Shown: in pieces, positions 1 to 64,000 of the stretch
How the letters are laid out: each line of letters begins with the position of its first letter
Position numbering within the stretch: the stretch's first letter is position 1
Assembly: GCA_963696385.1 (NCBI GenBank)
Contig: CAVOKF010000006.1
Location: 96,001-160,000, forward strand
Direction: 5' to 3'
From: an uncultured delta proteobacterium
GTDB lineage: Bacteria; Myxococcota_A; Polyangia; Polyangiales; Polyangiaceae
Length of the DNA stretch: 64,000 nucleotides
Notes under the pieces: model-generated
What the model was told of the DNA's origin: nothing
The model's input: the letters and a program-made list of their open reading frames with translations, nothing else
The model's database searches: none
Made by a program: the position numbers and the translations under genes

Positions 1-165
1 CCGCTAGCGCACCGTGCAAAAACGGGATCGCCGCGCGATCCCCTTGCCGAGGCTTCGAGCGAAGGTTCGAAGGCGTCGCCGCCTGACCGGGGTGCGCGCG
101 CGAGCTCGGTCGGGGCGCTCGCGCCATCCGGCCGCGTCGGCGCTGCCGATGACCTGCTTCGCGAC

Positions 166-696
166 GTGCGGCCCAAGGCATCGACCGACTTGGCGCCGAC
201 GGCAGCGCCGGTCGCGGGCTCCGCACAGTCTCGGAGCGCCGCTCCCGGGGGACTGCTCGCGGCGTCTTCGGCGGCAGCGAGCCCCTCGCCCCCGGCTCGG
301 ATAGCCAACGTGCCGGGCGGCGAGAGCCCTCCGGCTGCTCGCGACGCCCTAGCGACACTCGAGGCCGCACCGGTTGCGGCCCGCTTGGTCGAAACACCCC
401 TCGCGCCGGCCGAACCGACGACAATCGAAGCCGAAACGCGACTCGTTCGCAGTGCATTGCAGGCCCGCCGTGCCGGCGATGGCGCCCGAGCGCTTCGGCT
501 GCTTGACGAATATGCACACGCGTATCCGAACGGTGTGCTCGCCGAGGAGGGCGCGGCCGAGCGCGTCTTCGCATTGTGTGATCTCGGCCGGATCCAAGAA
601 GCCCGAGCGGCATCCGCCGAATTCACGCGCACTCGGCCCCGCTCGATGCTGAGCGAGCGTGTGCGCGCTTCGTGCTCGGCCCGTGCGAACCCTTAA
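166..696 (+). CDS. Ala/Pro-rich protein with C-terminal TPR-like helical domain (probably 5'-incomplete)
   Basis: Low-complexity Ala/Pro linker followed by 'ALRLLDEYAHAYPNGVLAEE', a C-terminal motif common in myxobacterial membrane/anti-sigma-like proteins; true start unclear. Confidence 0.55.
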   Translation: MRPKASTDLAPTAAPVAGSAQSRSAAPGGLLAASSAAASPSPPARIANVPGGESPPAARDALATLEAAPVAARLVETPLAPAEPTTIEAETRLVRSALQARRAGDGARALRLLDEYAHAYPNGVLAEEGAAERVFALCDLGRIQEARAASAEFTRTRPRSMLSERVRASCSARANP

Positions 697-748
697 CGGA
701 TCGCGGAGGAGGGCGACACTCACGAGGCAACGCGAAGGAGGCCCACCG

Positions 749-1057
749 ATGCGCCATCAACGGACGATCGTTTCGATGTACTTGTCAGGAGTTGCAGCCG
801 TGGCAGCTGGCCAGGGATGCGGCGGTTCGGTTCTGATCGGCGTGGAGAACTCCAGTGCATCAAGCGCCGGAACTTCGGGCTTACCAAGCGAAGACGGCGG
901 TTCAGGCGCCAATGGCGTCAGCGCGAGCGCTTCCAGTTCGAACGCTTCCCGATGCACTACCTCCAGCCAATGCCTCATTCCGTGCCCACTTTCAGCGGCG
1001 CCGTATTGCCGTTCCGATGGCACCTGCATATGTGCCAGCACCGGCGGGTGCAACTGA
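749..1057 (+). CDS. small Cys-rich secreted/lipoprotein-like protein
   Basis: AAGGAGG RBS at 735-741, ATG 749, hydrophobic N-terminus with 'GCGG', Ser/Gly linker and Cys-rich C-terminus. Confidence 0.6.
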   Translation: MRHQRTIVSMYLSGVAAVAAGQGCGGSVLIGVENSSASSAGTSGLPSEDGGSGANGVSASASSSNASRCTTSSQCLIPCPLSAAPYCRSDGTCICASTGGCN

Positions 1058-1155
1058 CCGGTACGCCGTCGCGACTTTAGGCGAGTAGTTAGCCCAAAGC
1101 ACGTCGGTCGACGAAGAGCCGCGGAAGAGGGCGCGGAAACATATCGCGTCTTAGG

Positions 1156-3072
1156 CTGAAGTTCCTGAACCAAAATCGCCGAAGTTCGCGATCTTGCTGT
1201 GGAATCGGCAAAATTGACCCGAAATGTAGGCATGTACGACGATAGAAATAGCTTTCCATTATCGATTCGATGTGCATGATGCGGAGGCATGTACATCGCA
1301 ACCGTGCCGAACCGCGGCTCTCCACCGGCGATCCTGCTGCGCGAGTCGTATCGAGAGGGCGGACGGGTCAAGTCGCGCACGCTGGCGAACCTGTCGTCGT
1401 TGACGGAAAAGCAGGTGGAGGGGATGCGGCGAGCGCTCCGCGGGGAGCCCTTGTTTGGCCCGGACGGGCCGATCCGAAAGGTGCGCGACCAAAGCCACGG
1501 TGCGGTCGACGCCGTTCGGCAAGTCATTCGCAAGTTGGGGCTCGAGGTCCTCATCGACCGACAACCAAGCCGCCAGCGCGATCTGGTGATGGCCCTGTTG
1601 GTGGCGCGCATCACCGATGCCCAGAGCAAGCTCGCGACGACGAGGGCCTGGAAGACCACGACCCTGCCCGAAGACCTCGGGATCGCGGATGCGACCGAAG
1701 ATGACCTGTATGACGCCATGGATTGGCTCTTCGAGCGGCAGGACGCGATCGAGAAGAAGTTGGCGACGCGTCACCTGCGCCAGCAAGGGTTGGTGCTCTA
1801 CGATCTGTCATCGAGCTATTTTGAAGGACACCAATGTCCGCTTGCCAAGCTCGGATACAACCGCGATGGCAAGAAGGGCAAGCTGCAGGTCAACTATGGC
1901 CTTCTCACCGATGAACGGGGCTGTCCCATTGCGGTCCAGGTTTACGAGGGAAACGCATCCGATTCGACGACGCTCCTCGACCAGGTGGAGCGTGTTCGAT
2001 CCGACTTCGGGATTGACGGATTCGTGATTGTGGGTGACCGCGGGATGATCACGGAGAAACAGATTTCGTCGCTTCGCAAAACCGGTGGGATGACCTGGGT
2101 TACCGCGCTCAAGAGCGGTCGCATTCGATCCCTCGTGCACTCGGGCGTTCTGCAACTCGGACTCTTCGACGAACGCAATCTGTTTTCCGTGCGGGACCCA
2201 AAACTTGCCGGTGAGCGGTTGATCGCATGCAAGAACCACGATCTCGCACGATTGCGCGCACACAAGCGCCAGAGCCTTGTCGACGCGACACGCAAAGAAC
2301 TCGACGCGGTGCAGAGAATTGTGGCTCGCGGAAAGCTGGTGGGCAAAGCAGCGATCGGGCTACGGATCGGAAAAGTGATCAACAAGCATAAGGTGGCCAA
2401 GCACTTCTTACTCGACATCCATGATTCCACATTCGAGTATCGCCTCCGCGAGGATCGCATCGCAGAGGAGGCAGCACTCGACGGCGTATACGTGATTCGT
2501 ACGTCCTTGAGCCAAGAGTCGACCAGCGACGAACAGGCCGTTCGCCATTACAAGAAGCTCGCGAATGTCGAACGCGCATTCCGATCCATCAAGACGATCG
2601 ACTTGAAGGTGCGCCCCATTCACCACCACTTGGAAAACCGAGTCCGAGCGCACATCTTCCTGTGCACGCTCGCTTTCTACGTGGAGTGGCACATGCGCGA
2701 AGCGTGGCGACCGGTCCTCTTCTCGGACGAGGACCAGGCTGCCAAGAACACGAGAGACCCGGTCGCGCCGGCCACCCGGTCGCCCGGTGCACTCGATAAG
2801 GTCGCCACCAAGCGAAGCGAGGACGGGGCGCCCGTCCACAGCTTCCGTACCCTGCTCGCCGATCTCGCCACGATCACGCGAAGCACCTTCGCGCCCGTCG
2901 GAGCCGACAACGAAGGCCAGACTTTCACTATGCTGACCGTCCCGTCACCCGAGCAAGCGAGAGCCCTCCAGCTACTCGAAGCCATCGCCGTGTAGGCAGT
3001 AACTCAGGCCACGATTTCGACGAATCCAGGGAAAATACGCCGAATTGTGTCCCGGCGGGCGGGGAACTTCAG
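1156..3072 (+). mobile_element. IS1634-family insertion sequence
   Basis: Terminal IR CTGAAGTTCC / GGAACTTCAG, flanking direct repeat CTTAGG (1150-1155, 3073-3078), single transposase ORF. Confidence 0.9.
1289..2995 (+). CDS. IS1634-family DDE transposase
   Basis: Motifs 'LLRESYREGGRVKSRTLANLS', 'LYDLSSSYFEG', 'VGDRGM', 'YKKLANVERAFRSIK', 'RVRAHIFLC'. Confidence 0.92.
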   Translation: MYIATVPNRGSPPAILLRESYREGGRVKSRTLANLSSLTEKQVEGMRRALRGEPLFGPDGPIRKVRDQSHGAVDAVRQVIRKLGLEVLIDRQPSRQRDLVMALLVARITDAQSKLATTRAWKTTTLPEDLGIADATEDDLYDAMDWLFERQDAIEKKLATRHLRQQGLVLYDLSSSYFEGHQCPLAKLGYNRDGKKGKLQVNYGLLTDERGCPIAVQVYEGNASDSTTLLDQVERVRSDFGIDGFVIVGDRGMITEKQISSLRKTGGMTWVTALKSGRIRSLVHSGVLQLGLFDERNLFSVRDPKLAGERLIACKNHDLARLRAHKRQSLVDATRKELDAVQRIVARGKLVGKAAIGLRIGKVINKHKVAKHFLLDIHDSTFEYRLREDRIAEEAALDGVYVIRTSLSQESTSDEQAVRHYKKLANVERAFRSIKTIDLKVRPIHHHLENRVRAHIFLCTLAFYVEWHMREAWRPVLFSDEDQAAKNTRDPVAPATRSPGALDKVATKRSEDGAPVHSFRTLLADLATITRSTFAPVGADNEGQTFTMLTVPSPEQARALQLLEAIAV

Positions 3073-3182
3073 CTTAGGGGCTTCCGTTGTCACCGAGCGG
3101 CGAAAGATTGGATGGGGCGGCGGACGCGGGCGGGGACTGAACGAAGCGCGGGGCTACGACGGTACGAACGCGGAGGGTGCCC

Positions 3183-3272
3183 ATGGAAGCGATCTCACGG
3201 ACGATCCAGGTGGACGGTGCCGACATCTACGTCGCGGAGCGTGGGACCGGTGAGCCGCTCCTCCTGCATCAC
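3183..3272 (+). pseudogene. N-terminal fragment of an alpha/beta hydrolase
   Basis: 'IQVDGADIYVAERGTGEPLLLHH' matches the typical hydrolase N-terminus; similarity is lost after ~30 aa. Confidence 0.55.
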
Positions 3273-3614
3273 CGAACACCGCGACGACACGCGCAAGGAA
3301 GCGATCGAACACCAAGAGCTTCTTCTCGGGTCGCTTCGGGTCGGAGCTCAAATCGATTCGCCGTTCAGCGACGCTGGCCATACGGGACTGGCGCACCGTT
3401 ACCGGTCAGCGAAGACGCCGTCCGAACCCCTGCTTTCCCGACCCCGACCCCGACCCGCCAGTACGCCCGTAGCCGGACGCAATTCCTGCGGACGTCGGCA
3501 GATCGTTCGCGGAGTGCGGGCTCTGCGGAAAGCCGACCGCCACGAACGGCTCGCCCGATCGGGTCCCTCTCGTCTGCTCTCGCAGGCCCGACTCGTGCTT
3601 CGTTGCAGATCGAC

Positions 3615-4181
3615 ATGGCGCCGGGGCAGACGCGCACTCGCAAGGATCCGGCAGAGCGCGGCCACCTGCGTCTCTTCTACCGGGATTGGCGCCCTACGCG
3701 CCTCGGGCGGATCGTGAACGGAGCCTGGGCCTGGCTCTCCGGGATGGGCCTGACGTCGCAAATCTTGCTCGCACTGCAGGTGAGGGGCCGCAACACCGGT
3801 CTCGTTCGTACGACGGTACTCGTGCCTGTCGACTGCGATGGCCGGCGCTATCTCGTGTCGATGCTCGGCGAGGCTTCGGAGTGGGTGCGGAACGTCCGCG
3901 CCGCGGACGGAGAGGCCTTCATCAAGCGAGGCGCTCGCCGGCCGGTGCGACTCACCGAAGTGCCTCCTGGAGAGCGAGGTCCCATCCTCAAGGCCTACTG
4001 CCGCGTGGCTACCAGTGGGCGCCACCATTTCCCCGTTCCCGAGGACGCACCCCTCTCTGCGTTCGAGGAAATTGCCTCCGAGTATCCGGTCTTCCGCATC
4101 GACCCCGGATCGACCGTGACCCCAACTACCCAATCCCGACCCCGTGAACGCCGGCTGCCCCGCTTCCTGGCGGACCCGTGA
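3615..4181 (+). CDS. nitroreductase / deazaflavin-dependent oxidoreductase family protein
   Basis: 'LQVRGRNTGLVRTT', 'YLVSMLGEASEWVRNVRAA', 'YPVFRI' are typical split-barrel Ddn-like motifs. Confidence 0.75.
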   Translation: MAPGQTRTRKDPAERGHLRLFYRDWRPTRLGRIVNGAWAWLSGMGLTSQILLALQVRGRNTGLVRTTVLVPVDCDGRRYLVSMLGEASEWVRNVRAADGEAFIKRGARRPVRLTEVPPGERGPILKAYCRVATSGRHHFPVPEDAPLSAFEEIASEYPVFRIDPGSTVTPTTQSRPRERRLPRFLADP

Positions 4182-4344
4182 CTTCAAAGACGCTGCAGGT
4201 TCCGCGCAACCCGAAGAGGTCCTCCGGACAGGCACAGCCATCGAACGTCGAGCCACCGCCTTCCGACTCGGGGCTTGGTCGCCTTCCGGTGCCGGACGGC
4301 ACGACCCCGACCCCGACCCCCGACCCTTTTTTCCCGATCCGCCG

Positions 4345-4716
4345 CTACGGCCCCATGCCCGGGTCGAAGATCGGGCGCAACTCGGACTCGCCCTCGAACT
4401 CCGGCCAGTGCTTCCGGTGGAGCTCCATGAACTCGGTCGCGACGCGGATCGCTTCGGCTTTCGAGTCCGTCTGGAGGATCGCCCAGCCGCCGATGACCTC
4501 CTTCATCTCGGTAAACGGGCCGTCGGTCACGGTGAGCTTGCCGCCGGCGAGGCGGATGCGAACGCCCTCCTTGCTCGGGAGGAGCCCGCCCGTCTCGACG
4601 AGCGTTCCGTCCTTCAGGGACTTCTGGACGAACTGGCCCATCGCCTCCATGAGCGCGCGTGGCGGCCCGGCCTTTCGATACGACTCCGCGTGGCGAATGA
4701 ACGTCAGGTATTTCAC
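4345..4716 (-). CDS. YciI/DGPF-family protein
   Basis: 'VTDGPFTEMKEVIGGW' DGPF signature. Confidence 0.9.
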   Translation of the reverse strand: MKYLTFIRHAESYRKAGPPRALMEAMGQFVQKSLKDGTLVETGGLLPSKEGVRIRLAGGKLTVTDGPFTEMKEVIGGWAILQTDSKAEAIRVATEFMELHRKHWPEFEGESELRPIFDPGMGP

Positions 4717-4729
4717 GGTTTCTCTCCTT

Positions 4730-5224
4730 TCAGTTGCCTCTGTAGGCGCGATCGAGCGTCGCGATGTCCAGCTTGACCATCTTGAGCATGGCGTCGGTGA
4801 CCCTCTTCGTGCGGGTCACATCGCGGTCGCGCATCATCTCTTCGAAGACCGCCGGGACGATCTGCCACCGGACGCCGAAGCGATCGATGAGCCACCCGCA
4901 CGCCTGCGCCTTGCCCCCCGCCTCTAGGAGCCCGTTCCAGTAGCGATCGAGCTCCGCCTGATCGTCGCAGCACACGACGAGCGACATGGCGTCGTTGAAG
5001 TCGTGGTGCGGACCCGCGCTTATGGCCCGCAGCCGCTGTCCGAAGAGGGTGAAGTCCACGACCTTCACCGAGCCGGCCGGTCCGCTCGGCGAGTCGCTCG
5101 GCAGCGCGGTCACGTGGTCGATCCGCGAATCTGGGAAGAGGGACGTGTAGAGCTTGGCCGCCTCCTCGGCCTCTTTCGCGTACCAGAGATGCGTCAGAAT
5201 CTTCGTGCGTCGTGCTTCTGTCAT
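4730..5224 (-). CDS. VOC/PhnB-like (3-demethylubiquinone-9 methyltransferase-like) protein
   Basis: 'AEEAAKLYTSLFPDS', 'DQAELDRYWNGL', 'CGWLIDRFGVRWQIVP'. Confidence 0.88.
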   Translation of the reverse strand: MTEARRTKILTHLWYAKEAEEAAKLYTSLFPDSRIDHVTALPSDSPSGPAGSVKVVDFTLFGQRLRAISAGPHHDFNDAMSLVVCCDDQAELDRYWNGLLEAGGKAQACGWLIDRFGVRWQIVPAVFEEMMRDRDVTRTKRVTDAMLKMVKLDIATLDRAYRGN

Positions 5225-5310
5225 GACCGGCCTCCTCTCAGGCATCTTCGATCCAAGGACGAACGTGCGGGCACCGAGCCGACACGCCGGCAACGTTTTT
5301 CTCGCAGACC

Positions 5311-6210
5311 CTACCCGGCCTCCTTCCTTCGCGTCAGCCGGTCGATTTGCAGCCGAATGTGCGCCGCTTCCGCCGGGGACTTGGCGAGGGCGAGCGCGCG
5401 ATCGAACGCCTCGCGCGCCTCGTCGCGTCGGCCGAGGTCCACAAGCAGAGCGCCGCGGACGCCGAAGAAGTAGAAGTACCCGGACAGGTCCTTTGCCAGC
5501 GCGTCGAGCATCGCCAGCGCCGCGGCCGGACCGCGCAGCTTGGCCACCGCGACGGCGCGGTTGAGCGAGACCACCGGCGACGGCTGGAGGCGCTCGAGCA
5601 CGGCGTAGAGCTGTTCGATCTCCGCCCAGTCCGTGTCTTCGAAGCAGGGCGCGCGCGCATGGATCGCGGCCACGGCGGCCTGCACCTGGTACGGCCCTGG
5701 GCGGGCGTGGCGGAGTGCCTTGTCGAGCAGCGCGAGGGCCTCCGCGATGCGGTCGCGGTCCCACAGGCCACGGTCCTGATCTTCGAGGAGAACGAACGCA
5801 CCCTGCGCGTCGAGCCGCGCCTTCGATCGCGAGTGCTGAAGGAGCATGAGCGCGTTGAGCCCGAGCATCTCGGGCTCTCCCGGAAACAGTCGGAGGAGGA
5901 GCCGGGCTAGACGGATGGCTTCGTCGCACAGCGGGACGCGCACGTGGGCGCCGCCGCCCGTCGCCGAGTACCCCTCGTTGAAGAGGAGGTAGAGGACGGC
6001 CGCCACGGCCGCCAACCGCTCTGCGCGCTCCGGCGCGCCCGGCGTCTCGAAGGGGATGTCCTCCGCGGCAACGCGGTTCTTGGCCCTTGTGATCGGCTGC
6101 TCCATCGCGACGTCGGTCACCAGGAACGCGCGGGCGATCTCCGGGACGGTGAGGCCGCAGACGATCCGCAACGCGAGAGCGATCTGCTGGGTGGCGAGAG
6201 GGCGAGAATG
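5311..6210 (-). pseudogene. 5'-truncated ECF sigma factor with C-terminal TPR extension (ECF42-like)
   Basis: 'ALALRIVCGLTVPEIARAFLV', 'YLLFNEGY', 'GPYQVQAAVAAIHA' plus neighbouring DGPF gene; region-2 half is absent. Confidence 0.8.
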
Positions 6211-6379
6211 TGCGCCGTACTCGGGCTCGAACCGTGGCTTCTTGCGCGGTTCGATATGTTGTTTCGGCAAACCGAAGCAAACGCTGAAGACGAGAGACGA
6301 GTCGCGCGCGCCTGTCGAGCCGAGCGTCGCCGGTCCTTGCGCTTGATCTCGACTCACGGCACATTGGTCAGCAAGGGAA

Positions 6380-7694
6380 ATGTTCCAAAGGCGGGTGCGG
6401 GTGATCACGGCCGCGATCTGGGTCGTTGCCGCCTTGGATGAATGCGGAGGACGAGTCGAGCCGAATGGCGGCACGTCGGCGTCGGAGTTGGAAGGCGGCG
6501 TGCTCGGCCAGAGCGTGGCAGTCAGCTCGACCCAAAGCAGTTCGGGCGCCACCGAGGCCGGTTCAAGCGGTTCCTCGGTCACGATCGTTTCAGGCGTAAA
6601 CGAAGCCAGTTCAAGCGCTTCCAGTTCGAGCGCTCTCAGTTCGGGTCCGTCGACTTCGAGTCGTTCCTCCGGTCCAGCAATCATCCCACCCAGCTGCCAG
6701 GTGGGCGGGCCGGGAATGACCGATTGCGGACCCGGGGGAAGCGGCAGCGAGAGCTGCTGCATGAGCTTGGAGGTTACGGGCGGGACCTATTACCGAACCT
6801 ACGATGAACCGATCGTGTTCGGCACGCCCGACGGCGGTCCGACCCTCGCCGCCGACGGAGGTCCCGCCGGGTTGGCCGACCCGGCGACGGTGAGTGGACT
6901 GCGCCTGGACAAGTATCTCGTGACGGTGGGACGGTTCCGGCAATATGTTAGCTATTTTAACGGGCCCTACGGGGGCGCCACCCGCGAACGGCAGCGGCAT
7001 CCATACGCACTTGAGTGGGGGCCTTGGACTGGCCAACAGCGCAAGCTCGGCGACGTACGAGACGGGCTGGGACGCGGCGGACTGGAACACGCAAATCGGA
7101 GCGGGGGCCCGCGCGGCGGGCACATGGAACACGAACCTGGCGTGTGGGGCGCCGGTCTTCCTGTCCAACGACACGTGGACGAGCACGGCGGGCGGTCAGG
7201 AGAACCTTCCGATCAACTGCGTGACTTGGTATGAGGCGTACGCGTTCTGTATTTGGGACGGGGGCTTTTTGCCGAGCGAAGCGGAGTGGGAGTACGTGGC
7301 GGCGGCGGGAAGCCAGCAGCGTGAGTATCCGTGGGGCTCGACGGATCCGGGGACTGCGAACCAATATGCGATTTACCAAGACTATTATACGGCCAATCTC
7401 ACCCACATCGCACCGGCGGGAACGGCGACACTGGGAGCGGGTTACTGGGGTCAACTGGATATGGCGGGGGAAGTCTGGGAATGGGCCTTGGATTGGTACA
7501 TGCCCTACGTGAATCCGTGCACAGATTGCGCCTTTGTTCCTACATCCTCCGTACCAGGAAACCCGAACCGGGTGATCCGGGGCTGCTCCTGGGGGAACGG
7601 TCCGGCAGGCCTCCTGCTGCCCCCTTGGCGCGACCAGATCGACCCGGCGACGCGCAGCGTTTCCACGGGGTTCCGGTGCGCGAGGACGCCCTGA
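6380..7694 (+). pseudogene. secreted FGE-sulfatase (SUMF1-like) domain protein, frameshifted
   Basis: N-part (6380 frame: 'CCMSLEVTGGTYYR', 'LDKYLVTVGRFR') continues in the 6945 frame ('LPINCVTWYEAYAFC', 'LPSEAEWE', 'DMAGEVWEW', 'GFRCAR'); shift near 6953-6960. Confidence 0.85.
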
Positions 7695-7722
7695 ACGCAA
7701 TCCGCAACTGCCGTGCGGCGAA

Positions 7723-7791
7723 GCCGTGCTCGGCGACCTCGACGAGTCGGGCAATCTGCGGGTGGGCAGCGCGCTCACGGCGAAGTACTGA
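7723..7791 (+). pseudogene. orphan 3' end of an SRPBCC-domain gene paralogous to 48178-48646
   Basis: Near-identical to the reverse complement of ~48178-48247; encodes ...DLDESGNLRVGSALTAKY*. Confidence 0.7.
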
Positions 7792-8066
7792 CGTTCGGAT
7801 CGCGGTTGCGCGCGAGCTCTTCGACCGCATCCGGTTGGACGCGGGCTTGCCTTAGCCATCGTATGTCGGGTCCCACGCGTCGCGCCCGTCTGTTACCGTG
7901 GACAACATCGAGCATCTTGGGAGGAAAGGTCGAACGATGATCCGGACAGACACGATGGCCCGCGCGAATTGTGGGATCGCCGCGCTCCCCGCAAGAAGCG
8001 TTGCGCGCGTTTCTTCGTTGAGAACGATCATCGGCTCGGCATCGGCGCATACCGTGCCGATCGACT

Positions 8067-9206
8067 TTACGGGCTGAGGGGCATAGCGGCCGGCAAGACG
8101 CACGTGTTGCCCACGCAGGAAGGCGCTATTTCGAGAGGGCAAGCGCACTCGCCAAATGCGATTCCGCTCGTGGCCTCTTCGTAGCGAGCCTGCTCGGCGG
8201 CATTCACGGGAGAACCGCCGCAGGCGCACTCCGAGCTGCAAACCTGTCCCGTAAGGATGACGATGCAGTCGGTCGCGACGACACACGATTGATCGTAGGT
8301 CGACAGATCGATGTCGACGCACAGGCCCCCGTCTGCCGCAGGAGGCGTGGTGGCCGCGTCGGCGCAGCCCGCAGGCTGAGTGCTTCCGGCCGCGCAAAGC
8401 GTGCACTGACCGGCCAGGCAGCGGGCTTCTCCCTGGAAGGCGCACGGGCAGCTCTCCAACTTCAAGGGCGCCGTATCGGACGCGAAGCGCGCGGCCGCGC
8501 CCGCGTTGACGGGCGTATCGCCGCATGAGCACTGGCCTATGCAGACTGCGCCCGAGCGGACGAGCTCACAATCTTGATCGCTGCCGCAGGTGAGGTCCGA
8601 TGGGGCCGGTTCGAAGTCGATGCACTGCGATCCCCCGTCGGTCGTCCCCGCGTCGACGCCCGAATCGGCGGTTTTGACTCCCGAGTCCCTGTCGCCTGCT
8701 TCCTCGACGCTGCCGTCCACGACGCCGCCGTCGGCTCCACCCTCCTTGGCCAATGGGGTGCCGGAGTCGGAGCAACCCGACGGCTGATTCGTGATGTCCA
8801 GCCCGCAAAGCGTGCACTGACCGGCTAGACAACGCGGTTCTCCGTCGAAGGCGCAAGGGCAGCTCTCCAAGTTCAAGGTCGCCGTATCGGACACGAAGCG
8901 CGCGGCCGCGCCCGCGTTGACGGGCGTATCGCCGCAGGCGCATCCGCCCTGGCAGACCTGCCCCGTGCGCACGACCGTGCAATCCTGGTCTTGCTCACAA
9001 ACCAAGTCGGCCGCGGTGGCTTCGAAATCAACGCATGCGGCACCGCTGTCGGTCGTGCCGGCCTCGGCGCCCGAATCGGCGGTTTGGGGTCCCGAGTCCT
9101 TGCCGGAGGGCGCTGCTGCGCTGAAAGCGTTGCCCCCACATCCGGCGCCAAGCCACGTCACGAAAAGGATGCGAGCGATGCGGTGAAGAGTGGCGGAGAG
9201 GGGCAT
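8067..9206 (-). CDS. Cys-rich repeat secreted lipoprotein
   Basis: Signal with 'AGCGG', internal duplication ('CGDTPVNAGAAARF..DTA.L.LESCPCAF.GE.RCLAGQCTLC' twice) plus a third degenerate unit. Confidence 0.8.
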   Translation of the reverse strand: MPLSATLHRIARILFVTWLGAGCGGNAFSAAAPSGKDSGPQTADSGAEAGTTDSGAACVDFEATAADLVCEQDQDCTVVRTGQVCQGGCACGDTPVNAGAAARFVSDTATLNLESCPCAFDGEPRCLAGQCTLCGLDITNQPSGCSDSGTPLAKEGGADGGVVDGSVEEAGDRDSGVKTADSGVDAGTTDGGSQCIDFEPAPSDLTCGSDQDCELVRSGAVCIGQCSCGDTPVNAGAAARFASDTAPLKLESCPCAFQGEARCLAGQCTLCAAGSTQPAGCADAATTPPAADGGLCVDIDLSTYDQSCVVATDCIVILTGQVCSSECACGGSPVNAAEQARYEEATSGIAFGECACPLEIAPSCVGNTCVLPAAMPLSP

Positions 9207-9441
9207 TGCCCGTGAACGGCAGCAAGATCAGCGCCACAACCTAGAGCGTCGGGAAAGAGCCTTTGAATCGTGGGTTCCCCGGCCGATGGCACAGTCGAAG
9301 TGGCGCAACATGGGCGCAACTGTCGCGGGGCTCGCCCCGTTGTTCCGTTCCGCGCGTCGTGTCGAGTGCGACGGTTTCCCACTCGCGTCGAGCGCTGTCC
9401 AAGCGGGAGCCGAGGTGATCACCCTTGCGCGCCGGGAACTT

Positions 9442-9680
9442 TTACCGTCGAAAGCGCCCGGGGGAAAAATGCCCTCGTCGACCCTCGTGAGCCCAAGCAG
9501 CAGCCGCCCAATGCCTGCCGGGCCGCTCGAGCTCCCAGCGCCCTCCGTACCACACGCGACCGCGCGGTCCCCATGCCCAGTAGCCGGGGATCCAAAAGTG
9601 ATTCGGGGACGGGCGAAGAGGGGCGACTTCCAGCCGGCGAGGGCCCCGGGGCCAGTAAGCGCCCGGGGCTACTCGACAAG
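9442..9680 (-). pseudogene. WXXGXW-repeat protein, 5'-truncated at the repeat
   Basis: 'FWIPGYWAW', 'VWYGGRW' repeats; the N-terminus runs into repeat copy 2. Confidence 0.65.
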
Positions 9681-9682
9681 TG

Positions 9683-9767
9683 CGTCGGTCGACGAAAAGC
9701 CGCGGAAGCGGGCGCGGAAACATATCGCGTCTTAGGGGCTTCCGTTGTCACCGAGCGGCGAAAGATT
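9683..9767 (+). repeat. oriIS-like repeat, copy 2 (outer ~20 nt missing or replaced; IS110 inserted at inner end)
   Basis: CGTCGGTCGACGAAAAGCCGCGG...GAGCGGCGAAAGATT directly abuts the IS110 left end. Confidence 0.88.
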
Positions 9768-9981
9768 AGATGAACCGGTGGCGGCGCGTCCTGGACCGCC
9801 CGGCACGCCGCCCGGCACGGGTGCCGCAGCCTCGAGATCGATCGCGGGGCGTCTCGAGAGCAGCCCCCGTGCCGGTCGTCGGTCATCGAAAATAGCGACC
9901 GACCTCCCGCTGGATTATCCATCCGACACCCCCGCGTGCTCAAAGGCACAAAGCGAAGTGGGGGCCGAAGGGAGATCGATC

Positions 9982-11133
9982 ATGCGGAGCATAGGATTGG
10001 ATCTTGGAGCGCGCCACATTGCGTATTGCGAGATACGGAACGGAGAGGTCATCGATCGGACCTCTGTGAAGAGGCTGGACCAACTCAAGTCGCGAATCGG
10101 CCCCGACTGTCCACCTGCGCGGATTGCGTTTGATGCGTCGCGTGAAGGATGGCACGTGCACGATACCCTCACGTCGTGGGGGCACGATGCGAAGATGATC
10201 GATACGACGCGGGTGCGTGCGATGGGCGTCGCGCATCACAAGCGCAAAAACGATGCTCTCGATGCTGAGGCGGCCGCACGTGCCGTAGACCAAGGACGGA
10301 TCCCCGAGGCGCACATTCTGTCTCCCGCCCGCCGAGCCCTGCGCGCGCAGTTGAGCGTGCGCGGCGCGCTGGTCGAAACACGTGCGCAGTATGTGACGAC
10401 GATACGCGGGCTCGGGCGCGCGGCAGGCGTGCTCCTTCCCACATGCACAACCGAGAACTTTGTGAACAAGGTTCGCGAGAGCTCGCTCGACGACGCGACG
10501 AGCACGCTCATCGCGCCGCTCCTTGCCGTGCTCGTCGGAGTCGAAGAAGAGCTCACCAAGGTCGAACGGACGCTTTCGGAAATGGCGATGCGTGAGCCCA
10601 TCACGAAACTTCTCGCCACCGCTCCTGGCGTCGGCCTTATCGTGGCGTCCACCTTCGTTTCGGTGATCGACGAGGCGAAGCGCTTTCGCAATGCGCAGGC
10701 AGTCGGAGCGTACCTTGGTTTGGTGCCGTCGGAGTTGACGACAGGCGGACCTGAAAAGCGGCGCCTGGGCTCGATCACCAAGCAGGGCAACACGTATGCG
10801 AGAAAAATGCTCGTCCAAGCGGCGTGGCTCATCCTCAGGTCACGCGACATGGACGACCCGATTCGCCAGTGGGGCGACCGCATCGCCAAGACGCGAGGCA
10901 AGAGAATCGCCGTCATCGCCATCGCACGAAAACTCGCCGGCGTCCTCTGGGCGATGTGGCGCGACGGCACCGCTTACGATCCGGTGGGACAGGCCAAGGC
11001 GAGCGCAAAGGGCACTCGCAGAGAGGCTCGTTCGAAAAACGCGAATGCGGAGGCGCTCGAACGCTCCGCCAAGAAACTCCAACGGCGGGCTCCTCGCCGC
11101 AACAAGATTTCGGAGGACGTCGCCATGACATGA
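9982..11133 (+). CDS. IS110-family DEDD recombinase
   Basis: 'IGLDLG', 'KRKNDALDA', 'APGVG', 'YLGLVP...GG', 'GSITKQGN', 'AIARKLA'. Confidence 0.93.
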   Translation: MRSIGLDLGARHIAYCEIRNGEVIDRTSVKRLDQLKSRIGPDCPPARIAFDASREGWHVHDTLTSWGHDAKMIDTTRVRAMGVAHHKRKNDALDAEAAARAVDQGRIPEAHILSPARRALRAQLSVRGALVETRAQYVTTIRGLGRAAGVLLPTCTTENFVNKVRESSLDDATSTLIAPLLAVLVGVEEELTKVERTLSEMAMREPITKLLATAPGVGLIVASTFVSVIDEAKRFRNAQAVGAYLGLVPSELTTGGPEKRRLGSITKQGNTYARKMLVQAAWLILRSRDMDDPIRQWGDRIAKTRGKRIAVIAIARKLAGVLWAMWRDGTAYDPVGQAKASAKGTRREARSKNANAEALERSAKKLQRRAPRRNKISEDVAMT

Positions 11134-11523
11134 ATCGTCACGACTGTCTCCGATGCGCCTTGAGCGCGTAGCCTAAGAGCACCCCATCTGGAGGAACGTT
11201 GAACGCGACAAATTGGTAGAAGCTCTTGCGATCTCCGCTCCGGTGGAGACGTGACTGTACTTCGTGCGAAAAATTGCGTCTCGTTCCACCGCTTCGAATC
11301 CAAATCTACGTCTCGGGCCTTGGACGCGAACTTCGCTGCCCGATGAACGTGAAGAGTCAATCGAGAGGTAGCTCGCCAAGCCGCGCGTTCGGAGCGCTCC
11401 CCTTACTGTCACCGTGCTCCGGCGCCCTCAAGCGCCGAGAAGGGAAACGTCCATTGAATTCTAAGAACCCAGCTCACTCCGAAACGAAAAAAAGAAAACT
11501 CTCTGCGCGAAAACCCTTGCCCA
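11134..11523 (+). ncRNA. putative bridge/seek RNA region of IS110 copy A
   Basis: Stem GAGACGT (11246-11252) / ACGTCTC (11308-11314) encloses GCGAAAAATT (11266-11275) and CCAAATC (11300-11306), matching the target halves; exact RNA ends unknown. Confidence 0.72.
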
Positions 11524-11548
11524 CGCCACCGGTTCAGAGTCCGATTTG

Positions 11549-11810
11549 GCGGCATCACCTTGCGCACTCGCCGTAGCCAGCCGCTACGTCTCGCGATCGC
11601 GGTCACCTGCTCCTCGCCGAGTACTTCCGTAAGCCGTTTCGCATACACGCCGACTCCGGCGCGTGTACTGTTTGATCCGTGCATCGGGGGTCTCCTTTCG
11701 CGTTGTCTCACAACAGCGTCTAGAGAATCCCCGATGCCTTTGACTATCCAATTCGTGCACTATGCACGTAAGTGATCGAGATCACTCGGGAAATAAAGAT
11801 CCTACCTATG
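11549..11810 (-). mobile_element. IS4-family fragment (left end plus transposase 5' part)
   Basis: Near-identical to ~13962-14223; ends in IR ...CCTACCTATG; truncated by the IS110/repeat junction. Confidence 0.88.
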
Positions 11811-11856
11811 ATCGCGTCTTAGGGGCTTCCGTTGTCACCGAGCGGCGAAAGATTTG
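11811..11856 (+). repeat. oriIS-like repeat, copy 3 (inner half; empty IS110 target site)
   Basis: ATCGCGTCTTAGGGGCTTCCGTTGTCACCGAGCGGCGAAAGATTTG followed by G. Confidence 0.9.
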
Positions 11857-11921
11857 GCCAGCCCGGGACGCGAACGCGCGGGCGCTTGATCTTTCCCTCA
11901 ACGGGTCCGATGCTAGCCGCC

Positions 11922-12122
11922 ATGACTGGCAGCCCAGTTCCGTCGTATGAGCACGAGGACTCACCCGAGGTGGCGGCCCTGCGTAAGCGCATCCGTGGCG
12001 AGCCGCTCTCAGCGGCGGAAGACGCCCTCCTCGCGTCCGCGACGCGCAAGCCGTCCGGGCCCGGTGTACTGCACGCCGAGGTAATGGCCGAGCTCGCCGA
12101 GCGCGAACGCCGCGGCGAATGA
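11922..12122 (+). CDS. putative antitoxin
   Basis: 66-aa ORF ending 'VLHAEVMAEL', overlapping the next ORF by ATGA; TTGATC-N17-GATGCT promoter-like motif at 11886-11914. Confidence 0.55.
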   Translation: MTGSPVPSYEHEDSPEVAALRKRIRGEPLSAAEDALLASATRKPSGPGVLHAEVMAELAERERRGE

Positions 12123-12337
12123 TCGTAGTTTGGGACGAGTCCGCCCTCGAGAGCTGGCGCCGCTTGTCGCTGAGCGATGCGAGGGCGGTCGCCGAGGCTG
12201 TCGAGCGATGGGCGCAGACGGGACAGGGTCTCGTCGTAGCCGTCGACGGGGAGTTCCAGCTCTTCGTCGGTCAACACGTCGTCGTGATGCTCGTGGCCCG
12301 CGATACGCTCTACATCGACCGCGTGCGCCGGGCTTAG
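12119..12337 (+). CDS. RelE/ParE-like small protein (putative toxin)
   Basis: 'MIVVWDESALESWRRL...GEFQLFVGQHVVV...LYIDRV' follows the RelE fold pattern, but the usual Arg residues are substituted. Confidence 0.55.
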   Translation: MIVVWDESALESWRRLSLSDARAVAEAVERWAQTGQGLVVAVDGEFQLFVGQHVVVMLVARDTLYIDRVRRA

Positions 12338-12747
12338 GCCCTCAGCAGCTCCGGGGGAGCCCTGCCGCCATCCGCCGGAAGCAGTATCGGCTTCGTGAAT
12401 GGTCAGTCGGCGTGTCTCAGCGCGTCCAACTTCCGCTCGGAGGCTCGCGCCGAATCGCGTTGATCAGTCGCCCGGCGAGGCGAAACGGGCGGCCCGAGCT
12501 GCTGCCCATTACGCTTGAAGGATGTGGTGCGAGCGATCCGCGCGGCGGTGCCCATGGCGCGCGGTTCGTGCAGGAGGCATCGCCGTCCTCTTGGCACTCG
12601 TTGCCTTGGCTGTTTCCGGCGCGGTCTACAACTGGTTGGCAGTTCGACATCTTCGCAGCATCTACCCGCCTCCGGGCGAGTAGGAAACGAAAAGCGTGTC
12701 GGGCGATGAAGAGTCGCCGAAACCACCGCGGTCACATATAACCCGTT

Positions 12748-14223
12748 CATAAGTTGGTACTTAGAGATTCGGGATGGCGCTCGCTATCACACAAGTGCGA
12801 GTGGCTCGAGGCCCATAGCGAGACGTCCGCGCTTTCGATCGCGAGCAGGATGAGCGCGGCGCGCGTTGGAATCGAGGAACTTGAGCGTTTCGGCGAGGGC
12901 ACGACGTAGTTGGCGCGGCGAGTCGAGAAGGCCGCGGAGGACATCGTCGAAGTAATGCTTGCCGGACGCGGCGGCTCGCTGGGTCGAAAGCTCCACCCCC
13001 AGCGACGCTTCCGCGAAGTGTGCGAGCGAGCGTTTCAGAAGGGCTGCGAGCAGGCTCGCCCATATCATCGCTTTCGCGATAGCGGCCTTGCCCGTATCGA
13101 AGGCATGAAGGTTGGCGTGGGATTTGAACTCTTTGAACAGGAGTTCCACCTGCCAGCGGAGGCGATACAAGCCGGCCACGTCGGCGGCGGAGAAGCGCTT
13201 GCGAGCGAGGTTGCTGTGCAGGTACACGAACGTCTTCGCGTTGCGCTTGCCGCGCTTGTAGATCGCCACAATTCGGCCGCGATACACGAATGAATTCGCC
13301 TGCCATTCGATGTCGAGATCGACCGTCTGGGCCGGAAGCAGGTCCCAGTTCAACTTCTGGCCGAGCAACTTGGGGATGGATTTGCCGGCGCTGTCGAAAG
13401 CGGCCCGAATGGTGGGTCGAATGTTTTTGGTTCCGCGGACGATGAAGGCGCCGCCCGCTTGGTCGACGTCGAAAAAGAATGTTCGCTCCTCGTACCCTCG
13501 GTCGGCCAGAAAGAGCCGCTCGCGAAGACTCGCGGCCTCGGGACGGTAGGTTCGCTCGGTCTCCTTGTCGGCCGTCAGGGCGACGATGCGCACATCGTCT
13601 TGGAGCAGACTCATCGTGACGTGCAGTTCCACGGCGGCAGGCGAGATTTTTGTAAAGCGGCCCGGCCATGTGCCTTTCAAGTCGTCCTTGAGCGCGAACG
13701 ACGTCCCGTCGTGAATGACGATGTCCCGAAAGGTCGACAGTTTGGGGGACACGGCGTGCAGAACCGGCTGGCTCATCTTCTGTACCGTCGCTTCCAGCAG
13801 CATCCGAAACATCTCTGGAAAGGACGCTTGCGCGAGCCGGTTGTGAAAGGGCTTATATCGCAGCGAAAGGCCCGCGAATTTCCGGAACGTCCGCAGAATA
13901 TCGGCCAACCACTTGGCGTGGCCCGACCCGAGCGTCGACAGCACCGCCACGACCATCGCCAGCGGCATCACCTTGCGCACGCGCCGTAGCCAGCCGCTAC
14001 GTCTCGCGATCGCGGTCACCTGCTCCTCGCCGAGTACTTCCGTAAGCCGTTTCGCATACACGCCGACTCCGGCGCGTGTACTGTTTGATCCGTGCATCGG
14101 GGGTCTCCTTTCGCGTTGTCTCACAACAGCGTCTAGAGAATCCCCGATGCCTTTGACTACCCAATTCGTGCACTATGCACGTAAGTGATCGAGATCACTC
14201 GGGAAATAAAGATCCTACCTATG
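12748..14223 (-). mobile_element. IS4-family insertion sequence
   Basis: Imperfect IR CATAAGTTGG / CCTACCTATG, 10-bp target duplication ATAACCCGTT (12738-12747, 14224-14233). Confidence 0.92.
12787..14097 (-). CDS. IS4-family transposase
   Basis: 'IHDGTSF', 'LADRGY', 'YRLRWQVELLFKEFKS' (YREK motif); AAAGGAG RBS upstream of ATG 14097. Confidence 0.92.
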   Translation of the reverse strand: MHGSNSTRAGVGVYAKRLTEVLGEEQVTAIARRSGWLRRVRKVMPLAMVVAVLSTLGSGHAKWLADILRTFRKFAGLSLRYKPFHNRLAQASFPEMFRMLLEATVQKMSQPVLHAVSPKLSTFRDIVIHDGTSFALKDDLKGTWPGRFTKISPAAVELHVTMSLLQDDVRIVALTADKETERTYRPEAASLRERLFLADRGYEERTFFFDVDQAGGAFIVRGTKNIRPTIRAAFDSAGKSIPKLLGQKLNWDLLPAQTVDLDIEWQANSFVYRGRIVAIYKRGKRNAKTFVYLHSNLARKRFSAADVAGLYRLRWQVELLFKEFKSHANLHAFDTGKAAIAKAMIWASLLAALLKRSLAHFAEASLGVELSTQRAAASGKHYFDDVLRGLLDSPRQLRRALAETLKFLDSNARRAHPARDRKRGRLAMGLEPLALV

Positions 14224-14299
14224 ATAACCCGTTAGGGGCTTTCGTGGTCCGTGCAACGGCGATTTGGCATCTCCCCGCCCATCTTAGGCTCACACGCAG

Positions 14300-14825
14300 A
14301 ACGCGTCTTGTCGATCGGTCTGCCGCGAGCACTGCCCCGCGCCTTGTGGAGCCGGCGCCCGCAAGGGATTGCGAGCGCTCTTCTTGCGTGTCCCGCGGCT
14401 GGTCGAGGAGCTCGGGGGCGTGCGCGCAGACTCTCGCGCCCATCGAAAAGATCGACGTGCTCGTACTCGACGACTTGTTGCTCACGCCTATGAAGGACGC
14501 GGAGCGCCGCGATCTCCTCGAAGTGCTCGAAGACCGTTACGACCGATGCTCGACGGTCATCACATCGCAATCACCGACCAAAAGTTGGCACGCAGCGCTC
14601 GGTGATCCGACGATCGCCGACGCGATTTGCGATCGCCTGGTGCACAACGCCCACGTGCTCGCGTTACGCGGACCCTCCATGCGGAAGAAGAAGGGCCTTT
14701 CGCCCAACCAGGAAACCGAACCCACCTGACCACCCCTCGTCGCTTCGCTCCGATCGTGATCGGGTGCGTCGGAACGGTTGATCGGGTCCGTCCGGAATGA
14801 GCGATCGGGTCGACCGGAATACGCA
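14300..14825 (+). mobile_element. istB: IS21-family remnant (istB 3' part plus right end)
   Basis: 'DVLVLDD...RRDLLEVLEDRY...STVITSQ...ADAICDRLVHNAH'; repeated GATCGGGT motifs and terminal ...CCGGAATACGCA. Confidence 0.85.
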
Positions 14826-14880
14826 ACCGACGTCGATCTCGGCGCCGAGTACGCCTACTGAACCCATCGCGTCGAGAACT

Positions 14881-14974
14881 CCAAATGGGACTCTGAACCG
14901 GCAGTGGACGCCCCTAAAACGCGATATGTTTCCGTGGCTCTTCGTCGGCCGACACGCTTTGCTTGTCCTATCCG
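14881..14974 (-). repeat. oriIS-like repeat, copy 5 (14910-14974, inverted) fused to ~20 nt of an IS110 right end (14881-14901)
   Basis: Reverse complement reads ...AAACATATCGCGTTTTAGGGGC-GTCCACTG-CCGGTTCAGAGTCCCATTTGG; outer end GCTTTGCTTGTCCTATCCG on +. Confidence 0.8.
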
Positions 14975-15773
14975 CCCATTGCGTATCCGGAAACGGGCAC
15001 ACCGCAGGGCGGGGTGATTTCGCCGATTCTGGCGAACATTTTCCTGCACGAGGTGCTCGACGTCTGGTTTGAGCGCGAAGTTAAACCAAGGCTTTCGGGC
15101 AAGGCGCTGCTCGTCCGCTACGCGGACGATGCAGTGCTTTTGTTTTCGCATGAAGTGGATGCCCGCAAGGTGCTGGACGTGCTGCCGAAGCGATTGGGTG
15201 CGTACGGCCTGGCGCTGCATCCCGAGAAGACGCGGTTGGTGGAGTTTCAGCGCCCTGACCGTCGCTCATCGAAAGTCGATGGCGGCGACCGAGGTCCTGG
15301 CAGCTTCGACCTACTCGGCTTCACGCACTACTGGGGCAAAGCTCGCTCTGGCAAGTGGATTGTCATGCGCAAAACAGCCAAAGACCGCTTCCGGAGAGCG
15401 GTGTCGCGGGTCGCGCAATGGTGCAGGGAGCACCGGCACGACGCCATCCGCGAGCAGCAGAAGGCACTTGGGCAAAAGCTGCGTGGTCACTACGGATATT
15501 ACGGAATCACCGGGAATTTCCGCGCCATCGCGCTCTTCTGCCGCAAGACTATTGCGTTGTGGCGCCGGTGGCTCAACCGCCGGTCGCAACGACGCCATAT
15601 GCCTTGGAAGCGAATGCGGCTTCTGCTGGAGCGCTACCCGCTCCCGCCGCCTCGCATCGCTCACCCATTTCTCCCGCGCGCAGCGAACCCGTGACCGAAG
15701 AGCCGGATGCGTGAATTGCGCACGTCCGGATCCGAAGGGGGGCCGGGGAGACAACCTCCCCGGCCTACCCGAC
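14975..15773 (+). mobile_element. 5'-truncated group II intron (RT/maturase 3' part to 15694, domains V-VI at 15700-15773)
   Basis: 'GTPQGGVISPILANIFLH', 'RYADD', 'FDLLGF', maturase 'LRGHYGYY'; DV GAGCCGGATGCG...CGTCCGGATC and 3' end CCTACCCGAC. Confidence 0.92.
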
Positions 15774-15861
15774 TGACAACGAGCGCCCCAAAGGCCTTTT
15801 ATGTGACCGCGGCGGTTTCCGCGTCTCTTCGTCGGCCGACAAGCTTTGCGCCGCCTACTCC
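15774..15861 (-). repeat. divergent oriIS-like repeat, copy 6 (inverted; forms the 3' exon of the intron)
   Basis: TGACAACGAGCGCCCCAAAGG...ATGTGACCGCGG...CTCTTCGTCGGCCGACAAGCTTTGCGCCGCCTACTC aligns with the reverse complement of the repeat. Confidence 0.78.
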
Positions 15862-15942
15862 CCCGACTTCTCGTGGTCCCGGCGTTGCTCACTTCTCGCT
15901 CTGCTCCGCCGTTCCAGCAGGTCGCTGGAGACCACGAGACCT

Positions 15943-16111
15943 GTTGCGGTAGGGACGGCCCTCGCCCTGAGGTTCGGGCCGCCCCCCGCGCGGATCCCGG
16001 CGTGCGGAACTACCGCACCGGGCTCTTGCCTTGGGTTCTGACGCGCATGGGCAGCGATGGAAAGTTTCAGCTTTCCTTGACCTCCTCTTTCCCCAAGCTT
16101 GCTTGGCGCAC
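15943..16111 (-). ncRNA. miniature, internally deleted group II intron (169 nt)
   Basis: Starts GTGCG, contains DV GAGCCCGGTGCGGTAGTTCCGCACGCCGGGATC and DVI ending CCCTACCGCAAC. Confidence 0.75.
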
Positions 16112-16124
16112 TGAAAATCCAGGC

Positions 16125-16310
16125 TAGCCGAGCCGGCACGCTCTGCGCGCCGATGGCATTCACGATCTGCTGCGCGGCCCACGCGGCGTACGGGTGCGCC
16201 GTCACGTTGACGTGAACTGGTCGCCGACCGCTTCCACGATGGGCACTCGATAGACGCCGGACTTGAGAGGACAACCTCCAGTCGCTCCTCGACCGCCCGG
16301 AAGGTCACAA
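16125..16310 (-). pseudogene. integrase-core (rve-like) transposase fragment
   Basis: 'HVNVTAHPYAAWAAQQIVNA' resembles the conserved HxNVTxHPTxxWxxQQ segment. Confidence 0.6.
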
Positions 16311-16497
16311 AACACCTTGCTTAGTCGAAGCACCGGCCATATAGTCCGCATGTAGCGGGGTGGAGCCCCAGGTGTCCGTTCCGCGGACGCGAAGGTGGCT
16401 CTGAAGGGCCATGCACACACGCTAAAAGACAATCATCAGTAGATGGGAAGATCGAAATTCCGGGTCACATCCAGCTAACCCGTATAGAGAGGCTACA

Positions 16498-17493
16498 ATG
16501 CGCAACCAGTGCTACGTGACGATCGCCACCGTATTTTTCGCGGCGCTCTTTGGCCAAGAGTCCTCTGCGTCCGCGTGCACCTGGGGGGATCCCAATTGCG
16601 AATGGGTCCAAATGAACAACCCCACTGGCGTGGACAAAAATAGCTTGATCGCCGTCAGCGTGAATTCGGGACCCAGCCAGAGTAGTGTATTCTATTTCGT
16701 GGCCACATCTACCGGCGTTTACGAGGGGATCGTCAGCACTCCCCAATTGAGCAGCGTAAATTGGGGCTCGGTGGGCACCCTTAGCGAATTTAACGAGTCG
16801 GATATGAGGCAAATCACCGCCGACAGTAATCCTGGTGGAGATCTTTACTTGATCGACAGCATCGGTAACCCTCTTTTTTACATAGTCAACGGCTCACTCG
16901 GCCAGGGCCCGAACTACAACCATGGCCCTATGGGCACCATTATTGGCATTAGCAGTGAGACCCCCTACGAGCCGGCTCCGGGTTACCCGTTTAAAGTGTG
17001 TCAATTTCCTACCGATATAGCCGTCGATGAAGAGTTGAATGTCTATGTTGTCGGCTGCGGCAACAACTCGTTTTGGGTCGCACCACATACGGGTTCCAAC
17101 ACCTGGGGACGGTGGGCCTCGTATGCCGTCGGAGGGGCTGCAAACCTAGTTGCCGTTGGAGCAAATGCGAATTTTGCGGAGCAGGGCCCATGGGTTGTCG
17201 ACGCAAACGGACTCACGTTTCAAGTGCAGTCGAACGGCAACTCCGCTGCAATTGCGCGGCCCGAGTGGATCAGCAACACTGCGCACTCAATCGGCGTGTA
17301 TGGTCAGAATAACCAGGCTACCGCGATTGGCGGGGAATCCGAAGTATGCCAATGGACCTCGGGGTCCGGGGGGGGGTGGAACTGCCCGTTTCTCGGTGGC
17401 CAATCAGTCCAAATATCTGTGCAAGGGTACACCGTGTTTGTCGAAAATTCGGCCAGCAACCTATTTACTTACTCGAACGACATCGTCTTTTAA
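16498..17493 (+). CDS. secreted hypothetical protein, possibly tectonin/lectin-like beta-propeller
   Basis: GAGG RBS, signal peptide, Trp/Gly/Asn-rich beta repeats ('DIAVD..LNVYVVGC', 'GPWVVDANG'); visibly lower GC than flanks. Confidence 0.65.
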   Translation: MRNQCYVTIATVFFAALFGQESSASACTWGDPNCEWVQMNNPTGVDKNSLIAVSVNSGPSQSSVFYFVATSTGVYEGIVSTPQLSSVNWGSVGTLSEFNESDMRQITADSNPGGDLYLIDSIGNPLFYIVNGSLGQGPNYNHGPMGTIIGISSETPYEPAPGYPFKVCQFPTDIAVDEELNVYVVGCGNNSFWVAPHTGSNTWGRWASYAVGGAANLVAVGANANFAEQGPWVVDANGLTFQVQSNGNSAAIARPEWISNTAHSIGVYGQNNQATAIGGESEVCQWTSGSGGGWNCPFLGGQSVQISVQGYTVFVENSASNLFTYSNDIVF

Positions 17494-17582
17494 CTAGGAT
17501 TGGCGTGCGAAGCTGCTGGCTCCGTGCGTCCTTGTGAATTCCCTTGGCGCTCTCGAGGGCCTGAAAACCAGGTCGTACACCA

Positions 17583-18105
17583 AATGGGACTCTGAACCGG
17601 TGGCGTGGGCAAGGGTTTTCGCGCAGAGAGTTTCTATTTTTCGTTTCGGAGTGAGCTGGGTTCTTAGAATTCAATGGACGTTTCCCTTGTCGGCGCTTGA
17701 GGGCGCCGGAGCACGGTGACAGTAAGGGGAGCGCTCCGAACGCGCCGCTTGGCGAGCTACCTCTCGATTGACTCTTCACGTTCATCGGGCAGCGAAGTTC
17801 GCGTCCAAGGCCCGAGACGTAGATTTGGATTCGAAGCGGTGGAACGAGACGCAATTCTTCGCACGAAGTACAGTCACGTCTCCACCGGAGCGGAGATCGC
17901 AAGAGCTTCTACCAATTTGTCGCGTTCAACGTTCCTCCAGATGGGGTGCTCTTAGGCTACGCGCTCAAGGCGCATCGGAGACAGTCGTGACGATTCATGT
18001 CATGGCGACGTCCTCCGAAATCTTGTTGCGGCGAGGAGCCCGCCGTTGGAGTTTCTTGGCGGAGCGTTCGAGCGCCTCCGCATTCGCGTTTTTCGAACGA
18101 GCCTC
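17583..18105 (-). mobile_element. partial inverted IS110 copy (recombinase 3' end, non-coding region, right end)
   Basis: Reverse complement of ~11023-11546 with a few SNPs. Confidence 0.9.
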
Positions 18106-18306
18106 CCACAGACGCAGAGGACCCGCTGCTGTGAAGAACGTTCTCTGCGCGCCATCAATGGAGGCGCAACGATAGCTGCTCTCCAAGTCTCTCCGGTGCG
18201 CCCTCGCCCGCAAAGTGATCGACGAGCCGATCGGCGAGGAGTGCGATCGTCTCACTCGTCACATCCTCCCCGAAGAGTGGGGCGTCGAGGAATCGCGCGA
18301 GCGCGG

Positions 18307-18411
18307 CGAGTAGTAAGCCCAAAGCACGTCGGTCGACGAAGAGCCGCGCAAGCCGCGGTGGAAACATATCGCGTCTTAGGGGCTTCCGTTGTCACCGAGC
18401 GGCGAAAGATT
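18307..18411 (+). repeat. oriIS-like repeat, copy 7 (IS110 inserted at inner end)
   Basis: CGAGTAGTAAGCCCAAAGCACG...GAGCGGCGAAAGATT abutting IS110 copy B. Confidence 0.92.
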
Positions 18412-18625
18412 AGATGAACCGGTGGCGGCGCGTCCTGGACCGCCCGGCACGCCGCCCGGCACGGGTGCCGCAGCCTCGAGATCGATCGCGGGGCGTCTCG
18501 AGAGCAGCCCCCGTGCCGGTCGTCGGTCATCGAAAATAGCGACCGACCTCCCGCTGGATTATCCATCCGACACCCCCGCGTGCTCAAAGGCACAAAGCGA
18601 AGTGGGGGCCGAAGGGAGATCGATC

Positions 18626-19777
18626 ATGCGGAGCATAGGATTGGATCTTGGAGCGCGCCACATTGCGTATTGCGAGATACGGAACGGAGAGGTCATCGAT
18701 CGGACCTCTGTGAAGAGGCTGGACCAACTCAAGTCGCGAATCGGCCCCGACTGTCCACCTGCGCGGATTGCGTTTGATGCGTCGCGTGAAGGATGGCACG
18801 TGCACGATACCCTCACGTCGTGGGGGCACGATGCGAAGATGATCGATACGACGCGGGTGCGTGCGATGGGCGTCGCGCATCACAAGCGCAAAAACGATGC
18901 TCTCGATGCTGAGGCGGCCGCACGTGCCGTAGACCAAGGACGGATCCCCGAGGCGCACATTCTGTCTCCCGCCCGCCGAGCCCTGCGCGCGCAGTTGAGC
19001 GTGCGCGGCGCGCTGGTCGAAACACGTGCGCAGTATGTGACGACGATACGCGGGCTCGGGCGCGCGGCAGGCGTGCTCCTTCCCACATGCACAACCGAGA
19101 ACTTTGTGAACAAGGTTCGCGAGAGCTCGCTCGACGACGCGACGAGCACGCTCATCGCGCCGCTCCTTGCCGTGCTCGTCGGAGTCGAAGAAGAGCTCAC
19201 CAAGGTCGAACGGACGCTTTCGGAAATGGCGATGCGTGAGCCCATCACGAAACTTCTCGCCACCGCTCCTGGCGTCGGCCTTATCGTGGCGTCCACCTTC
19301 GTTTCGGTGATCGACGAGGCGAAGCGCTTTCGCAATGCGCAGGCAGTCGGAGCGTACCTTGGTTTGGTGCCGTCGGAGTTGACGACAGGCGGACCTGAAA
19401 AGCGGCGCCTGGGCTCGATCACCAAGCAGGGCAACACGTATGCGAGAAAAATGCTCGTCCAAGCGGCGTGGCTCATCCTCAGGTCACGCGACATGGACGA
19501 CCCGATTCGCCAGTGGGGCGACCGCATCGCCAAGACGCGAGGCAAGAGAATCGCCGTCATCGCCATCGCACGAAAACTCGCCGGCGTCCTCTGGGCGATG
19601 TGGCGCGACGGCACCGCTTACGATCCGGTGGGACAGGCCAAGGCGAGCGCAAAGGGCACTCGCAGAGAGGCTCGTTCGAAAAACGCGAATGCGGAGGCGC
19701 TCGAACGCTCCGCCAAGAAACTCCAACGGCGGGCTCCTCGCCGCAACAAGATTTCGGAGGACGTCGCCATGACATGA
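18626..19777 (+). CDS. IS110-family DEDD recombinase (copy B)
   Basis: Translation identical to 9982-11133. Confidence 0.93.
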   Translation: MRSIGLDLGARHIAYCEIRNGEVIDRTSVKRLDQLKSRIGPDCPPARIAFDASREGWHVHDTLTSWGHDAKMIDTTRVRAMGVAHHKRKNDALDAEAAARAVDQGRIPEAHILSPARRALRAQLSVRGALVETRAQYVTTIRGLGRAAGVLLPTCTTENFVNKVRESSLDDATSTLIAPLLAVLVGVEEELTKVERTLSEMAMREPITKLLATAPGVGLIVASTFVSVIDEAKRFRNAQAVGAYLGLVPSELTTGGPEKRRLGSITKQGNTYARKMLVQAAWLILRSRDMDDPIRQWGDRIAKTRGKRIAVIAIARKLAGVLWAMWRDGTAYDPVGQAKASAKGTRREARSKNANAEALERSAKKLQRRAPRRNKISEDVAMT

Positions 19778-20167
19778 ATCGTCACGACTGTCTCCGATGC
19801 GCCTTGAGCGCGTAGCCTAAGAGCACCCCATCTGGAGGAACGTTGAACGCGACAAATTGGTAGAAGCTCTTGCGATCTCCGCTCCGGTGGAGACGTGACT
19901 GTACTTCGTGCGAAAAATTGCGTCTCGTTCCACCGCTTCGAATCCAAATCTACGTCTCGGGCCTTGGACGCGAACTTCGCTGCCCGATGAACGTGAAGAG
20001 TCAATCGAGAGGTAGCTCGCCAAGCCGCGCGTTCGGAGCGCTCCCCTTACTGTCACCGTGCTCCGGCGCCCTCAAGCGCCGAGAAGGGAAACGTCCATTG
20101 AATTCTAAGAACCCAGCTCACTCCGAAACGAAAAAAAGAAAACTCTCTGCGCGAAAACCCTTGCCCA
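19778..20167 (+). ncRNA. putative bridge/seek RNA region of IS110 copy B
   Basis: Same sequence as 11134-11523. Confidence 0.7.
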
Positions 20168-20190
20168 CGCCACCGGTTCAGAGTCCGATT

Positions 20191-20800
20191 TGGCCACCGC
20201 TTGGGGGGGCTCGCCCCAGGTCAAGTAGACGTCGACCTCGCGCGCCGCGACGTCGTGCCCCGCGTCCGACGAGCCTCCGATGTAGATCGGCGGGTGGGGG
20301 CGCTGCACCGGTGGATAGAGAATCTTGGCGCCGCGTACCGAAATATGTCGACCTTCGAAGTCAACGGTTTCGCCGCCCAGAACGCGTTTGAAAATCTGCA
20401 AGAACTCGGAGGTCGCCACGTAGCGCTCGTCGCGTCGCAAGTAGACGCCATCGCCCTCGGACTCGGCCGGATCGCCTCCGGTGACCACGTTGAGCAAGAC
20501 GCGCCCCCGGGAGATGCGGTCGAGTGATGCCGTCATGCGCGCGGCGAGGGTCGGTGAAAGGATCCCGGGGCGCAGAGCGACGAGAAAACGAAGCCGGTCG
20601 GTCACGGGCACCATGGCGGAGGCCACCACCCATGCGTCTTCGCAGGATCGTCCAGTGGGCAAAAGGACCCCGTAAAACCCTAACGCATCGACCGCCTGCG
20701 CGATCTGCCGCAGATACGGTAGGTCGACGGCCCGAGCGCCGTCGGCGCTTGCCAGAAAGTGACCGTCACCGTGGGTGGGAAGAAACCAAAAAATGTCCAT
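20191..20800 (-). pseudogene. ssuD: 3'-truncated FMNH2-dependent alkanesulfonate monooxygenase
   Basis: '[13 protein letters not shown]', '[13 protein letters not shown]', '[10 protein letters not shown]'; stops at the IS110 junction after ~200 aa (could be the msuD paralogue). Confidence 0.88.
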
Positions 20801-20817
20801 CACTCTCGTGGCCGCCC

Positions 20818-20833
20818 CGCAAGTCTCGCGCCC
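20818..20833 (-). promoter_or_regulatory. sigma54-type -24/-12 motif upstream of ssuD
   Basis: GGGCGCG-AGAC-TTGCG on minus strand (GG-N10-GC). Confidence 0.5.
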
Positions 20834-21052
20834 GCGGCGGCCACCCTCGAAAAGGGGGGGAAAGCGGATTCGGGGCTGCTGCCCACGCAGCAGGGCTCCA
20901 GCAACGGAGTTCGCTGCGCAACACGTGTCCGGGCGGGGGCGACGTCCGCCACGTGTCGCAGCGGACCGGACCTGTCGTGGTGGACAGGACCTTCGACATC
21001 CCCCCGAGGCTCCACAGCCAGGCTTGTCCGCAACCCGCGCGACCGCTCGCAC

Positions 21053-21068
21053 CGGCATGTGGCCTGCA
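21053..21068 (+). promoter_or_regulatory. sigma54-type -24/-12 motif
   Basis: CGGCATG-TGGC-CTGCA, just upstream of ATG 21080. Confidence 0.55.
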
Positions 21069-21079
21069 CGTGGTCCGGC

Positions 21080-22240
21080 ATGACCGACCTGCTCGCTATA
21101 GCCGACGGCCTGGCCCGGACCTTCGCGGCGACTGCGATCGAGCGCGACCGCACCGGAGGGACCCCGAAGCGCGAGCGCGATGCCCTGCGCGCAAGCGATC
21201 TCTTGACCATGACCATTCCCGTCCGCCTCGGCGGCAGCGGGGCGGACTGGGCGACGACACTGCGCGCGGTGCGGACAATCTCGCGCGCGGACGGATCGCT
21301 CGGACACGTTTTCGGCTTCCAGCACCTGTTGCTTGCCACCGTTCGCCTCTTCGGCACGCCCACCCAGTTCGATGCCCTGGCGCGCGACACGGTGAAACAG
21401 CGGTGGTTCTGGGGCAACGCCCTCAACCCGCTCGACACGCGAACCAGGCTCGTGCAGCGCGGAGACGAGTTCGCGATCTCGGGCACGAAGAGCTTTTGCT
21501 CCGGTGCAAGGGATGCGGACATGCTCGTCGTGTCGGCGACCGATGCCGTCAACGGTCAGCTCATCGTCGCGGTCGTGCCCGCTTCGCGCCCCGGAATCGC
21601 CGCTCACGGCGATTGGGACAACATGGGGCAACGACAGACCGATAGCGGCACAGTCGTCTTCGACAACGCCCGCGTGCTCGAGAGCGAGATCCTCGCGCAT
21701 CCGGGACCGCTCGGCAGCCCGTTCGCCTCGCTTCGGCCTCTCGTCGCCCAGCTCACACTCGTCAACGTCTATATCGGGCTGGCCGAGGGTGCCTTCGAGG
21801 CCGCCCGGACGCTCACTCGCGAGCGAGGCAAAGGTTGGTTTGCCAGTGGGGTCGAACGGATCGTCGACGATCCGTACGTCCTCGCCTCGTTCGGTGACCT
21901 GTACTGCGAGCTCGAGGGCGCACGGTTGCTCGCAGACGCGGCCGCGGCGAAGCTCGACGGGGCGTGGACCCGCGGGGACGAGCTCACGACCCACGGGCGC
22001 GGCGAAGTGGCGGTCGCCGTGGCCGCCGCCAAGGTGGCCGCGACGCGCGCGGGCTTGGAGGTGACCAGCCGGATCTTCGACGCGACCGGTGCGCGTGCGA
22101 CGACGGCGCGTCTCGGACTCAATCGCTTCTGGCGCAACCTGCGGACCCATACCCTGCATGACCCGGTCGACTACAAGCGCCGAGACTTGGGGCGCTGGCT
22201 TCTCACCGATGAGTGGCCGGCCCCCTCTTTCTACTCGTGA
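21080..22240 (+). CDS. acyl-CoA dehydrogenase-like flavin monooxygenase (DszC/MsuC/SfnB family)
   Basis: 'GTKSFCSG', '[15 protein letters not shown]', '[18 protein letters not shown]'. Confidence 0.88.
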
Positions 22241-22360
22241 GGCGATGGGCTCGCACCCGCGTGTGCTGCTGTAGCAGCAGGAACCCCGCAGCCGGTGCAC
22301 CCCTCGGCGCAGACGACGCGACGTGGGGTCGAGTCGCCTTCTTTTTGCGGCGATTGGGGC

Positions 22361-22376
22361 CGGCACAAAGCCTGCT
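22361..22376 (+). promoter_or_regulatory. sigma54-type -24/-12 motif upstream of sfnG
   Basis: CGGCACA-AAGC-CTGCT. Confidence 0.6.
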
Positions 22377-22427
22377 ACTGAGGCAGGGCGAAGGCGAGTG
22401 AACCGGACCTATCCGAAGGAGCGCACG

Positions 22428-23537
22428 ATGAGTACCGAGACGAGCACACGCGTAAACGAACCCATCAAGTTCGCCTACTGGGTTCCCAACGTGAGCGGGG
22501 GCCTGGTGATTAGCACGATCGAGCAGCGGACCGACTGGAGCCTCGACTACAACGTGAAGCTCGCCCGGCTCGCCGAAAACAATGGGTTCGACTACGCGCT
22601 GAGCCAGGTCCGTTACATGGCAAGCTACGGGGCGGAGTTCCAGCACGAGTCGACGACCTTCAGCTTCGCACTGCTCCAGGCGACGCAGCGGCTCAAGGTC
22701 ATCGCGGCCATCCACCCGGGCCTCTGGCATCCGGCCGTGCTCGCCAAACTCGTTGCCACGCAGGACCAGCTGAGCGGGGGCCAATCGGCCGTGAACGTCG
22801 TCAGCGGGTGGTTCAAAGGTGAATTCACCGCGCTCGGAGAGCCTTGGCTCGAGCACGATGAACGCTACCGGCGGTCGGAGGAATTCATCCGCGTGCTCCG
22901 GGGCAGTTGGACCGAGGACCATTTTTCATTCTCCGGCGACTTCTATCGCATCCATGGGTACAACTTGAAGCCGAAGCCCATCCAGTCCCCACACCCGGAG
23001 ATCTTCCAGGGCGGCACCTCTCGAGCGGCGCGCGACATGGCCGCTCGGGTCTCCGATTGGTACTTTTGCAACGGCAACACGGTCGAAGCGATCCAGGCAC
23101 AGGTCGACGACATCCGACGCAAAGCCGTCGAGGTCGGTCGGCGTCCGCCGAAGATTGGGATGAACGCGTTCGTCATCGCCCGCGACACGGAAGCCGAAGC
23201 GAAGAAGGTCCTCGACGACATCGTCAAGCATGCCGACCGCGAAGCGGTCAACGCGTTCGGCGACGCCGTGAAGCAAGCGGGCAGGGCGTCTCCCGAGGGT
23301 CAGGGCAATTGGGCCAATTCGACGTTCGAAGATCTCGTGCAATACAATGACGGCTTTCGGCCGGGATTGGTCGGTACACCGGATCAAATTGCCGATCGGA
23401 TAGCCGAATACAAATCCGTCGGGGTCGATCTGGTGCTCGCGGGATTTCTTCATTACCTGGAAGACGTCGAATACTTCGGCAAACGAATCCTACCGTTGGT
23501 GCGCGCGGCCGAGTCCAAGAATCGCGTCGCTGCTTAA
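22428..23537 (+). CDS. sfnG: dimethylsulfone monooxygenase
   Basis: 'IKFAYWVPNVSGGLVISTIEQRTDW', 'YGAEFQHES', 'FEDLVQYNDGF'; AAGGAG RBS. Confidence 0.9.
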   Translation: MSTETSTRVNEPIKFAYWVPNVSGGLVISTIEQRTDWSLDYNVKLARLAENNGFDYALSQVRYMASYGAEFQHESTTFSFALLQATQRLKVIAAIHPGLWHPAVLAKLVATQDQLSGGQSAVNVVSGWFKGEFTALGEPWLEHDERYRRSEEFIRVLRGSWTEDHFSFSGDFYRIHGYNLKPKPIQSPHPEIFQGGTSRAARDMAARVSDWYFCNGNTVEAIQAQVDDIRRKAVEVGRRPPKIGMNAFVIARDTEAEAKKVLDDIVKHADREAVNAFGDAVKQAGRASPEGQGNWANSTFEDLVQYNDGFRPGLVGTPDQIADRIAEYKSVGVDLVLAGFLHYLEDVEYFGKRILPLVRAAESKNRVAA

Positions 23538-23558
23538 GGTCCGGACGGCTTTTTGTTC

Positions 23559-24326
23559 ATGACCACCGCGCTGCTCGACGTTCAGAACGTATCGCTCGCA
23601 TTCGACGGCATTCTCGCCCTGGACGACGTGAGTTTCCGTGTCGCCCGGGGCGAGGTCTGCGCGCTCATCGGCCCCAACGGGGCGGGCAAGAGTTCGATGC
23701 TCAATGTCGTGAGCGGGCTCTACACGGCCAATGCCGGGGACGTCCTCTTCGAAGGCGAGCGACTCACGGGCGTCGGGGAGCTCGCGCGGCGAGGCATCGC
23801 CCGAACCTTTCAGAACATCGCTCTCTTTCGAGGTATGACCGTCCTCGAGAACGTGGCGCTCGGAACCGACTTCCGCGGTCGGGCGAGCTTTTTCGAGCAG
23901 GCTCTGCGAATCGGGCGAGCGCCGCGCGAGGAGCGCCGGATGCGGGAGGAAGCGGCCGTGGTCATGGACTTGCTCGACATCGCGAGCCACCGCACCGACG
24001 TGGTCGGACGGCTTCCGTACGGCCTGCAAAAGCGCGTGGAGCTTGCGCGCGCCCTCGTGCCGCGACCCAAGATGCTCCTGTTGGACGAGCCGATGGCGGG
24101 AATGACCGTCCACGAAAAGCGGGACATGTGCGGCTACCTCCTAGGTGCCCACGAGAAGCTCGGAACGACGGTCGTGCTCATCGAACACGACCTCGGGGTC
24201 GTGATGGACCTGTCGGATCACGTCATCGTGCTCGACTACGGCAAAAAGCTCGCGGACGGCACGCCCGACCACGTTCGTGCCGATCCCGCCGTCATCGAAG
24301 CGTACGTCGGTTCGTTCGCAACCTGA
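23559..24326 (+). CDS. Liv-type ABC transporter ATP-binding protein (LivG-like)
   Basis: Walker A GPNGAGKS, 'GIARTFQN', 'LLLDEP'. Confidence 0.9.
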   Translation: MTTALLDVQNVSLAFDGILALDDVSFRVARGEVCALIGPNGAGKSSMLNVVSGLYTANAGDVLFEGERLTGVGELARRGIARTFQNIALFRGMTVLENVALGTDFRGRASFFEQALRIGRAPREERRMREEAAVVMDLLDIASHRTDVVGRLPYGLQKRVELARALVPRPKMLLLDEPMAGMTVHEKRDMCGYLLGAHEKLGTTVVLIEHDLGVVMDLSDHVIVLDYGKKLADGTPDHVRADPAVIEAYVGSFAT

Positions 24327-24336
24327 GGACCCGCGG

Positions 24337-25218
24337 ATGTCGTTTTTCATCGAAGTGCTCCTCGGCGGCCTGCTCTCGGGCGTGATGTACACCATGGTCG
24401 CGATCGGGTTCGTGCTCATCTACAAGGCGTCGGGCGTGTTCAACTTTGCGCAGGGCGCGATGGTGTTGTTCGCGGCATTGACATTCGTGTCGTTGACGGA
24501 GCGTGGCTTTGCCTTTCCCCTCGCATTCATCGCGACGCTGGCCGCCATGCTCCTGCTCGCTCTGGCGATCGAGCGTATCGTGCTCCGCCCGCTCGTGAAC
24601 GCGCCACCCCTGTCGCTCTTTCTGGCGACACTTGGGCTCGCGTACATCCTGGAAGGTCTTGCCCAGACCCTGTGGGGCACGCAAGTGCACGGTTTGGACA
24701 TCGGGGTGTCGGACGCGCCCATCTCCGCGGCCGGTGTATCGGTCAGCCGATTCGATCTGTTCGCGGCGGGCACAGCGGCGACTCTCGTGGCCACACTCGC
24801 ACTCTTTTTTCGCCTGACGCGTTCGGGCGTCGCCCTCCGCGCCGTGGCCGACGACCCTCTCGCCGCCATCGCGGTCGGAATCGACTTGCGACGCCTTCTC
24901 GCGCTCGTGTGGGGCGTCGCAGGAGTCGTAGCCCTCGTGGCCGGCCTGCTTTGGGGGGCGCGCGTGGGGGTGCAGTTCTCTCTGTCGCTCGTCGTCCTCA
25001 AAGCGTTGCCCGTCCTCATCATCGGAGGCTTCTCGTCGATTCCCGGGGCGATCGTCGGTGGCCTCATCGTGGGCGCCTCGGAGAAGCTGGCCGAAGTCTA
25101 CGCAGGCCCGTGGGTGAACGGCGGCATCGAAACCTGGTTTCCGTATTTCATTGCGCTCGCGTTTCTCCTCGTTCGTCCGGCGGGGCTTTTTGGCGAGCGA
25201 TCGGTGCAGCGAGTCTGA
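24337..25218 (+). CDS. Liv-type ABC permease (LivH-like)
   Basis: 'LIYKASGVFNFAQG', multiple TM segments, 'RPAGLFG'. Confidence 0.9.
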   Translation: MSFFIEVLLGGLLSGVMYTMVAIGFVLIYKASGVFNFAQGAMVLFAALTFVSLTERGFAFPLAFIATLAAMLLLALAIERIVLRPLVNAPPLSLFLATLGLAYILEGLAQTLWGTQVHGLDIGVSDAPISAAGVSVSRFDLFAAGTAATLVATLALFFRLTRSGVALRAVADDPLAAIAVGIDLRRLLALVWGVAGVVALVAGLLWGARVGVQFSLSLVVLKALPVLIIGGFSSIPGAIVGGLIVGASEKLAEVYAGPWVNGGIETWFPYFIALAFLLVRPAGLFGERSVQRV

Positions 25219-25220
25219 TC

Positions 25221-26312
25221 ATGCGGATCGAAGCGACCCCCTGGTCCGAACCGAACACGTCGACGCCTCCGCCGCGCACCAGCCTGTTCGCGAGAGCGTC
25301 CGGGCGCGCCGTCGTCCGGATTGCATTGGCGGCGGGGGGGACCGGCCTCCTGCTGGTGCTGCCACTTCTCGTCGACGACTACGTGCTGAGCGCCGTCCTC
25401 GTGCCGCTTCTCGCCCTGTCGCTCGCTGGCATCGGGCAAAACTTCGTGACCGGCTACGCCGGGCAGCTGTCGGTCGGGTCAGCCGCATTCATGTCCGTGG
25501 GCGCATTCGCGGCATACGACCTGCATCTGCACCTACACGGTACGCCTCTGCTCGTGTCTTTGGCGTTCGGCGGCGTCTCGGCAGCCGCTGCGGGTGCCTT
25601 GTTCGGCTTGCCGAGCCTGCGTATCCGGGGCTTTTACCTGGTCGCGTCCACGCTCGCGGCGCAGTTCTTCGTCGAATGGTTGTTCACGAAGGTCGGCTGG
25701 TTTTCGGGCAACAGCGCATCCGGCGTGATCACGGCCCCCCCGCTTTCCATCGCCACGGTCGACCTGTCGTCACCCGGGGGTCACTACTGGCTGTCGCTTC
25801 TCGTCGTCGCCCCGTTGACGGCTGCTGCCTACAACCTGGCTCGCGGGCGCATTGGACGTGCGTGGATGGCGGTACGCGACATGGAGACGGCCGCCGCCGT
25901 GGTCGGCGTCCGCACCGGTCAGGCCAAGCTGCTCGCCTTCGCCATCGGCTCGTTTTATTGCGGCGTGGCCGGGGGACTTTGGGCGTTTGCGTATCTCGGC
26001 ACGGTGGAGCCCCACGGCTTCGACCTCGATCGTTCGTTTCAAATTCTATTCATCGTGATTGTGGGGGGTCTCGGCAGTATCGCGGGCAGCTTTCTGGGGG
26101 CCGCGTTCATCGTGTTGTTTCCGATCTTCTTGGACCAACTGGCAACGTTCGTAATGGGCGGGTCGGTCGATCCGGGCGTATTGCAAAATATCGACAAAAT
26201 CATCTTCGGTGGGCTCGTGATTGCTCTTTTGGCAAAACAGCCCGCCGGCCTCGCCCGCCTGATCGAGATCGCGTGGCTGCGCGCTCGTCGCTGGACGCTG
26301 CGATCCGCCTGA
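25221..26312 (+). CDS. Liv-type ABC permease (LivM-like)
   Basis: 'GYAGQLSVG', 'LRIRGFYL', 'GRAWMAVRD', 'IVGGLGS'. Confidence 0.9.
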   Translation: MRIEATPWSEPNTSTPPPRTSLFARASGRAVVRIALAAGGTGLLLVLPLLVDDYVLSAVLVPLLALSLAGIGQNFVTGYAGQLSVGSAAFMSVGAFAAYDLHLHLHGTPLLVSLAFGGVSAAAAGALFGLPSLRIRGFYLVASTLAAQFFVEWLFTKVGWFSGNSASGVITAPPLSIATVDLSSPGGHYWLSLLVVAPLTAAAYNLARGRIGRAWMAVRDMETAAAVVGVRTGQAKLLAFAIGSFYCGVAGGLWAFAYLGTVEPHGFDLDRSFQILFIVIVGGLGSIAGSFLGAAFIVLFPIFLDQLATFVMGGSVDPGVLQNIDKIIFGGLVIALLAKQPAGLARLIEIAWLRARRWTLRSA

Positions 26313-26396
26313 CGTCATCCTAAAACAATAGACCCTCAAAGTCCTCGTGACGAAAACCGTGATAGCGCGCCGCAAGGCGCGTTCGGAGGTCCATCC

Positions 26397-27803
26397 ATGC
26401 TTCGTACCCGCGCACCTGGTTTTGTCCCTTTCCTCGCGGCGGCACTGCTGACCACAGCATGCCGGTCGCGCTCGGAGAACGCGTCGGCTGCCGTCCTCGC
26501 GAGCCCGGCGCCGGGCACCGTGAGCCCCGGGAAGGAGTCAGCGGGCAAAGAGCAATATTTTCCGCTTCAGAGCTATCGCGTCGGGCCGTATGCCGCCGGT
26601 GGAAGTGGATTCTTCGGCGGCTTCATCGACTACATGCAGCTCGTCAACATTCGCGACGGAGGCGTCAATGGCATCAAGCTGACCTGGTCGGAATGCGAGA
26701 CCGAATACGTGGTCGAGCGCGGGGTCGAGTGCTACGAGCGACTGAAGGGCGGTCTCAACGGAGCGCCCGCCGCGGCGATGAATCCACTCAGTGTAGGGAT
26801 CGCGTACGCGCTCATCGACAAGGCCACGACGGACAAGATTCCCCTGATCACGATCAATCACGGAAGAACGGATTCGACCGACGGACGAGTCTTTCCCTAC
26901 GTGTTTCCCTTGTCGCTCAACCCCTACAGCGAAATCTCGGCGATCGTCAACTACATCGGTCAACGTTCGGGCGGCCTCGACCACCTGCGGGGCAAGAAGA
27001 TCGCGGTTCTCTATCACGGCTCCCCTTATGGCAAGGAGACCCAGCCGATCGTCGAACTCCTCGCGCAGAAATACGGATTCGCGTCCACTCACCTCGAGGT
27101 GCCCCACCCTGGCACCGAGCAAGAGTCGCAGTGGCTGCAGATCAAGAAGCTCGCCCCTGACTGGATCATCTTGCGCGGGTGGGGAATCATGAACCCCGTC
27201 GCGCTCAAGAACGCCGCCAAGATCGGATATCCGGTCGACCATATCATCGGCAACATCTGGAGCAACTCCGAGGAAGACGTCATTCCGGCCGGCGCAGCCG
27301 CAACGGGGTTCATCGCCATTACGACGCATCCCTCGGGACGCCAGTTTCCCGTCCTCCAGGACGTGGACAAGTACGTCCTTTCGGCGGGCAAAGGGAATAT
27401 GACCGACCCGAAGCGGGTGGGCACCGGGTATTATAATCTGGGGATCAACAACGGCATCTTGAACGTCGAAGCCGTGCGCGTGGCTCAAGCGAAGTTCGGC
27501 AACAAGCCTCTGACCGGAGAGCAGGTTCGGTGGGGGTTCGAGCACATTCACATCGACGACGCGCGTCTCAAGGAATTGGGTGCCGTGGGGCTGCTCCAGC
27601 CGATCGAACTGTCGTGCTCCGATCACGAAGGCGGGGGGGCGGTACGGTTCGAGCAATGGGATGGCAAGGAGTTCAAGGTCATCAGCGATTGGATCAAAGC
27701 CGATCGCGCTCTGTTGCGTCCGATCATCGAAGCCTCGTCCACCAAATACGCCACTGAAAAGGGTATTGCGGTTCGCGACTGCGATGCCGAAGCTCGACTC
27801 TGA
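26397..27803 (+). CDS. Liv-type ABC substrate-binding lipoprotein
   Basis: Lipobox-like 'LTTAC', 'YRVGPYA', 'DGGVNGIKL..ECETEY'. Confidence 0.88.
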   Translation: MLRTRAPGFVPFLAAALLTTACRSRSENASAAVLASPAPGTVSPGKESAGKEQYFPLQSYRVGPYAAGGSGFFGGFIDYMQLVNIRDGGVNGIKLTWSECETEYVVERGVECYERLKGGLNGAPAAAMNPLSVGIAYALIDKATTDKIPLITINHGRTDSTDGRVFPYVFPLSLNPYSEISAIVNYIGQRSGGLDHLRGKKIAVLYHGSPYGKETQPIVELLAQKYGFASTHLEVPHPGTEQESQWLQIKKLAPDWIILRGWGIMNPVALKNAAKIGYPVDHIIGNIWSNSEEDVIPAGAAATGFIAITTHPSGRQFPVLQDVDKYVLSAGKGNMTDPKRVGTGYYNLGINNGILNVEAVRVAQAKFGNKPLTGEQVRWGFEHIHIDDARLKELGAVGLLQPIELSCSDHEGGGAVRFEQWDGKEFKVISDWIKADRALLRPIIEASSTKYATEKGIAVRDCDAEARL

Positions 27804-27871
27804 GACGGAGCTCCGGAGACGAAGCGGAACCGAGGGCCGTCCGCCCTCCACCCATAAAGAGGGTAAGGCCC

Positions 27872-28681
27872 ATGGTCGCAGAGGATCCGTTGCTCGCACT
27901 CAACGCGGTCGAAGTCGTGTACGACGAGATTGTCGTCGCTCTTCGCGGCGTTTCTCTCGAGGTTCCCGAGCACGGCATCGTGGCTTTGCTCGGGGCGAAC
28001 GGTGCCGGCAAGAGCACGACGCTCAAGGCTGCGTCGGGGTTGCTGACGGCCGAGCGGGGACGCGTCCGGGCGGGGTCCATTTCGTTTTTGGGCCGACCGA
28101 TCGCGGCGCGCAGCCCCGTACAACTCGTGCGTGAGGGCCTCGTGCAGGTGTTGGAAGGAAGGCACTGCTTTCCGCATCTGACCGTCGACGAAAACCTGGC
28201 CACCGGCACGTATGCGCGCCGTCCGTCGCGCGCAGCGTTGCGCCAGTCGCTCGACCGGGTCTACGCGCGCTTCCCACGACTCCGAGAGCGGAGAACGAGC
28301 GCGGCTGGCCATCTCTCCGGGGGCGAGCAGCAGATGCTGGCCATCGGTCGGGCACTCGTGGCCGAGCCCCGCCTCGTGCTGCTCGACGAACCCTCGATGG
28401 GCCTTGCGCCCAAGGTAGTGGAGGAAATTTTCGTTCTCGTGCGGCAGCTGCATGAACAGGATGGGGTGGCCTTCCTGCTTGCGGAGCAAAACGCCGCGGC
28501 GGCGCTCGCCGTCGCCGACACCGCGTACGTTCTCGAGACCGGCCGCGTCGTCACCGGGGGCACCGTCGCGGAGATTCGGGCACGGGACGACGTCCGGGAC
28601 CTGTACCTGGGGGGCAGCAGCGGACAGCGAGCCAGCTTCCGCCCGAGAGTCGAGGGGTCTGCACTGCAGTCCCCGCATTGA
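27872..28681 (+). CDS. Liv-type ABC ATP-binding protein (LivF-like)
   Basis: GANGAGKS, LSGGEQQM, LDEPSMGL. Confidence 0.9.
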   Translation: MVAEDPLLALNAVEVVYDEIVVALRGVSLEVPEHGIVALLGANGAGKSTTLKAASGLLTAERGRVRAGSISFLGRPIAARSPVQLVREGLVQVLEGRHCFPHLTVDENLATGTYARRPSRAALRQSLDRVYARFPRLRERRTSAAGHLSGGEQQMLAIGRALVAEPRLVLLDEPSMGLAPKVVEEIFVLVRQLHEQDGVAFLLAEQNAAAALAVADTAYVLETGRVVTGGTVAEIRARDDVRDLYLGGSSGQRASFRPRVEGSALQSPH

Positions 28682-28726
28682 GCCGGGCCCCGCATCGTAG
28701 CGGGGATCCGGCAAGGAGAGGAATCG

Positions 28727-30112
28727 ATGACCATTCGTCACAAGGCGATCGCGCCCATCGCGATCGCAGGGGCAATCTCCATGTGCGCGCACGCCGCGCG
28801 AGCCCAAACCTCTTCGGCCGGCGCCGAGGCACCAGCGCGCGAGCCCGCGAGCACGCCGCAGGCGACGCCGGGGCCCACGAGCCCCGTGGAGGCGACGCCG
28901 ACGCCGTCGAGCTCCGGAGGCGCGACACCGACGGGCGCACCGGCGGCGATCCCCGCGCCCACGAGCCCCGCCGCGGCTCCAGGGGTCAAAACGGCAACCG
29001 CACCTGCATCGGGGCCAGCGTCGCCTGGCCAGCCGACGGCCACCGCAGCCGAGCCGACGGTTCACGCCAACGAGCACGAGGGACTGAGTAGTCAGGGAGC
29101 TGCGCCCGCATTGGCCACTCCTGCCGTTCCCGAATGGATGAAGTGGATGAGAGGGGTGACGATCGGAGCGGGCGTACTTCTCTGGTACTACCAACCAATT
29201 CACGTCCCTGGCGTAGAAAACGACGTGAGTGTCTTCTGGGCCAGGCTCCTCGTCGACGGCAAGTGGGGCATCTTCGGCCTGCACCTCGAACCGCGCTTTC
29301 GCGACACCAAGCTGCGTCCCTTTTTCGACGGACCCGCATGGCTTCAGGAGGCGTACGCATCCGCCGATTTCGGGAACACGCAGCTGCGGGTGGGCAAGAC
29401 CTACAGCCGATTGGGACTCTTCTGGTACACGTCTTTCTACGGAAATGTCCAGGTGTACGACGGGCTCAAATTGGACCCCGATTATGGGGCGACGCTCCAG
29501 GGCGATCTGGGAAAGGCAACCGATCCGGTCAGCCTAGGCTGGTGGCTTCAATACTTCGTCGTCGATGGCTCGACGAACGTGTCGCTCGAGAATCGGGACA
29601 CGATCTCCTACGCAGGGGCTCGCCGCCGCAATCAAGTCATCGGTCGAGTGGAGCCGCGATTTGCATTCGGCCCGGCCAAGCTCGCGCTGGGTGCCTCCGG
29701 GGAGTACCTGGAGGCGACGGGCCTGCCGTCGCTCGATGCCCAAAATGTCTGGCGTGCGGCCGCCGACGCCACGTTCACGGTCGGTGACCTTGTGGTACGA
29801 GGCGAATACCTCCATCAGGGAGGTCTCACCGTAGCCAACTTCCCGTACACGGGTCGGCCGTCGGGCAACAACGATTACGTTTTGGCGGGAGCTGAATACA
29901 CGATCGGGCCGGTGACCGGCGTTTATACGTTCAGCCTGGGCAGCTACAACGATGTCTCGTATAAGGAGACGATGCACGTGCCCGCGATCAGCGTCGCCGT
30001 GAGCTCGAACATTTCGCTCCTCGGCGAGCTCGTGTTCTGGTCGAGCACGTCGCCGACGGGCAGCTCGCTCATCGATCGGAGTTTCAACGTCACGCTGCAT
30101 GCCCATCTTTAG
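28727..30112 (+). CDS. putative outer-membrane beta-barrel (porin-like) protein
   Basis: Signal peptide, Pro/Ala/Thr linker, alternating aromatic beta-strands, C-terminal strand 'FNVTLHAHL'. Confidence 0.65.
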   Translation: MTIRHKAIAPIAIAGAISMCAHAARAQTSSAGAEAPAREPASTPQATPGPTSPVEATPTPSSSGGATPTGAPAAIPAPTSPAAAPGVKTATAPASGPASPGQPTATAAEPTVHANEHEGLSSQGAAPALATPAVPEWMKWMRGVTIGAGVLLWYYQPIHVPGVENDVSVFWARLLVDGKWGIFGLHLEPRFRDTKLRPFFDGPAWLQEAYASADFGNTQLRVGKTYSRLGLFWYTSFYGNVQVYDGLKLDPDYGATLQGDLGKATDPVSLGWWLQYFVVDGSTNVSLENRDTISYAGARRRNQVIGRVEPRFAFGPAKLALGASGEYLEATGLPSLDAQNVWRAAADATFTVGDLVVRGEYLHQGGLTVANFPYTGRPSGNNDYVLAGAEYTIGPVTGVYTFSLGSYNDVSYKETMHVPAISVAVSSNISLLGELVFWSSTSPTGSSLIDRSFNVTLHAHL

Positions 30113-30641
30113 GTGAATCGCGCACTCGGCCCTTGCGGGACACAGACAGCCCTTTCGCTGGCGGGTGGATGCCGACTTCTTGCAAGAAGACGACTCCGCG
30201 CGCCGGCGAGAGGCGCTTCAGGCGGGGGCCGCACTCGCTGACGCGCACGGTTTCCGGGGCGCGAGCCCTGGGTCGCCCGCACCGTGCTGGAGCTCGTGAC
30301 CGTACAGCCCGAGGCCCGCCGTCCCGCGAAACGACGGCACGTATGCAAGCCGTTTTCCCCTGAGGGGCCCGGCTGTTTCGGCCATCGATGCCGACGGGAA
30401 CCCCTCGGAGGGTCCTCGCCGTTGGCGAGGCCGCAGGCCAGGGCCACCCACGGCGCCGTACGGGGTCAGAACCCAGCGGCCGGCCGTTTCGGGGCGGGTG
30501 CAGTACACCCGAAGGATGCACCCCGACGACCGACTCGTGGGGGACGACCGGTCGGGTGCTTCCGACCTTTCAGATTGAGATCCGGGGTGGTTGCGCGGTC
30601 AACGGACCCCTTCCCTGCCCGGCGCAGCGCGACTGACCGCC

Positions 30642-31883
30642 TCAACTCCATGCGTGAAGCGGCGGATTGACCCCGTTGAGGTAGTAATTGCCGAGGATTG
30701 CGTACTTCCAGCGGACCGGATCGTGAAGGGTGTGCGTGCGAGCGTTTCGCCAATGCCGATCGAGGGCGTGCTCGGCCAGCGTCGATCGGGTGCCGGCGAG
30801 CTCGAAAATCTTGTTGGTGGCCAGAATGGCCAAGTCGGTCGAAAAAATCTTGGCTTTGGCCACTTCGATTTGCGCTTCGGCGACCGTTTGGGTAGTGGGC
30901 TCCGCCACGGCGCGGTCCACCGCGCGCCCCGCCCCGTCGAGCAACGCCTGGGTCGCGCTCAATCGGAGCTCGAGGTCGCCAATCGCCTGAATCGTGTACG
31001 GATCGGCGGTCGCCGCCTCCACACCGCTATCGACCCAGGCTCGAGTTTTCGTCTTCACGAATTCGATCGTGTCCTCGATGGCGGCCCGAGCGATGCCGGT
31101 GTCGACGGCGGCCTGGATAATCTGGAAGATCGCGCCGTCGGCGGTCGGGTGGTCGTACCCTTTGTAGCCGGGAACCAGGTGCGTCTTTGGTACCTTGACG
31201 TCTTTGAGCAGCACCGTTCCGCTGAGGGTGGTGCGCTGTCCAAAACTCGACCAATCGTCGATGACGCTCAAGCCGGGCGCATCCCGCTCGGCGATCGCGT
31301 ACCAGGCCCTACCCTGATCATCGAGCGCCACAATGGGCACGAGGTGCGCGAGTAGCGCGCCGGTCGCGTAAAACTTCCGGCCGTTGACGAGCACGTGGTC
31401 GCCCTTGTCGTCGAAGTGCGTCTCGAAGTCGACCGCGCGCTTCGACCCGTATTCGGAAAACGCGTTGCCGAACCGAAGGCCGCGGAGGACTGCGGCAAAC
31501 AAGAGCTTCTGCTGGGCCGGATCCGAAACGGTACGAATCGCGGCCACAACGCCGAGATGATTCTGCGGAATCTGACCGAGCGACGGGTCTGCGGCCGAGA
31601 TGATTTCGATGACGCGCGAGAGTGTGACGTACGACACTTCGGGCCCGCCGAACGTCTTTGGCACATTGATGGACCAGAGACCGCTCTGCGAAAAATCATC
31701 GAGTTCTTCGAGCGGTCGCCGCCGTGTTCGGTCCCGCTCGGCGGCGCCTTTGGCAAACTTCTGGGCGAGCTCCCGCGCGACGGCGATGGCTTCTCGATCG
31801 TCACGAATGATGTGCGCGGGGTGTTTGGGGCGGGCCACCGCCGGCACGGGCTCGGTGGCATTCTGCGAGGAAGCGCTGGTCAT
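30642..31883 (-). CDS. sfnB: SfnB-family sulfur-acquisition oxidoreductase
   Basis: 'HIIRDDREAIAVAREL', 'ADPSLGQIPQNH', 'DDWSSFGQRTT', '[19 protein letters not shown]'. Confidence 0.85.
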   Translation of the reverse strand: MTSASSQNATEPVPAVARPKHPAHIIRDDREAIAVARELAQKFAKGAAERDRTRRRPLEELDDFSQSGLWSINVPKTFGGPEVSYVTLSRVIEIISAADPSLGQIPQNHLGVVAAIRTVSDPAQQKLLFAAVLRGLRFGNAFSEYGSKRAVDFETHFDDKGDHVLVNGRKFYATGALLAHLVPIVALDDQGRAWYAIAERDAPGLSVIDDWSSFGQRTTLSGTVLLKDVKVPKTHLVPGYKGYDHPTADGAIFQIIQAAVDTGIARAAIEDTIEFVKTKTRAWVDSGVEAATADPYTIQAIGDLELRLSATQALLDGAGRAVDRAVAEPTTQTVAEAQIEVAKAKIFSTDLAILATNKIFELAGTRSTLAEHALDRHWRNARTHTLHDPVRWKYAILGNYYLNGVNPPLHAWS

Positions 31884-31906
31884 GGAACGTCTCCGCAACG
31901 GACGCA

Positions 31907-31922
31907 AGCATCGGCCGTGCCA
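31907..31922 (-). promoter_or_regulatory. sigma54-type -24/-12 motif upstream of sfnB
   Basis: TGGCACG-GCCG-ATGCT on minus strand. Confidence 0.7.
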
Positions 31923-32166
31923 CGGCAACTGGATACGGCGACGCACGAAAAGGCGGGCCCTGGGCGTTGCTGTGCACCCGCAGGTGATGAGCCTCGAGCA
32001 GCGAGTGTTGGCGGACTGCTGCTGGACGCGCAAACGGCCCGCCGCCGCGAGGTGGCGAGGCGAGCGAAGGTTAAGATTCCTTTGGCAACGTCCGCTGTCG
32101 TTGAAACGCAGACCCATCGGCAGTCCCTTGAAGCGGTCCGCGTAGCCGCGCGGCGGCGGTGTCCGC

Positions 32167-33111
32167 TCACTGAGACACGAGCGCGTACATGGCAAAGGTA
32201 CCGGGATTGTTCGCCACAATGAGCTTGGGCGTTTTCCACTGACCGGCAACCAGCCGCGTGTGATACGGCACATACATACCGGACGACTGCGGGGAGCCCC
32301 CGAAGACGACCTCGGCCGTGGCGGTTCCGACTCCCGCCGCGAGTCCCACCTGGGCGGAATCGATGGTGTCCAGCCCCCACGATGCAAAGACCGTCGTTGC
32401 GGTCGACCAATTCGTTCCGTCGAACTGCGAAACATAGGCGTATTGGTTCACCGAGATGAACGCGAGAATGGCTTGGCCATCCGGCAGCGCCAGCATCGGT
32501 GTGGCAAAACTCGGGCTGGGGCTGTCGCCCGCGCCCATGTTCGGCCGGTTGGGATCAGTGTTGTCGACCTTGGTCGGCAACCCAAAATCCTGGACGGTCG
32601 ACCAAAGGCTTGCCGTCCGGGTGGCAAAGTGCAAGTCGGACATGGCGCTATCGGTGTAGACGACCATGAGCTCAGCACCTGTTCCGCTGAGAGCGATCAG
32701 ACTGGGAGCAAACGATGAGGTCGCGGCCGCCGACGCAGTCCCGGATTCGATCACAGTCTCGGCACCCCATGTGCCGTTGGTGCGGTCCACGGCGACCAAC
32801 GCGCCGTCGGCAGACCGAACGTAGGCCACTGTGGCGTCCGCCCCGCGTGCCGCGATGCTGGGCGCGCCCCCCGTCAGCGCCCCGATCTTGGTCACGGTCG
32901 ACCACGAGCCGGTGGCTCGCGCCGCACTCGATTCGGCCTTCGTGCCGTCGCCGGCAAAGGCGATCTCCGGGGATGTCGAACCCACGGTCAGCGACGGGGC
33001 GCCGGAAGCGGTCACTGCGGGGCCGATGGCAGCAAATGGCGCCCATGTGCCGGCCGCCCAGGTCGCGAATTGAACGGGCCCCGATGCCCCTGTCACGTCC
33101 GCTGCATCGGG
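32167..33111 (-). pseudogene. 5'-truncated secreted beta-propeller-like protein
   Basis: Repeated 'G.WS'/'APSI/L' blades; coding-like sequence begins exactly at the outer end of repeat copy 8. Confidence 0.65.
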
Positions 33112-33220
33112 CGAGTAGTAAGCCCAAAGCACGTCGGTCGACGAAGAGCCCGCGGAAGCCACCGCGGAAACATATCGCGTCTTAGGGGCTTCCGTTGTCA
33201 CCGAGCGGCGAACCGATTTG
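33112..33220 (+). repeat. oriIS-like repeat, copy 8 (native position downstream of the IS91-like transposase)
   Basis: Outer end 176 nt past the transposase stop; on the coding strand it ends GCTTTGGGCTTACTACTCG, resembling IS91/ISCR oriIS termini. Confidence 0.85.
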
Positions 33221-33287
33221 AACAGAATCCAAAGCGCACGTCGCCCGCGCGGCGCTGCATCAGCACGCCGCACTCGGGGCTCGTCGT

Positions 33288-34997
33288 TCACGCGAGTTGG
33301 AGCTCGAGTTGGTCCGACGGCTCGGCGTCTTGCGCATCGTCGGTCGGGTCGCGCGCCCGGGCGACTGGCGGCGCCTCGGTCGGCAGGCCGAGATGGGCAA
33401 GGATCTGGCGCACGGGCTCGCGCTCGGTGATCACGGCGAGCACCCGCAGTCGGCCGTGGCACTTCGGACATTGCAGAACGTCGAGGTCAAACGTTCGCCT
33501 CAAGAGCGTGGGCCAGTCCACGCGAGGCGAGGCCGCGTAGATGGCGCCGCCGAGCAGCCGTTCCCAGTGGCTGACGGCAAGCACGTTTGGTGCGAGCGCG
33601 ATGACCTCTCCCCGGAGCGCGAAGATGGGCAGTGCGGCCGGCCCCGCCTTTGTCGAGGAAACGCCGGCCGGCGCCGCACTCTCGACTTTGCTCGCTGTCG
33701 GTGCCGCTGCACCCGGACGCGCGGGGCCGGGACCCGCCATCGGATCGGTGACCGGCTTGGCCGCGCTCGACACGGGCGGTGAAGTGGGCGCGCGGGGGCA
33801 GGCAGGAGCCGTCTCGGGCGGGTTCGGTACCACGTCGCGTCGCCAGCTCGAGTGCGGCCCGAGCACTCCGCTGTAGCGCACCAGAGGGTACCGAGGGGGC
33901 GCAATGATCGCGCTCAACCGCGCCATGAAATCCATCGCGCTCATAATCCGGTACTTGCCTCGGCCGCGACGGACGTACTTGAGTCGATAGGCCACCCGCC
34001 CGCCGGGCAACCTACGAAGTCGCTCGAGCGAGAGCGGAGGTCGCGCGCCGTAGCGCGCCAGTCGTTCGCGACCCACGTGATCACCCGCTTCGATGCGGAC
34101 GCCGGCATGAACATTGAACCCGTCTCGCTCGACCGCGCCCACGAGCCCCTCGGGCCGCGCCTCCCGGTCGTCGTCCTTCGACCCGTCGTCGTCGTCGTTC
34201 GACAAGGTCGAGACCGTGCCACGGCCCATGGCGATGTCCGCGCAGGCGTCGAGGGCGGTCTGCGACGGCGGCTCGTTCGAGCGGTCTTCGAGCGGCGTGT
34301 CCTCCACATGGCCGTGGCGGCGCAGCCACGCCACGCTACGGTTCATCACACGCTCGACCAGCGCCTCGAGCTCGACCGGCGTCGGAGCGGCCGCCGGATG
34401 AAAGAGCACACGACGGTCCGGGTCCCGGGTGACGACGCCATCGAGCACCAACACGTGAAAATGCACGTTGAGATTCAAACTGCCGAAGCGTTGAACAAAG
34501 GTTACCGCTCCGCACTGCGCATCCTCGAGGCCCTCGCGCTGGGCGCGAGCGCGGTAGCGGGCAAAGATGGCCTCGACGAAGATGCGGCCCAGGGCTGTGA
34601 GAACGTCGGCCTTGAACGCCGCAAGCTTGCGCAGCTCGTACGGGAGCGACAGAACGTATTGCCGCACAGGGACGTCGGGCAAGACTCGGTCGACCAAGTG
34701 GGCAGCCGTGTTGGCCATACGCCTGCCGCAGCAACTGGGGCAGAGAGATCTTCCTTTACAGGAAAAAGCCACAAGCAAGTCGTGGCCGCATGAGTCGCAG
34801 TGGCAGCGCGTAAATCCGCACGCAAATACGCCGCAATTCAAGTACGCGCGCAGCTCCGCTTCCACGTAGCGGGGTAGCCCTCCCTCGTAGTTCTCGCGCG
34901 CGTACGCGAGAAACGATTCCAGATTCTCGCGCACCAATCCGTACAGGACCGTTTCGGTCGGGCGACGGGGAACGTAGGCGGGCGCGAGAGCGGCCAC
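33288..34997 (-). CDS. IS91/ISCR-family rolling-circle (HUH) transposase
   Basis: Zn-binding 'C..CGHDLLVAFSCKGRSLCPSC', HUH 'NVHFHVLVLDG', 'ERLARYGAR', C-terminal 'DVLQCPKCHGRLRVLA'. Confidence 0.93.
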   Translation of the reverse strand: MAALAPAYVPRRPTETVLYGLVRENLESFLAYARENYEGGLPRYVEAELRAYLNCGVFACGFTRCHCDSCGHDLLVAFSCKGRSLCPSCCGRRMANTAAHLVDRVLPDVPVRQYVLSLPYELRKLAAFKADVLTALGRIFVEAIFARYRARAQREGLEDAQCGAVTFVQRFGSLNLNVHFHVLVLDGVVTRDPDRRVLFHPAAAPTPVELEALVERVMNRSVAWLRRHGHVEDTPLEDRSNEPPSQTALDACADIAMGRGTVSTLSNDDDDGSKDDDREARPEGLVGAVERDGFNVHAGVRIEAGDHVGRERLARYGARPPLSLERLRRLPGGRVAYRLKYVRRGRGKYRIMSAMDFMARLSAIIAPPRYPLVRYSGVLGPHSSWRRDVVPNPPETAPACPRAPTSPPVSSAAKPVTDPMAGPGPARPGAAAPTASKVESAAPAGVSSTKAGPAALPIFALRGEVIALAPNVLAVSHWERLLGGAIYAASPRVDWPTLLRRTFDLDVLQCPKCHGRLRVLAVITEREPVRQILAHLGLPTEAPPVARARDPTDDAQDAEPSDQLELQLA

Positions 34998-35215
34998 GGG
35001 CGCTCGAACACGCCTTTTTTCGTGCCACGCTCGCGCGACTGGATTTCACGGCGAAAGCAACCCGCGTCGGGTGACCCGGTCAGGTTCGAGGGTGACGCGG
35101 CCACCGCAGCGGTCGTCGCCATCGGCCTCCCGCAGACCGATGCGGGACCGCACGTCTGCCGCCATCGAGTCCGCTGGCCCGCGGATCTCGCTCGCGATCG
35201 GCCCACGCCCACCCA

Positions 35216-35653
35216 TTATGCGGGCGCCCGCTCGGCCTCTCCGCCGCCGCCCCCTTGCGGCAGCCCATCGGTGAAGCGGTGGCCATCCGAGAACCGGTCG
35301 GCAAGGTGCGCGACAAACTGCTTCCATTGGCCCTCCGCAGCTTGCCGAGCCACCGGCTTGGCGCCCTCGGGGACGCCCGGAGTGCGCGCAAACCATTGCC
35401 GCAAGTAAATCCCAAACGCCTCCGACAGGAGCTCGAGGTCGTGGTGATCGCGTGCCATGGCCTGGTCGAGTCGGTCGAGACGCCGCAAGATAAGCGCCCC
35501 GTCGCTCGTGCCGTCGAGGTACTGACGCAACGCCTCCTCGATGACCGCGCGCTCGGAGAGCCCACTGGCGGCGCAGTGTTTGCTGAGTCGGTCGCGAAGC
35601 GCAACCGTCAGACGCGTGCTGACCCGGACGCGCCGGACTTTAGGGGTGACCAT
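35216..35653 (-). CDS. CopG/ribbon-helix-helix protein of the type found in conjugative traG-trbB regions
   Basis: RHH N-terminus 'VSTRL...SERAVIEEALRQYLD' then 'RRLDRL...DLELLSEAFGIYLRQW...TP'. Confidence 0.7.
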   Translation of the reverse strand: MVTPKVRRVRVSTRLTVALRDRLSKHCAASGLSERAVIEEALRQYLDGTSDGALILRRLDRLDQAMARDHHDLELLSEAFGIYLRQWFARTPGVPEGAKPVARQAAEGQWKQFVAHLADRFSDGHRFTDGLPQGGGGGEAERAPA

Positions 35654-35983
35654 GGCGAAGACTCCGATGCGTTGTCCTGAGGTGGGCCGCTCTACAAGCC
35701 GCGGTCTCGGTCCGGCGAGCGCACGACAACGTGACCTTTCGCGTCGAGTGACACTGAGGTGGACCCCTTCGTTCGGACCAAACTGGTCGGCAGTTAAGGT
35801 AGGGCCTGCTCTCGTTCTTTCTCTCGCTCGTGGGATATCTAAAGTCAAGTCGTAGTTGTTCTCGTCGTGAATTTCGTATCGGTCGTCCACATAGACTTCC
35901 ACGTGTCTGGTGGCAATTGAGGGGGGGGGCGGGGGGGAGACTGGCAAGTTGTGAGCGACCCTGTGGACGACGGTGGAAAGAAT

Positions 35984-36826
35984 TCACGCAGCCTTGCCCG
36001 ACCACAGTGCGTCGAAGAATGCCCTGGGTGTTTGGTAGCCGAGCGCTTGGTGCGGGCGGCTTTCGTTGTAGAACGTCATGTAGCGACCGATCCCGGCGCG
36101 CGCCTCGCGCACGTCTTCGTAGGCATGCAGGTACACCTCCTCGTATTTGACCGATCGCCAAAGCCGCTCGACGAACACGTTGTCGATGCAGCGGCCCTTG
36201 CCGTCCATGCTTATGCGAATGCCGCGTCGCCGAAGCACCTTCGTAAATGCGTCGGACGTGAATTGCGCGCCTTGGTCGGTATTGAAGATCTCGGGCGCAC
36301 CGAAGTGGGCAAGTGCCTGCTCCAGGGCGTCCACGCAGAAGCCGGGATCGAGCGTGTTCGACAGGCGCCAGGCGAGAACCCGCCGCGAGTACCAGTCCAG
36401 GATCGCGACGAGGTACACGAAGCCGTGCGCCAGCGGCACGTACGTGATGTCGCTTGCCCACACCTGATTGATGCGGCTGATCTCGAGGCCGCGAAGGAGG
36501 TAAGGATAGATCGCGTGCTCTTGACTCGGCCGACTCGTGCGCGCCCGAGGAGCCATGGCCTCCAGCCCCATGACCCGCATCAGTCGCTGGATATGTTTTC
36601 GATTCACTTCGTGGCCTTCGCCTCGCAACGCGATTGCGAGCTTGCGGCTCCCGTAAAACGGAAACCGCAGATGGAGCTCGTCGATCCGTCGCATCAGCGC
36701 AAGCTCCTCGGGCTCGGTTGGCTCGGGCACGTAGTACAGGCCCGAGCGCGATACGCGCAAAAGCTCGCATTGTCGGCGGACCGAAACCTTGCTGTCCGGG
36801 GCCACCATCGCGCGTCGGTCCTTCAC
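35984..36826 (-). CDS. IS3 transposase OrfB (DDE)
   Basis: 'WASDITY', 'FNTDQGAQF', '[15 protein letters not shown]'. Confidence 0.92.
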
Positions 36827-37116
36827 CGCAGCCGCCCGAGCCCGCGCGATAAAAAATCGCGTTCAACCGTGAGCTCGCCAATCTTCTTGAGTAGCTCCGC
36901 CTCGCGCTCGCGCTCCTCGCCACCATCGCTCCTGGCCCCCTCGGATTGGAATACGCGTGCTGCGTTTTCCACGAACGTCTTCTTCCACTTGAAGATCTGC
37001 GTCGGGTGAATCCCGTATCGACGCGCCAGCTCCGGGACCGTGGCCTCCTCCCGAATCGCCGCAAGCGCAACCTTCGCCTTGAATTCTGCCGTGTGCTTCG
37101 TGCGTGTATTTTTCAT
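36823..37116 (-). CDS. IS3 transposase OrfA (HTH)
   Basis: '[11 protein letters not shown]', '[12 protein letters not shown]'; T6 slippery run near its 3' end. Confidence 0.9.
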
Positions 37117-37274
37117 TGATCCTGCTCCTCGTCATCGGGGAGCAGGCCCGTCTTTACTACCTTAAGGGGTGGTCCGAAATTTGGGGTCCACTTCAGTGAT
37201 TCTCCCCCGCTACCCCCAGACCGTCACGAGACGATCGTCAATCCCATCTAGACACCATCCTGAATCGGGTCTCG

Positions 37275-37770
37275 ACAGAAACGTCCATCCGCGACACCGA
37301 CCGAAGTCCATCGCGACACCCGCGACGTCCATCCACGACACCAACCGACGTCCATCCACGACACCGGCCGAAGTCCATCGGCGACACGGACCGACGTCCA
37401 TCCGCGACACCGACCGAAGTCCATCGCGACACCAACCGACGTCCATCCACGACACCGGCCGACGTCCATCGCGACACCAACCGACGTCCATCCGCGACAC
37501 CAACCGACGTCCATCGCGACACCAACCGACGTCCATCCGCGACACCAACCGACGTCCATCGCGACACCAACCGACGTCCATCCGCGACACCAACCGACGT
37601 CCATCCGCGACACCGGCTCAACGTCCATCCGCGACACCGGCTCAACGTCCATCCGCGACACCCCCGACGTCCATCCACGACACCAACCGACGTCCATCCG
37701 CGACACCGGCCGACGTCCATCCGCGACACCGGCCGACGTCCATCCGCGACACCGACCGACGTCCGCGACC
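37275..37770. repeat. tandem repeat, ~22 units of 21-23 bp
   Basis: Consensus CCGACGTCCATC(C)GCGACACCAA, with 22- and 23-bp variants alternating in the middle. Confidence 0.92.
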
Positions 37771-37967
37771 ACGAGACGGCAGGCCTCCATGCATCAGAAG
37801 GTCGAGCGAAAGGAACTTGAATCACTGCGGCGGGCAGCCAGGGACGACATTGGTTCGGCGCGCATCCCCGTCATGACTGCCTCCAGGAAAGAAACGGGAC
37901 TCGCTGGGGTCGAGGGGAACGCCCCGCCCCCGGCCCGCATGCGCGCTAAACTCCGACCGTGGCTGGC

Positions 37968-38990
37968 ATGCGCTCGCTGGTGTCCACGCTGTGTTCGCCG
38001 GCATGCGCCGGTCGGCGTCCGGCCACCCCCGAGGGGCAGGCGGCACGGGCTGCGGTGGTCGAGGCACTGCGCGGCGCTGGGCTCGATCCGTTCGAGCAAC
38101 CGGTGCCGGGATGCGGGGGTGCAAACGTTCTCGCGAAGATCGAAGGCGACGCCGAACGGTACATCGTGGTCGGCGCCCATTTCGATCACCTCGGACGAGC
38201 GCAAGAGGGCGTTTATTGGGGAGCCGACGACAACGCCGCCGCCGTTGCGGTGCTGGTCGAAGTCGCGGCTTCGAGCGTCCGGGATTGGGACGGTCGAGGC
38301 GTAATCCTTGCCGCGTTCGATGGAGAGGAGCCGCCGTTTTTCGGAACGGGAGCGATGGGCTCTCACGCATTCCTGGCGGATCCCCCCGTGCGCCGGGATG
38401 CGATCGATTTCATGGTGTGCATGGACCTCGTCGGTCATCGAATCGGTGGCGAAGGGATGCCCGACGAACTCGGGCTATCGCTCTTCGCGCTCGGTGCCGA
38501 GAAGAGCCACGGCACTCATGGGCTCGTTCAAGGCCTTGCCCGGACAGAATCGGGGGTCATCGTTCGTGGCGCGAACGCCAACGTCATCCCGCCCCTTTCG
38601 GACTACGAGCCCTTCTGGCGGGCGAAGATTCCGTTCTTGTTTTTGACGGCCGGTCGCTCGCGCATCTACCACACGCCCCAAGACACGCCCGAGAAGCTCG
38701 ATTGGCCGAAAATCGAAGCGACGGCTCGGTGGCTCAAGGGTTTCGTACGCGCGACGCGTATGCGCTCCGACGCCGTCTCGTTCGACGAAGGGGGATCCAA
38801 CGACGCCAGCACGCTCGACGCGGTCGCCGACATGGTTCGCGCGCTGTCGGCCGTCTCGTCGGAGGCTGCAAGCGCTCTCACCTATGTCACGGCGCTCCGG
38901 GCTCACTGCGATAGCTCGGGACGACTGCCCTCGTCACGCCAGGCCGAAGTGGCCACAATCGTCGCGATGATCGAATCGCGGCTGGCTTAG
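37968..38990 (+). CDS. M28-family metallopeptidase
   Basis: 'VVGAHFDHLG', 'GADDNAA', 'FDGEE', 'SDYEPF', 'YHTPQDT'. Confidence 0.9.
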   Translation: MRSLVSTLCSPACAGRRPATPEGQAARAAVVEALRGAGLDPFEQPVPGCGGANVLAKIEGDAERYIVVGAHFDHLGRAQEGVYWGADDNAAAVAVLVEVAASSVRDWDGRGVILAAFDGEEPPFFGTGAMGSHAFLADPPVRRDAIDFMVCMDLVGHRIGGEGMPDELGLSLFALGAEKSHGTHGLVQGLARTESGVIVRGANANVIPPLSDYEPFWRAKIPFLFLTAGRSRIYHTPQDTPEKLDWPKIEATARWLKGFVRATRMRSDAVSFDEGGSNDASTLDAVADMVRALSAVSSEAASALTYVTALRAHCDSSGRLPSSRQAEVATIVAMIESRLA

Positions 38991-39142
38991 CCTGAAGTTC
39001 TCCGAGTGAACCTTCAGCTTAATAAATCAGCCCAAACGGGCCTCTGAAACCGGTCGCTCGTTGACCGGGTATGGTCCATCATTGACCGGTTTCGCGACTC
39101 TCCAATCGAATGATTGCGGCTAGTTACCTATCCCTTATAGCT

Positions 39143-39158
39143 CGGCACGATGGTTGCT
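39143..39158 (+). promoter_or_regulatory. sigma54-type -24/-12 motif upstream of the xis-like gene
   Basis: CGGCACG-ATGG-TTGCT, just upstream of ATG 39170. Confidence 0.6.
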
Positions 39159-39169
39159 GTCTATGGGGC

Positions 39170-39679
39170 ATGACCGAACGCACGGCTCATGGACCTGCCC
39201 CTCGGAATCGCCGCCATCGCCTTCCGCCGTCGGAACCGATCAGGGCTAGCGTCGTCGCCCCTCGTGGTGAGGGCCGCAAGCGCGCTTCGCCCCGGCCGCC
39301 GTCACGGAGAGAGCCCGCGAGGTTGACCCTCGATCTCTCCGATGACGGGATGGCCAAACTCGCCGATGCCATCGTTTCGCGCCTGCGCGAAATGCTGGCG
39401 CCGGCGGCTCTGCCCGACGAACGCTACCTGACTCGAGCCGAGGCGACGCAGCTCGGAGTGGAGCGTCGCGCACTGATTCGGGCGGAGCGCGCGGGAAAGC
39501 TCCGAGCATTCAAACCGGGGCGAAGAGTCATGTACCGCCGGGGCGACGTTCTCGCCCTCGTGGAGCGTTGCGGCACCGACCCTGCCCCTCCGCGCGAATC
39601 GCCCCGCGGAATGGACCCGCTTGACCCTTTCGAGCGCGCACTGACGAGCGCTGAGCGCCGGTCGGGGACGGGGCCATGA
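39170..39679 (+). CDS. excisionase-like HTH protein
   Basis: 'RYLTRAEATQLGV...GKLRAFKPGRRVMYRRGDV' excisionase-type HTH pattern; upstream of integrase; start uncertain. Confidence 0.75.
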   Translation: MTERTAHGPAPRNRRHRLPPSEPIRASVVAPRGEGRKRASPRPPSRREPARLTLDLSDDGMAKLADAIVSRLREMLAPAALPDERYLTRAEATQLGVERRALIRAERAGKLRAFKPGRRVMYRRGDVLALVERCGTDPAPPRESPRGMDPLDPFERALTSAERRSGTGP

Positions 39680-39729
39680 ACGGCCGCAACGCGGACGAGC
39701 GATTGTTCCCACGAGCGCGAGCGCGCGCG

Positions 39730-39912
39730 TTTTCACGCAAGCAGCCACCCCGCATCGCGCACCTATGATCGCGAAGGGACACCGTGTTTTACGCAAACCA
39801 AGCTCCACGCATCGCCGTACCCCATGATTGCGAACGCGCCCGTGTTTTTCGCAACCACGCCAGTGCATCGCCGCATCCACGACCGCGAAGGCACCCCGGT
39901 TTTTCGAGACCC
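39730..39912. repeat. degenerate ~57-bp tandem repeat (3-4 units) between xis and int
   Basis: Recurring GCATCGC...GA..GCGAA...G(T/G)TTTT.CG(C)A at ~57-bp spacing. Confidence 0.65.
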
Positions 39913-40173
39913 AGGCGCCCGGCGAGGTAGCCGTTGCCGGAACCGCGTGGCGGTCGGCAACGATCCGTCGAGTCCGCCCGAGCAGTGGAGCCGAGACGGC
40001 CAACGACCGCGGGCCGACTCTGCACAATCCCTGCTCGGCGCGCTGCCGCGAAGGCGAGTTCGATGTAGAGTTTGTCCGCCGCTCCCGAGTGGCGGTTAGG
40101 GCGTAGCGGAAAAGGCGCTAGCGGACAGAAAAACACCCCTACCGGGAGCCGCCGATCGAAGGGAGGGACGAGC

Positions 40174-41787
<1,614 letters not shown>

Positions 41788-42199
41788 CGACCTTCAGCGG
41801 CGGCGAGCTTGCGCATGCGAGTCGCTAACGACACCGACGGGTCGGTCGTCCGGTCCGACCCAGGCAACGAGGCCTGAGCGTGTTTCTGGCGCAGCTGCGG
41901 CACCAGCAGATGGGTGGCAGCCAGTGCCGGATGCTCAAGCTATTCATTGCTGAAGTAGCCCGGGTTCGCCAACCTCGTGGTTATCAACGTGCCCACGTTG
42001 GCGACGAGCGCTTCCGCCATCGGCACGAGCTGACGCACGCATCGCGCGCTGCATCGCGTCGGTTGCAACGATGATCTGATCTGTCGCAGGCCACCGAAAA
42101 ATGTGGAAATGTGAGCGACGAGGCTTGGCGCGAGCAAGAGCCCGTCGAGTCTCCGAAGGCGGGTGGCCGCTGCGCACGCCGTAGGGCGGCCGCACGCAA

Positions 42200-43001
42200 G
42201 AAGGCGACGACGATAGGTGGAGTCGCCCCAGCAGCGCCGCGAGCTCGAACTAAAAGAGCGTTGCGAGGAAGAAAGGGTGTCCTGCAAGCTCGATCGCGCG
42301 TAGGTCGCCGTGTTTGTCGATGGCGGAAAAACCGACGTCCAGTCGCTCTAGTACCTCGATTCCGCGGAATGGAAGGGTCGTTTTCCGCGATATTCCCGAC
42401 GGGATCGGGTGGTCTCACCCCTCCGTTTCATGGAATCGGGGTACTAGCGCCTCGCGGTACTTCGGATTCACACCGAACGCGCAATGGTACCTCTCGCGAA
42501 TCGTCTCGCGCTCGTAGATCGAAGCCAAGCGCGAGCTGAGGAGGCGCTGGACCTCACGCTCGTCTTCGCGGAACGCGCACGTGAGACGATGGATGACGGG
42601 ATCCTCGGCGCCCGGGCTCGATTCTTCGTGATCGGCGGATGCCATGCCTGCGACGTTCCGCGCGATCTCGATCAAGGCATGCTGGAACCCGCCGCACGTG
42701 CCGACTGCGATCGCCTTGCCCGGAATACGCATGCCGACGAACGGGAGGCGCGTCGCGCGTAGCGAAACGCGACGAGGGCGCCCTGGCACACGGGCCGCCT
42801 TGGGACGCACCAGATCCCGTTGAAGCCGTTGAACTCATCTCCCGCACCCCCCCCCGCCGCAAGCGCTGCTGTCGGAGCCACACGTGCGCAACCTGGAGCG
42901 GGCGCGCGGGGTTCAGGCCCACCCACCCCAACGCTCACACGAGGACACGTGCGGTCGGAGTCGCCCGATCCGAGCGCGGCAGCCGTGGCAACCGGCGCCA
43001 C
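42200..43001 (-). pseudogene. CTP synthase C-terminal-like glutamine amidotransferase, disrupted
   Basis: 'GTCGGFQHALIE.ARN', 'YHCAFGVNP', and after the MITE 'RAIELAGHPFFLATLF*'; frameshift, MITE insertion and in-frame TAG. Confidence 0.82.
42348..42447. mobile_element. MITE-B (100 bp, CTAG-bounded, IS630-like ends)
   Basis: TIR CTAGTACCTCGATTCC / GGAATCGGGGTACTAG; identical copies at 52624-52723 and 53903-54002; removal restores the host reading frame. Confidence 0.92.
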
Positions 43002-43031
43002 GAAGGTGTATTCGTGCGCATCGTATCGATC

Positions 43032-43709
43032 GTGAGCCGCCCTTCACCAATCGCACCGGCCGTTCCTTCCGCCGAACAGTCAGTCCATCCTGCGGGGCCG
43101 ATTCGGCTGCGAGAACGTATGCGACGGCAGATCGCCGCCGCGATTGCGGCGGCCGCCGAAGAAGTTTTCGCCGAAGAAGGCTTGCGTGACGCGCATGTCG
43201 GTACCATCGCCGCACGTGCCGGGGTCGCGGTCGGTACGCTTTACAACCATTACGACGACCGCGACTCTCTATTGGCCGCGCTCCTTCGAGACCGGTGCGA
43301 TGGCCTCACCCGGGTGCTCGACATGGCACTCGCGGCGGTCGAAGGCGCGCCGGTTCGGGACGAACTTGTCGCCTTCATCACGGCGTACTTCACGTTCTTG
43401 TCATCTCACCGACCCTTTTTCAAGATGCTGCTCGAAGGCGAGCTCAGCCATCTGCAGTCGAGCTATCCCCGCGCCGCGACGCTGCCCTCGGACTGCTACC
43501 GGCTCATCTTTCAGCGGATTGAAGGGATTATCTCTCGGGGTGTAGCAAGGGGCGCGCTCTGCGCCGAGCGGAGCCATCTCTACCCCTGGCTCGTCGCCGG
43601 CATGATGCGGAGCCTCGCCGTTCGCGAAGTTCTCAAGCTCCAGCCACTCGACGTCGGGGATGCGGAAGCCCTGGTCAACGTCTTTCTGCAAGGCGCAGAG
43701 CTCGCATGA
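43032..43709 (+). CDS. TetR-family regulator
   Basis: 'AAEEVFAEEG...IAARAGVAVGTLYNHY'; start uncertain. Confidence 0.9.
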   Translation: MSRPSPIAPAVPSAEQSVHPAGPIRLRERMRRQIAAAIAAAAEEVFAEEGLRDAHVGTIAARAGVAVGTLYNHYDDRDSLLAALLRDRCDGLTRVLDMALAAVEGAPVRDELVAFITAYFTFLSSHRPFFKMLLEGELSHLQSSYPRAATLPSDCYRLIFQRIEGIISRGVARGALCAERSHLYPWLVAGMMRSLAVREVLKLQPLDVGDAEALVNVFLQGAELA

Positions 43710-45349
43710 CCACCGCCACCCTGGACACCGCCTTCTCCCGAGGGCCCGCTCGCGCCCCTGCACGGCCGGTCAACAAGTGGGTCGTGACCATCTCCGTGAC
43801 GTTCGGCACGCTCATGGGGGCGATCGATTCGTCGATCGTCAACGTCGCCATTCCCCACCTGCGCGGCGCCGTCGGCGCCACCGTCGAGGAGATCACCTGG
43901 GTCACCACCGGATTTGCGCTGGCCACCGTCCTCGTCATGCCGCTCACGGCGCTTCTGGGAAGACTGTTCGGTCAAAAGCGCGTCTACCTCGCCTGCCTCA
44001 TTCTGTTCGTCATCGGTTCGGGCCTCTGCGGAATGGCGCGCAGCCTTCCCACGCTCGTCGCCTTTCGCGCCATGCAGGGATTCGGCGCGGGCGCCCTCCA
44101 GCCCACCGAGCAGGCCATTCTGCGTCAGACCTTCCCGCCGAAAGAGCAAGGGATGGCGATGGCGCTCTTTGGGTTGGCGGTCATGATCGGCCCCGCCATC
44201 GGTCCAACGATCGGCGGCTACATCGTCGACCACTACAGCTGGCCGTGGATTTTCTACATCAACCTGCCTGTCGGTGTCCTCGCCGTCTTCATGGTCACGA
44301 ACTTCGTACACGAGCCGGAGGATATCAAGGAGGCCAACCGACTCGCGGCGGAGAATCAGCGCAAGAACATGGACTGGGCCGGCATCGGACTGCTCAGCGT
44401 GGGCCTGGTGTCGCTTCAATACGCCCTCGAAGAGGGCAACCAGGACGACTGGTTCGCATCGCCGCTCATCAGCGGGTGTTTCGTCGTCGCCGCCATTGCG
44501 ATCGCCTTTTTCATCGTGCGCGAGCTAACGGCGCCCGTACCGGCCGTCGATATTTCCCTTTTCCGGGATCCGGTATTTCTTTCGGGCACCCTCATCGGCG
44601 GCATCATGTTTGCGATGCTGATGGCCCTGACGTTTCTCTTGCCCGTGTTCATGCAGGAAGTGCTGGGCTTCACGGCCATGCAGTCGGGCCTCGCCCTGAT
44701 GCCGCGCACGATCGTCATGATGATCGCCACCCCGTTCGTGGGGCGCCTGTACAACAGGGTTCCCCCCCGTGTGTTCGTGGGTTTGGGCGTCGTGCTGTTT
44801 TGCATCAGCGCCTTCCAGATGAGTCACTACACGCTCGACACTTCGGCGAGCGGCGTCGTTTCGACGCTCTTCTTCCAGGGGCTGGCCTTCAGCTTTCTCT
44901 GGGTACCCCTCACGACCGTGGCGCTGTCCACCATATCGCGCCACAAGCTGGCCGACGCCACGGGATCCAATTCACTCGTGCGCCAGATCTCCGGTTCGGT
45001 CGGGCTCGCCATCTTTGCGACCATCCTTTCGCGCCAAGAGACTACGGCTCGGGCCGGACTGGCGGCGCATCTTTACGCCGGGCGACCGGAGGTCATCGCG
45101 CGACTTGCCATGGACCAGCAGCTGCTCGCGGGCCGCGGCGGGCTGGACGCCACCACCGCCGGCCGGGCCTCACTCGGCATGATGGAGTTGCTGGTCGACC
45201 GGCAGGCAACGGTTCTGGCCTTCGAAAAGATGTTCCTATTGTCCGGAATCCTCTTCGCACTGGTCTTGCCCCTGCTCTTTTTTCTCAAGGCGCCGAAGGC
45301 GATGAAGGCCGACAAAGCCGCGCCGGCCGACGTGCACGTGGAGATATGA
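43706..45349 (+). CDS. DHA2/EmrB-type MFS efflux permease
   Basis: 'IDSSIVNVAIP', 'FRAMQGFG', 'WPWIFYINLPVG'. Confidence 0.92.
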   Translation: MTTATLDTAFSRGPARAPARPVNKWVVTISVTFGTLMGAIDSSIVNVAIPHLRGAVGATVEEITWVTTGFALATVLVMPLTALLGRLFGQKRVYLACLILFVIGSGLCGMARSLPTLVAFRAMQGFGAGALQPTEQAILRQTFPPKEQGMAMALFGLAVMIGPAIGPTIGGYIVDHYSWPWIFYINLPVGVLAVFMVTNFVHEPEDIKEANRLAAENQRKNMDWAGIGLLSVGLVSLQYALEEGNQDDWFASPLISGCFVVAAIAIAFFIVRELTAPVPAVDISLFRDPVFLSGTLIGGIMFAMLMALTFLLPVFMQEVLGFTAMQSGLALMPRTIVMMIATPFVGRLYNRVPPRVFVGLGVVLFCISAFQMSHYTLDTSASGVVSTLFFQGLAFSFLWVPLTTVALSTISRHKLADATGSNSLVRQISGSVGLAIFATILSRQETTARAGLAAHLYAGRPEVIARLAMDQQLLAGRGGLDATTAGRASLGMMELLVDRQATVLAFEKMFLLSGILFALVLPLLFFLKAPKAMKADKAAPADVHVEI

Positions 45350-46656
45350 CGATGGAAGCCGATGTCCGGAAGTCCCCGCTCGAAGGAAATTCCCCCGCGT
45401 CCGGCAGCCCCCGAGGGGCGGTGAATGTCTCCGACACCAACGGCCGCAACGCCGCCGCAGCCTTGTCCGAAACCGCGTCCCCACGCTGGACGGGGCGCGC
45501 CCGGCGCGGCTATACGGTCGTCGCCTTGGCCACGGTGGCCCTTCTCGGCGGGATCGGCGGCTACTACCTGCTCACCGTCAACCAGGAAAGCACCGACGAC
45601 GCCCAGGTCGGGGCCGACATCGTCCCAGTGGGAACGCGGGTCGCAGGGCTCATCGTGAGAGTGAACATCACCGAAAACCAATTGGTCAAGAAGGGCATGG
45701 TCTTGGCCGAAATCGACGATGCGGACTACTCCGCGCGCGATAAGGAGGCCGCGGCGGAGCTGAAGACCGCGCAGGCGCAAGCGGCCGCTGCCGATGCGCA
45801 GGTGCAAGTCGTGGAGGCCACTTCCAAGGGCGGTCTCACCAGCGCGCGCGCCGTCGTGAGCGGGTCCTCGGTTGGGGTGACGAGCGCACAGGCACAGAGG
45901 GAGGCCGCGCGCGCGGCGCTGACGCGCGCCGAGGTGGACGCGAAAAAAGCGGAGCTCGAACTGAACCGCGCCAAGGAGCTGCGTGCGGCAAACGCCATTC
46001 CTTCACAAAATCTGGACAACGCCCAGGCGGTCTTCGATGTGGCGACGGCTGCCGTCGCGCAGGCCCGCGCAGAAGTCACGCTCGCGGACCAAACCAGGAA
46101 CGCGGCGCTCGCTCAAGTCTCGGAAGCACAGGGCCGCCTCAGCCAAAGCGCACCGGTCGACGCCCAGATTGCGACCGCCCACGCGCAGGCCGATCTCGCC
46201 CATGCCCACGTCGAGAGTGCCAAGGCCGCGCTCGACCTAGCGGATCTGCAGTTTTCGTACACCAAGATCGTCGCGCCCGCCGATGGCATTGCCTCGCGGC
46301 TCACGGTTCATCCGGGGCAACTCGTCACCGTCGGTCAGCCTGTCATCGAGCTCGTGCCGACCGCAACCTACGTCGTGGCCAACTTCAAAGAAACGCAGCT
46401 CGGAAGGATGCACGCCGGACAGAAGGCCGAAATCAGCGTCGATACCTATCCGGGCCGCACATTCGAGGGCAGGATCGAGAGTATCTCGGGCGGAACGGGG
46501 TCGAGCTTCTCGCTTTTGCCGGCCGACAATGCGACGGGCAATTTCGTGAAGGTCGTGCAGCGAGTGCCCGTGCGCATCGCCTGGGTGAACCTTCCCGAGT
46601 CGGCACCGATGCGGGCGGGGCTCTCGGCGGACGTGACCGTGCGGGTCGGCCAGTAA
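45346..46656 (+). CDS. EmrA/HlyD-family membrane fusion protein
   Basis: 'STDDAQV', 'VANFKETQL', 'FSLLPADNATGNFVKVVQRVPVRI'. Confidence 0.92.
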   Translation: MTMEADVRKSPLEGNSPASGSPRGAVNVSDTNGRNAAAALSETASPRWTGRARRGYTVVALATVALLGGIGGYYLLTVNQESTDDAQVGADIVPVGTRVAGLIVRVNITENQLVKKGMVLAEIDDADYSARDKEAAAELKTAQAQAAAADAQVQVVEATSKGGLTSARAVVSGSSVGVTSAQAQREAARAALTRAEVDAKKAELELNRAKELRAANAIPSQNLDNAQAVFDVATAAVAQARAEVTLADQTRNAALAQVSEAQGRLSQSAPVDAQIATAHAQADLAHAHVESAKAALDLADLQFSYTKIVAPADGIASRLTVHPGQLVTVGQPVIELVPTATYVVANFKETQLGRMHAGQKAEISVDTYPGRTFEGRIESISGGTGSSFSLLPADNATGNFVKVVQRVPVRIAWVNLPESAPMRAGLSADVTVRVGQ

Positions 46657-47957
46657 TGCGCGCACTAGGCCTTTGCGCAACGATCGTCGTGGCCGTGCTC
46701 GAACCGCGGGTCGCGCAAGCGGAACCCTCGGTTCGCACCATCACGGTGGAGGAGGCCGTCGATCTGGCGATGGCCTCCAACCCGCGGCTGCTCGCCAGAC
46801 AAGCGAGCGTGCGGGGCGCCCGGGAGCTGGAGGATTCGGCCACCGCCCGAATGCTTCCTTCGGTACACGTCTTCGACGAATTCCAGTATTACAATAGCGA
46901 CTTCGAGATCCCGTTCGGTGGCGAGAAATTCAGCGTGAGACGGCAAGGCATCAACACGCTGGCCGTCTCGGCGGATCAACCCATCATGGGGCTCTTCCAT
47001 CTGTCGCACGAACAGGCCGCGCAGGCGCGTGCCGCCGACGCGACCGAGGCCGAGCTCGCGACGGCACGAGCCGACGTGAAGGAGGTGGTCGAGGTGGGCT
47101 ACCTTCACCTGTTCGAGGCCAAAGCGCTCGAGGACATCGCCCAATCTTCCGAGGAGCAGCTCGCCGAGCAGGTGCAGGTCACCCTCGCGCGGGTGAACGC
47201 GGGAGTCTTGACGAACGCGGACCTGCTGCGCGTTCAGGTGGCCGTCGCCAACGCAAAGCAGCAAGAGATTCTCGCACACACGCAAGGACTGGTGGCGCAG
47301 GCCGGCCTCTTGGCGACTCTCGGGCTGCCGATGGACGGTCAAGGGTTCGAATTCGTGGAGCCCAAGTCGCTGCTCGCCCGGGCGAGCGCGGCGCTGCCCG
47401 CGCTGAGCGACGCGCAACGCGACGCCATGCGCTCGAGGCCGGAACTCAAACGGCTCCGATTGCAGGTCGAGTCGCTCGACCACACCCGCCACGCCCGGAT
47501 GCTGTCACTGCTCCCCGACGTCGATGCCGAGGCGGCCTACAATCACCTGGACGGCCAGATCCTCGCTCCCACCAACGCGGTGTTCGTCGGTTTGAAGGTC
47601 AACTGGAATGTCTGGGAGTGGGGTGCCTTATGGCACGCGCAGAAGGCCGCCGAGGAGCAGACGACCGTCCTCGAGCACGACCTCGAAGATCAGGGGCGCC
47701 AGATCGGTCTCCAAGTGGCGACGGACCTCGCGGAGGCGCGCGCCGCGACGAGCGCCGTCGACGTGGCGCGCGAAACCATCGCGAGCGCCGAAGAGGCCTA
47801 CCGGGTGACCGCAGCCTTGCTCAAGGCGGGGAGCGCGACGACGACCGACCTACTCGACGCCCAAGCGGCACTTACCCAAGCACGCCTGAACCTCATCCGC
47901 GCACAGTACGAACAAGCCATCGGGCAAGTCGCGATTGCCCGGAGCTTGGGGCAATGA
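46656..47957 (+). CDS. TolC-family outer-membrane efflux protein
   Basis: Signal peptide, 'EEAVDLAMASNP', 'GSATTTDLLDAQ'; operon context. Confidence 0.88.
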   Translation: MRALGLCATIVVAVLEPRVAQAEPSVRTITVEEAVDLAMASNPRLLARQASVRGARELEDSATARMLPSVHVFDEFQYYNSDFEIPFGGEKFSVRRQGINTLAVSADQPIMGLFHLSHEQAAQARAADATEAELATARADVKEVVEVGYLHLFEAKALEDIAQSSEEQLAEQVQVTLARVNAGVLTNADLLRVQVAVANAKQQEILAHTQGLVAQAGLLATLGLPMDGQGFEFVEPKSLLARASAALPALSDAQRDAMRSRPELKRLRLQVESLDHTRHARMLSLLPDVDAEAAYNHLDGQILAPTNAVFVGLKVNWNVWEWGALWHAQKAAEEQTTVLEHDLEDQGRQIGLQVATDLAEARAATSAVDVARETIASAEEAYRVTAALLKAGSATTTDLLDAQAALTQARLNLIRAQYEQAIGQVAIARSLGQ

Positions 47958-48177
47958 TTCCCTCGACGGCGCGCACGGCGGTCGACGACCACCACCAGGG
48001 ACTCGAGATCTTGCCGGTTCTCAACAAGATCGATCTTCCGGGAAGTGTCGCGCAGCCTAGCCGCGTGCGAGGGGGTGGGTGGGATCCGAGCGCATTCGCG
48101 GCCCGCGGCCCTGAACGATCGGCACGCGAATCTCGCAGCTCCCTGTCGTGGGTCCTTGGGTGGGTCCGGCCCTCTAC

Positions 48178-48646
48178 TCAGTACTTTCGCCATGAGCGCG
48201 CTGCCCACCCGCAGATAGCCCGACTCGTCGAGGTCGCCGATCACGGCGGGGATCGTATTGCCGAGCATTTTCTTCCAGCCCGGCCCCATCATCGCCTTCG
48301 CGAGGATGGATCCGCCGATGCCGGTAAAGCCGGTGTGCTCGAACGTGAGCCGCGTCCCGGATGCGTGCGGCTCAAGCCGGTAGGTCACGAGCGTCGGCTT
48401 TCCGTTGTCGTCGCCCACCCACGACATGCGGAGTACCGATGGCTCGCGTGCCTCGAGAACTTCGCACTCGACGAACCCGCGCCATCCCCGCTCCGGCTTG
48501 GCCACATATCTGAAGTGGTTGCCTGCGACGGGCTCGAACCCCTCGGGGCGCATCCCCCAGAGCGCCATCAGCGCGGGAACGGTCAGCACGCGCCAGACCT
48601 TCGATGGCGGGTGCGCGTAGTCGCGCAGGATGCGAATGTCGCTCAT
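48178..48646 (-). CDS. SRPBCC/AHSA1-domain protein with +1 frameshift just before its stop
   Basis: 'YAHPPSKVWRVLT', 'GTRLTFEHTGF'; the paralogous fragment at 7723-7791 shows the expected AKY* end. Confidence 0.75.
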
Positions 48647-48858
48647 CGACGGTCCTCGAGCGTGGCTCCGGCGGCGACGGTGTTCATGGTCGGCGTCTCC
48701 TCTTCGGACGGGGAGTCCCGTCGAGGCCTGGGTTCGTCGATCGCCTTACGCTCTTTCGCTTCGTTCGGCTGGTCGGCCGTCCGATATGTCAAGAGCCGGC
48801 ACCGGATGCCATCGCGTTCGATCTGGACGTGGGGTGTGCCGGGGCTACGCTGCCCGTC

Positions 48859-50805
48859 GTGCCGGAAACCGCTGCGACTTCTCCCAGGCCGTCTCCCCGA
48901 AAACCTTCCGGCGACGCTGCGAAGCCTCCGTACGCGTCGCTCTTGCGATGGGTCCTTCTGGCGCTGTTTCTCGCGGGGGGCTGGGCCTATCAAATCCACG
49001 ACGCAAAGGAAGAAGCCGTACCCGAGATCCGATACAGCGACGTCTACGCGCTGCTCGACTCCAGCAAAGTCGATTCGGTCACCCTGAGAGGCCTTCAGAT
49101 CCGCGGGAAGCTGAAGGACGCCGAGAAGGTCGATGGCCAATCGGTCACCACGTTTCGCTCGCTTCTGCCCGCGGTGGAGGACCGGGCCTTCCTGCCGTTG
49201 CTTCGCGAAAAGGGAGTTGCCGTCACGGTGAGGAGCGAAGAGCAGACCCCGCTGGTCCGCATTCTTACGGCCGTTCTCCCTTGGGTCCTCATCCTCGGGG
49301 CGTGGGTCTGGATGTCGCGTCAGGCCGCGGGCGCCATGGCGGGTGGACCGATCGGGCGGATGCTCACGGGCCGGTCCACCCGCGTGGATCCCGCCGCGCG
49401 GGTGCAGGTGAAGTTCGACGACGTGGCGGGCCTGAAGAGCGCGAAGCGCGACCTCAGTGAGATCGTCGACTTCCTGAAGGCTCCCGCTGACTTTCGCCGG
49501 TTGGGTGGAAAGGTGCCGCACGGCGTCCTGCTCGTAGGACCGCCGGGAACGGGCAAGACGCTGCTCGCGCGAGCGGTCGCCGGAGAGGCGGGCGTTCCGT
49601 TTTTCTCGGTGACCGGCTCCGAATTCATCGAGCTTTTCGTGGGTATGGGCGCCAAACGTGTCCGTGACCTCTTCGAGCAGGCCAAGCAGGTGTCGCCCGC
49701 AATCGTCTTCATCGACGAGATTGATGCCGTGGGTCGATCGCGAGGCGCTGGATTGGGCGGAGGCAACGACGAGCGCGAGCAGACTCTGAACCAGCTCCTG
49801 TCCGAGATGGATGGCTTCTCCCGCAACGAACTGACGATCGTCCTTGCGGCCACCAACCGGCCAGATGTCCTCGATCCGGCTCTGTTGCGACCGGGCCGTT
49901 TTGACCGACGCGTGATCGTCGACCGACCGGAGCTGGCCGCTCGCACGTCGATCCTCGCCGTGCACACGCGGGACAAGCCCCTCGCCCCTGACGTGGACCT
50001 CGGGGTCGTTGCAGCGATGACTGCGGGATTCTCCGGCGCGGATCTTGCCAACCTGGCCAACGAGGCCGCGTTGGGGGCGACACGGCGCAAGGCCGACGCG
50101 ATCCAGGCCAGCGATTTTGCCGCCGCCTACGACAAGATCGTGCTCGGCGATCCTCGCGAGGCCAAGCTCGACAAAGTCGAGCGCGAGCGTGTGGCCATCC
50201 ACGAGTCGGGCCACGCCGTGGCCGCCTTCTTCGAGCGGCTGGCAGAGCCGCCGGCCCGCGTAAGCATCATCCCGCGCGGAATGGCGCTCGGGGCCACGCA
50301 GCAGACCCCTGGAGTGGATCGGCACCTGTTGTCGCAGCCCGAACTCGAAGCGAGACTTCGGGTTCTCATGGGTGGATACGCGGCGGAATCGCTCGTGCTC
50401 GGCTCCGTCTCCTCCGGAGCCGCCGACGACCTGCGCAAGGCGACGGAGATTGCGTTCGAGATGGTCGGTCACTACGGCATGAGCGAACTGCTGGGGCCGG
50501 TCTTCTACGAGCACCGGACCTCGCAGCCGTTTCTGGGGCAGCAGATTGCCCTCGAGGGAACAACGAGCGACGCGACTGTGCACACCATCGAGCAGGAGAC
50601 CGGTAGCCTGCTGAACGAGGCTCTGCGTACGACACGCAACGTCCTATCGACGCACCGGTCCGCCCTCGATGCGCTCATCGCCGCGCTTCTTGCGCACGAG
50701 ACACTCGAAAAGGACGAGTTGACCCGGTGCTTGAGTGCGGCGTCTTTGCCGGAGGCCGGTGCGCCCTCCGGATTGTCGGGGGCAGGCCCGACGCAACTCG
50801 CATAG
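48859..50805 (+). CDS. ftsH: ATP-dependent zinc metalloprotease FtsH (paralogue)
   Basis: Two TM segments, GPPGTGKT, '[10 protein letters not shown]', '[20 protein letters not shown]', HESGH; start uncertain. Confidence 0.93.
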
Positions 50806-50835
50806 CCTCCAGGCGTGCCTTGCCGCGCTCGGTCC

Positions 50836-51196
50836 GCCCCGATCCATGGCCGTGAACGACGAGTGCATCGGACGCACCTACGCGGCGACGCGAAGAGGGG
50901 ACCCACGCCCCGATCCATGGCCGTGAACGACGAGTGCATCGGACGCACCTACGCGGCGACGCGAAGAGGGGACTCACGCCCCGATCCACGGCCGTGAACG
51001 ACGAGTGCATCGGACGCACCTACGCGGCGACGCGAAGAGGGGACCCACGCCCCGATCCATGGCCGTGAACGACGAGTGCATCGGACGCACCTACGCGGCG
51101 ACGCGAAGAGGGGACCCACGCCCCGATCCATGGCCGTGAACGACGAGTGCATCGGACGCACCTACGCGGCGACGCGAAGAGGGGACCCACGCCCCG
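50836..51196. repeat. 71-bp tandem repeat x5
   Basis: GCCCCGATCCATGGCCGTGAACGACGAGTGCATCGGACGCACCTACGCGGCGACGCGAAGAGGGGACCCAC at 50836, 50907, 50978, 51049, 51120. Confidence 0.95.
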
Positions 51197-51219
51197 AAGC
51201 CATCCTGCGGGACCCGCTC

Positions 51220-51402
51220 GGCGGTCACGGCAGGGTTCGATGCTTCAGATCGGATTTGGAGGAGGTGTCTCGAATCGGTCGTGCGGCCGTCGTCGCATGC
51301 TGACCGAGCTTGTCGGCGGTCACGGCAGGGTTCGATGCTTCGAGATCGGATCTGGAGGAGGTGTCTGGAATCGCTCGTGCGATCGGATGCTGACCGAGCT
51401 CG
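51220..51402. repeat. imperfect ~94-bp direct repeat x2
   Basis: CGGCGGTCACGGCAGGGTTCGATGCTTC...ATGCTGACCGAGCT twice. Confidence 0.8.
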
Positions 51403-51459
51403 GTGTCAGCCAGAGGGTCCCGGTCGCCGAACTCCCGTGAGCGAGCCTCGCGCGGGTCG

Positions 51460-52059
51460 CTACGTCGGGCCGTTCGCAGGCATCGCGCCGAACCAACGCG
51501 CGTCCGCGAACGACGACGTGATCGTATAAATGCACGTGGCGGCGCCCTTGCGAAAGCACGCCGTCTGCGCCACCGAGCCCGGGCAGCCGACTGCCGTGAG
51601 AGCGCCGGCGAGGATGCCCTGCTCCATGATGCAATGGTGCGGAGTAGTCTTCTCCAGTTCGGCGTAGCCCGCTTCGAAGCGAAGGACTTTCCACCCACCG
51701 ATGGCCATCCCGCGGTTCGCGTGGTGGTACATCGCGTCGATGCCGTAGACGATGTCTCGGGCACAATGGGCCGTCTCGACGACGCGCTCCTTGTGGGTCA
51801 TGTCGAAAAGCGTCCGTCCCATGCGCAGAAGGCCGTAGTGACCGAGGGTTTGATCAATTTTCTCCATCAGATCGAGCAGCCACCCGATCGGATACCAGCC
51901 GTTCGGATCGATCTCGGCGATGCGACGGCTCTCTTCCGCCCCGAGCAATTGCTCGGGCAGTTTCAAGATGCGGTGCACGGCCAGAATGTCCGAGCCGAGC
52001 GTCTCGTGCCGGCGTCCGATGTATCCGCGGGGGCGCCTCATGGCTGGGGTCATGGCCAA
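51460..52059 (-). CDS. V4R/H-NOX-like small ligand-binding protein
   Basis: 'IDPNGWYPIGW', 'HHCIMEQGIL', 'QTACFRKGAATCIY'. Confidence 0.65.
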   Translation of the reverse strand: MAMTPAMRRPRGYIGRRHETLGSDILAVHRILKLPEQLLGAEESRRIAEIDPNGWYPIGWLLDLMEKIDQTLGHYGLLRMGRTLFDMTHKERVVETAHCARDIVYGIDAMYHHANRGMAIGGWKVLRFEAGYAELEKTTPHHCIMEQGILAGALTAVGCPGSVAQTACFRKGAATCIYTITSSFADARWFGAMPANGPT

Positions 52060-52516
52060 TCCTTCTGCCGCGCTTAGCGGGCGCGCCGACGCCGCTGCAC
52101 GGCGCCGGTGGCGAAACGCTCTACGATCATTGTAACGGGGTAGCGTCCTCGACGCGCACGCATTTTCCGAGCGCGGGGGACCGCCGTGGCGACAACGTAT
52201 CCAAAGGGAAGACGACCGACATGGCGCGATTCAAAACTTCCGCACATTTGGTTTCCTGGGCGGGGCGCTGCCCTCGCGCCGAGGAAAGCGCCGGCAGACG
52301 ACGCTCGACTCGCATTCGCCGCGGGGCTCCGTGGCTCATGACCACCCTCGTGCAGTGCGCCTGGGCAGCCATTCGCACCAAGGACTCTTAACCTGCGCGC
52401 CCAGTTTCATCGCCTCAAGTCCCGCGTTGGGCTCATGAAGGCGATCGTCGCCGTAGCCCCCCTCGATGCTCACAGCCGCGTACCACGTGCTCACAACTGG
52501 CAGCGAATACAAGGAC

Positions 52517-52627
52517 CTAGTGCACGTGCGCGAGGTAGGGCCAAGCATACTCGCGCAAAGATCAGCGCGCTGGCCAGACGGATCGAGCTCGTTGATAGTG
52601 GATGGCATCTGGCGCACGGTGCACTAG
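52517..52627. mobile_element. MITE-C copy 1
   Basis: TIR CTAGTGCAC(C)GTGCGC / GCGCACGGTGCACTAG; near-identical copy at 53999-54110. Confidence 0.88.
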
Positions 52628-52723
52628 TACCTCGATTCCGCGGAATGGAAGGGTCGTTTTCCGCGATATTCCCGACGGGATCGGGTGGTCTCACCCCTCC
52701 GTTTCATGGAATCGGGGTACTAG
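52624..52723. mobile_element. MITE-B copy 2
   Basis: Identical to 42348-42447. Confidence 0.92.
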
Positions 52724-53906
52724 TTCCGCTGGGCAGAAATTTGGCCAGATTCCGCGTTTCACGATAGCGGAGCGGCATGATCAATTACGCGGCGTTGGCG
52801 CACCGTCGGCACGGCGGGCGCCCGACGGTGCCGCTTGTGCTCTCGGCCGAAGAGCGGGCGAGGGTGGAGGCGGCCATGCGCCCTGCGACGGCCGAGCAAC
52901 GGATCGTACGTCGGGCGACGGCCCTACTGATGATGGCGGACGCGGTGCCGGGGACGGACATCGCCCGCGCGGTGGGGGTGCACATTCGCACGGTGCAGGA
53001 GTGGCGTCGGCGCTTTGATGCCGAGCATCCGGCCGACACGCTTGCGGACGCCCCGCGCTCGGGACGCCCGCCTCTCTCTCTCGGACGCCGACGCCGCGCG
53101 CATCGAGGCCGAGGCGTGCCGTCCACCCGAAGATGTAGGCGTGCCGGTCACGCACTGGTCGGAATCGTTGCTCGGCGAGCACGTTCGCCAGCAGGGGATC
53201 GAGGTCAGCGACCGCACCGTGGGGCGCATCCTGCACGACGCCGACCTTCAACCTCATCGCCAGAAGATGTACCTGACGTCGCACGACGAGGAGTTTCGCT
53301 GAGAAGCGCGATGACGTGTTGCGCCTCTACTACGAGACGCCCACCGACGAGCGCATTATCTGCCTCGATGAGAAGACGGGCATCCAGGCGATCGAGCGCC
53401 GCTACGCGGACATCCCCATGCAGTCGGGGCAGCCGGTGCGCCGCGAGTTCGAATACATCCGTCACGGCACGCTCTGCTGGATGGGTGCATTCGACGTGCG
53501 TCGCGGTCGCCCCTTCGGCTTCGCCTCCTGCGACCACAACAGCGATACCTTCATCGACCTGCTCGATCTCGTGAACCTCTGCTACCCGGCCGGGCGCGGG
53601 CACTTCGTGATGGACAACCTGTCCGCCCACGACACGCCCGACGTCAACGAGTGGCTCGACGAGCACCCGCGTTGGACCCGACACTTCACGCCCAAGCACG
53701 CATCGTGGCTCAACCAGATCGAGTGCTGGTTCTCCATCCTTCAGCGACGCGTGATCGCTCGAGGTTCCTTCTCCTCGACCGAGCAACTCGCCGAGCGGCT
53801 CAACGCCTACGTCCTCTGGCACCTGCGCACTGACCAGCCCTTCCACTGGTCCTACCGCCCCAAGTCGTGGGGCGAATCCGGTGGGACTTCCGCCGAGCGG
53901 AACTAG
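52720..53906 (+). mobile_element. IS630-family element, transposase split into three ORF pieces
   Basis: IR CTAGTTCCGCT.GGC.GAA / TTC.GCC.AGCGGAACTAG; 'DAPRSGRP', 'CLDEKTGIQA', 'MDNLSAH', 'SWLNQIECWF'. Confidence 0.9.
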
Positions 53907-54002
53907 TACCTCGATTCCGCGGAATGGAAGGGTCGTTTTCCGCGATATTCCCGACGGGATCGGGTGGTCTCACCCCTCCGTTTCATGGAATCGGGGTACT
54001 AG
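53903..54002. mobile_element. MITE-B copy 3
   Basis: Identical to 42348-42447. Confidence 0.92.
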
Positions 54003-54110
54003 TGCACCGTGCGCGAGGTAGGGCCAAGCATACTCGCGCAAAGATCAGCGCGCTGGCCAGACGGATCGAGCTCGTTGATAGTTGATGGCATCTGGCGCAC
54101 GGTGCACTAG
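53999..54110. mobile_element. MITE-C copy 2
   Basis: Near-identical to 52517-52627. Confidence 0.88.
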
Positions 54111-54368
54111 GCGCTGCACACTTCGATCGACGAGACCACGCCAAGCTCGCCAAACGGCTCGTACTACGCCTCGAAGGCCTGGGCCTCAAGGTCTCCGTCC
54201 CCCAAGCGGCGTAGGCCTCGGGTTTCTTGCTAGGCGCGCCAGCCGGCGGGCGCTGGACGGCGCGGTGCGGGAAAAGACAGTCAGCCGTGCGCGTCTCGTT
54301 ACTTGAAGGACTCGCGGGCAGGTTTTTTTTCATCCTTAATTGGCCATTCCGCGCGTCGCCTAAACTAA

Positions 54369-54468
54369 GGCGCCGTCCGTAAATAATGGAACGGATTGGG
54401 CGCGCGCCGATAGACCTTCCTCGATACTGGAGAGCGAGATTACAGGTCCGTAATTCATGGACGACGCC
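54369..54468. mobile_element. MITE-E (100 bp, IS5-like ends), copy 1
   Basis: TIR GGCGCCGTCC / GGACGACGCC, 3-bp duplication TAA; second copy at 60020-60119. Confidence 0.85.
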
Positions 54469-54522
54469 TAAGCGCAACGCGGGGCCAATCCGCAGCGAGA
54501 CGCAGACCTGCTTGGCGTCATC

Positions 54523-54700
54523 TGAGGTGGACCCCTTCGTTCGGACCAAAATGGTCGGCAGTTAAGGTAGGGCCTGCTCTCGTTCTTTCTCTCGCTCGCG
54601 GGATATCTAAAGTCAAATCGTAGTTGTTCTCGTCGTGAATTTCGTATCGGTCGTCGGTCGTCCACATAGACGTCCACGTGTCTGGTGGGAATTGAGGGGG
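54523..54700. mobile_element. solo end of the IS3 element
   Basis: Near-identical to 35755-35925. Confidence 0.88.
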
Positions 54701-54758
54701 GACGCCGGACGTGGGCGGTCGAATCTCTTCGATCGCCGACGCCCACGCGAACTTCGCA

Positions 54759-56138
54759 CTACAAGTTTTGCAGTTGGATTCCGAGCTGCAACGAGTTGGC
54801 TACGGGTTGCGGCCCGCCGGACGAGCCACGATCGACGTGCTGGTAGGTGGCGACGACTCGGGCCATATAGCTCTTGATGACGAGGGCGAGCGCGCCGTCG
54901 AACACCGTCCACCCCGGATCGATGGCCTGTTGTAGCCTCACGAGCGGCTGCAGTTTTCCGATTCCGAGGTCGGGGGTCAAATAGCTGAGAAGGAGATAGA
55001 ACGAATCATGGGGCGCTTCGGCGACCACGCCGTCGGTCCCGATCAACGTCGATGACGCGCCGGTCACGTAGCCCGGGGCAAACGAGTATCCCTTGTTGAA
55101 GTTGTAAAATTGTCCTTCGACCGTGAACGTTCCGGAGTCGGTGGCCTCCTCCACGAGAGCGTCAGCCATGAAAAGGGCCGTGTCTTTCGGCGTCGCGGTC
55201 GTCGTATCGATGGAGCCTGACTTCTGGTACTGGGCGCCCAGTCCGATCGTCGCGACGCTTTTCGCGCCGTAATACGTGCTCGACCCAAAATAGCCGGGTT
55301 CGCTGCCTTGCAGGCTGTACGAGACGCGACCCGAAACATAGGGCTGCGTGCCGGGGCCGGACACGTCAATGCCATACACGCCAGCGTAGTACTTGAACTT
55401 GTCTTCGAACGCGTTGCCCCACAGGGTCACGCCTTGGTCGCGGCCGTTCGCGTTGTCCTTCGGCCCGAGTGGTGGACTTCCCGCGACGTAGAAGCCGGGA
55501 TAATTCCAGGGGCTCATGAAAAACGGTCCCGTGAAGTTCGAGCGATCGGAAGGAACGAGCAGGCGGCCGGCCCAGATGTTGAATTCCTTGATCGGCTGGT
55601 ATTGGGCAATGAGGTCCATGACCCCCACGGCGCCCTTTGCCGCCTCGAGGTCGGTGCCGACGACCAGTTCGCCGTTGAAGTTGGCGACCCAAGAAAATTG
55701 CTCGGTGACTTTCCCGTTGAAGCGTGCTTCGACCGTCGAGTCGTAGGCGTTGTCGAGGTGAACCTCCGTCATCTCCTTGGGCTTGTCGGGGTCTTGCAGG
55801 CGAAGCCCCGCGCGTACGCCAAAGCTGTAATTAATCTTGAACGGATTCGGGGCCGGCGGGGCCGGAGGCGGAGGAGGCATCGTCATCGCAGCGACCGGCG
55901 GCGGCGGTGGCGCCATCGGCGGTGGGGGCGGGGGCATCGCAGGCGGGGCCGGCGGCGCCTCGGCAGCGGGCGGTGCCGCAGCCATCGGGGGGGCCGCCAT
56001 ACTGCCCGCGTCCACGGCCGCTCCCACGGGGGCGGCGGCGGGAGACGTCTGGGCGAGCGCCGCCCCGGACAGCGTCACGACGGCGACCACAGACAAGACG
56101 GAATGTAAGATTGCAGATCCGGCTCTTCCTCGAAGCAT
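54759..56138 (-). CDS. outer-membrane porin (short-chain amide porin-like)
   Basis: GAGGAG RBS, signal peptide, Pro-rich linker, 'NIWAGRLLVPSDRSN', 'GRDQGVTLWG', 'EPGYFGSSTYYG', terminal 'LQLGIQLQNL'. Confidence 0.78.
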   Translation of the reverse strand: MLRGRAGSAILHSVLSVVAVVTLSGAALAQTSPAAAPVGAAVDAGSMAAPPMAAAPPAAEAPPAPPAMPPPPPPMAPPPPPVAAMTMPPPPPAPPAPNPFKINYSFGVRAGLRLQDPDKPKEMTEVHLDNAYDSTVEARFNGKVTEQFSWVANFNGELVVGTDLEAAKGAVGVMDLIAQYQPIKEFNIWAGRLLVPSDRSNFTGPFFMSPWNYPGFYVAGSPPLGPKDNANGRDQGVTLWGNAFEDKFKYYAGVYGIDVSGPGTQPYVSGRVSYSLQGSEPGYFGSSTYYGAKSVATIGLGAQYQKSGSIDTTTATPKDTALFMADALVEEATDSGTFTVEGQFYNFNKGYSFAPGYVTGASSTLIGTDGVVAEAPHDSFYLLLSYLTPDLGIGKLQPLVRLQQAIDPGWTVFDGALALVIKSYMARVVATYQHVDRGSSGGPQPVANSLQLGIQLQNL

Positions 56139-56168
56139 CCGACTCTCCTCTCGCAACACGTGATCTCC

Positions 56169-56250
56169 AATGCCCCGGCGCCGTGCCGACGCGATAAATG
56201 CCCCGGCGCTGCACCGACGCGATAAATGCCCCGGCGCTGTGCCGACGCGA
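56169..56250. repeat. 28-bp tandem repeat x3 in the divergent promoter region
   Basis: AATGCCCCGGCGC.G..CCGACGCGATA at 56169, 56197, 56225. Confidence 0.85.
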
Positions 56251-56474
56251 CGGCCGACCAGGGCCGACTCAGCCGTACTAATCGACGCGAGATGTCGTGG
56301 CGATTTCGTCTGGATAAACATTTGATGCATTCGCCGACTCGCCGGACGCGCTCTGCGCCCTTTGCGGCGATTGGCATCGGGAATTCTTTGCGTTATGGGT
56401 TTCCGGCACCGGGTAACGGGCTGCATACCGCAACGAAATCGCTTTGAAACACTTTGCCCGTTACGAGAATCGGC

Positions 56475-57158
56475 ATGGATTACGTGGCGGCAACGCCCTA
56501 TCCCTGGCCGTTCGACGGAGATCTTCGGCGCGACAACACGGCGCTCCTCGTCATCGACATGCAAACGGATTTCTGCGGCGTAGGCGGATACATCGACTTG
56601 CTGGGATACGACATTTCACTCACGCGCGCGTGCATCCAGCCGATTCGCCGCGTGCTTGGCGCATTCCGGGGGGCGGGGTATCCGGTTTTTCACACACGAG
56701 AGGGCCATCGACCCGACCTTTCCGATCTGCCGGCCAACAAGCAATGGCGGTCGCGTCGAACAAGCTCGGGAGTCGGAATAGGCGACAAGGGGCCGTGCGG
56801 GCGCGTTCTCGTCCGCGGCGAGCCCGGCTGGGACATCATCCCCGAGCTTGCCCCGAACGCAGGCGAGACGATCATCGACAAGCCCGGTAAGGGGAGCTTC
56901 TGCGCCACGGATTTCGAGCTCATTCTGCGGCTCCGAGGCATCCGCAATCTTGTTCTGACGGGCATTACGACGGACGTCTGCGTGCATACGACCATGCGGG
57001 AAGCCAACGACCGCGGGTTCGAATGCATGATTTTGCGCGACTGCTGTGCGGCCACCGATCTCGGCAATCACGAGGCTGCGTTGAAGATGGTTACGATGCA
57101 GCAAGGGGTATTCGGTGCGGTGAGCGAGTCGGCGGCCCTGCTCGACGTCTTGGTCTGA
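56475..57158 (+). CDS. biuH: biuret hydrolase (cysteine hydrolase family)
   Basis: 'PYPWPFDG', '[13 protein letters not shown]', '[10 protein letters not shown]', '[12 protein letters not shown]', 'GITTDVCV'. Confidence 0.85.
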
Positions 57159-57194
57159 GGCTTTTCCAACAGGCGCTCAAATTTACGCTGTCGT

Positions 57195-57385
57195 GAGGGT
57201 CCTCGTGATGGGAGGTCGTCGCGAGGGTCTTCGCTTCGTGATGGGAGGTCGTCGCGAGGGTCTTCGCTTCGTGATGGGAGATTTGTCGCGAGGGTCTTCC
57301 CTTCGTGATGGGAGGTCGTCGCGAGGGTCTTCGCTTCGTGATGGGAGATTTGTCGCGAGGGTCATCGTGATGGGAGCTCGTGGTG
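57195..57385. repeat. 33/34-bp tandem repeat, ~5.5 units
   Basis: CGAGGGTCTTCGCTTCGTGATGGGAG(GTC/ATTT)GTCG. Confidence 0.92.
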
Positions 57386-57578
57386 GGAGATCGGGTCGCC
57401 GAGGATGCGGTGCTTACCTTTAACGTTGGCGCAATAGGACGGAAACACCGCGCCTTCTAGCGTGCCGAATCGATGCTTTGGCGCCACGTACAGCAGTGTT
57501 GCCAATCGGCTTTGCGGGCCTCCGAACAATGCCCCTTGTCCGGCGTCCGGTGGACTCAGGGGCCTGGAGGCGCCCACC

Positions 57579-58247
57579 ATGGTTAGCGTCATCGTCAACG
57601 CCGAGCCGCAGCCGGTATCGATCGACGTCGATCGCACGGCTCTCGTCATCATCGACATGCAACGCGATTTTCTCGAGCCCGGTGGGTTCGGCGAAGCCCT
57701 GGGCAACGACGTTTCGCGCTTGAACGCCGCCGTTGGGCCCTGCATGGCTTTACTCGAGAGCGCGCGGGACAACGGTCTGTTCGTCATTCACACGCGAGAG
57801 GGGCACCGCGCCGACATGGCCGACGCGCCGAAGGCGAAAGTCGAGCGCGGCGCCCCCTCGCTTCGGATCGGAGACAGCGGGCCCATGGGGAGAATTCTCA
57901 TCCGCGGCGAGCCGGGACACGACATCGTTCCCGATCTTTACCCGCGCCCGGGCGAGTCGGTGATCGACAAGCCTGGAAAGGGCGCGTTCTTTGCGACGGA
58001 CCTGCACCTGATTCTGCAGAATCGCGGTATCGAAAACCTGATCGTCTGCGGCGTCACGACCGAGGTGTGTGTGAACACCACCGTCCGCGAAGCCAACGAC
58101 CGGGGATACCGGTGCATTGTCCCGTCGGATTGCTGTGCGTCTTACTTTCAGGAGTTTCACGACGTCGCCCTGCGCATGATCAAGGCCCAGGGCGGGATTT
58201 TTGGATGGGTTTCGGACTCGGCCCGAGTCATCGAGGCGCTCTCGTGA
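57579..58247 (+). CDS. trtA: triuret hydrolase-like cysteine hydrolase
   Basis: 'IDMQRDFLEPGGFGEALGNDV', 'GPMGRILIRGEPG', 'GVTTEVCV', 'CASYF'; adjacent to biuH. Confidence 0.78.
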   Translation: MVSVIVNAEPQPVSIDVDRTALVIIDMQRDFLEPGGFGEALGNDVSRLNAAVGPCMALLESARDNGLFVIHTREGHRADMADAPKAKVERGAPSLRIGDSGPMGRILIRGEPGHDIVPDLYPRPGESVIDKPGKGAFFATDLHLILQNRGIENLIVCGVTTEVCVNTTVREANDRGYRCIVPSDCCASYFQEFHDVALRMIKAQGGIFGWVSDSARVIEALS

Positions 58248-58296
58248 CCGACCCGAATCCCCGAGGTGAACGGCCCCAGCGCGAGGAGCAGATGCC

Positions 58297-59913
58297 ATGG
58301 CGACAGAGATGACCGCGGCGATTCCGGGTACAGCAGCGAAACCGAAGCTGTGGACTCCAGGCGACTGGAACGCCTACTTCGGCTTCGGAACCAACATCCT
58401 CGTCAATCTGCTCACGCTGACCGGGCTATTGAGATTCGTGCTGAAAATGCCGGATTCGCTGGTCTTCGGGCGAATCTTGCCCGCCACCGGTCTGATGATG
58501 TGCCTCAGCACGATGTACTACGCATGGCTCGCGTACCGGCTCGCTGCGCGAACGGGCCGCCGCGACGTCTGCGCCTTGCCGTCCGGCATCAGCGTGCCGC
58601 ACATGTTCGTCGTCACGTTCATCATCATGCTCCCGATCGCGGCCAAGACCGGAGATCCCGTCAAGGGTTGGGAGGCCGGGCTGACGTGGGTCTTCATCCA
58701 GAGCTTCGTGCTGATGGCTGGCGGGTTCATCGCTCCCTTCATTCGCCGGGTCACTCCGCGAGCGGCGCTGCTCGGTACCCTTGCCGGCGTTTCAATCGCG
58801 TTCATCTCGATGCGACCCGCGCTCGAGATGTTCATGACCCCGGTCGTGGCGATTCCCTGTTTTGCGATCATTCTGGCAAGCTGGTTTGGCGGGGTGCGGT
58901 ACTTCCGCGGGACGCCTGCAGGGCTCGTCGCCATTGCCGTCGGCACGGCGATCGCTTGGGCCTCCAGCGCTCTGGGACTGCACTACGGCGGGATGAATCT
59001 CGCCAATCTGACCGACGCGCTCTCGGGGTTCCATTTCGCGGTTCCCTTGCCCGCCGTCGATCACGTTTTCTCCGGCTTCCAATTCCTCGGAGTCATTCTG
59101 GTCACGGCCATTCCTTTCGGAATCTACGATCTGGTCGAGGCGATGGACAACGTCGAGAGCGCAGCCGTCGCGGGTGATTCGTTCCCGACGACGCGCGTGC
59201 TCACGGCCGACGGGGTCGTCAGCTTGATCGGCTGCCTGATGGGCAATCCGTTCATCAACGCCGTCTACATTGGCCATCCCGGCTGGAAGGCCATGGGAGG
59301 CCGTATCGGCTACTCCGCGGCGACCGGCCTCACGGTCATCATTCTCGCGTGGCTCGGGATCATCTCGGTCATGATGGCCGTCATTCCCGTGGTCGCCATC
59401 TCGCCGATCCTCTTGTACATTGGAATGCTCATCGGCTCGCAGGCGTTCCAAGAGACGCCGAAAAGCCATGCCCCCGCGATCGTGCTCGCCCTGACGCCCC
59501 ACGTCGCAGCGTGGGGCAAGTTGCAGATCGACAACGCATTGGGCGCGGCAGGGACCAACGCCTCGGCCGTGGGTCTCGACAAGCTCGGCCAAGTGGGAGT
59601 CCTGTATCACGGGCTCGCAGTCATGGGAGGGGGATCCATTCTTGGGGGGCTCGTGCTCGGCGCGATTGGGGTCTTCATCATCGAGCGCGAATTCATGAAG
59701 GCATCGACGTTCGCGCTCGTGGGCGCGATATTGACCTTCTTTGGCTTCATGCACGGCGAAGCCCTGGGCATCGGGCAAACTCCGACCGTCGCCCTCAGCT
59801 ACTTCGTGGTGGCCGGGATTCTCGCCGGATGCGGCAAGTTCGCTCACGTGACGCAAGGCGCCCCGTCGCACGCCGCGGTGGAGCACCAACCGATCCTCGA
59901 ACCAGGCGAATGA
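58297..59913 (+). CDS. NCS2-like (nucleobase) permease
   Basis: Many TM segments, 'ALPSGISVPH', 'DNVESA', 'VYIGHPGWKAMGGRIGYS'. Confidence 0.8.
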   Translation: MATEMTAAIPGTAAKPKLWTPGDWNAYFGFGTNILVNLLTLTGLLRFVLKMPDSLVFGRILPATGLMMCLSTMYYAWLAYRLAARTGRRDVCALPSGISVPHMFVVTFIIMLPIAAKTGDPVKGWEAGLTWVFIQSFVLMAGGFIAPFIRRVTPRAALLGTLAGVSIAFISMRPALEMFMTPVVAIPCFAIILASWFGGVRYFRGTPAGLVAIAVGTAIAWASSALGLHYGGMNLANLTDALSGFHFAVPLPAVDHVFSGFQFLGVILVTAIPFGIYDLVEAMDNVESAAVAGDSFPTTRVLTADGVVSLIGCLMGNPFINAVYIGHPGWKAMGGRIGYSAATGLTVIILAWLGIISVMMAVIPVVAISPILLYIGMLIGSQAFQETPKSHAPAIVLALTPHVAAWGKLQIDNALGAAGTNASAVGLDKLGQVGVLYHGLAVMGGGSILGGLVLGAIGVFIIEREFMKASTFALVGAILTFFGFMHGEALGIGQTPTVALSYFVVAGILAGCGKFAHVTQGAPSHAAVEHQPILEPGE

Positions 59914-60019
59914 CATAAGTATACCGCCCCCAGAACAAAGGGATCCGTCGGGCGGTTTACTTCAATCGCCGGGATGCGATGGGGGGGGTTGGGGCGAAGC
60001 CCCAAGGAAAATCATCTTA

Positions 60020-60119
60020 GGCGCCGTCCGTAAATAATGGAACGGATTGGGCGCGCGCCGATAGACCTTCCTCGATACGGGAGAGCGAGATTACAGGTCC
60101 GTAATTCATGGACGACGCC
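60020..60119. mobile_element. MITE-E copy 2 (partial third copy ~60298-60339)
   Basis: One difference from 54369-54468; 3-bp duplication TTA. Confidence 0.85.
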
Positions 60120-60411
60120 TTAGTACGGCGCCAGCCTGCAAAGCAGGCGTACCCCAGCGAAGCTGGGACGTTCAACGGGGCGCCAGGGTTCTTGCGACGT
60201 AATTTCGAGTTAGGACGGCGGACGGTAAAACAAGGGGGATCGTGAATCGGCGGCGCCCCGGTTGATTGTGGGAATTTTTCGAGCGGCGCGAGCGGATCGG
60301 GAGAGCGAGATTACAGGTCCGTAATTCATGGACGACGCCTTAGTACGGCGCCAGCCTGCAAAGCAGACGTACCCCAGCGAAGCTGGGACGTTCAACGGGG
60401 CGCTGTACTAA

Positions 60412-60604
60412 GGTTTTGCGCACGAGATCGTCGGACAGTTCGGCAGGTGGCTTGGGCAAGCCGTCGCCAGCGTGGCCGTTTATACGGCCCAGGTTTTGCG
60501 CACGAGATCGTCGGACAGTTCGGCAGGTGGCTTGGGCAAGCCGTCGCCGGCGTTGCCGTTACACGGCCAAATGTTTGCGCACGAGATCGTCGGACAGTTC
60601 GGCC
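60412..60604. repeat. 80-bp-period repeats containing the urtE 3' end
   Basis: TTTGCGCACGAGATCGTCGGACAGTTCGGC recurs at ~60415, ~60495 and ~60574. Confidence 0.85.
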
Positions 60605-61251
60605 ATTTTTCCCGAGGCCACGACCGTTCCGCGATCCATCAAGAAAAACTGTTCGGCGGTCCGGCGTGCGAACGGGAGCTTCTGCTCGATGAGCAGCACG
60701 GAGACGTTCTCTTCGGTGTAGAGGCGCCGAATGACGTCGCCGATCTCGTGGACGATGTTCGGCTGGATCCCCTCGGTCGGCTCGTCCATGAGTACGCATT
60801 TGGGTTGCAGCGTCAGCGCGCGTGCGATGGCAAGCTGCTGTTGCTGCCCGCCCGACAGGTCGCCGCCCCGTCGACGCATCATGGCGCGCAGCACCGGGAA
60901 GAGGCGAAAGACGAGATCGGGAATGTCGCGAGATCGCCCACGCGCGAGCGTGCCGACGCGAAGATTCTCTTCGACGGTCAAGTCGGGAAAGATCTCGCGC
61001 CCCTGGGGGACGTAGCCGATGCCCACACGCGCCCGCTCGCTCGGATCGGCGCCCACGAGCTCGCGACCGTCGAATCGCACGCTGCCCGAGCGTATCGCGA
61101 CGGTCCCCATGATGGCCCGCAAGAGCGTCGTCTTGCCGACGCCGTTGCGTCCCATGACGCAGGTGCACGACCTGTCCGGAACCGTGAGCGTCGTGCCGCG
61201 AAGCGTATGGCTCCCACCGTAGTATTGATTGACCTCGCGAGCTTCCAGCAC
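60559..61251 (-). CDS. urtE: urea ABC transporter ATP-binding protein
   Basis: 'YYGGSHTL', 'RRGGDLSGGQQQQLAIARAL', 'DEPTEGIQPNIV'. Confidence 0.9.
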   Translation of the reverse strand: MLEAREVNQYYGGSHTLRGTTLTVPDRSCTCVMGRNGVGKTTLLRAIMGTVAIRSGSVRFDGRELVGADPSERARVGIGYVPQGREIFPDLTVEENLRVGTLARGRSRDIPDLVFRLFPVLRAMMRRRGGDLSGGQQQQLAIARALTLQPKCVLMDEPTEGIQPNIVHEIGDVIRRLYTEENVSVLLIEQKLPFARRTAEQFFLMDRGTVVASGKMAELSDDLVRKHLAV

Positions 61252-61252
61252 G

Positions 61253-61987
61253 TCATGCCCCCAGGTAGACTTCGACCACGCGCGGGTCGCTCTGCACCTC
61301 TTGCATCGAACCTTGCGCCAGCACGCGCCCCTCGTGCAAGACGGTGACCGTCGTCGCGATGCTGCGAACGAAGTCCATGTCGTGTTCCACGACGACGACG
61401 GTGTGCTTGCCGGCGAGTGAGGCCAAAATTTCCTCCGTACGCTCGATTTCCTGCTGAGTCATTCCCGCGACGGGCTCGTCGACGAGCAGCAGCTGCGGCC
61501 GTTGAACCAGCAGCATGCCGATCTCGAGCCATTGCTTTTGACCGTGCGACAAGAGACCGGCCACTCGGTCGCGATGCTCGGTCAGCCCGGTAAGCTCCAA
61601 CGTCCGTTCGATGGCGAGCCGCTCCTCGGCGGACAACCGCGCGAACAACGTTCGCACGACGCGTTTGCTGCCGTGAGTCGTAAGCTCGAGATTTTCGAAC
61701 ACCGTATGGTTGGGAAATACGGTGGGCCGCTGAAACTTGCGACCGATGCCGAGGTTCACGATCGTGTGCTCCGAGAGCCGCGTGAGGTCGCGCCCGTCGA
61801 AGCGCACGCTGCCCGAGGTGGGTCGCGTCTTTCCTGTGATGACGTCCATGAGCGTCGTCTTGCCGGCGCCGTTCGGCCCGACGATGCAGCGAAGCTCTCC
61901 CGCCTCGAGCGACAGGGTGAGCTCATCGAGCGCCCGGAACCCGTCGAAGCGTACGGTCACCTTGTCCACTTCCAAGAGCGCGGTCAT
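61253..61987 (-). CDS. urtD: urea ABC transporter ATP-binding protein
   Basis: 'MDVITGKTRP', 'GIGRKFQ', 'LSHGQKQWLEIGMLL'. Confidence 0.9.
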   Translation of the reverse strand: MTALLEVDKVTVRFDGFRALDELTLSLEAGELRCIVGPNGAGKTTLMDVITGKTRPTSGSVRFDGRDLTRLSEHTIVNLGIGRKFQRPTVFPNHTVFENLELTTHGSKRVVRTLFARLSAEERLAIERTLELTGLTEHRDRVAGLLSHGQKQWLEIGMLLVQRPQLLLVDEPVAGMTQQEIERTEEILASLAGKHTVVVVEHDMDFVRSIATTVTVLHEGRVLAQGSMQEVQSDPRVVEVYLGA

Positions 61988-63258
61988 GGCCGCGGCTCCT
62001 GATGGACCGGCCCGCCCCCGACCGTTGGGGTCGGGACCGGTCCCTCGGGCTTCGATCCCGTACGCCGAAGCCTTCCGACAAGGCTGCCGCGAGCGCGGGC
62101 GAGGGCGGCGAACACGTCTACGATCCCGCCGGGCAGGAGCAACGTGACGAACACGAAGAGCCCGCCCAGCACGAAGAGCCACGCCGTCGGGAACGTCGCC
62201 GTGAGCCAGCTCTTCAATCCGTTGACGAGAAGAGCCCCGACGATGGCTCCGGCCAGGGTGCCACGGCCGCCCACCGCGACCCAGATGGCGATTTCCACCG
62301 AGTTCGACGGTTGCATTTCGCTCGGGTTGATGATGCCCACCTGGGGCACGTAGAGCGCGCCTGCGATCCCGCAGATCACGGCCGAGAGCGTCCAGATGAA
62401 GAGCTTGTACGCCACGGGGTCGTACCCGCAGAAGCGCACCTTCGCCTCGACGTCCCGCATCGCCGTCAGCACGCGCCCGGCCCGGGATCCGACGACGGCG
62501 CGGGCGAGCAGAACGGTGAGCGCGAGCGCCACGCCGCTGGCCGAGCACAGCACGGCCTTGGTGGAGGGATCGCGCAGCGAGTAGCCGAGGATCCTCTTGA
62601 AATCGGTGAGACCGTTGTTTCCGCCGAACCCCGTCGCATTTCGAAAGAACAGCAGCATCGCCGCGTAGGTGAGGGCCTGCGTGACGATCGAAAAGTAGAC
62701 GCCGCCGATCCGGGACCGGAACGCGAAGAACCCGAACACGTAGGCGAGGATGCCAGGGGCCAGAAGCACCATCAGCGCCGCGAACCCGAAGTGCTCGAAC
62801 CCGTGCCAGTACCAGGGCAGCTCTTTCCAATCGAGGAACACCATGAAGTCCGGCAGGGCGCTCCGATAGTTTCCCTCGGTCCCGATGGCGCGCATCAGGT
62901 ACATGCCCATCGCGTAGCCTCCGAGCGCGAAGAACAGGCCGTGGCACAGGCTCAGGATGCCCGCGTAACCCCACGCGAGATCCATCGCGACCGCCACGAT
63001 GGCGTACGTGGTGAGCTTGCCCATGAGAGAGACGAAGTACTCGGAAGCGTGCAGGGCACTCGACTCGGGGGGCACGACGTTCAACAGCGGGACGACGACG
63101 CCCGCGAACAAGCACGTGGCCGCGACGACGCCGACCTCCCACGCGGGTCTCCCGCGCTTCGAAAGGGGAGGAGGCATCGTCACCTGCCCACCATCCTCGA
63201 GAAGAGCGCTCGCGGCTCGACGCGCCTTTGGAGGCGGCGGCGGAACCGACGCGGTCAC
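61984..63258 (-). CDS. urtC: urea ABC transporter permease
   Basis: 'WGYAGILSL', 'LPDFMVFL.WKELPWYW', 'GFGGNNGLTDFK', 'VPQVGIINP'. Confidence 0.9.
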   Translation of the reverse strand: MTASVPPPPPKARRAASALLEDGGQVTMPPPLSKRGRPAWEVGVVAATCLFAGVVVPLLNVVPPESSALHASEYFVSLMGKLTTYAIVAVAMDLAWGYAGILSLCHGLFFALGGYAMGMYLMRAIGTEGNYRSALPDFMVFLDWKELPWYWHGFEHFGFAALMVLLAPGILAYVFGFFAFRSRIGGVYFSIVTQALTYAAMLLFFRNATGFGGNNGLTDFKRILGYSLRDPSTKAVLCSASGVALALTVLLARAVVGSRAGRVLTAMRDVEAKVRFCGYDPVAYKLFIWTLSAVICGIAGALYVPQVGIINPSEMQPSNSVEIAIWVAVGGRGTLAGAIVGALLVNGLKSWLTATFPTAWLFVLGGLFVFVTLLLPGGIVDVFAALARARGSLVGRLRRTGSKPEGPVPTPTVGGGPVHQEPRP

Positions 63259-64000
63259 GTGCCCTCCAGTCCGCGTCCGCGTGGAGCGAACAGCCCTTGC
63301 GGTCGCTTCTGGATGACCAGGATCACGGCGACCAACACCACGATCTTGCCGAGAACGGCCCCCGCGATGGGCTCGAGGACCTTGTTGAGGATCCCGAGCG
63401 AGAACGCTGCGACGACGCATCCGACCAGTTTGCCGACGCCGCCCAGCACGACCACCAGAAAGGAGTCGACGATGTAGCTCTGCCCGAGCTCGGGGCCGAC
63501 GTTTCCAAGCTGCGCGAGGGCAACCCCTCCGAGACCCCCGACCCCCGATCCGAGCGCGAACGTCCAGGTGTCCACGCGCCGCGTGGCAATCCCCATGCAG
63601 GCGGCCATCGGCCGGTTCTGCGTGACGGCGCGAACCCGCAATCCGAGCGACGTACCCCGGAGCATGTACGACACGAAGCCGACGACGACGATGGTGAAAA
63701 GAACGACGGCGACTCGGTTGTACGGAATCACCACGTCCTCGAAGACCTCGGTGCCGCCCGCGAGCCAATGCGGGTTTTCGACGGCGACGTTCTGGGGCCC
63801 GAAGATCGAGCGAACGGTCTGGATCAGGAGCAGGCTCAACCCGTAGGTCGCGAGCAGCGTCTCGAGCGGGCGCCCGTACAGGAAGCGGATGACGGAGCGT
63901 TCGAGAAGGGCGCCGACCCCCATGCACGTGAGGAGGGCCACGGGAACGGCGAAGACCAGATACAGCGACTGGTACTGCGGCAGATGAGCGTGAAAGAACG
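63255..64000 (-). CDS. urtB: urea ABC transporter permease (5' part outside window)
   Basis: 'LYGRPLETLLAT', 'RAVTQNRPMA', 'NVGPELGQSYIVDSF'. Confidence 0.9.
   Translation of the reverse strand, partial: FFHAHLPQYQSLYLVFAVPVALLTCMGVGALLERSVIRFLYGRPLETLLATYGLSLLLIQTVRSIFGPQNVAVENPHWLAGGTEVFEDVVIPYNRVAVVLFTIVVVGFVSYMLRGTSLGLRVRAVTQNRPMAACMGIATRRVDTWTFALGSGVGGLGGVALAQLGNVGPELGQSYIVDSFLVVVLGGVGKLVGCVVAAFSLGILNKVLEPIAGAVLGKIVVLVAVILVIQKRPQGLFAPRGRGLEGT

Follow-up and report, generated by a model that had tools for sequence, protein, structure and literature searches.

The insertion sequence IS801 of Pseudomonas syringae pv. phaseolicola yields miniatures by one-ended transposition: right-end fragments of 229, 360 and 679 nt, bounded by a tetranucleotide, make up 26% of events, upstream DNA is also carried along, and a retrospective analysis attributes most genomic fragments to reorganisation, not to one-ended transposition (PMC3189936). 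An engineered mini-IS91, composed of 89 bp of terIS, 82 bp of oriIS and CTTG, is described as transposing when the enzyme is provided in trans (PMC13181058), and the oriIS of ISCR1 is given as the 22-mer GTGGTTTATACTTCCTATACCC at the right end, downstream of the transposase (PMC13023784). Here we describe a myxobacterial locus, a stretch of 64,000 nucleotides (the window) from an uncultured member of the Polyangiaceae, in which a short module recurs beside truncated genes and nested mobile elements.

Results

Thirty full-length genomic copies of the ~111-bp module were combined into a profile, which was run on the window and on the genome. It matches the window at eight places, each within 2-11 nt of where a sequence-only reading had put eight dispersed copies: on one strand at 1080-1155 (resuming at 3069-3109), 9678-9767, 11811-11856, 12675-12747 (resuming at 14224-14262), 18305-18411 and 33110-33220, and on the opposite strand at 14899-14975 and 15773-15860. 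The whole genome holds 103 matches, 45 of them full-length, with best E-values down to 1e-33, so that chance matches are excluded. In 41 genomes searched the module was found in only two species, counting this genome, a distribution that we count in favor of recent mobility.

Orphans make up most of the copies, and both of their ends are sharp and fixed. On the transposase-sense strand the outer end is constant up to ...CTACTCGC (...CGC) in 66 of 66 unique ends, giving the boundary ...CTACTCGC/Y (a slash marks the cut), or R/GCGAGTAG on the complementary one. The recurring boundaries reported earlier are thereby borne out, with the correction that the outermost G of the proposed 'GG/CGAGTAG' belongs to the flank and the boundary is G/GCGAGTAG. 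The first base beyond this presumed nick site is mostly C (45 of 66 ends) or T (17), seldom A or G (2 each); the bias is limited to that base, and no canonical 4-nt target adjoining oriIS was found at the 66 outer ends. The inner end starts with CAAATC on the transposase-sense strand in 47-50 of 50 unique ends (boundary Y/CAAATC; GATTTG on the opposite strand) and is fixed. In the parent element the same point sits 111 nt inside, with GTT or GGT just before it. Two dyad symmetries lie within the module: CGTCG-AC-CGACG, and CCGCGG-N6-CCGCGG, of which compensated variants occur.

The copy at 33111-33220 (copy 8, minus strand) forms the right, oriIS-side end of a complete 2.0-kb IS91/ISCR-family element at 33111-35114 (minus strand), whose ends were placed by comparing copies; the outer boundary, 33110/33111, was set by comparison with an intact locus in a sister species (genome G003), and the inner one lies at 33220. 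The left, terIS-side end (35097-35114) has a subterminal palindrome, GCGG-TGG-CCGC, its one dyad symmetry standing against two in the module; dyad symmetries at both ends match the description of IS91 and IS801 termini (PMC13181058). The product of tnpA (33288-34997) has Pfam hits to Y2_Tnp (E = 7e-24) and Zn_Tnp_IS91 (E = 4e-17), contains HFH and YRLKY motifs, and is predicted to be an HUH enzyme with a zinc finger and a pair of catalytic tyrosines. Its top NCBIfam profile is ISCR clade Ia, although the scores stay under the curated cut-offs (286 bits against 925 for ISCR clade Ia, 96.9 against 125 for IS91). In at least two of the genome's transposase copies the reading frame appears intact.

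The module lies ~68 nt past the stop codon at all six transposase 3' ends in the genome, with differing outer flanks, and is also present at one diverged transposase remnant and at the single transposase 3' end (1/1) of another Polyangiaceae MAG. The tip of one module subfamily, TTTGGACTTCCTATTCACC, has ACTTCCTAT in common with the ISCR1 oriIS. From this placement and the ISCR1-like tip, the ~111-bp module is identified, in agreement with the sequence-only reading, as the predicted right, oriIS-side end of the 2.0-kb rolling-circle element. It could instead be an independent MITE- or REPIN-like element with its own enzyme, beside which the IS91-like element merely inserts; orphans far exceed transposase copies (45 full-length modules against ~7), and the inner end has an imperfect palindrome of its own, GGTTCG...CGAAC. 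We consider this very unlikely given the equal spacing at six of six 3' ends in front of different flanks, the resemblance of the outer tip to a published oriIS, the presence of a transposase-linked copy in each module subfamily, and the absence from the module of both terminal inverted repeats and a target duplication.

Three of the four copies with a left end have 262-410 bp in common beyond that end, to an extent that differs between copies; in the window this upstream DNA occupies 35115-35524 (minus strand), being common up to 35377 in copy C4b and up to 35524 in copy C4a. Varying upstream DNA carried beyond the left end is the signature expected of one-ended transposition.

A donor-type locus was identified for one block only. 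This 12.9-kb block (20193-33110) carries genes for an ssuD-like monooxygenase, acyl-CoA dehydrogenases and others, ends in a truncated beta-propeller gene, and lies between an orphan module (copy 7, at 18305) and the complete element, both in the same orientation. Over 12,922 bp it matches an uninterrupted native locus on contig C62 of G003 with 99.93% identity, as against 92% identity to the genome's own version at C7:523-528 kb. The G003 contig is collinear with C7:516-545 kb of this genome at 86-93% identity and does not contain the module, its DNA flanking the block was not found in this genome, and a 15.9-kb contig from a peat metagenome also carries the locus uninterrupted. Relative to the intact G003 locus, the beta-propeller gene is cut at 33110 and the ssuD-like gene at 20193, and both breakpoints coincide exactly with module termini, with a G before each cut on the strand reading GCGAGTAG. 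These comparisons support, in this one instance, the reading of the block as captured cargo, a piece of chromosome that would have been copied from the sister species. Since the source is uncultured and a near-identical native locus exists in the same habitat type, the island could be from another strain, and the block could then represent a duplicate in one lineage rather than a transfer between species.

No orphan was seen as a simple insertion: at none of the 45 full-length copies do the two flanks adjoin each other at another place in the genome, and at 27 distinct junctions where a paralog spans the breakpoint the module's other flank never continues that paralog (a test covering 19 flanks of full-length copies). 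As no simple insertion was caught, rearrangement after insertion must be common. Modules are themselves mosaic: copy 2 and C7:1434088-1434180 have the outer part and a 98-99% identical flank in common, with inner halves from different subfamilies, and C4:1025696 joins the inner half of one subfamily to the outer half of another. Both the mosaics and the missing simple insertions would suit a scenario in which the modules are immobile IS91-like leftovers, their flanks varied by homologous recombination among ~100 copies and by deletions due to the many other IS elements, and in which the 12.9-kb block came as part of a transferred island and was cut back on site. The latter would fit the islands common to this genome and G003 at 99.9-100% identity, and the IS801 study concluded likewise for most genomic fragments (PMC3189936). 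We nevertheless judge this scenario rather unlikely. Random deletion would not yield a single inner boundary across 50 unique ends, 48 of which have a pyrimidine at flank position -1. The block's two breakpoints coincide exactly with module termini, each with a G before the cut, and recombination between modules cannot make the junction at position 5989 of the window, as the sister copy carries no module there.

Copy 1 (minus strand; outer part 1081-1155, inner part 3073-3112) is split by an IS1634-family element (1156-3072, plus strand) with a 568-aa transposase at 1289-2995 and a 6-bp duplication, CTTAGG, at both sides (Pfam DDE_Tnp_1; NCBIfam transpos_IS1634 at 327.8 bits, cut-off 100). Copy 4 (minus strand; outer part 12675-12747, inner part 14224-14267) is split by an IS4-family element at ~12748-14223 (NCBIfam transpos_IS4_1 at 181.5 bits, cut-off 115), and copy 3 (11811-11857, minus strand), of which the inner half only is present, is preceded by a 263-bp IS4-family end fragment (11549-11810). 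The 3' part of a group II intron (14976-15772, plus strand), with a reverse-transcriptase fragment (Pfam RVT_1), abuts copy 6 (15773-15860, plus strand), which is present from profile position 21 on; the intron's domains V/VI at 15698-15773 match Rfam RF00029 with 39 bits (E = 7e-6), slightly below the gathering score of 40. Copy 5 (14882-14975, plus strand) is inverted, cuts the intron with its outer end at 14976, and bears a scar at its inner end, where the final 19 nt of an IS110 right end stand in place of its own inner 19 nt. The exact gene truncations that the sequence-only reading had noted are real, in the beta-propeller gene (33110) and the ssuD-like gene (20193) as well as in the intron reverse transcriptase (14975/14976) and the IS4-family element (11549).

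Elements of the IS110/IS1111 family insert site-specifically into repeated sequences or the ends of other transposons. Copy 2 (9678-9767, minus strand; outer ~20 nt absent) is followed by an IS110-family element at 9768-11541 (plus strand) and, past it, by the module remainder CGATTTGG at 11542-11549. Copy 7 (18305-18411, minus strand) runs from its outer end to the insertion point of an IS110-family element of the RNA-guided type (18412-20186, plus strand; GATT at both sides; Pfam DEDD_Tnp_IS110 and Transposase_20; NCBIfam transpos_IS110 at 216.7 bits, cut-off 140) and resumes with its final GATTTG at 20187-20192; an inverted IS110 right-end fragment lies at 17573-18105 (minus strand). No guide RNA was identified for the IS110-type elements here. 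The insertion point is 8 nt from the inner end, the left junction reading GCGAAAGATT/AGATG and the right one ...GAGTCC GATT TGG/flank.

The sequence-only reading had cast the IS110 recombinase as loading cargo at this inner point and the HUH enzyme as moving it, giving an integron-like array without IntI. All six IS110 left ends do occupy one identical point in a module, and no integron integrase reaches the cut-off anywhere in the genome (best 68.5 bits against 265). However, the element sits inside the module, whose last nucleotides, (GATT)TGG, come after IS110 in 10 of 12 right ends, with the flank only then. The inner end is thus fixed as claimed, but for the copies reported at 9683 and 18307 it lies not at the IS110 junction but beyond IS110, at 11549 and 20192. 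The same module without IS110 is found in an otherwise 98-99% identical locus, most orphans sharing the inner boundary have no IS110 nearby, and the arrays lack the polarity of an integron (42 neighboring pairs in the same and 32 in opposite orientation, p = 0.30). The IS110-type element is a plain site-specific insertion, and the loader model, which the junction sequences already contradict, is extremely unlikely. Secondary insertion at fixed module positions accounts for the IS110-type element and likewise for the IS4-family element, the IS1634-family element and the group II intron. Of the cassette-like cargo proposed earlier, at least one block (20193-33110) stands, and several of the 'cassettes' at 9.6-20.2 kb consist of nested remnants of IS elements and introns, not of cargo.

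Discussion

Taken as a whole, the locus is probably explained by an oriIS module, orphans formed by early stops, one-ended capture and secondary insertions. On the model of IS801 and IS91, the orphans would be miniature right-end products of rolling-circle transposition that starts at oriIS and halts early at an internal pseudo-terminator, the module's inner end. A transposase acting in trans could still fire the origin of an orphan, and replication would then proceed into the DNA on its inner side until a terIS or look-alike is reached, carrying that DNA along; the orphan at 18305, the 12.9-kb block and the complete element at 33111-35114 may form a unit of this kind. The fixed module positions would serve as landing sites for the IS110-type, IS4-family and IS1634-family elements and the intron, and recombination among module copies would add further shuffling. 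The rolling-circle element persists here mostly as ~100 orphan origin ends that attract other mobile elements.

The IS110-type insertions resemble those known for IS110/IS1111 elements in using a single fixed point, in one orientation, inside a repeated mobile sequence, and differ in that they target the inner end of an origin module of the IS91 family. Among the rolling-circle Helitrons and Helentrons of eukaryotes, autonomous copies are in the minority, and fragments of host genes are picked up. The likeness to our locus, in rolling-circle movement, a non-autonomous majority and gene pick-up, is one of description; their enzyme is a Rep-helicase fusion, their ends are different and their hosts are eukaryotes.

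Among bacterial systems, the module is like mini-IS91, as described, in being short, lacking a transposase and containing the origin end, and unlike it in having neither the element's true left end nor a conserved tetranucleotide beyond the outer end (PMC13181058). With ISCR1 and ISCR2 the parent element has in common, as far as the published descriptions extend, a Y2 HUH transposase, an oriIS downstream of the gene with a similar terminal sequence and, presumably, the mobilization of adjacent DNA by a single end; ISCR1 is described as lacking terIS and as associated with class 1 integrons and with resistance genes, whereas terIS is present here, the cargo consists of ordinary metabolic genes, and orphan oriIS copies are numerous and uniform in length (PMC13023784, PMC6218425, PMC13181058). 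The IS801 miniatures likewise retain the right (origin) end only of an IS91-family element, end at a fixed short inner motif and need the transposase in trans, as the orphans here would, and in both cases the parent element also carries DNA from beyond its left end (PMC3189936). Unlike them, the orphans have a single predominant length (111 nt, where IS801 gives 229, 360 and 679 nt), an inner motif CAAA instead of the GAAC type, a myxobacterial host in which mobility is deduced from sequence, and ~100 genomic copies, where the IS801 study reports no genomic 360- or 679-nt products (PMC3189936).

Copies of the Module and the Parent Element

A repeat search and a profile derived from 30 full-length copies in the genome recovered all eight copies of the roughly 111-bp module claimed by the sequence-only reading, with offsets of 2–11 nt. 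On the first strand these lie at window positions 1080–1155 (resuming at 3069–3109), 9678–9767, 11811–11856, 12675–12747 (resuming at 14224–14262), 18305–18411 and 33110–33220, and on the opposite strand at 14899–14975 and 15773–15860. Across the whole genome of eight contigs, 6.94 Mb and 66% G+C, in which the window is C6:96001–160000, the profile gave 103 matches, 45 of them full length, and the best E-values of 1e-33 exclude chance as the source of the repeat. The matches cluster in islands rich in insertion sequences, many of them at contig ends. Among 41 genomes, including the one under study (G000), the module was found elsewhere in just the sister species G003 (at least 21 matches), and island segments common to the two are 99.9–100% identical. 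At gathering scores, Rfam reported only a tRNA in the whole window (41446–41519) and thus no curated RNA family for the module, and RNAalifold with DNA parameters gave no stable consensus fold for 40 distinct full-length modules on either strand (-0.7 and 0.0).

The 569-aa gene at 33288–34997 on the minus strand combines a zinc-binding N-terminal domain (Pfam Zn_Tnp_IS91, 62.3 bits, cut-off 26.3) with a Y2 HUH catalytic domain (Y2_Tnp, 85.2 bits, cut-off 20.9), which places it among the transposases of the IS91/ISCR family, and its translation contains the HFH and YRLKY motifs. Its top NCBIfam profile was ISCR clade Ia (286 bits, under the cut-off of 925), followed by transpos_IS91 (96.9 bits, under the cut-off of 125). 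Seven copies or fragments of the transposase were detected in the genome by tblastn; in all six that have a 3' end the module stands about 68 nt past the stop codon, homology stopping at ...CTACTCGC. A diverged transposase remnant in the same genome likewise has the module, as does a single transposase copy from another Polyangiaceae MAG, so that the proposed association of the repeat with IS91-like genes holds beyond the window. Comparison of four to seven copies delimited the ends of the element: the left end lies at 35114, starts GACCGCTGCGGTGGCCGC and has a palindrome adjoining its tip, and with the module at the 3' ends this gives a complete element at 33111–35114 (minus strand) of which the module is the right end. 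Just upstream of the left end, an open reading frame at 35216–35947 (minus strand) encodes a ribbon-helix-helix (CopG) domain; it accompanies three of the four element copies that have a left end, and further paralogues occur at 69–93% identity.

The two ends are unlike, as is characteristic of the IS91/ISCR family, with an oriIS downstream of tnpA carrying two dyad symmetries and a terIS upstream carrying one, with its palindrome (the module dyads were read by eye from the alignment). Two dyads at one end and a single one at the other fit the description of the IS91 and IS801 ends (PMC13181058). The conserved oriIS of ISCR1, which follows the transposase and forms the right end, is given in PMC13023784 as GTGGTTTATACTTCCTATACCC, a 22-mer to which the tip of one module subfamily, TTTGGACTTCCTATTCACC, is similar. 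Transposase linkage, tip and dyad pattern support the label 'oriIS-like' that the sequence-only reading had given the module.

Orphan Right Ends With Fixed Boundaries

When full-length modules were aligned with their flanks, both ends were sharp and the DNA on either side was unrelated. Counting unique ends on the transposase-sense strand, the inner end starts with CAAATC in 47–50 of 50 cases and the preceding flank base is a pyrimidine in 48; the inner boundary is thus fixed rather than scattered in the other copies, as the sequence-only reading had held. The outer end reads ...CGC in 66 of 66 unique ends, the next base being C (45), T (17), A (2) or G (2). This base is the only biased one beyond the end, positions +2 to +8 being unbiased, and the tetranucleotide target (CTTG, GTTC or similar) that IS91/ISCR elements are expected to have beside oriIS is missing. 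At 21 distinct outer junctions a paralogue elsewhere in the genome runs through the breakpoint, and the base after CGC agrees with it in 18; that base must then belong to the flank, which puts the real boundary between ...CTACTCGC and Y. The opposite polarity, with the module as terminator and the left end as origin, had been prompted by an apparently conserved flank base on the left; it was dropped because the outermost supposed module base proved to be flank and because the tip is similar to a published oriIS.

The point at which orphans, i.e., copies without a transposase, have their inner boundary lies 111 nt inside the parent element, where GTT or GGT precedes it. No inverted repeat is formed by the two ends, CAAATCGG... 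and ...CTACTCGC, and neither a direct repeat nor a target-site duplication is seen in the flanks, which separates the modules from classical MITEs. The modules are mosaics of one another, and recombination between copies is therefore real. An integron-like array, as the sequence-only reading had proposed, is unsupported, since neighboring modules within 20 kb are of mixed orientation (42 the same, 32 opposite, p = 0.30) and no protein in the genome matches IntI (TIGR02249) above the cut-off (best 68.5 bits, against 265). Within this genome no empty and filled site pair was found for the whole element, both flanks of a full-length module were adjacent elsewhere in 0 of 45 cases, as a simple orphan insertion would require, and a search for the continuation of 19 flank paralogues within 40 kb on each side turned up only other copies of multicopy insertion sequences. 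No orphan was thus caught as a simple insertion, and this, like the mosaic modules and the missing tetranucleotide, speaks against the reading that follows.

Every module subfamily has a transposase-linked copy, which fits repeated production of orphans from full-length parents. For IS801, experiments in PMC3189936 gave right-end fragments of 229, 360 and 679 nt bounded by a short motif, which are products of one-ended transposition and account for 26% of events, as well as recruitment of DNA beyond the left end; a mini-IS91 consisting of the ends only transposes with the enzyme in trans (PMC13181058). Because the orphans match these results, we read them as putative miniature right-end derivatives. 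The signatures in the sequence are those that one-ended transposition would leave: the 45 full-length right-end units are 111 nt each, and three of the four copies with a left end have 262–410 bp past that end in common, to differing extents.

A Block Captured Between an Orphan and the Complete Element

The capture of adjacent DNA, also part of the original proposal, is supported by one block. This stretch of 12.9 kb (window 20193–33110) has orphan copy 7 on one side, with its inner end at the edge, and the complete element on the other, with its outer end at the edge; the two are oriented alike. It is 99.93% identical to G003 over 12,922 bp, with similarity ending exactly at both edges, and on the strand reading GCGAGTAG a G precedes the cut at both breakpoints. 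In G003 the ssuD-like and beta-propeller genes are continuous, and its 33.5-kb contig has no module; a 15.9-kb contig from a peat metagenome has the uninterrupted form too, with four differences. The G003 flanks are collinear with positions 516–545 kb of contig C7 in the genome under study at 86–93% identity, the version of the block native to the latter shows 92% identity, and the remaining matches between the window and G003, shared insertion sequences excluded, range from 87 to 95%. The DNA adjoining the block in G003 is absent from the genome under study, save for a 94% orthologue.

Twenty public runs contain about half the words of window 32600–33800, and over 19600–33900 the contigs of four runs span the block, but at 20192 and 33110 they end or become different in sequence. 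A module junction is bridged by none of them; as short-read contigs break at repeats, the missing bridges neither confirm nor refute the assembly. The genome is that of an uncultured peat or soil myxobacterium, so the island might belong to another strain, and in that case the capture would still stand and the interspecies transfer would not. A second hint of capture comes from a C7 copy of window 5989–9767, which adjoins a module inner end where the window has no module. The region 3110–9677 is a patchwork with 88–94% paralogues at C7:448 kb, C7:393 kb, C5:709 kb and C7:238 kb, and having no modules at its seams it is not counted toward capture.

The simplest history that we infer for the block has three steps. 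In a genome resembling that of G003, an orphan module would first have inserted into the ssuD-like gene. A complete element, oriented likewise, would then have entered the propeller gene, and the orphan origin would have fired rolling-circle copying through the block, ending at the terminator of the complete element. The DNA shared beyond the left end in three of four copies supports this sequence of events.

The Module as a Landing Site for Unrelated Mobile Elements

A 462-aa gene with DEDD and Transposase_20 domains scores 216.7 bits against NCBIfam transpos_IS110 (cut-off 140). The left ends of this element join the module between GCGAAAGATT and AGATGAACC in six of six cases, and in 10 of 12 the right end reads ...CAGAGTCC GATT TGG, then flank; the terminal nucleotides of the module thus follow IS110, and the cargo junction is an ordinary inner end. 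The C7 locus 98–99% identical to window 5989–9767 has the same module without IS110 and reads GGCGAACGATTTGG, an empty site. The domains, the one common site of the six left ends and the empty and filled pair together identify a member of the IS110 family. A two-enzyme scheme had cast IS110 as the loader of cargo, and it fails on the module nucleotides that follow IS110 and on the IS110-free module on C7. Guide-like matches between the non-coding ends of IS110 and the target reach 7 nt at most, e.g., CCAAATC in the right non-coding region. In some modules the inner end is replaced by just the terminal 19 nt of an IS110 right end (window 14881–14899 and 17580–17598; C4:1135720–1135733), which looks like the scar left when IS110 was deleted internally between short CCGGTG repeats.

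An IS4-family element (445-aa transposase, window 12748–14223) occupies one fixed module position with a 10-bp duplication. At least three module subfamilies carry it, and both orientations occur, which makes the insertions independent; about half of its copies in the genome sit in modules, which suggests a strong preference for this target. One copy, between C7:1434134–1434519 and C7:1435996–1436381, is flanked on each side by 386 bp that are 100% identical, a length well beyond that of ordinary target duplications. An IS1634-family element splits module copy 1 with a CTTAGG duplication, and at a second locus it occupies the same point of the module. A group II intron (window 14976–15773; also C7:1356928–1357814 and C2:75943–76831) has its 3' end directly against profile position 21 of the module in two different subfamilies, so that the intron may home to the module; intron domains V/VI at 15698–15773 match Rfam RF00029 with 39 bits, just short of the gathering score of 40 (E = 7e-6).

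Window 9.6–20.2 kb is largely nested debris of insertion sequences and introns. At 9660–9682, the truncated outer end of copy 2 meets head to head some 12–15 nt from the outer tip of another module, the junction reading ...GGGGCTACTCGAC followed by AAGTGCGTCGG. Outside this region, a 1444-bp repeat at 35753–37196 has at least four other copies at 99.9–100% identity and is presumably another insertion sequence; neither Pfam nor NCBIfam gave a match for those of its open reading frames that were searched. Two tandem arrays, at 37269–37790 and 50764–51268, are unrelated to the module, one having a 23/45-nt unit (CGACACC.ACCGACGTCCATC-like) and the other a 71-nt unit in six copies.

Significance and Relation to Known Systems

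Work on IS91/ISCR elements has dealt mostly with the resistance and virulence genes that they carry in proteobacteria, and their pick-up of genes is still argued mainly from sequence contexts. In the genome described here, uniform orphan origin ends form a natural population of high copy number. The captured 12.9-kb block can be compared with its uninterrupted source locus, which places both breakpoints at the exact nucleotide, and four unrelated mobile elements each have a fixed position in one 111-bp unit. No new type of machinery emerges from this. Of the sequence-only interpretation, the rolling-circle origin and the capture remain, and the two-enzyme loading and the integron analogy fall away. 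The genome does offer a convenient system for asking what an orphan oriIS mobilises, where termination takes place, and how an RNA-guided IS110 chooses a repeated target.

We tentatively put forward a joint reading, itself rather doubtful, in which orphan oriIS modules would be a working capture platform fired in trans, with any orphan able to start rolling-circle copying of the DNA on its inner side and kilobase segments of chromosome moved between myxobacterial species. In this reading the same 111-bp unit would also be a safe site at which a group II intron, two DDE insertion sequences and the RNA-guided recombinase of IS110 can all land. If true, one short sequence would organise the whole mobilome of these islands.

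Among the literature listed by our searches, no description of a high-copy miniature element of about 110 bp from the IS91 family came up. The closest known systems are the miniature right-end fragments of IS801 and the ISCR elements, from which the module described here differs in its single size class of 111 nt, its copy number of about a hundred, its CAAA-type inner motif, its myxobacterial host, and the fact that four other mobile elements all land in it.

Follow-up and report, generated by a model that had tools for sequence, protein, structure and literature searches.

Why does one short repeat in a myxobacterial genome carry the ends of several unrelated mobile elements? The question arises from a window of 64,000 nt (GCA_963696385.1, contig CAVOKF010000006.1, 96,001 to 160,000 of the forward strand) from a peat-soil myxobacterium. 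A preliminary description of this DNA regarded part of the repeat as a landing pad for four element classes, and all the junctions that it named are present in the window. The repeat is a module of ~115 nt with 91 matches across the genome in a profile search, occupying 8,330 of 6,938,242 bases (0.12%), and the counts given here are drawn from one assembly and one fragmented relative. When up to 3 mismatches are allowed, a 46-nt string of the repeat is matched 3 times in the window, with 0 expected. The features concerned are:

1080..1155, +, module copy 1, 5′ part (C6:97078-97155, profile positions 3-80); its terminal CTTAGG (1150-1155) is duplicated
1156..3072, +, IS1634-family element; inverted ends CTGAAGTTCC.../...GGAACTTCAG; NF033559 327.8 bits (cut-off 100)
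1289-2995, +, IS1634 transposase, 568 aa, within the IS1634-family element
3073..3111, +, module copy 1, 3′ part; CTTAGGGGCTTCCGTTGTCACCGAGCGGCGAAAGATTGG
9677..9767, +, module copy 2, profile positions 21-111; 5′ end variant
9768..11546, +, IS110/IS1111-type element, first copy, 1779 bp; NF033542 217.6 bits (cut-off 140)
11550..11810, +, IS4 right-end fragment; abuts ATCGCGTCTT at 11811
11811..11859, +, module copy 3, 3′ part; begins with the IS4 target decamer ATCGCGTCTT
12675..12747, +, module copy 4, 5′ part; final decamer ATAACCCGTT at 12738-12747
12748..14223, -, IS4-family element, 1476 bp; ends CATAAGTTGG... and ...CCTACCTATG; 10-bp duplication ATAACCCGTT
12787-14124, -, IS4 transposase, 445 aa; NF033592 181.5 bits (cut-off 115)
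14224..14268, +, module copy 4, 3′ part; begins with the second ATAACCCGTT (14224-14233)
14881..14977, -, module copy 5; 3′ tail matches the IS110-type right end; 5′ end GCGGATAG fused to intron position 1153
14976..15773, +, group II intron 3′ fragment, 798 nt (intron positions 1153-1950); C-terminal part of the RT ORF and domains V/VI
15774..15862, -, module copy 6, profile positions 6-94; 3′ exon of the intron, begins TGACAACG
18303..18411, +, module copy 7, upstream of the second IS110/IS1111-type element
18412..20190, +, IS110/IS1111-type element, second copy, preceded by module copy 7
33109..33222, +, module copy 8, intact; ends GATTTGAAC beside the transposase-proximal segment
33288..34997, -, ISCR/IS91-like Y2 HUH transposase gene, 569 aa; Pfam Y2_Tnp and Zn_Tnp_IS91

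Within an ISCR/IS91-like element, the repeat constitutes the end module on the origin side. Module copy 8, described before as untouched and transposase-linked, is indeed intact and is separated by ~66 nt from the stop of the Y2 HUH transposase gene. The module adjoins the 3′ end of this gene and precedes 7 of 7 intact gene-proximal segments, the eighth BLAST match being interrupted by an IS1634 end. The transposase reaches 285.9 bits for ISCR clade Ia (cut-off 925) and 96.9 bits for IS91 (cut-off 125) in NCBIfam, and since both scores lie below the cut-offs it counts as a distant relative. Among relatives, the end changes together with the transposase. Of the 12 loci examined, 2 of them in this genome, all 12 have a CTTTGG-like motif with G[GTC]TC after it, and a C[CT]TAC... 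terminal motif lies 97-100 nt further on at 6 by regular expression (2 own, 4 foreign) and at one additional locus by eye. The origin-side geometry is repeated in homologues that are 46-69% identical. As far as ISCR/IS91 origins (oriIS) are set out in portions of two accounts (PMC13181058, PMC6218425), the module resembles them in that it follows a Y2 HUH transposase gene, in a gene-near subterminal palindrome, in the presence of a G[GTC]TC tetranucleotide, and in a non-coding origin side of ~180 nt, compared with 232 bp in ISCR1. It differs in that GTTC or GGTC is located at the inner border of the module and not outside the element; no GTTC/CTTG-type target tetranucleotide was found directly outside the origin end, where the outer flanks have only a weak ...[CG][GA] preference (the three outer junctions of known sequence end ...ATGG, ...GGGG and ...GCAG). 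It also differs in occurring solo, ~80 times in the genome, with both borders exact.

Three element classes enter this module, each at a fixed nucleotide. The IS110/IS1111-type element encodes a transposase with the DEDD_Tnp_IS110 and Transposase_20 domains. Its subterminal inverted repeats (TGAACCGGTGG / CCACCGGTTCA) are 11 bp long, and a non-coding region of 413 nt lies downstream of the gene. By its DEDD transposase, its repeats and this region it fits the IS1111 subgroup of the IS110 family, for which the relevant part of PMC11187229 gives subterminal inverted repeats of 11-13 bp and a long non-coding region past the gene. All 6 of its left ends genome-wide lie in the module, every copy is preceded by ...GGCGAAAGATT, and the orientation is single. 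The preliminary description placed the insertion at GATT; the junction is fixed after GGCGAAAGATT, yet the true insertion point may be 6 nt further left, at GGCGAA|CCGATT, in which case the ends of the first copy are 9763 and 11540. The terminal extensions are then 8 and 4 bp, or 3 and 10 bp in the GATT reading, the IS1111 criterion used for comparison being 7 (or 6) and 3 bp outside the repeats and a seekRNA matching both target strands. No seekRNA or bridge-RNA guide was detected in the comparison of the non-coding region with the target, where matches were at the level of chance, one 7-mer being found against a shuffle mean of 1.1. The last 20 nt of module copy 5 (GTTCAGAGTCCCATTTGG) match the tail of the IS110 right end (GGTTCAGAGTCCGATTTGG), which bears out the fusion of this copy to an IS110 end proposed earlier.

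The IS4-family assignment follows from a DDE transposase, terminal inverted repeats and the length of the target duplication, customarily 9-12 bp in this family. The 7 complete copies have 10-bp duplications and the ends CATAAGTTGG / CATAGGTAGG. The inner side of the right-end fragment in the window is joined to the TGG that trails the IS110 element. Fourteen of the 30 IS4 termini genome-wide lie at one module decamer in both orientations, and by sites there are 10 in modules versus 10 elsewhere. In modules, which belong to several subfamilies, the duplication always corresponds to profile positions 68-77 and comprises two different decamers. The duplications outside modules are of the A-N8-T form too, with T before and A after. 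A tandem decamer (decamer, 1 nt, decamer) is present in 5 of 48 full modules and in one more module of the sister genome G003, and these tandems are probably footprints of IS4 excision. The preference of IS4 for the module exceeds what the loose T|A-N8-T|A motif explains, and therefore some further factor contributes; candidates are additional sequence, the local shape of the DNA and biased survival in junk DNA.

The third class is a bacterial group II intron, as seen from its 5′ start (GTGCG, of the GUGYG form), domains V/VI, an RT/maturase ORF (TIGR04416 335.8 bits, cut-off 300) and EBS-IBS pairing; its Rfam Intron_gpII match reaches 39 bits, the gathering score being 40. In the window the intron begins only at its position 1153, truncated there by module copy 5, whose 5′ end it adjoins. 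The 3′ end of the intron, ...CCTACCCGAC at 15773, stands directly before TGACAACG at 15774, with the repeat on the opposite strand, in agreement with the earlier report that it abuts TGACAAC. Genome-wide, all 4 of the 5′ junctions of the intron and all 3 of its 3′ junctions lie in the module, always as ...TTCAA / TGACAAC, and the two full introns have exons unlike each other on both sides. A 6-bp EBS1-IBS1 pairing joins the loop TTGAAA at intron position 220 and TTTCAA at exon -6 to -1, and a 5-bp EBS2-like pairing joins CCGTC at intron position 193 and GACGG at exon -14 to -10. Five perfect empty sites exist, all within modules of one subfamily.

The fourth class does not share this behaviour. 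The IS1634-family element has a large DDE transposase, inverted ends and a short duplication, with CTTAGG at 1150-1155 and 3073-3078 as the 6-bp duplication in the window. Its duplications genome-wide are 6 bp long and of the nTTAGn form, and only 1 of its 7 left ends is in the module. Because nTTAGn sites are used everywhere, the insertion in module copy 1 is a one-off, incidental event at a generic site. The proposed landing pad, and the genome-wide enrichment expected of it, therefore stand for the IS110-type element, the intron and IS4, and fall for IS1634.

The insertions into modules are independent events, because the host modules and their flanks differ. The six IS110-bearing modules are distinct in sequence and in upstream flank. 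An orthologous module holds IS4 in G003, and in the present genome (G000, C4:1139750) it holds an IS110-type element beside an intact IS4 site. In peat metagenome contigs X3 and X5, from two other studies, the IS110-type right end is joined to TTCTCGAGCGCAACCC..., the flank of module C2:106574, which is empty in G000.

We consider it likely that three element classes have separately targeted, by sequence guidance, an abundant and dispensable repeat. The preliminary description instead suggested that the module forms an accessible single-stranded hairpin, and exposure of such a structure during rolling-circle transposition or replication could attract all the parasites. RmInt1-type introns without an endonuclease domain depend on replication-fork DNA, and the present intron protein lacks this domain (RVT_1 is its sole Pfam match). 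In 20 of 48 modules the intron site lies between the arms of a short stem (GTTCG...CGAAC in 15, GGCGCT...AGCGCC in 5), and the module is part of an HUH rolling-circle element, a kind whose active intermediate is single-stranded according to part of PMC13181058. Nevertheless, compared with shuffled sequences the folding of the 48 modules as ssDNA gives a mean z of only -0.64 (plus) and -0.52 (minus), with z < -2 in 3 of 48 per strand, and neither a consensus fold nor a covarying helix was found by RNAalifold and a pair scan. The proposed arms fare no better: AGCCC occurs in 20 of 48 modules, GGGCT in 11 and both in 6, about the value for independence. IS4 sits in either orientation and duplicates 10 bp, as is typical when the target is double-stranded, and according to the literature the RNA of IS110-family recombinases pairs with both strands of duplex DNA, which also counts against a structural attraction. 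We regard this explanation as quite unlikely.

Hitch-hiking, also suggested earlier, would mean that a few original insertions were multiplied by rolling-circle copying from the outer end of the module, so that occupied modules would be copies rather than new hits. The insertion sites all lie inward of the first 67 nt and therefore leave the outer end intact. Module-plus-flank duplication does occur: window 11860-12674, from the end of a module, is 99.8% identical to C4:1023240-1024054, and window 5989-9244 is found again directly after the module at C7:1425692. The modules at C8:879967 and C4:1146399 share an identical module half and IS4 in the same orientation, with unlike outer flanks. Yet the IS110-bearing modules are mutually distinct, and no two of the 8 right flanks or of the 6 left contexts of IS110 are alike; IS4 sits in two decamer types and both orientations; the 6 modules that are linked to a transposase and extend to the profile end all lack the IS110-type element; and the occupant of orthologous modules varies between genomes and populations. 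Hitch-hiking thus found no support and is unlikely as the main cause. Finally, broad insertion with persistence just in junk DNA, of which modules would be a large part, would agree with the clustering of modules and IS copies in islands that amount to 6% of the genome, and IS1634 behaves in this manner. However, survivorship leaves unexplained the identical nucleotide positions, the single orientation of two elements and the complete module residence of the IS110-type element and the intron, and modules are just ~2% of island DNA (8,330 of 416,978 bases). It is very improbable as the sole explanation. The island concentration inflates the enrichment ~17-fold, which is still short of the observed level.

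As a separate observation, all three sites fall within the 40% of the module on its inner side, and the outer 67 nt contain none of them. This clustering is unpredicted by a model of purely independent addresses, and by our own arithmetic has a chance of ~0.06.

The targeting of the module parallels that of attC and REP sequences. IS1111-attC elements and group IIC-attC introns insert at integron attC sites, and like these sites the modules are short, repeated, mobile-element-associated sites that receive an IS1111-type element and a group II intron at fixed positions, in one orientation each. Unlike attC, the module lacks a conserved folded structure, is part of a rolling-circle element and has a DDE element of the IS4 family as a third regular visitor. 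The module was rejected as an attC site, there being no integron integrase above the cut-off (TIGR02249, best 68.5 bits versus 265) and no conserved hairpin, an attC being a bulged hairpin with R/L boxes. REPs are repeats of the host, palindromic and associated with RAYT transposases. The module is non-palindromic, is the end of an ISCR/IS91-like element and receives an intron too; it was rejected as a REP/BIME, having no stable hairpin in the 48 modules (z values above) and no conserved helix. The likeness is to an abundant extragenic repeat that is a hot spot for several IS, including target-selective IS110-family members, as part of Tobes and Pareja (2006, PMC1525189) describes for REP/BIME. 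The targeting of the end of another transposon by an IS1111-type element also resembles a known case: IS4321/IS5075, of the IS1111 family, use the terminal repeats of Tn21-family transposons as insertion sites, though the host element here is a rolling-circle and not a Tn3-family element.

The ~115-nt outer module at the origin-side end of the rolling-circle element survives in ~90 copies, mostly without a transposase gene, and these lie inside IS-rich islands. Under separate sequence-guided targeting, its inner 45 nt would hold three separate address labels, each read independently by one element. The IS1111-type element, acting as an RNA-guided recombinase, would insert at ...GGCGAA(A)/(CC)GATT|TGG, and its specificity would be due to guide-RNA pairing. 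The intron, without an endonuclease domain, would home by EBS-IBS base pairing into ...GGGACGGCGCTTTCAA|TGACAACG on the opposite strand, and would target only the module subfamily that contains this site. The IS4-family DDE transposase would make a 10-bp staggered cut, T|A-N8-T|A, within ACATAT[ATCGCGTCTT]AGG. No common attracting structure would be needed; the convergence of the three elements may reflect selection for a safe haven, a high-copy, dispensable and slowly changing sequence being the best available safe target.

The source genome comprises 6.94 Mb at 65% G+C in eight contigs, C1 to C8 below; the window is C6:96001–160000, and this stretch is also present in public peat metagenomes. 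The repeat under study, the module, is about 115 nt long and reads GCGAGTAG ... CGACGAAGAGCCGCGG ... ACATAT-CGCGTCTTAGGGGC ... GTTGTCA ... GGCGAACCGATTTGR. Eight copies lie in the window. A two-round nhmmer profile search of the whole genome returned 91 module matches (8,330 bases, 0.12% of the genome), grouped in islands that make up 6% of the genome. In contigs from four peat metagenomes of four studies (X3–X6), the summed word depth over the module (window 18305–18405) exceeds that of unique flank by a factor of 13 to about 50. The module family is hence common in these communities as well; word depth does not give copy numbers. Five composites (C6:58617, C7:94376, C6:48182, C2:119448 and C2:75329) consist of the first ~70 nt of the module, then TAATAGGCGATT..., then a ~95-nt common segment up to the next module. 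The idea that the module forms the beginning or the coding end of genes was rejected, the frames running to its TAG or out of its reverse strand being short; module-related frames of at least 80 aa, numbering 25, 26 and 20 of 70 in the three frames, show no frame bias. An identity as attC or another Rfam RNA was likewise rejected: no integron integrase scored above cut-off, and the sole Rfam match within window 1–40000 is the group II intron.

All the insertion junctions named in the preliminary description were borne out in the window. They are the following.

Insertions at modules in the window
1156–3072: IS1634-family element, bracketed by two CTTAGG
9768–11546 and 18412–20190: two copies of the IS110-type element, both after GGCGAAAGATT
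11811: ATCGCGTCTT, bordered by an IS4 right-end fragment
12748–14223: IS4-family element, bracketed by two ATAACCCGTT
15773: 3′ end of a group II intron, bordering TGACAACG on the strand opposite to the module

All four assignments exceed their NCBIfam cut-offs (IS1634, 327.8 bits vs 100; IS110, 217.6 vs 140; IS4, 181.5 vs 115; group II RT/maturase, 335.8 vs 300). Between module copies 4 and 5 (window 14175–14729) there is also a fragment of an IstB helper gene of IS21 type (Pfam IstB_IS21, profile positions 140–234), the sole copy in the genome by tblastn. The ends of all four elements were then found genome-wide by BLAST or regular expression, and their flanks were read.

Genome-wide census of element ends in modules
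IS110-type: left ends in a module, 6/6; all after GGCGAAAGATT; single orientation
Group II intron: 5′ junctions in a module, 4/4; 3′ junctions, 3/3; single orientation
IS4-type: termini in a module, 14/30 by regular expression, plus one variant terminus found by BLAST only
IS1634-type: left ends in a module, 1/7

A landing pad shared by all four classes had been proposed from the window. By these counts the genome-wide enrichment holds for the IS110-type element, the intron and IS4, and the proposal stands for those three; it does not extend to the IS1634-type element, whose insertion in the module is incidental. The duplications of the latter outside modules are likewise nTTAGn, and another copy lies in the transposase-proximal segment of an ISCR-like element. 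The eight right ends of the IS110-type element are each followed by TG(G) and then by unique sequence. The IS4 termini represent 10 insertion sites in modules vs 10 elsewhere, and in modules the same decamer is always duplicated, ATCGCGTCTT or ATAACCCGTT according to module subfamily, with the element in both orientations. One IS4-type copy outside modules (C7:1416005–1417480) lies in an apparent tRNA gene end (GGACTCGAACCTGCGACC...) and has the duplication AGAAGGCCCT between CTTAG and CTAAG.

The insertions are not copies of one event. The six modules that carry the IS110-type element all differ in sequence and upstream flank, exons differ at both sides between the two complete introns (1,950 nt; C7 and C2), and IS4 is found across several module subfamilies. 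A decamer, one nucleotide and a second decamer occur in 5/48 full-length modules on five different module backgrounds, and such tandem decamers are probably IS4 excision footprints. The form ATCGCGTCTT-A-ATCGCGTCTT stands in otherwise intact modules at C4:46565, C2:74010, C2:103536, C4:81330 and C7:1383984, and at locus L023 of the sister genome G003. In that genome, too, IS4 is inserted at this decamer in modules, one decamer footprint occurs and the intron occupies the same position. One of its modules shares the upstream flank of C4:1139750 in the source genome and holds IS4, while its counterpart holds the IS110-type element and an intact IS4 site. In contigs of X3 and X5, which stem from two further studies, the IS110-type right end runs into TTCTCGAGCGCAACCC..., the flank of module C2:106574, which is empty in the source genome. 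The left end of this element was not found in other genomes of the genus, save for one weak 82-nt match in G046 (2/31 genomes including the source), and there is therefore no cross-genome replicate of the IS110 left junction. No metagenome contig was found to span an empty site; the contigs break at repeats.

The preliminary description explained the attraction by a hairpin or single-stranded form of the module, and this cause is unsupported. When 48 full modules were folded as single-stranded DNA against dinucleotide shuffles, the mean z was -0.64 for the plus strand and -0.52 for the minus strand, with z < -2 in 3/48 per strand; single folds of four modules gave z of -2.17, -0.77, -0.15 and -0.20. 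RNAalifold with DNA parameters returned an empty consensus structure, and a stacked-pair scan of the modules yielded invariant short runs only. The proposed arms AGCCC and GGGCT occur in 20/48 and 11/48 modules, respectively, and together in 6/48. The only recurrent pairing is a stem of 5–6 bp around the intron site, as GTTCG...CGAAC (n = 15) or GGCGCT...AGCGCC (n = 5).

Recognition of the target sequence can be followed more closely in the elements themselves. The intron starts at its 5′ end with GTGCG; the hairpin loop TTGAAA (position 220) complements the last six exon bases, TTTCAA, and CCGTC (position 193) complements GACGG at exon positions -14 to -10. Its exon sequence is confined to the CAATTG subfamily of modules, and all five perfect free sites that are left lie in such modules. 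The intron protein has an RT domain and gave no endonuclease domain match. The 11-bp subterminal inverted repeats of the IS110-type element and the 413-nt non-coding region after its gene place it in the IS1111 group, in which, according to PMC11187229, the target is chosen by a seekRNA. A guide search of this region found CCAAATC (1533) and GCGAAC (1559), target matches whose order fits an IS1111 element but which do not exceed chance level. The IS4 duplications in and outside modules have the form A-N8-T, preceded by T and followed by A. This motif is too loose for a 50% module share, so that a further preference or a survival bias must add to it.

The module itself belongs to a mobile element. 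Copy 8 lies 66 nt past the stop of a gene for a 569-aa Y2 HUH transposase (Pfam Y2_Tnp, Zn_Tnp_IS91), whose best NCBIfam match, under cut-off, is ISCR clade Ia, and intact gene-proximal segments are preceded by a module in 7/7 cases in the genome. Alternatively, the ISCR-like element might just insert at GAAC beside an older repeat; at 7/7 junctions the sequence is G(A/C)AC|, next to modules from different subfamilies. Against this, divergent homologues elsewhere bear their own ~110-nt segment in the same geometry, and the idea was rejected. In these homologues (other genomes, transposases 46–69% identical) a palindrome, a CTTTGG-like motif and G[GTC]TC are followed by about 100 nt ending in CCTAC..CC; the layout is the same, but the sequence between the motifs is quite different. 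The module thus varies together with the transposase and forms part of the element's origin side. A transposase homologue is present in 21/41 genomes, a tally that includes one unpublished genome, whose sequence underlies none of the claims made here. In 12/12 loci (window 33222–33290 and the homologue loci L033–L043) the CTTTGG-like motif and G[GTC]TC mark the inner module border, where solo modules end, and they may be an internal stop that produces these. In G003, a fragmented assembly of 330 contigs, the module matched at least 21 times, but a search at E <= 1e-40 gave no ISCR-like transposase, and the IS110-type left end was not found; either modules outlive the transposase there, or the repeats are unassembled.

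Both borders of the module are exact, with 5′ junctions of ...G|GCGAG and 3′ junctions of GATTTG(G)|, and they often adjoin, on one side only, the interior of IS4, the intron, the ISCR-like body or the IS110-type element. No clean empty site of the module was found, the junctions with known elements all being one-sided. Two duplicated segments have a module's inner end as their precise starting point: window 11860–12674 and C4:1023240–1024054 (815 bp, 99.8% identical), and window 5989–9244 and C7:1425804–1429057 (3.26 kb, 99.5% identical). With such borders and duplications, modules also mark the seams of the mosaic, and the parasites and their host element are nested in one another, both ways. 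The 3.26-kb copy starts within a sigma-factor/DUF6596 gene. A minus-strand ORF at window 8067–9206 (379 aa, no Pfam hit) has an internal 411-bp tandem duplication at 8393–9105 (83% and 73% identity).

The exact point of the IS110-type insertion can be read in two ways. That the element sits in the module held up; its placement after GATT, with GATT at both junctions, has a rival, in which insertion occurs between GGCGAA and CCGATT and AGATT is the element's own left tip. At the right junction the bases between GAGT and ATT are CCG, CA or CG among otherwise near-identical copies, and these variants, CCGATT, CAATT and CGATT, match the free-module variants ACCGATT, CCAATTT and AACGATT. The element is found in 6/12 modules ending in AAAGATT and in 0/33 ending otherwise, in ACCGATT or AACGATT (hypergeometric P about 1e-4, by hand calculation). 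Furthermore, the AAAGATT ending occurs on four different module backgrounds, and the module that holds the element in X3 and X5 belongs to the ACCGATT type in the source genome. We lean towards GGCGAA|CCGATT as the somewhat likelier site. AAAGATT may then be a scar of the element, not an inherited variant, and the six AAAGATT modules without the element, among them window copies 1 (3073–3111) and 3 (11811–11859), would be such scars. At the end of two further modules (window 14881–14977 and C4:1135637–1135717) stands a ~20-nt copy of the IS110-type right end with part of the subterminal repeat; each such tail apparently remains from an IS110 copy most of which was deleted.

A more far-reaching scheme, which we consider unlikely, makes the module a true vehicle for hyperparasites that one of its parasites also rewrites. 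With the working origin in the outer 67 nt, only the inner 45 nt would tolerate insertions, and rolling-circle copying from the outer origin past a displaced inner stop would take a resident IS or intron to new sites. The IS1111-type element would enter at GGCGAA|CCGATT and leave its first five bases behind on exit, turning ...AACCGATT into ...AAAGATT. The occupancy counts, the four backgrounds of AAAGATT, the right-junction variants and the ACCGATT-type module occupied elsewhere, all given above, agree with such rewriting.

The closest parallels to the module are attC, the target of IS1111-attC elements and group IIC introns, and REP. REP sequences are targets of several IS, as described in PMC1525189. 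Full-text searching of open-licence papers listed none on the targeting of ISCR/IS91 origin modules by introns or IS1111-type elements. The hot spot is real and well supported; it brings no new mechanism, the principle being already known from REP and attC. It is a natural example of compact size: within 45 nt of a fourth mobile element, a DDE transposase, a retrohoming intron and an RNA-guided recombinase have all found a site. With some 90 near-identical copies of this target in a single genome, occupied, empty and scarred states can be set against each other, a test bed for how site-specific elements pick and retain safe targets. For guide-RNA work on the IS1111-type element, the module is a defined natural target. 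The hot spot also helps to account for how IS-rich islands become mosaics.

Follow-up and report, generated by a model that had tools for sequence, protein, structure and literature searches.

An IS1111-type insertion sequence and its predicted guide RNA at the end of an IS91/ISCR-like origin-end repeat

An IS1111-type insertion sequence (IS) in the genome of an uncultured delta proteobacterium of the Polyangiaceae is very probably RNA-guided, with an RNA encoded at 11152-11377 that directs insertion between GCGAA and CCGATTTG. By sequence comparison, the repeat that receives the IS is the right-end (oriIS) module of IS91/ISCR-like elements, together with miniature copies of that module; its function as an origin is putative. 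All positions refer to the window, a stretch of 64,000 nt from contig CAVOKF010000006.1 (assembly GCA_963696385.1), and are collected in Table 1. The window had previously been annotated from its letters alone, and the outcome for the claims of this sequence-only reading is given together with the results that bear on them.

Table 1 Features of the insertion sequence, its predicted RNA and its targets in the window.
Feature	Position	Strand	Basis or remark
Host repeat, left part (IS91-like oriIS-end module), closing with left half-site GCGAA (9758-9762)	9683-9762	+	
IS1111-type insertion sequence, copy 1, 1778 bp	9763-11540	+	Occupied/empty locus pair; end homology in 25 related loci; flank/guide rule
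Left terminal extension, 8 nt, AGATTAGA	9763-9770	+	Precedes left inverted repeat
Left sub-terminal inverted repeat TGAACCGGTGGCG	9771-9783	+	Perfect 13-bp match with 11524-11536
Transposase/recombinase gene, 383 aa	9982-11133	+	Pfam, NCBIfam, motif GLVPSELTTG
Bridge/seek RNA gene (predicted): conserved scaffold, two internal loops, four guide segments	11152-11377	+	Covariation
Right-target guide CAAATTGG, target loop 5' side, complementary to CCGATTTG top strand	11209-11216	+	Covariation
Left-target guide GCGAA (11266-11270) plus constant AAATT, target loop 3' side	11266-11275	+	Covariation
Donor loop 5' side CCAAATCT	11300-11307	+	Consensus structure; assignment tentative
Left-donor guide AGAGT (identical to the final 5 nt of the IS) followed by CAATCGA, donor loop 3' side	11353-11364	+	Covariation
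-35 box TTGCCC of the promoter at the modelled circle junction	11517-11522	+	-10 box formed by T11540 and AGATT 9763-9767
Right sub-terminal inverted repeat CGCCACCGGTTCA, then 4-nt extension GAGT (11537-11540)	11524-11536	+	
Right half-site CCGATTTG, final 8 nt of host repeat	11541-11548	+	
Repeat-end variant GCGAAAGATTTGG	11845-11857	+	6 copies genome-wide versus 32 canonical
IS copy 2, identical to copy 1, within another repeat copy	18407-20184	+	100% identity
Uninterrupted repeat, right end of full IS91/ISCR-like element	33110-33220	+	
Exact empty target GCGAACCGATTTG	33208-33220	+	67 nt past transposase stop codon
IS91/ISCR-like Y2 transposase gene, 569 aa	33288-34997	-	Pfam above gathering

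The element is assigned to the IS110 family, IS1111 type, as the sequence-only reading had it. Its 383-aa gene product matches Pfam PF01548 and PF02371 (E = 2.4e-08 and 1.1e-18, both above gathering) and NCBIfam NF033542 (217.6 bits, cut-off 140), and contains the motif GLVPSELTTG; non-coding DNA amounts to 407 nt downstream of the gene versus 219 nt upstream. The two copies in the window had been placed at 9764-11546 and 18408-20190. They are indeed 100% identical over these 1783 nt, but the ends really lie at 9763-11540 and 18407-20184, with terminal extensions of 8 nt on the left (AGATTAGA) and 4 nt on the right (GAGT) as derived from an occupied/empty comparison. Five full copies and some truncated ones are found genome-wide. 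Both copies had been said to occupy the same nucleotide of the repeat, and genome-wide copies at unrelated sites had been named as a refuting result; all left junctions (6/6) read ...GCGAA|AGATTAGATGAACC, in the same orientation and at one and the same nucleotide, in six different ~107-bp repeats.

The target reads GCGAA|CCGATTTG, which is the form in which the repeat commonly ends. At one locus the genome has the empty site (...GGCGAA|CCGATTTGG...) where two metagenome contigs carry the IS (...TTCAGAGT|CCGATTTGG...), with 158/158 bases identical past the right junction and no target duplication. Hence, CCGATT (11541-11546) is target DNA and not part of the IS. The genome holds 32 exact empty copies of the target against 0.14 expected by chance, 14 of which are palindromic (hairpin AATCGG-CGAA-CCGATT), and the same end rule is confirmed for a Sorangium relative, whose own target is present there as four empty copies. 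Some IS flanks occur duplicated in the genome. The sequence-only reading had taken GCGAAAGATTTGG at 11845-11857 as the empty site; this is a rarer variant without the CC that every occupied site keeps, and the pre-insertion sequence is that of the 32 exact empty copies. On the rather doubtful harbour-and-vehicle idea set out below, rarer end variants, GCGAAAGATTTGG among them, could be scars of an interplay between the IS and IS91 elements. As an excision scar, GCGAAAGATTTGG was considered and set aside: it differs from the canonical end by CC -> A alone, and for this reason a scar and ordinary repeat variation are indistinguishable.

The proposal that the target is the end repeat of a rolling-circle IS91/ISCR element is upheld by the gene content. 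In 5-6 copies a Y2/Zn-finger transposase gene is followed ~70-80 bp downstream by the repeat, whose ~107 bp are the last of the element; palindromes are visible in its sequence. The assignment to the oriIS end follows PMC13181058, which places the oriIS of IS91 at the right end and terIS-orf121-tnpA at the opposite one. The 569-aa transposase in the window matches Pfam Y2_Tnp (7.3e-24) and Zn_Tnp_IS91 (4.4e-17), both above gathering, and scores below the NCBIfam cut-offs (ISCR clade Ia, 285.9 bits versus 925; IS91, 96.9 versus 125). No other part of the repeat is as conserved across several diverged subfamilies as the 13-nt site; solo modules stop exactly at it, and in full elements GTTC adjoins. 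The IS91-like transposase gene is on one side of the site and the terminal ~97 nt of oriIS on the other, and in the miniature modules the inner end is 8 nt away, so that insertion need destroy neither gene nor origin. A more speculative and on balance rather doubtful idea is that the IS uses the origin-end module as both harbour and vehicle, each copy leaving the gene and oriIS intact and travelling with the IS91 element or miniature module when that transposes. On this idea the site may also be the hairpin at which rolling-circle transfer of the miniature modules terminates.

A guide RNA gene lying downstream of the one for the transposase, as previously proposed, is predicted from a conserved structured region with covarying guides. 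Of 51 related loci, motif search yielded ends in 25 and none in 26, and the comparison set for the structure consists of 15 related elements from Polyangiales genomes. Their alignment supports 39 base pairs, 17 of them with compensatory changes, with 95% of cells paired, and 0/500 shuffles were as good. Folding had been suggested as a check alongside covariation; folded by minimum energy as a whole, the 413-nt non-coding region does not exceed its shuffles (z = -0.38). An Rfam search of the window at gathering thresholds gave tRNA only and no family matching the RNA region. Contigs from RNA libraries of three studies cover the RNA region at ~98% identity; these libraries may contain DNA, and contig depth (64 versus 3-4 in X1) is unusable as an expression level and cannot rank parts of the gene, so the contigs are only a hint of expression. 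No joint of the kind expected from a circle is seen in these contigs, a negative that carries no weight because contigs cannot reveal one.

Guidance by this RNA is supported by the covariation between its guides and the flanks of 16 distinct elements. For the 8-nt guide, agreement with the right flank of the same element averages 7.6/8 positions (8/8 in 10 elements and 7/8 in 6), versus 3.05/8 for the flanks of other elements, and four of the six mismatches are G:U or G:T wobbles. For the 5-nt guide the corresponding means are 4.7/5 for the own left flank and 1.45/5 for others; it equals the flank in 12 elements, with 4/5 in 3 and 3/5 in 1 (L008). None of 20,000 permutations attained either guide-match sum. 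Two elements, L021 and L022, differ by a single guide base that is matched by the flank base, and the order of the guides, with the homologue of 11209-11216 before that of 11266-11270, is kept in 16/16 elements. In the element studied here, CAAATTGG and CCGATTTG form seven Watson-Crick pairs and one rU:dG wobble, and in environmental variants from the RNA-library contigs the change 11214 T>C turns the wobble into a Watson-Crick pair (8/8). These statistics exclude the internally deleted L024, L027 (left guide 1/5; contig ends within the right flank) and insertions repeating the guides of another (L006, L009, L012, L023, L025, L026, L034 and L037). Two choices were made post hoc: the right end of L019 is the third of three candidates, and the guide of L021/L022 was moved 2 nt from the MAFFT columns.

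All strings quoted in the sequence-only reading are present where it put them (GAGACGT 11246-11252, ACGTCTC 11308-11314, GCGAAAAATT 11266-11275, CCAAATC 11300-11306, AGAGTC 11353-11358 and GCGAAAGATTTGG 11845-11857), although not all in the roles it gave them. Its target guide GCGAAAAATT, that is GCGAA(AAATT), covaries with the left flank and was correctly recognized. CCAAATC is not supported as the second target guide: it sits in the donor loop and shows no covariation with flanks, and CAAATTGG at 11209-11216 takes this role instead. AGAGTC was rightly suspected to be a donor guide, since it covaries with the IS right end, with AGAGT, ATAGT or ATCGT in both; the base after it varies with the one that opens the right flank, which is C, or T in L003 and L020. 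The further donor guides suggested at 11449-11464 lie in a stretch that is unaligned and not conserved among relatives. The AAATT after the left guide resembles the IS left end AGATT, and the constant 3' extensions of the sense guides may act as 'handshake' segments, as in IS621. On the 5' side of the donor loop, the reverse complement of CCAAATCT resembles the IS left end at only 6/8 positions here and 4-7/8 in relatives, which leaves the role of this segment uncertain. Among relatives it tracks the left-end type, and comparison with their flanks gave no match. When the ends are joined in a model, TTGNNN, 17 nt and TAGA(T/C)(T/G) follow one another in 17/17 elements.

The copies, junctions, occupied/empty pair, guide/flank covariation and structural covariation are direct results, whereas expression of the RNA, its binding by the recombinase, a circular form and the steps of strand exchange are what we infer. 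The 383-aa DEDD recombinase would partner an RNA of ~225 nt encoded just 3' of its gene (11152-11377). On the 5' side of the target loop, CAAAUUGG would pair with CCGATTTG on the top strand, to the right of where the IS enters, and on the 3' side GCGAA would pair with the bottom strand to the left; AAAUU, similar to the left end of the IS, comes next. In the donor loop, AGAGU on the 3' side is identical to the last five bases of the IS, and the 5' side holds a segment resembling the complement of its left end. In the excised circle ...GGTTCAGAGT would be joined to AGATTAGATGAACC..., creating the promoter TTGCCC-17-TAGATT. The element inserts between GCGAA and CCGATTTG, with a single orientation and no duplicated target. 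This 13-nt site forms the end of the ~107-bp oriIS module of IS91/ISCR-like elements and of their many miniature solo copies.

The sequence-only reading had combined its elements differently, into a target GCGAAA-GATT-TGG, a 4-bp GATT core common to donor and target, an IS ending in ...GAGTCCGATT and a stem-closed loop carrying GCGAAAAATT and CCAAATC. Its guides do match GCGAAAGATTTGG, at 9/10 and 7/7 positions (8/8 if extended to CCAAATCT), GATT is present at both junctions and the genome holds six copies of GCGAAAGATTTGG. We nevertheless find this version very unlikely. The occupied/empty pair makes CCGATT target DNA, relatives end in ...NNG-T, and right flanks without GATT are read in these relatives by the guide homologous to 11209-11216. 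The proposed 7-bp stem GAGACGT/ACGTCTC is paired in 36.8% of cells in the 15 relatives, no better than in shuffled or slid controls, and ACGTCTC pairs instead with the 11343-11351 region, with compensatory changes. Moreover, CCAAATCT-type segments in relatives do not track flanks, and the proposed ends abolish the spacing of the junction promoter. The circle junction as it had been written, which would contain GAGTCCGATTAGA, is not supported.

We give hardly any credence to a protein that reads the site alone, for example as the hairpin AATCGG-CGAA-CCGATT, with the 3' region serving regulation or end binding. The palindromic form of the site in 14/32 exact empty copies would suit such a protein, but thirteen variable RNA positions follow the flanks of 16 elements with unrelated targets, and for relatives an experimental need for RNA is described in PMC11187229 and PMC11208160. 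The shared position could also arise if a composite of miniature IS91 module and IS were copied as a unit, through the IS91 transposase or a segmental duplication, and the location of the IS inside a mobile ~107-bp module, 8 nt from its end, as well as the duplicated flanks, would fit. However, the six host repeats are 74-92% alike (81.4% for those of copies 1 and 2), whereas the IS copies are pairwise 98.5-100% alike; the insertions are therefore independent. The locus that is empty in the genome and occupied in metagenome contigs likewise speaks against composite copying, which we consider exceedingly improbable. RNA-guided insertion remains our preferred explanation.

The mechanism is already known and no new one is revealed; the target alone is new. 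What the element and its relatives provide is a natural data set on bridge/seek-RNA recombinases of the IS1111 branch, in which sixteen related elements have differing targets and the four guide segments, scaffold helices, exact ends and junction promoter are readable by comparison alone. It includes a one-base natural retargeting and tolerated G:U wobbles, and it raises the idea of one transposon riding inside another. A literature search for IS1111/IS110 elements aimed at IS91/ISCR ends gave general surveys only, at the level of titles and abstract starts, and the supplementary target tables of seekRNA and bridge RNA studies may hold such a case.

The closest described systems are ISEc11, ISPa11, ISKpn4 and ISPst6 (Siddiquee et al. 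2024, PMC11187229), which share with the present element a DEDD transposase with the motif GL-P----(S/T)G, sub-terminal inverted repeats (11-13 bp there, 13 here), an RNA in a long downstream non-coding region and orientation-specific insertion without duplication. The guide order is also common to both, with the top-strand-complementary guide of IS1111 seekRNAs placed 5' of the bottom-strand-complementary one. In contrast, the transposase has 383 aa here and 330-350 aa there, the extensions of 8 and 4 nt exceed the 7 bp (left) and 3 bp (right) of those elements by one base on each side, and insertion is directed to the inner edge of an IS91-like oriIS module and not to a REP, attC or short linear site; the present element is known from its sequence only. 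With the bridge RNA of IS621, as outlined by Durrant et al. 2024 (PMC11208160), it shares target and donor internal loops with guides for opposite strands and, as modelled, a promoter created at the circle junction. Unlike in IS621, the RNA lies in the right end, where the same source predicts bridge RNAs for 93% of IS1111 elements, the guide order inside each loop is reversed, and no shared dinucleotide core is evident here (crossover at T|A in the donor and N|C in the target). The sequence-only reading overstated the novelty of such a target type for the family, given that IS1111/IS110 members aimed at other mobile elements (Tn21 inverted repeats, attC sites and an IS3 transposase gene) are already in print. 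Like these, the present element is a superfamily member directed at a conserved portion of a different mobile-element class, but the host here is a rolling-circle (HUH/Y2) transposon, and IS91/ISCR-like origin modules join the mobile-element parts that IS1111/IS110 elements target.

The source genome (6.9 Mb, 66% G+C), whose nearest relatives among the fetched loci are Polyangiales, carries an IS1111-type element of the IS110 family (hereafter the IS) at 9763-11540 and 18407-20184 of the window. Its transposase scores 217.6 bits against a cut-off of 140 with the NCBIfam model "IS110 family RNA-guided transposase". A sequence-only reading had described two identical copies at the same nucleotide of a repeat, and this holds: the copies are 100% identical over 1783 nt, and genome-wide, where five full and several truncated copies are present, 6 of 6 left junctions share the repeat nucleotide and the orientation (...GCGAA/AGATTAGATGAACC; slashes mark junctions). 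The genome has about 60 copies of the repeat, which is about 107 bp long. Given that the six host repeats are 74-92% alike in pairwise comparison whereas the IS copies are 98.5-100% alike, the insertions are independent and not copies of one composite.

The ends of the element had been placed at 9764 and 11546, with a 4-bp GATT core at both junctions, but three lines of evidence shift them to 9763 and 11540. The end architecture common to 25 related loci is (flank)-A-GAT(T/G)(A/G)GA-inverted repeat ... inverted repeat-NNG-T-(flank), and GATT is absent from their right flanks. A Sorangium relative has occupied sites of the form CACCCCCT/AGATGGGA...CATCGT/CGGAAGG and, in the same genome, four empty sites reading CACCCCCTCGG(G/A)AGG or close variants. 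The decisive line is an occupied/empty pair: two metagenome contigs contain the IS right end (...GGTTCAGAGT/CCGATTTGGTTCTCGAG...), beyond which 158 of 158 bases equal this genome's contig C2 at about 106.67 kb, where the locus is empty (...AATCGGCGAA/CCGATTTGGTTCTCGAG...). From these comparisons it follows that CCGATT is target DNA and not part of the IS. The pre-insertion sequence is GCGAA/CCGATTTG, with no duplication on insertion. This canonical 13-mer accounts for 32 exact empty sites in the genome, against 0.14 expected by chance, whereas the empty site picked earlier at 11845-57 (GCGAAAGATTTGG) is a rarer repeat-end variant with 6 copies. Judged by eye, 28 of the 32 lie within recognisable repeats of several diverged subfamilies, and 5 run on into the interior of IS91-like elements.

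Coding regions and guide segments of the IS and its target element
Feature	Window position	Strand	Sequence	Length	Description
IS transposase ORF	9982-11133			383 aa	Both domains of IS110-family transposases
Right-target guide	11209-16		CAAATTGG	8 nt	Reverse complement of the 8 bases directly right of the IS
Left-target guide	11266-70		GCGAA	5 nt	Identical to the 5 bases on the left of the IS
Fourth block	11300-07		CCAAATCT		Reverse complement resembles the IS left end
Left-donor guide (third block)	11353-57		AGAGT		Same as the final five bases of the IS
IS91-like transposase ORF	33288-34997	minus		569 aa	Pfam Y2_Tnp and Zn_Tnp_IS91

Alignment of the relatives' 3' non-coding regions with MAFFT revealed a conserved scaffold broken by short variable blocks. 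Among 16 distinct elements, the right-target guide matches its own right flank at 8 of 8 positions in 10 and at 7 of 8 in 6 (mean 7.6/8, versus 3.05/8 against other elements' flanks), and four of the six mismatches, this element's own among them, are G:U or G:T wobbles. The left-target guide matches its own left flank at 5/5 in 12 elements, 4/5 in 3 and 3/5 in 1 (mean 4.7/5 versus 1.45/5), and is followed by a near-constant A(A/G)A(T/A/G)T that is like the IS left end, AGAT(T/G). Neither observed guide/flank sum was reached in any of 20,000 permutations. The count excludes loci L024 and L027 as well as repeat insertions with identical guides, and includes two post hoc choices made after the data were seen: at locus L019 the third of three candidate right ends was used, the first two being tandem duplicates of that end, and at L021 and L022 the guide was moved 2 nt off the MAFFT columns. 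A single guide base distinguishes L021 from L022, and their flanks differ at the matching base: a natural retargeting. Four insertions of one relative in two metagenome-assembled genomes (L005, L006, L009 and L012) sit at one and the same site, (A)ACCGC/CAGGACGCCA, although their flanks otherwise differ, so other members of the clade also aim at dispersed repeats.

The left-donor guide varies along with the IS right end among relatives (AGAGT, ATAGT, ATCGT), and the base 3' of it tracks the base with which the right flank begins (mostly C, but T in related loci L003 and L020). The block at 11300-07, proposed earlier as the second target guide, tracks the left-end type and not the flanks; its reverse complement agrees with the IS left end at 6/8 positions here and at 4-7/8 in relatives, and we tentatively regard it as the right-donor guide.

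A consensus fold from 15 elements (RNAalifold) contains 39 pairs, 17 of which keep pairing through two-sided changes, with 95% of cells paired in the same alignment; 0 of 500 shuffles reached the observed pairing or covariation, and moving partners by 1-3 columns gave 23-52% pairing. The predicted fold comprises an outer helix and two internal loops: a target loop, whose 5' side carries the right-target guide and whose 3' side carries the left-target guide, and a donor loop with the 11300-07 segment 5' and the left-donor guide 3'. The previously suggested stem GAGACGT/ACGTCTC is paired in 36.8% of cells, no better than controls, and its 3' half, ACGTCTC, forms part of the helix at the apex of the donor loop.

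Outside the window, C6:502-807 and C7:2659-2965 of this genome hold right-end fragments of a 91-95% IS relative. The target loop is still present in them, but the region of the left-donor guide is missing and no left end lies further upstream; these are probably inactive remnants, carried in a segment that is duplicated at the starts of contigs. Parts of the right end are duplicated in tandem in L019 (3900-4400) and at C6:22332-24195. DNA coding for the left-donor guide necessarily mimics the IS right end, and L019 has its right end (...CATCGT) fused to such internal DNA (ATCGT/CGATTGAG), which looks like self-recombination between the IS end and its own guide-coding copy; in C6 the joint lies at another internal point.

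The 569-aa IS91-like protein has its best NCBIfam matches to ISCR clade Ia and IS91, each below cut-off. In 5-6 copies of its gene the repeat lies about 70-80 bp past the stop codon in inverted orientation, and the similarity between element copies stops at the far end of the repeat. According to PMC13181058, IS91 has terIS at its left end, adjoining orf121-tnpA, and oriIS at its right end, where the last 82 bp are enough for function; the origins of IS91 and IS801 each have two sub-terminal palindromes. Read against this layout, its place downstream of an IS91-like gene, at the end of the element, makes the repeat the origin-end module, and the earlier assignment to a rolling-circle (IS91/ISCR) origin is supported. 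The majority of copies are solo modules with a boundary on each side, ending ...CCGATTTG. In full IS91-like elements GTTC directly adjoins this end point (GTTC/AAATCGG in transposase orientation; window 33208-33230 and other copies). The same tetranucleotide is cleaved at terIS in IS801 and IS1294 (PMC13181058), and its presence may explain the many miniature modules, which we infer to be products of early termination. The IS site lies at the module's inner edge. Of the 32 exact empty sites, 14 are embedded in a perfect hairpin, AATCGG-CGAA-CCGATT, whose loop has the crossover at its 3' side. In full elements, 67 nt separate the site from the transposase stop upstream of it and about 97 nt separate it from the terminus; an insertion at this point could leave both intact. 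All 6 insertions lie outside full IS91-like elements, which is not significant given that 5 of about 40 such sites are in full elements.

Joining the corrected ends in a modelled circle yields TTGCCC, 17 nt and TAGATT, and 17 of 17 elements, joined likewise, follow TTGNNN-17-TAGA(T/C)(T/G). Promoters formed at the circle junction are known from these families (PMC11187229); at the junction modelled from the earlier ends the spacing is lost. Contigs from three RNA-library studies (X1, X2 and X4) reach from the 3' end of the gene across the entire RNA region at ~98% identity, and shorter ones from relatives cover the conserved donor-loop part only; as the libraries may contain DNA and contig depth is incomparable along a gene, they only hint at expression. 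Informative whether the contigs derive from RNA or DNA is an environmental variant, 11214 T>C, which turns the guide into CAAATCGG and makes it fully complementary to CCGATTTG. Uninterrupted repeats (...GGCGAA/CCGATTTGG...) are also present in these contigs, and their similarity to the window stops exactly at 9762.

Window 0-35 kb is throughout a nest of mobile-element debris, including fragments of an IstB-like ATPase and a reverse transcriptase (RVT_1) between the IS copies (14175-14729 and 14963-15694). An IS4-family element (NCBIfam NF033592; 11549-11836 and 12787-14249; about 18 copies genome-wide) adjoins the repeat at one internal point in five places (...CTACCTATG/ATCGCGTCTTAGGGG); its other junction, in RNA-library contigs, is ATCGCGTCTT/CATAGGTAGG. 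These junctions suggest that 10 bp are duplicated on insertion and that a second element favours the repeat. An IS1634-family element (327.8 bits) splits another copy at CTTA (1080-1155, 1156-3072, 3073-3128), so that, with the IS1111-type insertions, the repeat has been struck by three different IS families. Further on are two tandem arrays (37269-37790 and 50764-51268), one of 23/45-nt units rich in CGACACC...GTCCATC and the other of six 71-nt units with 98-99% identity.

It is established that IS1111 elements select their targets by means of an RNA encoded in their right end (PMC11187229 and PMC11208160), and bridge RNAs are predicted in 93% of IS1111 entries (PMC11208160). The guide order found here agrees with that published for IS1111 seekRNAs and is opposite to the order in IS110-type elements (PMC11187229). 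Members aimed at other mobile elements include ISKpn4 and ISPst6, which target attC sites, and ISEc21, which targets an IS3 transposase gene. IS4321 and IS5075 target Tn21 inverted repeats. A literature search at the level of titles and abstract openings turned up no target in IS91/ISCR origin ends. The IS deviates slightly in its terminal extensions (8 and 4 nt, compared with 7 and 3 nt in known members) and in its protein length (383 aa); it is of the known RNA-guided IS1111 kind, with a new target.
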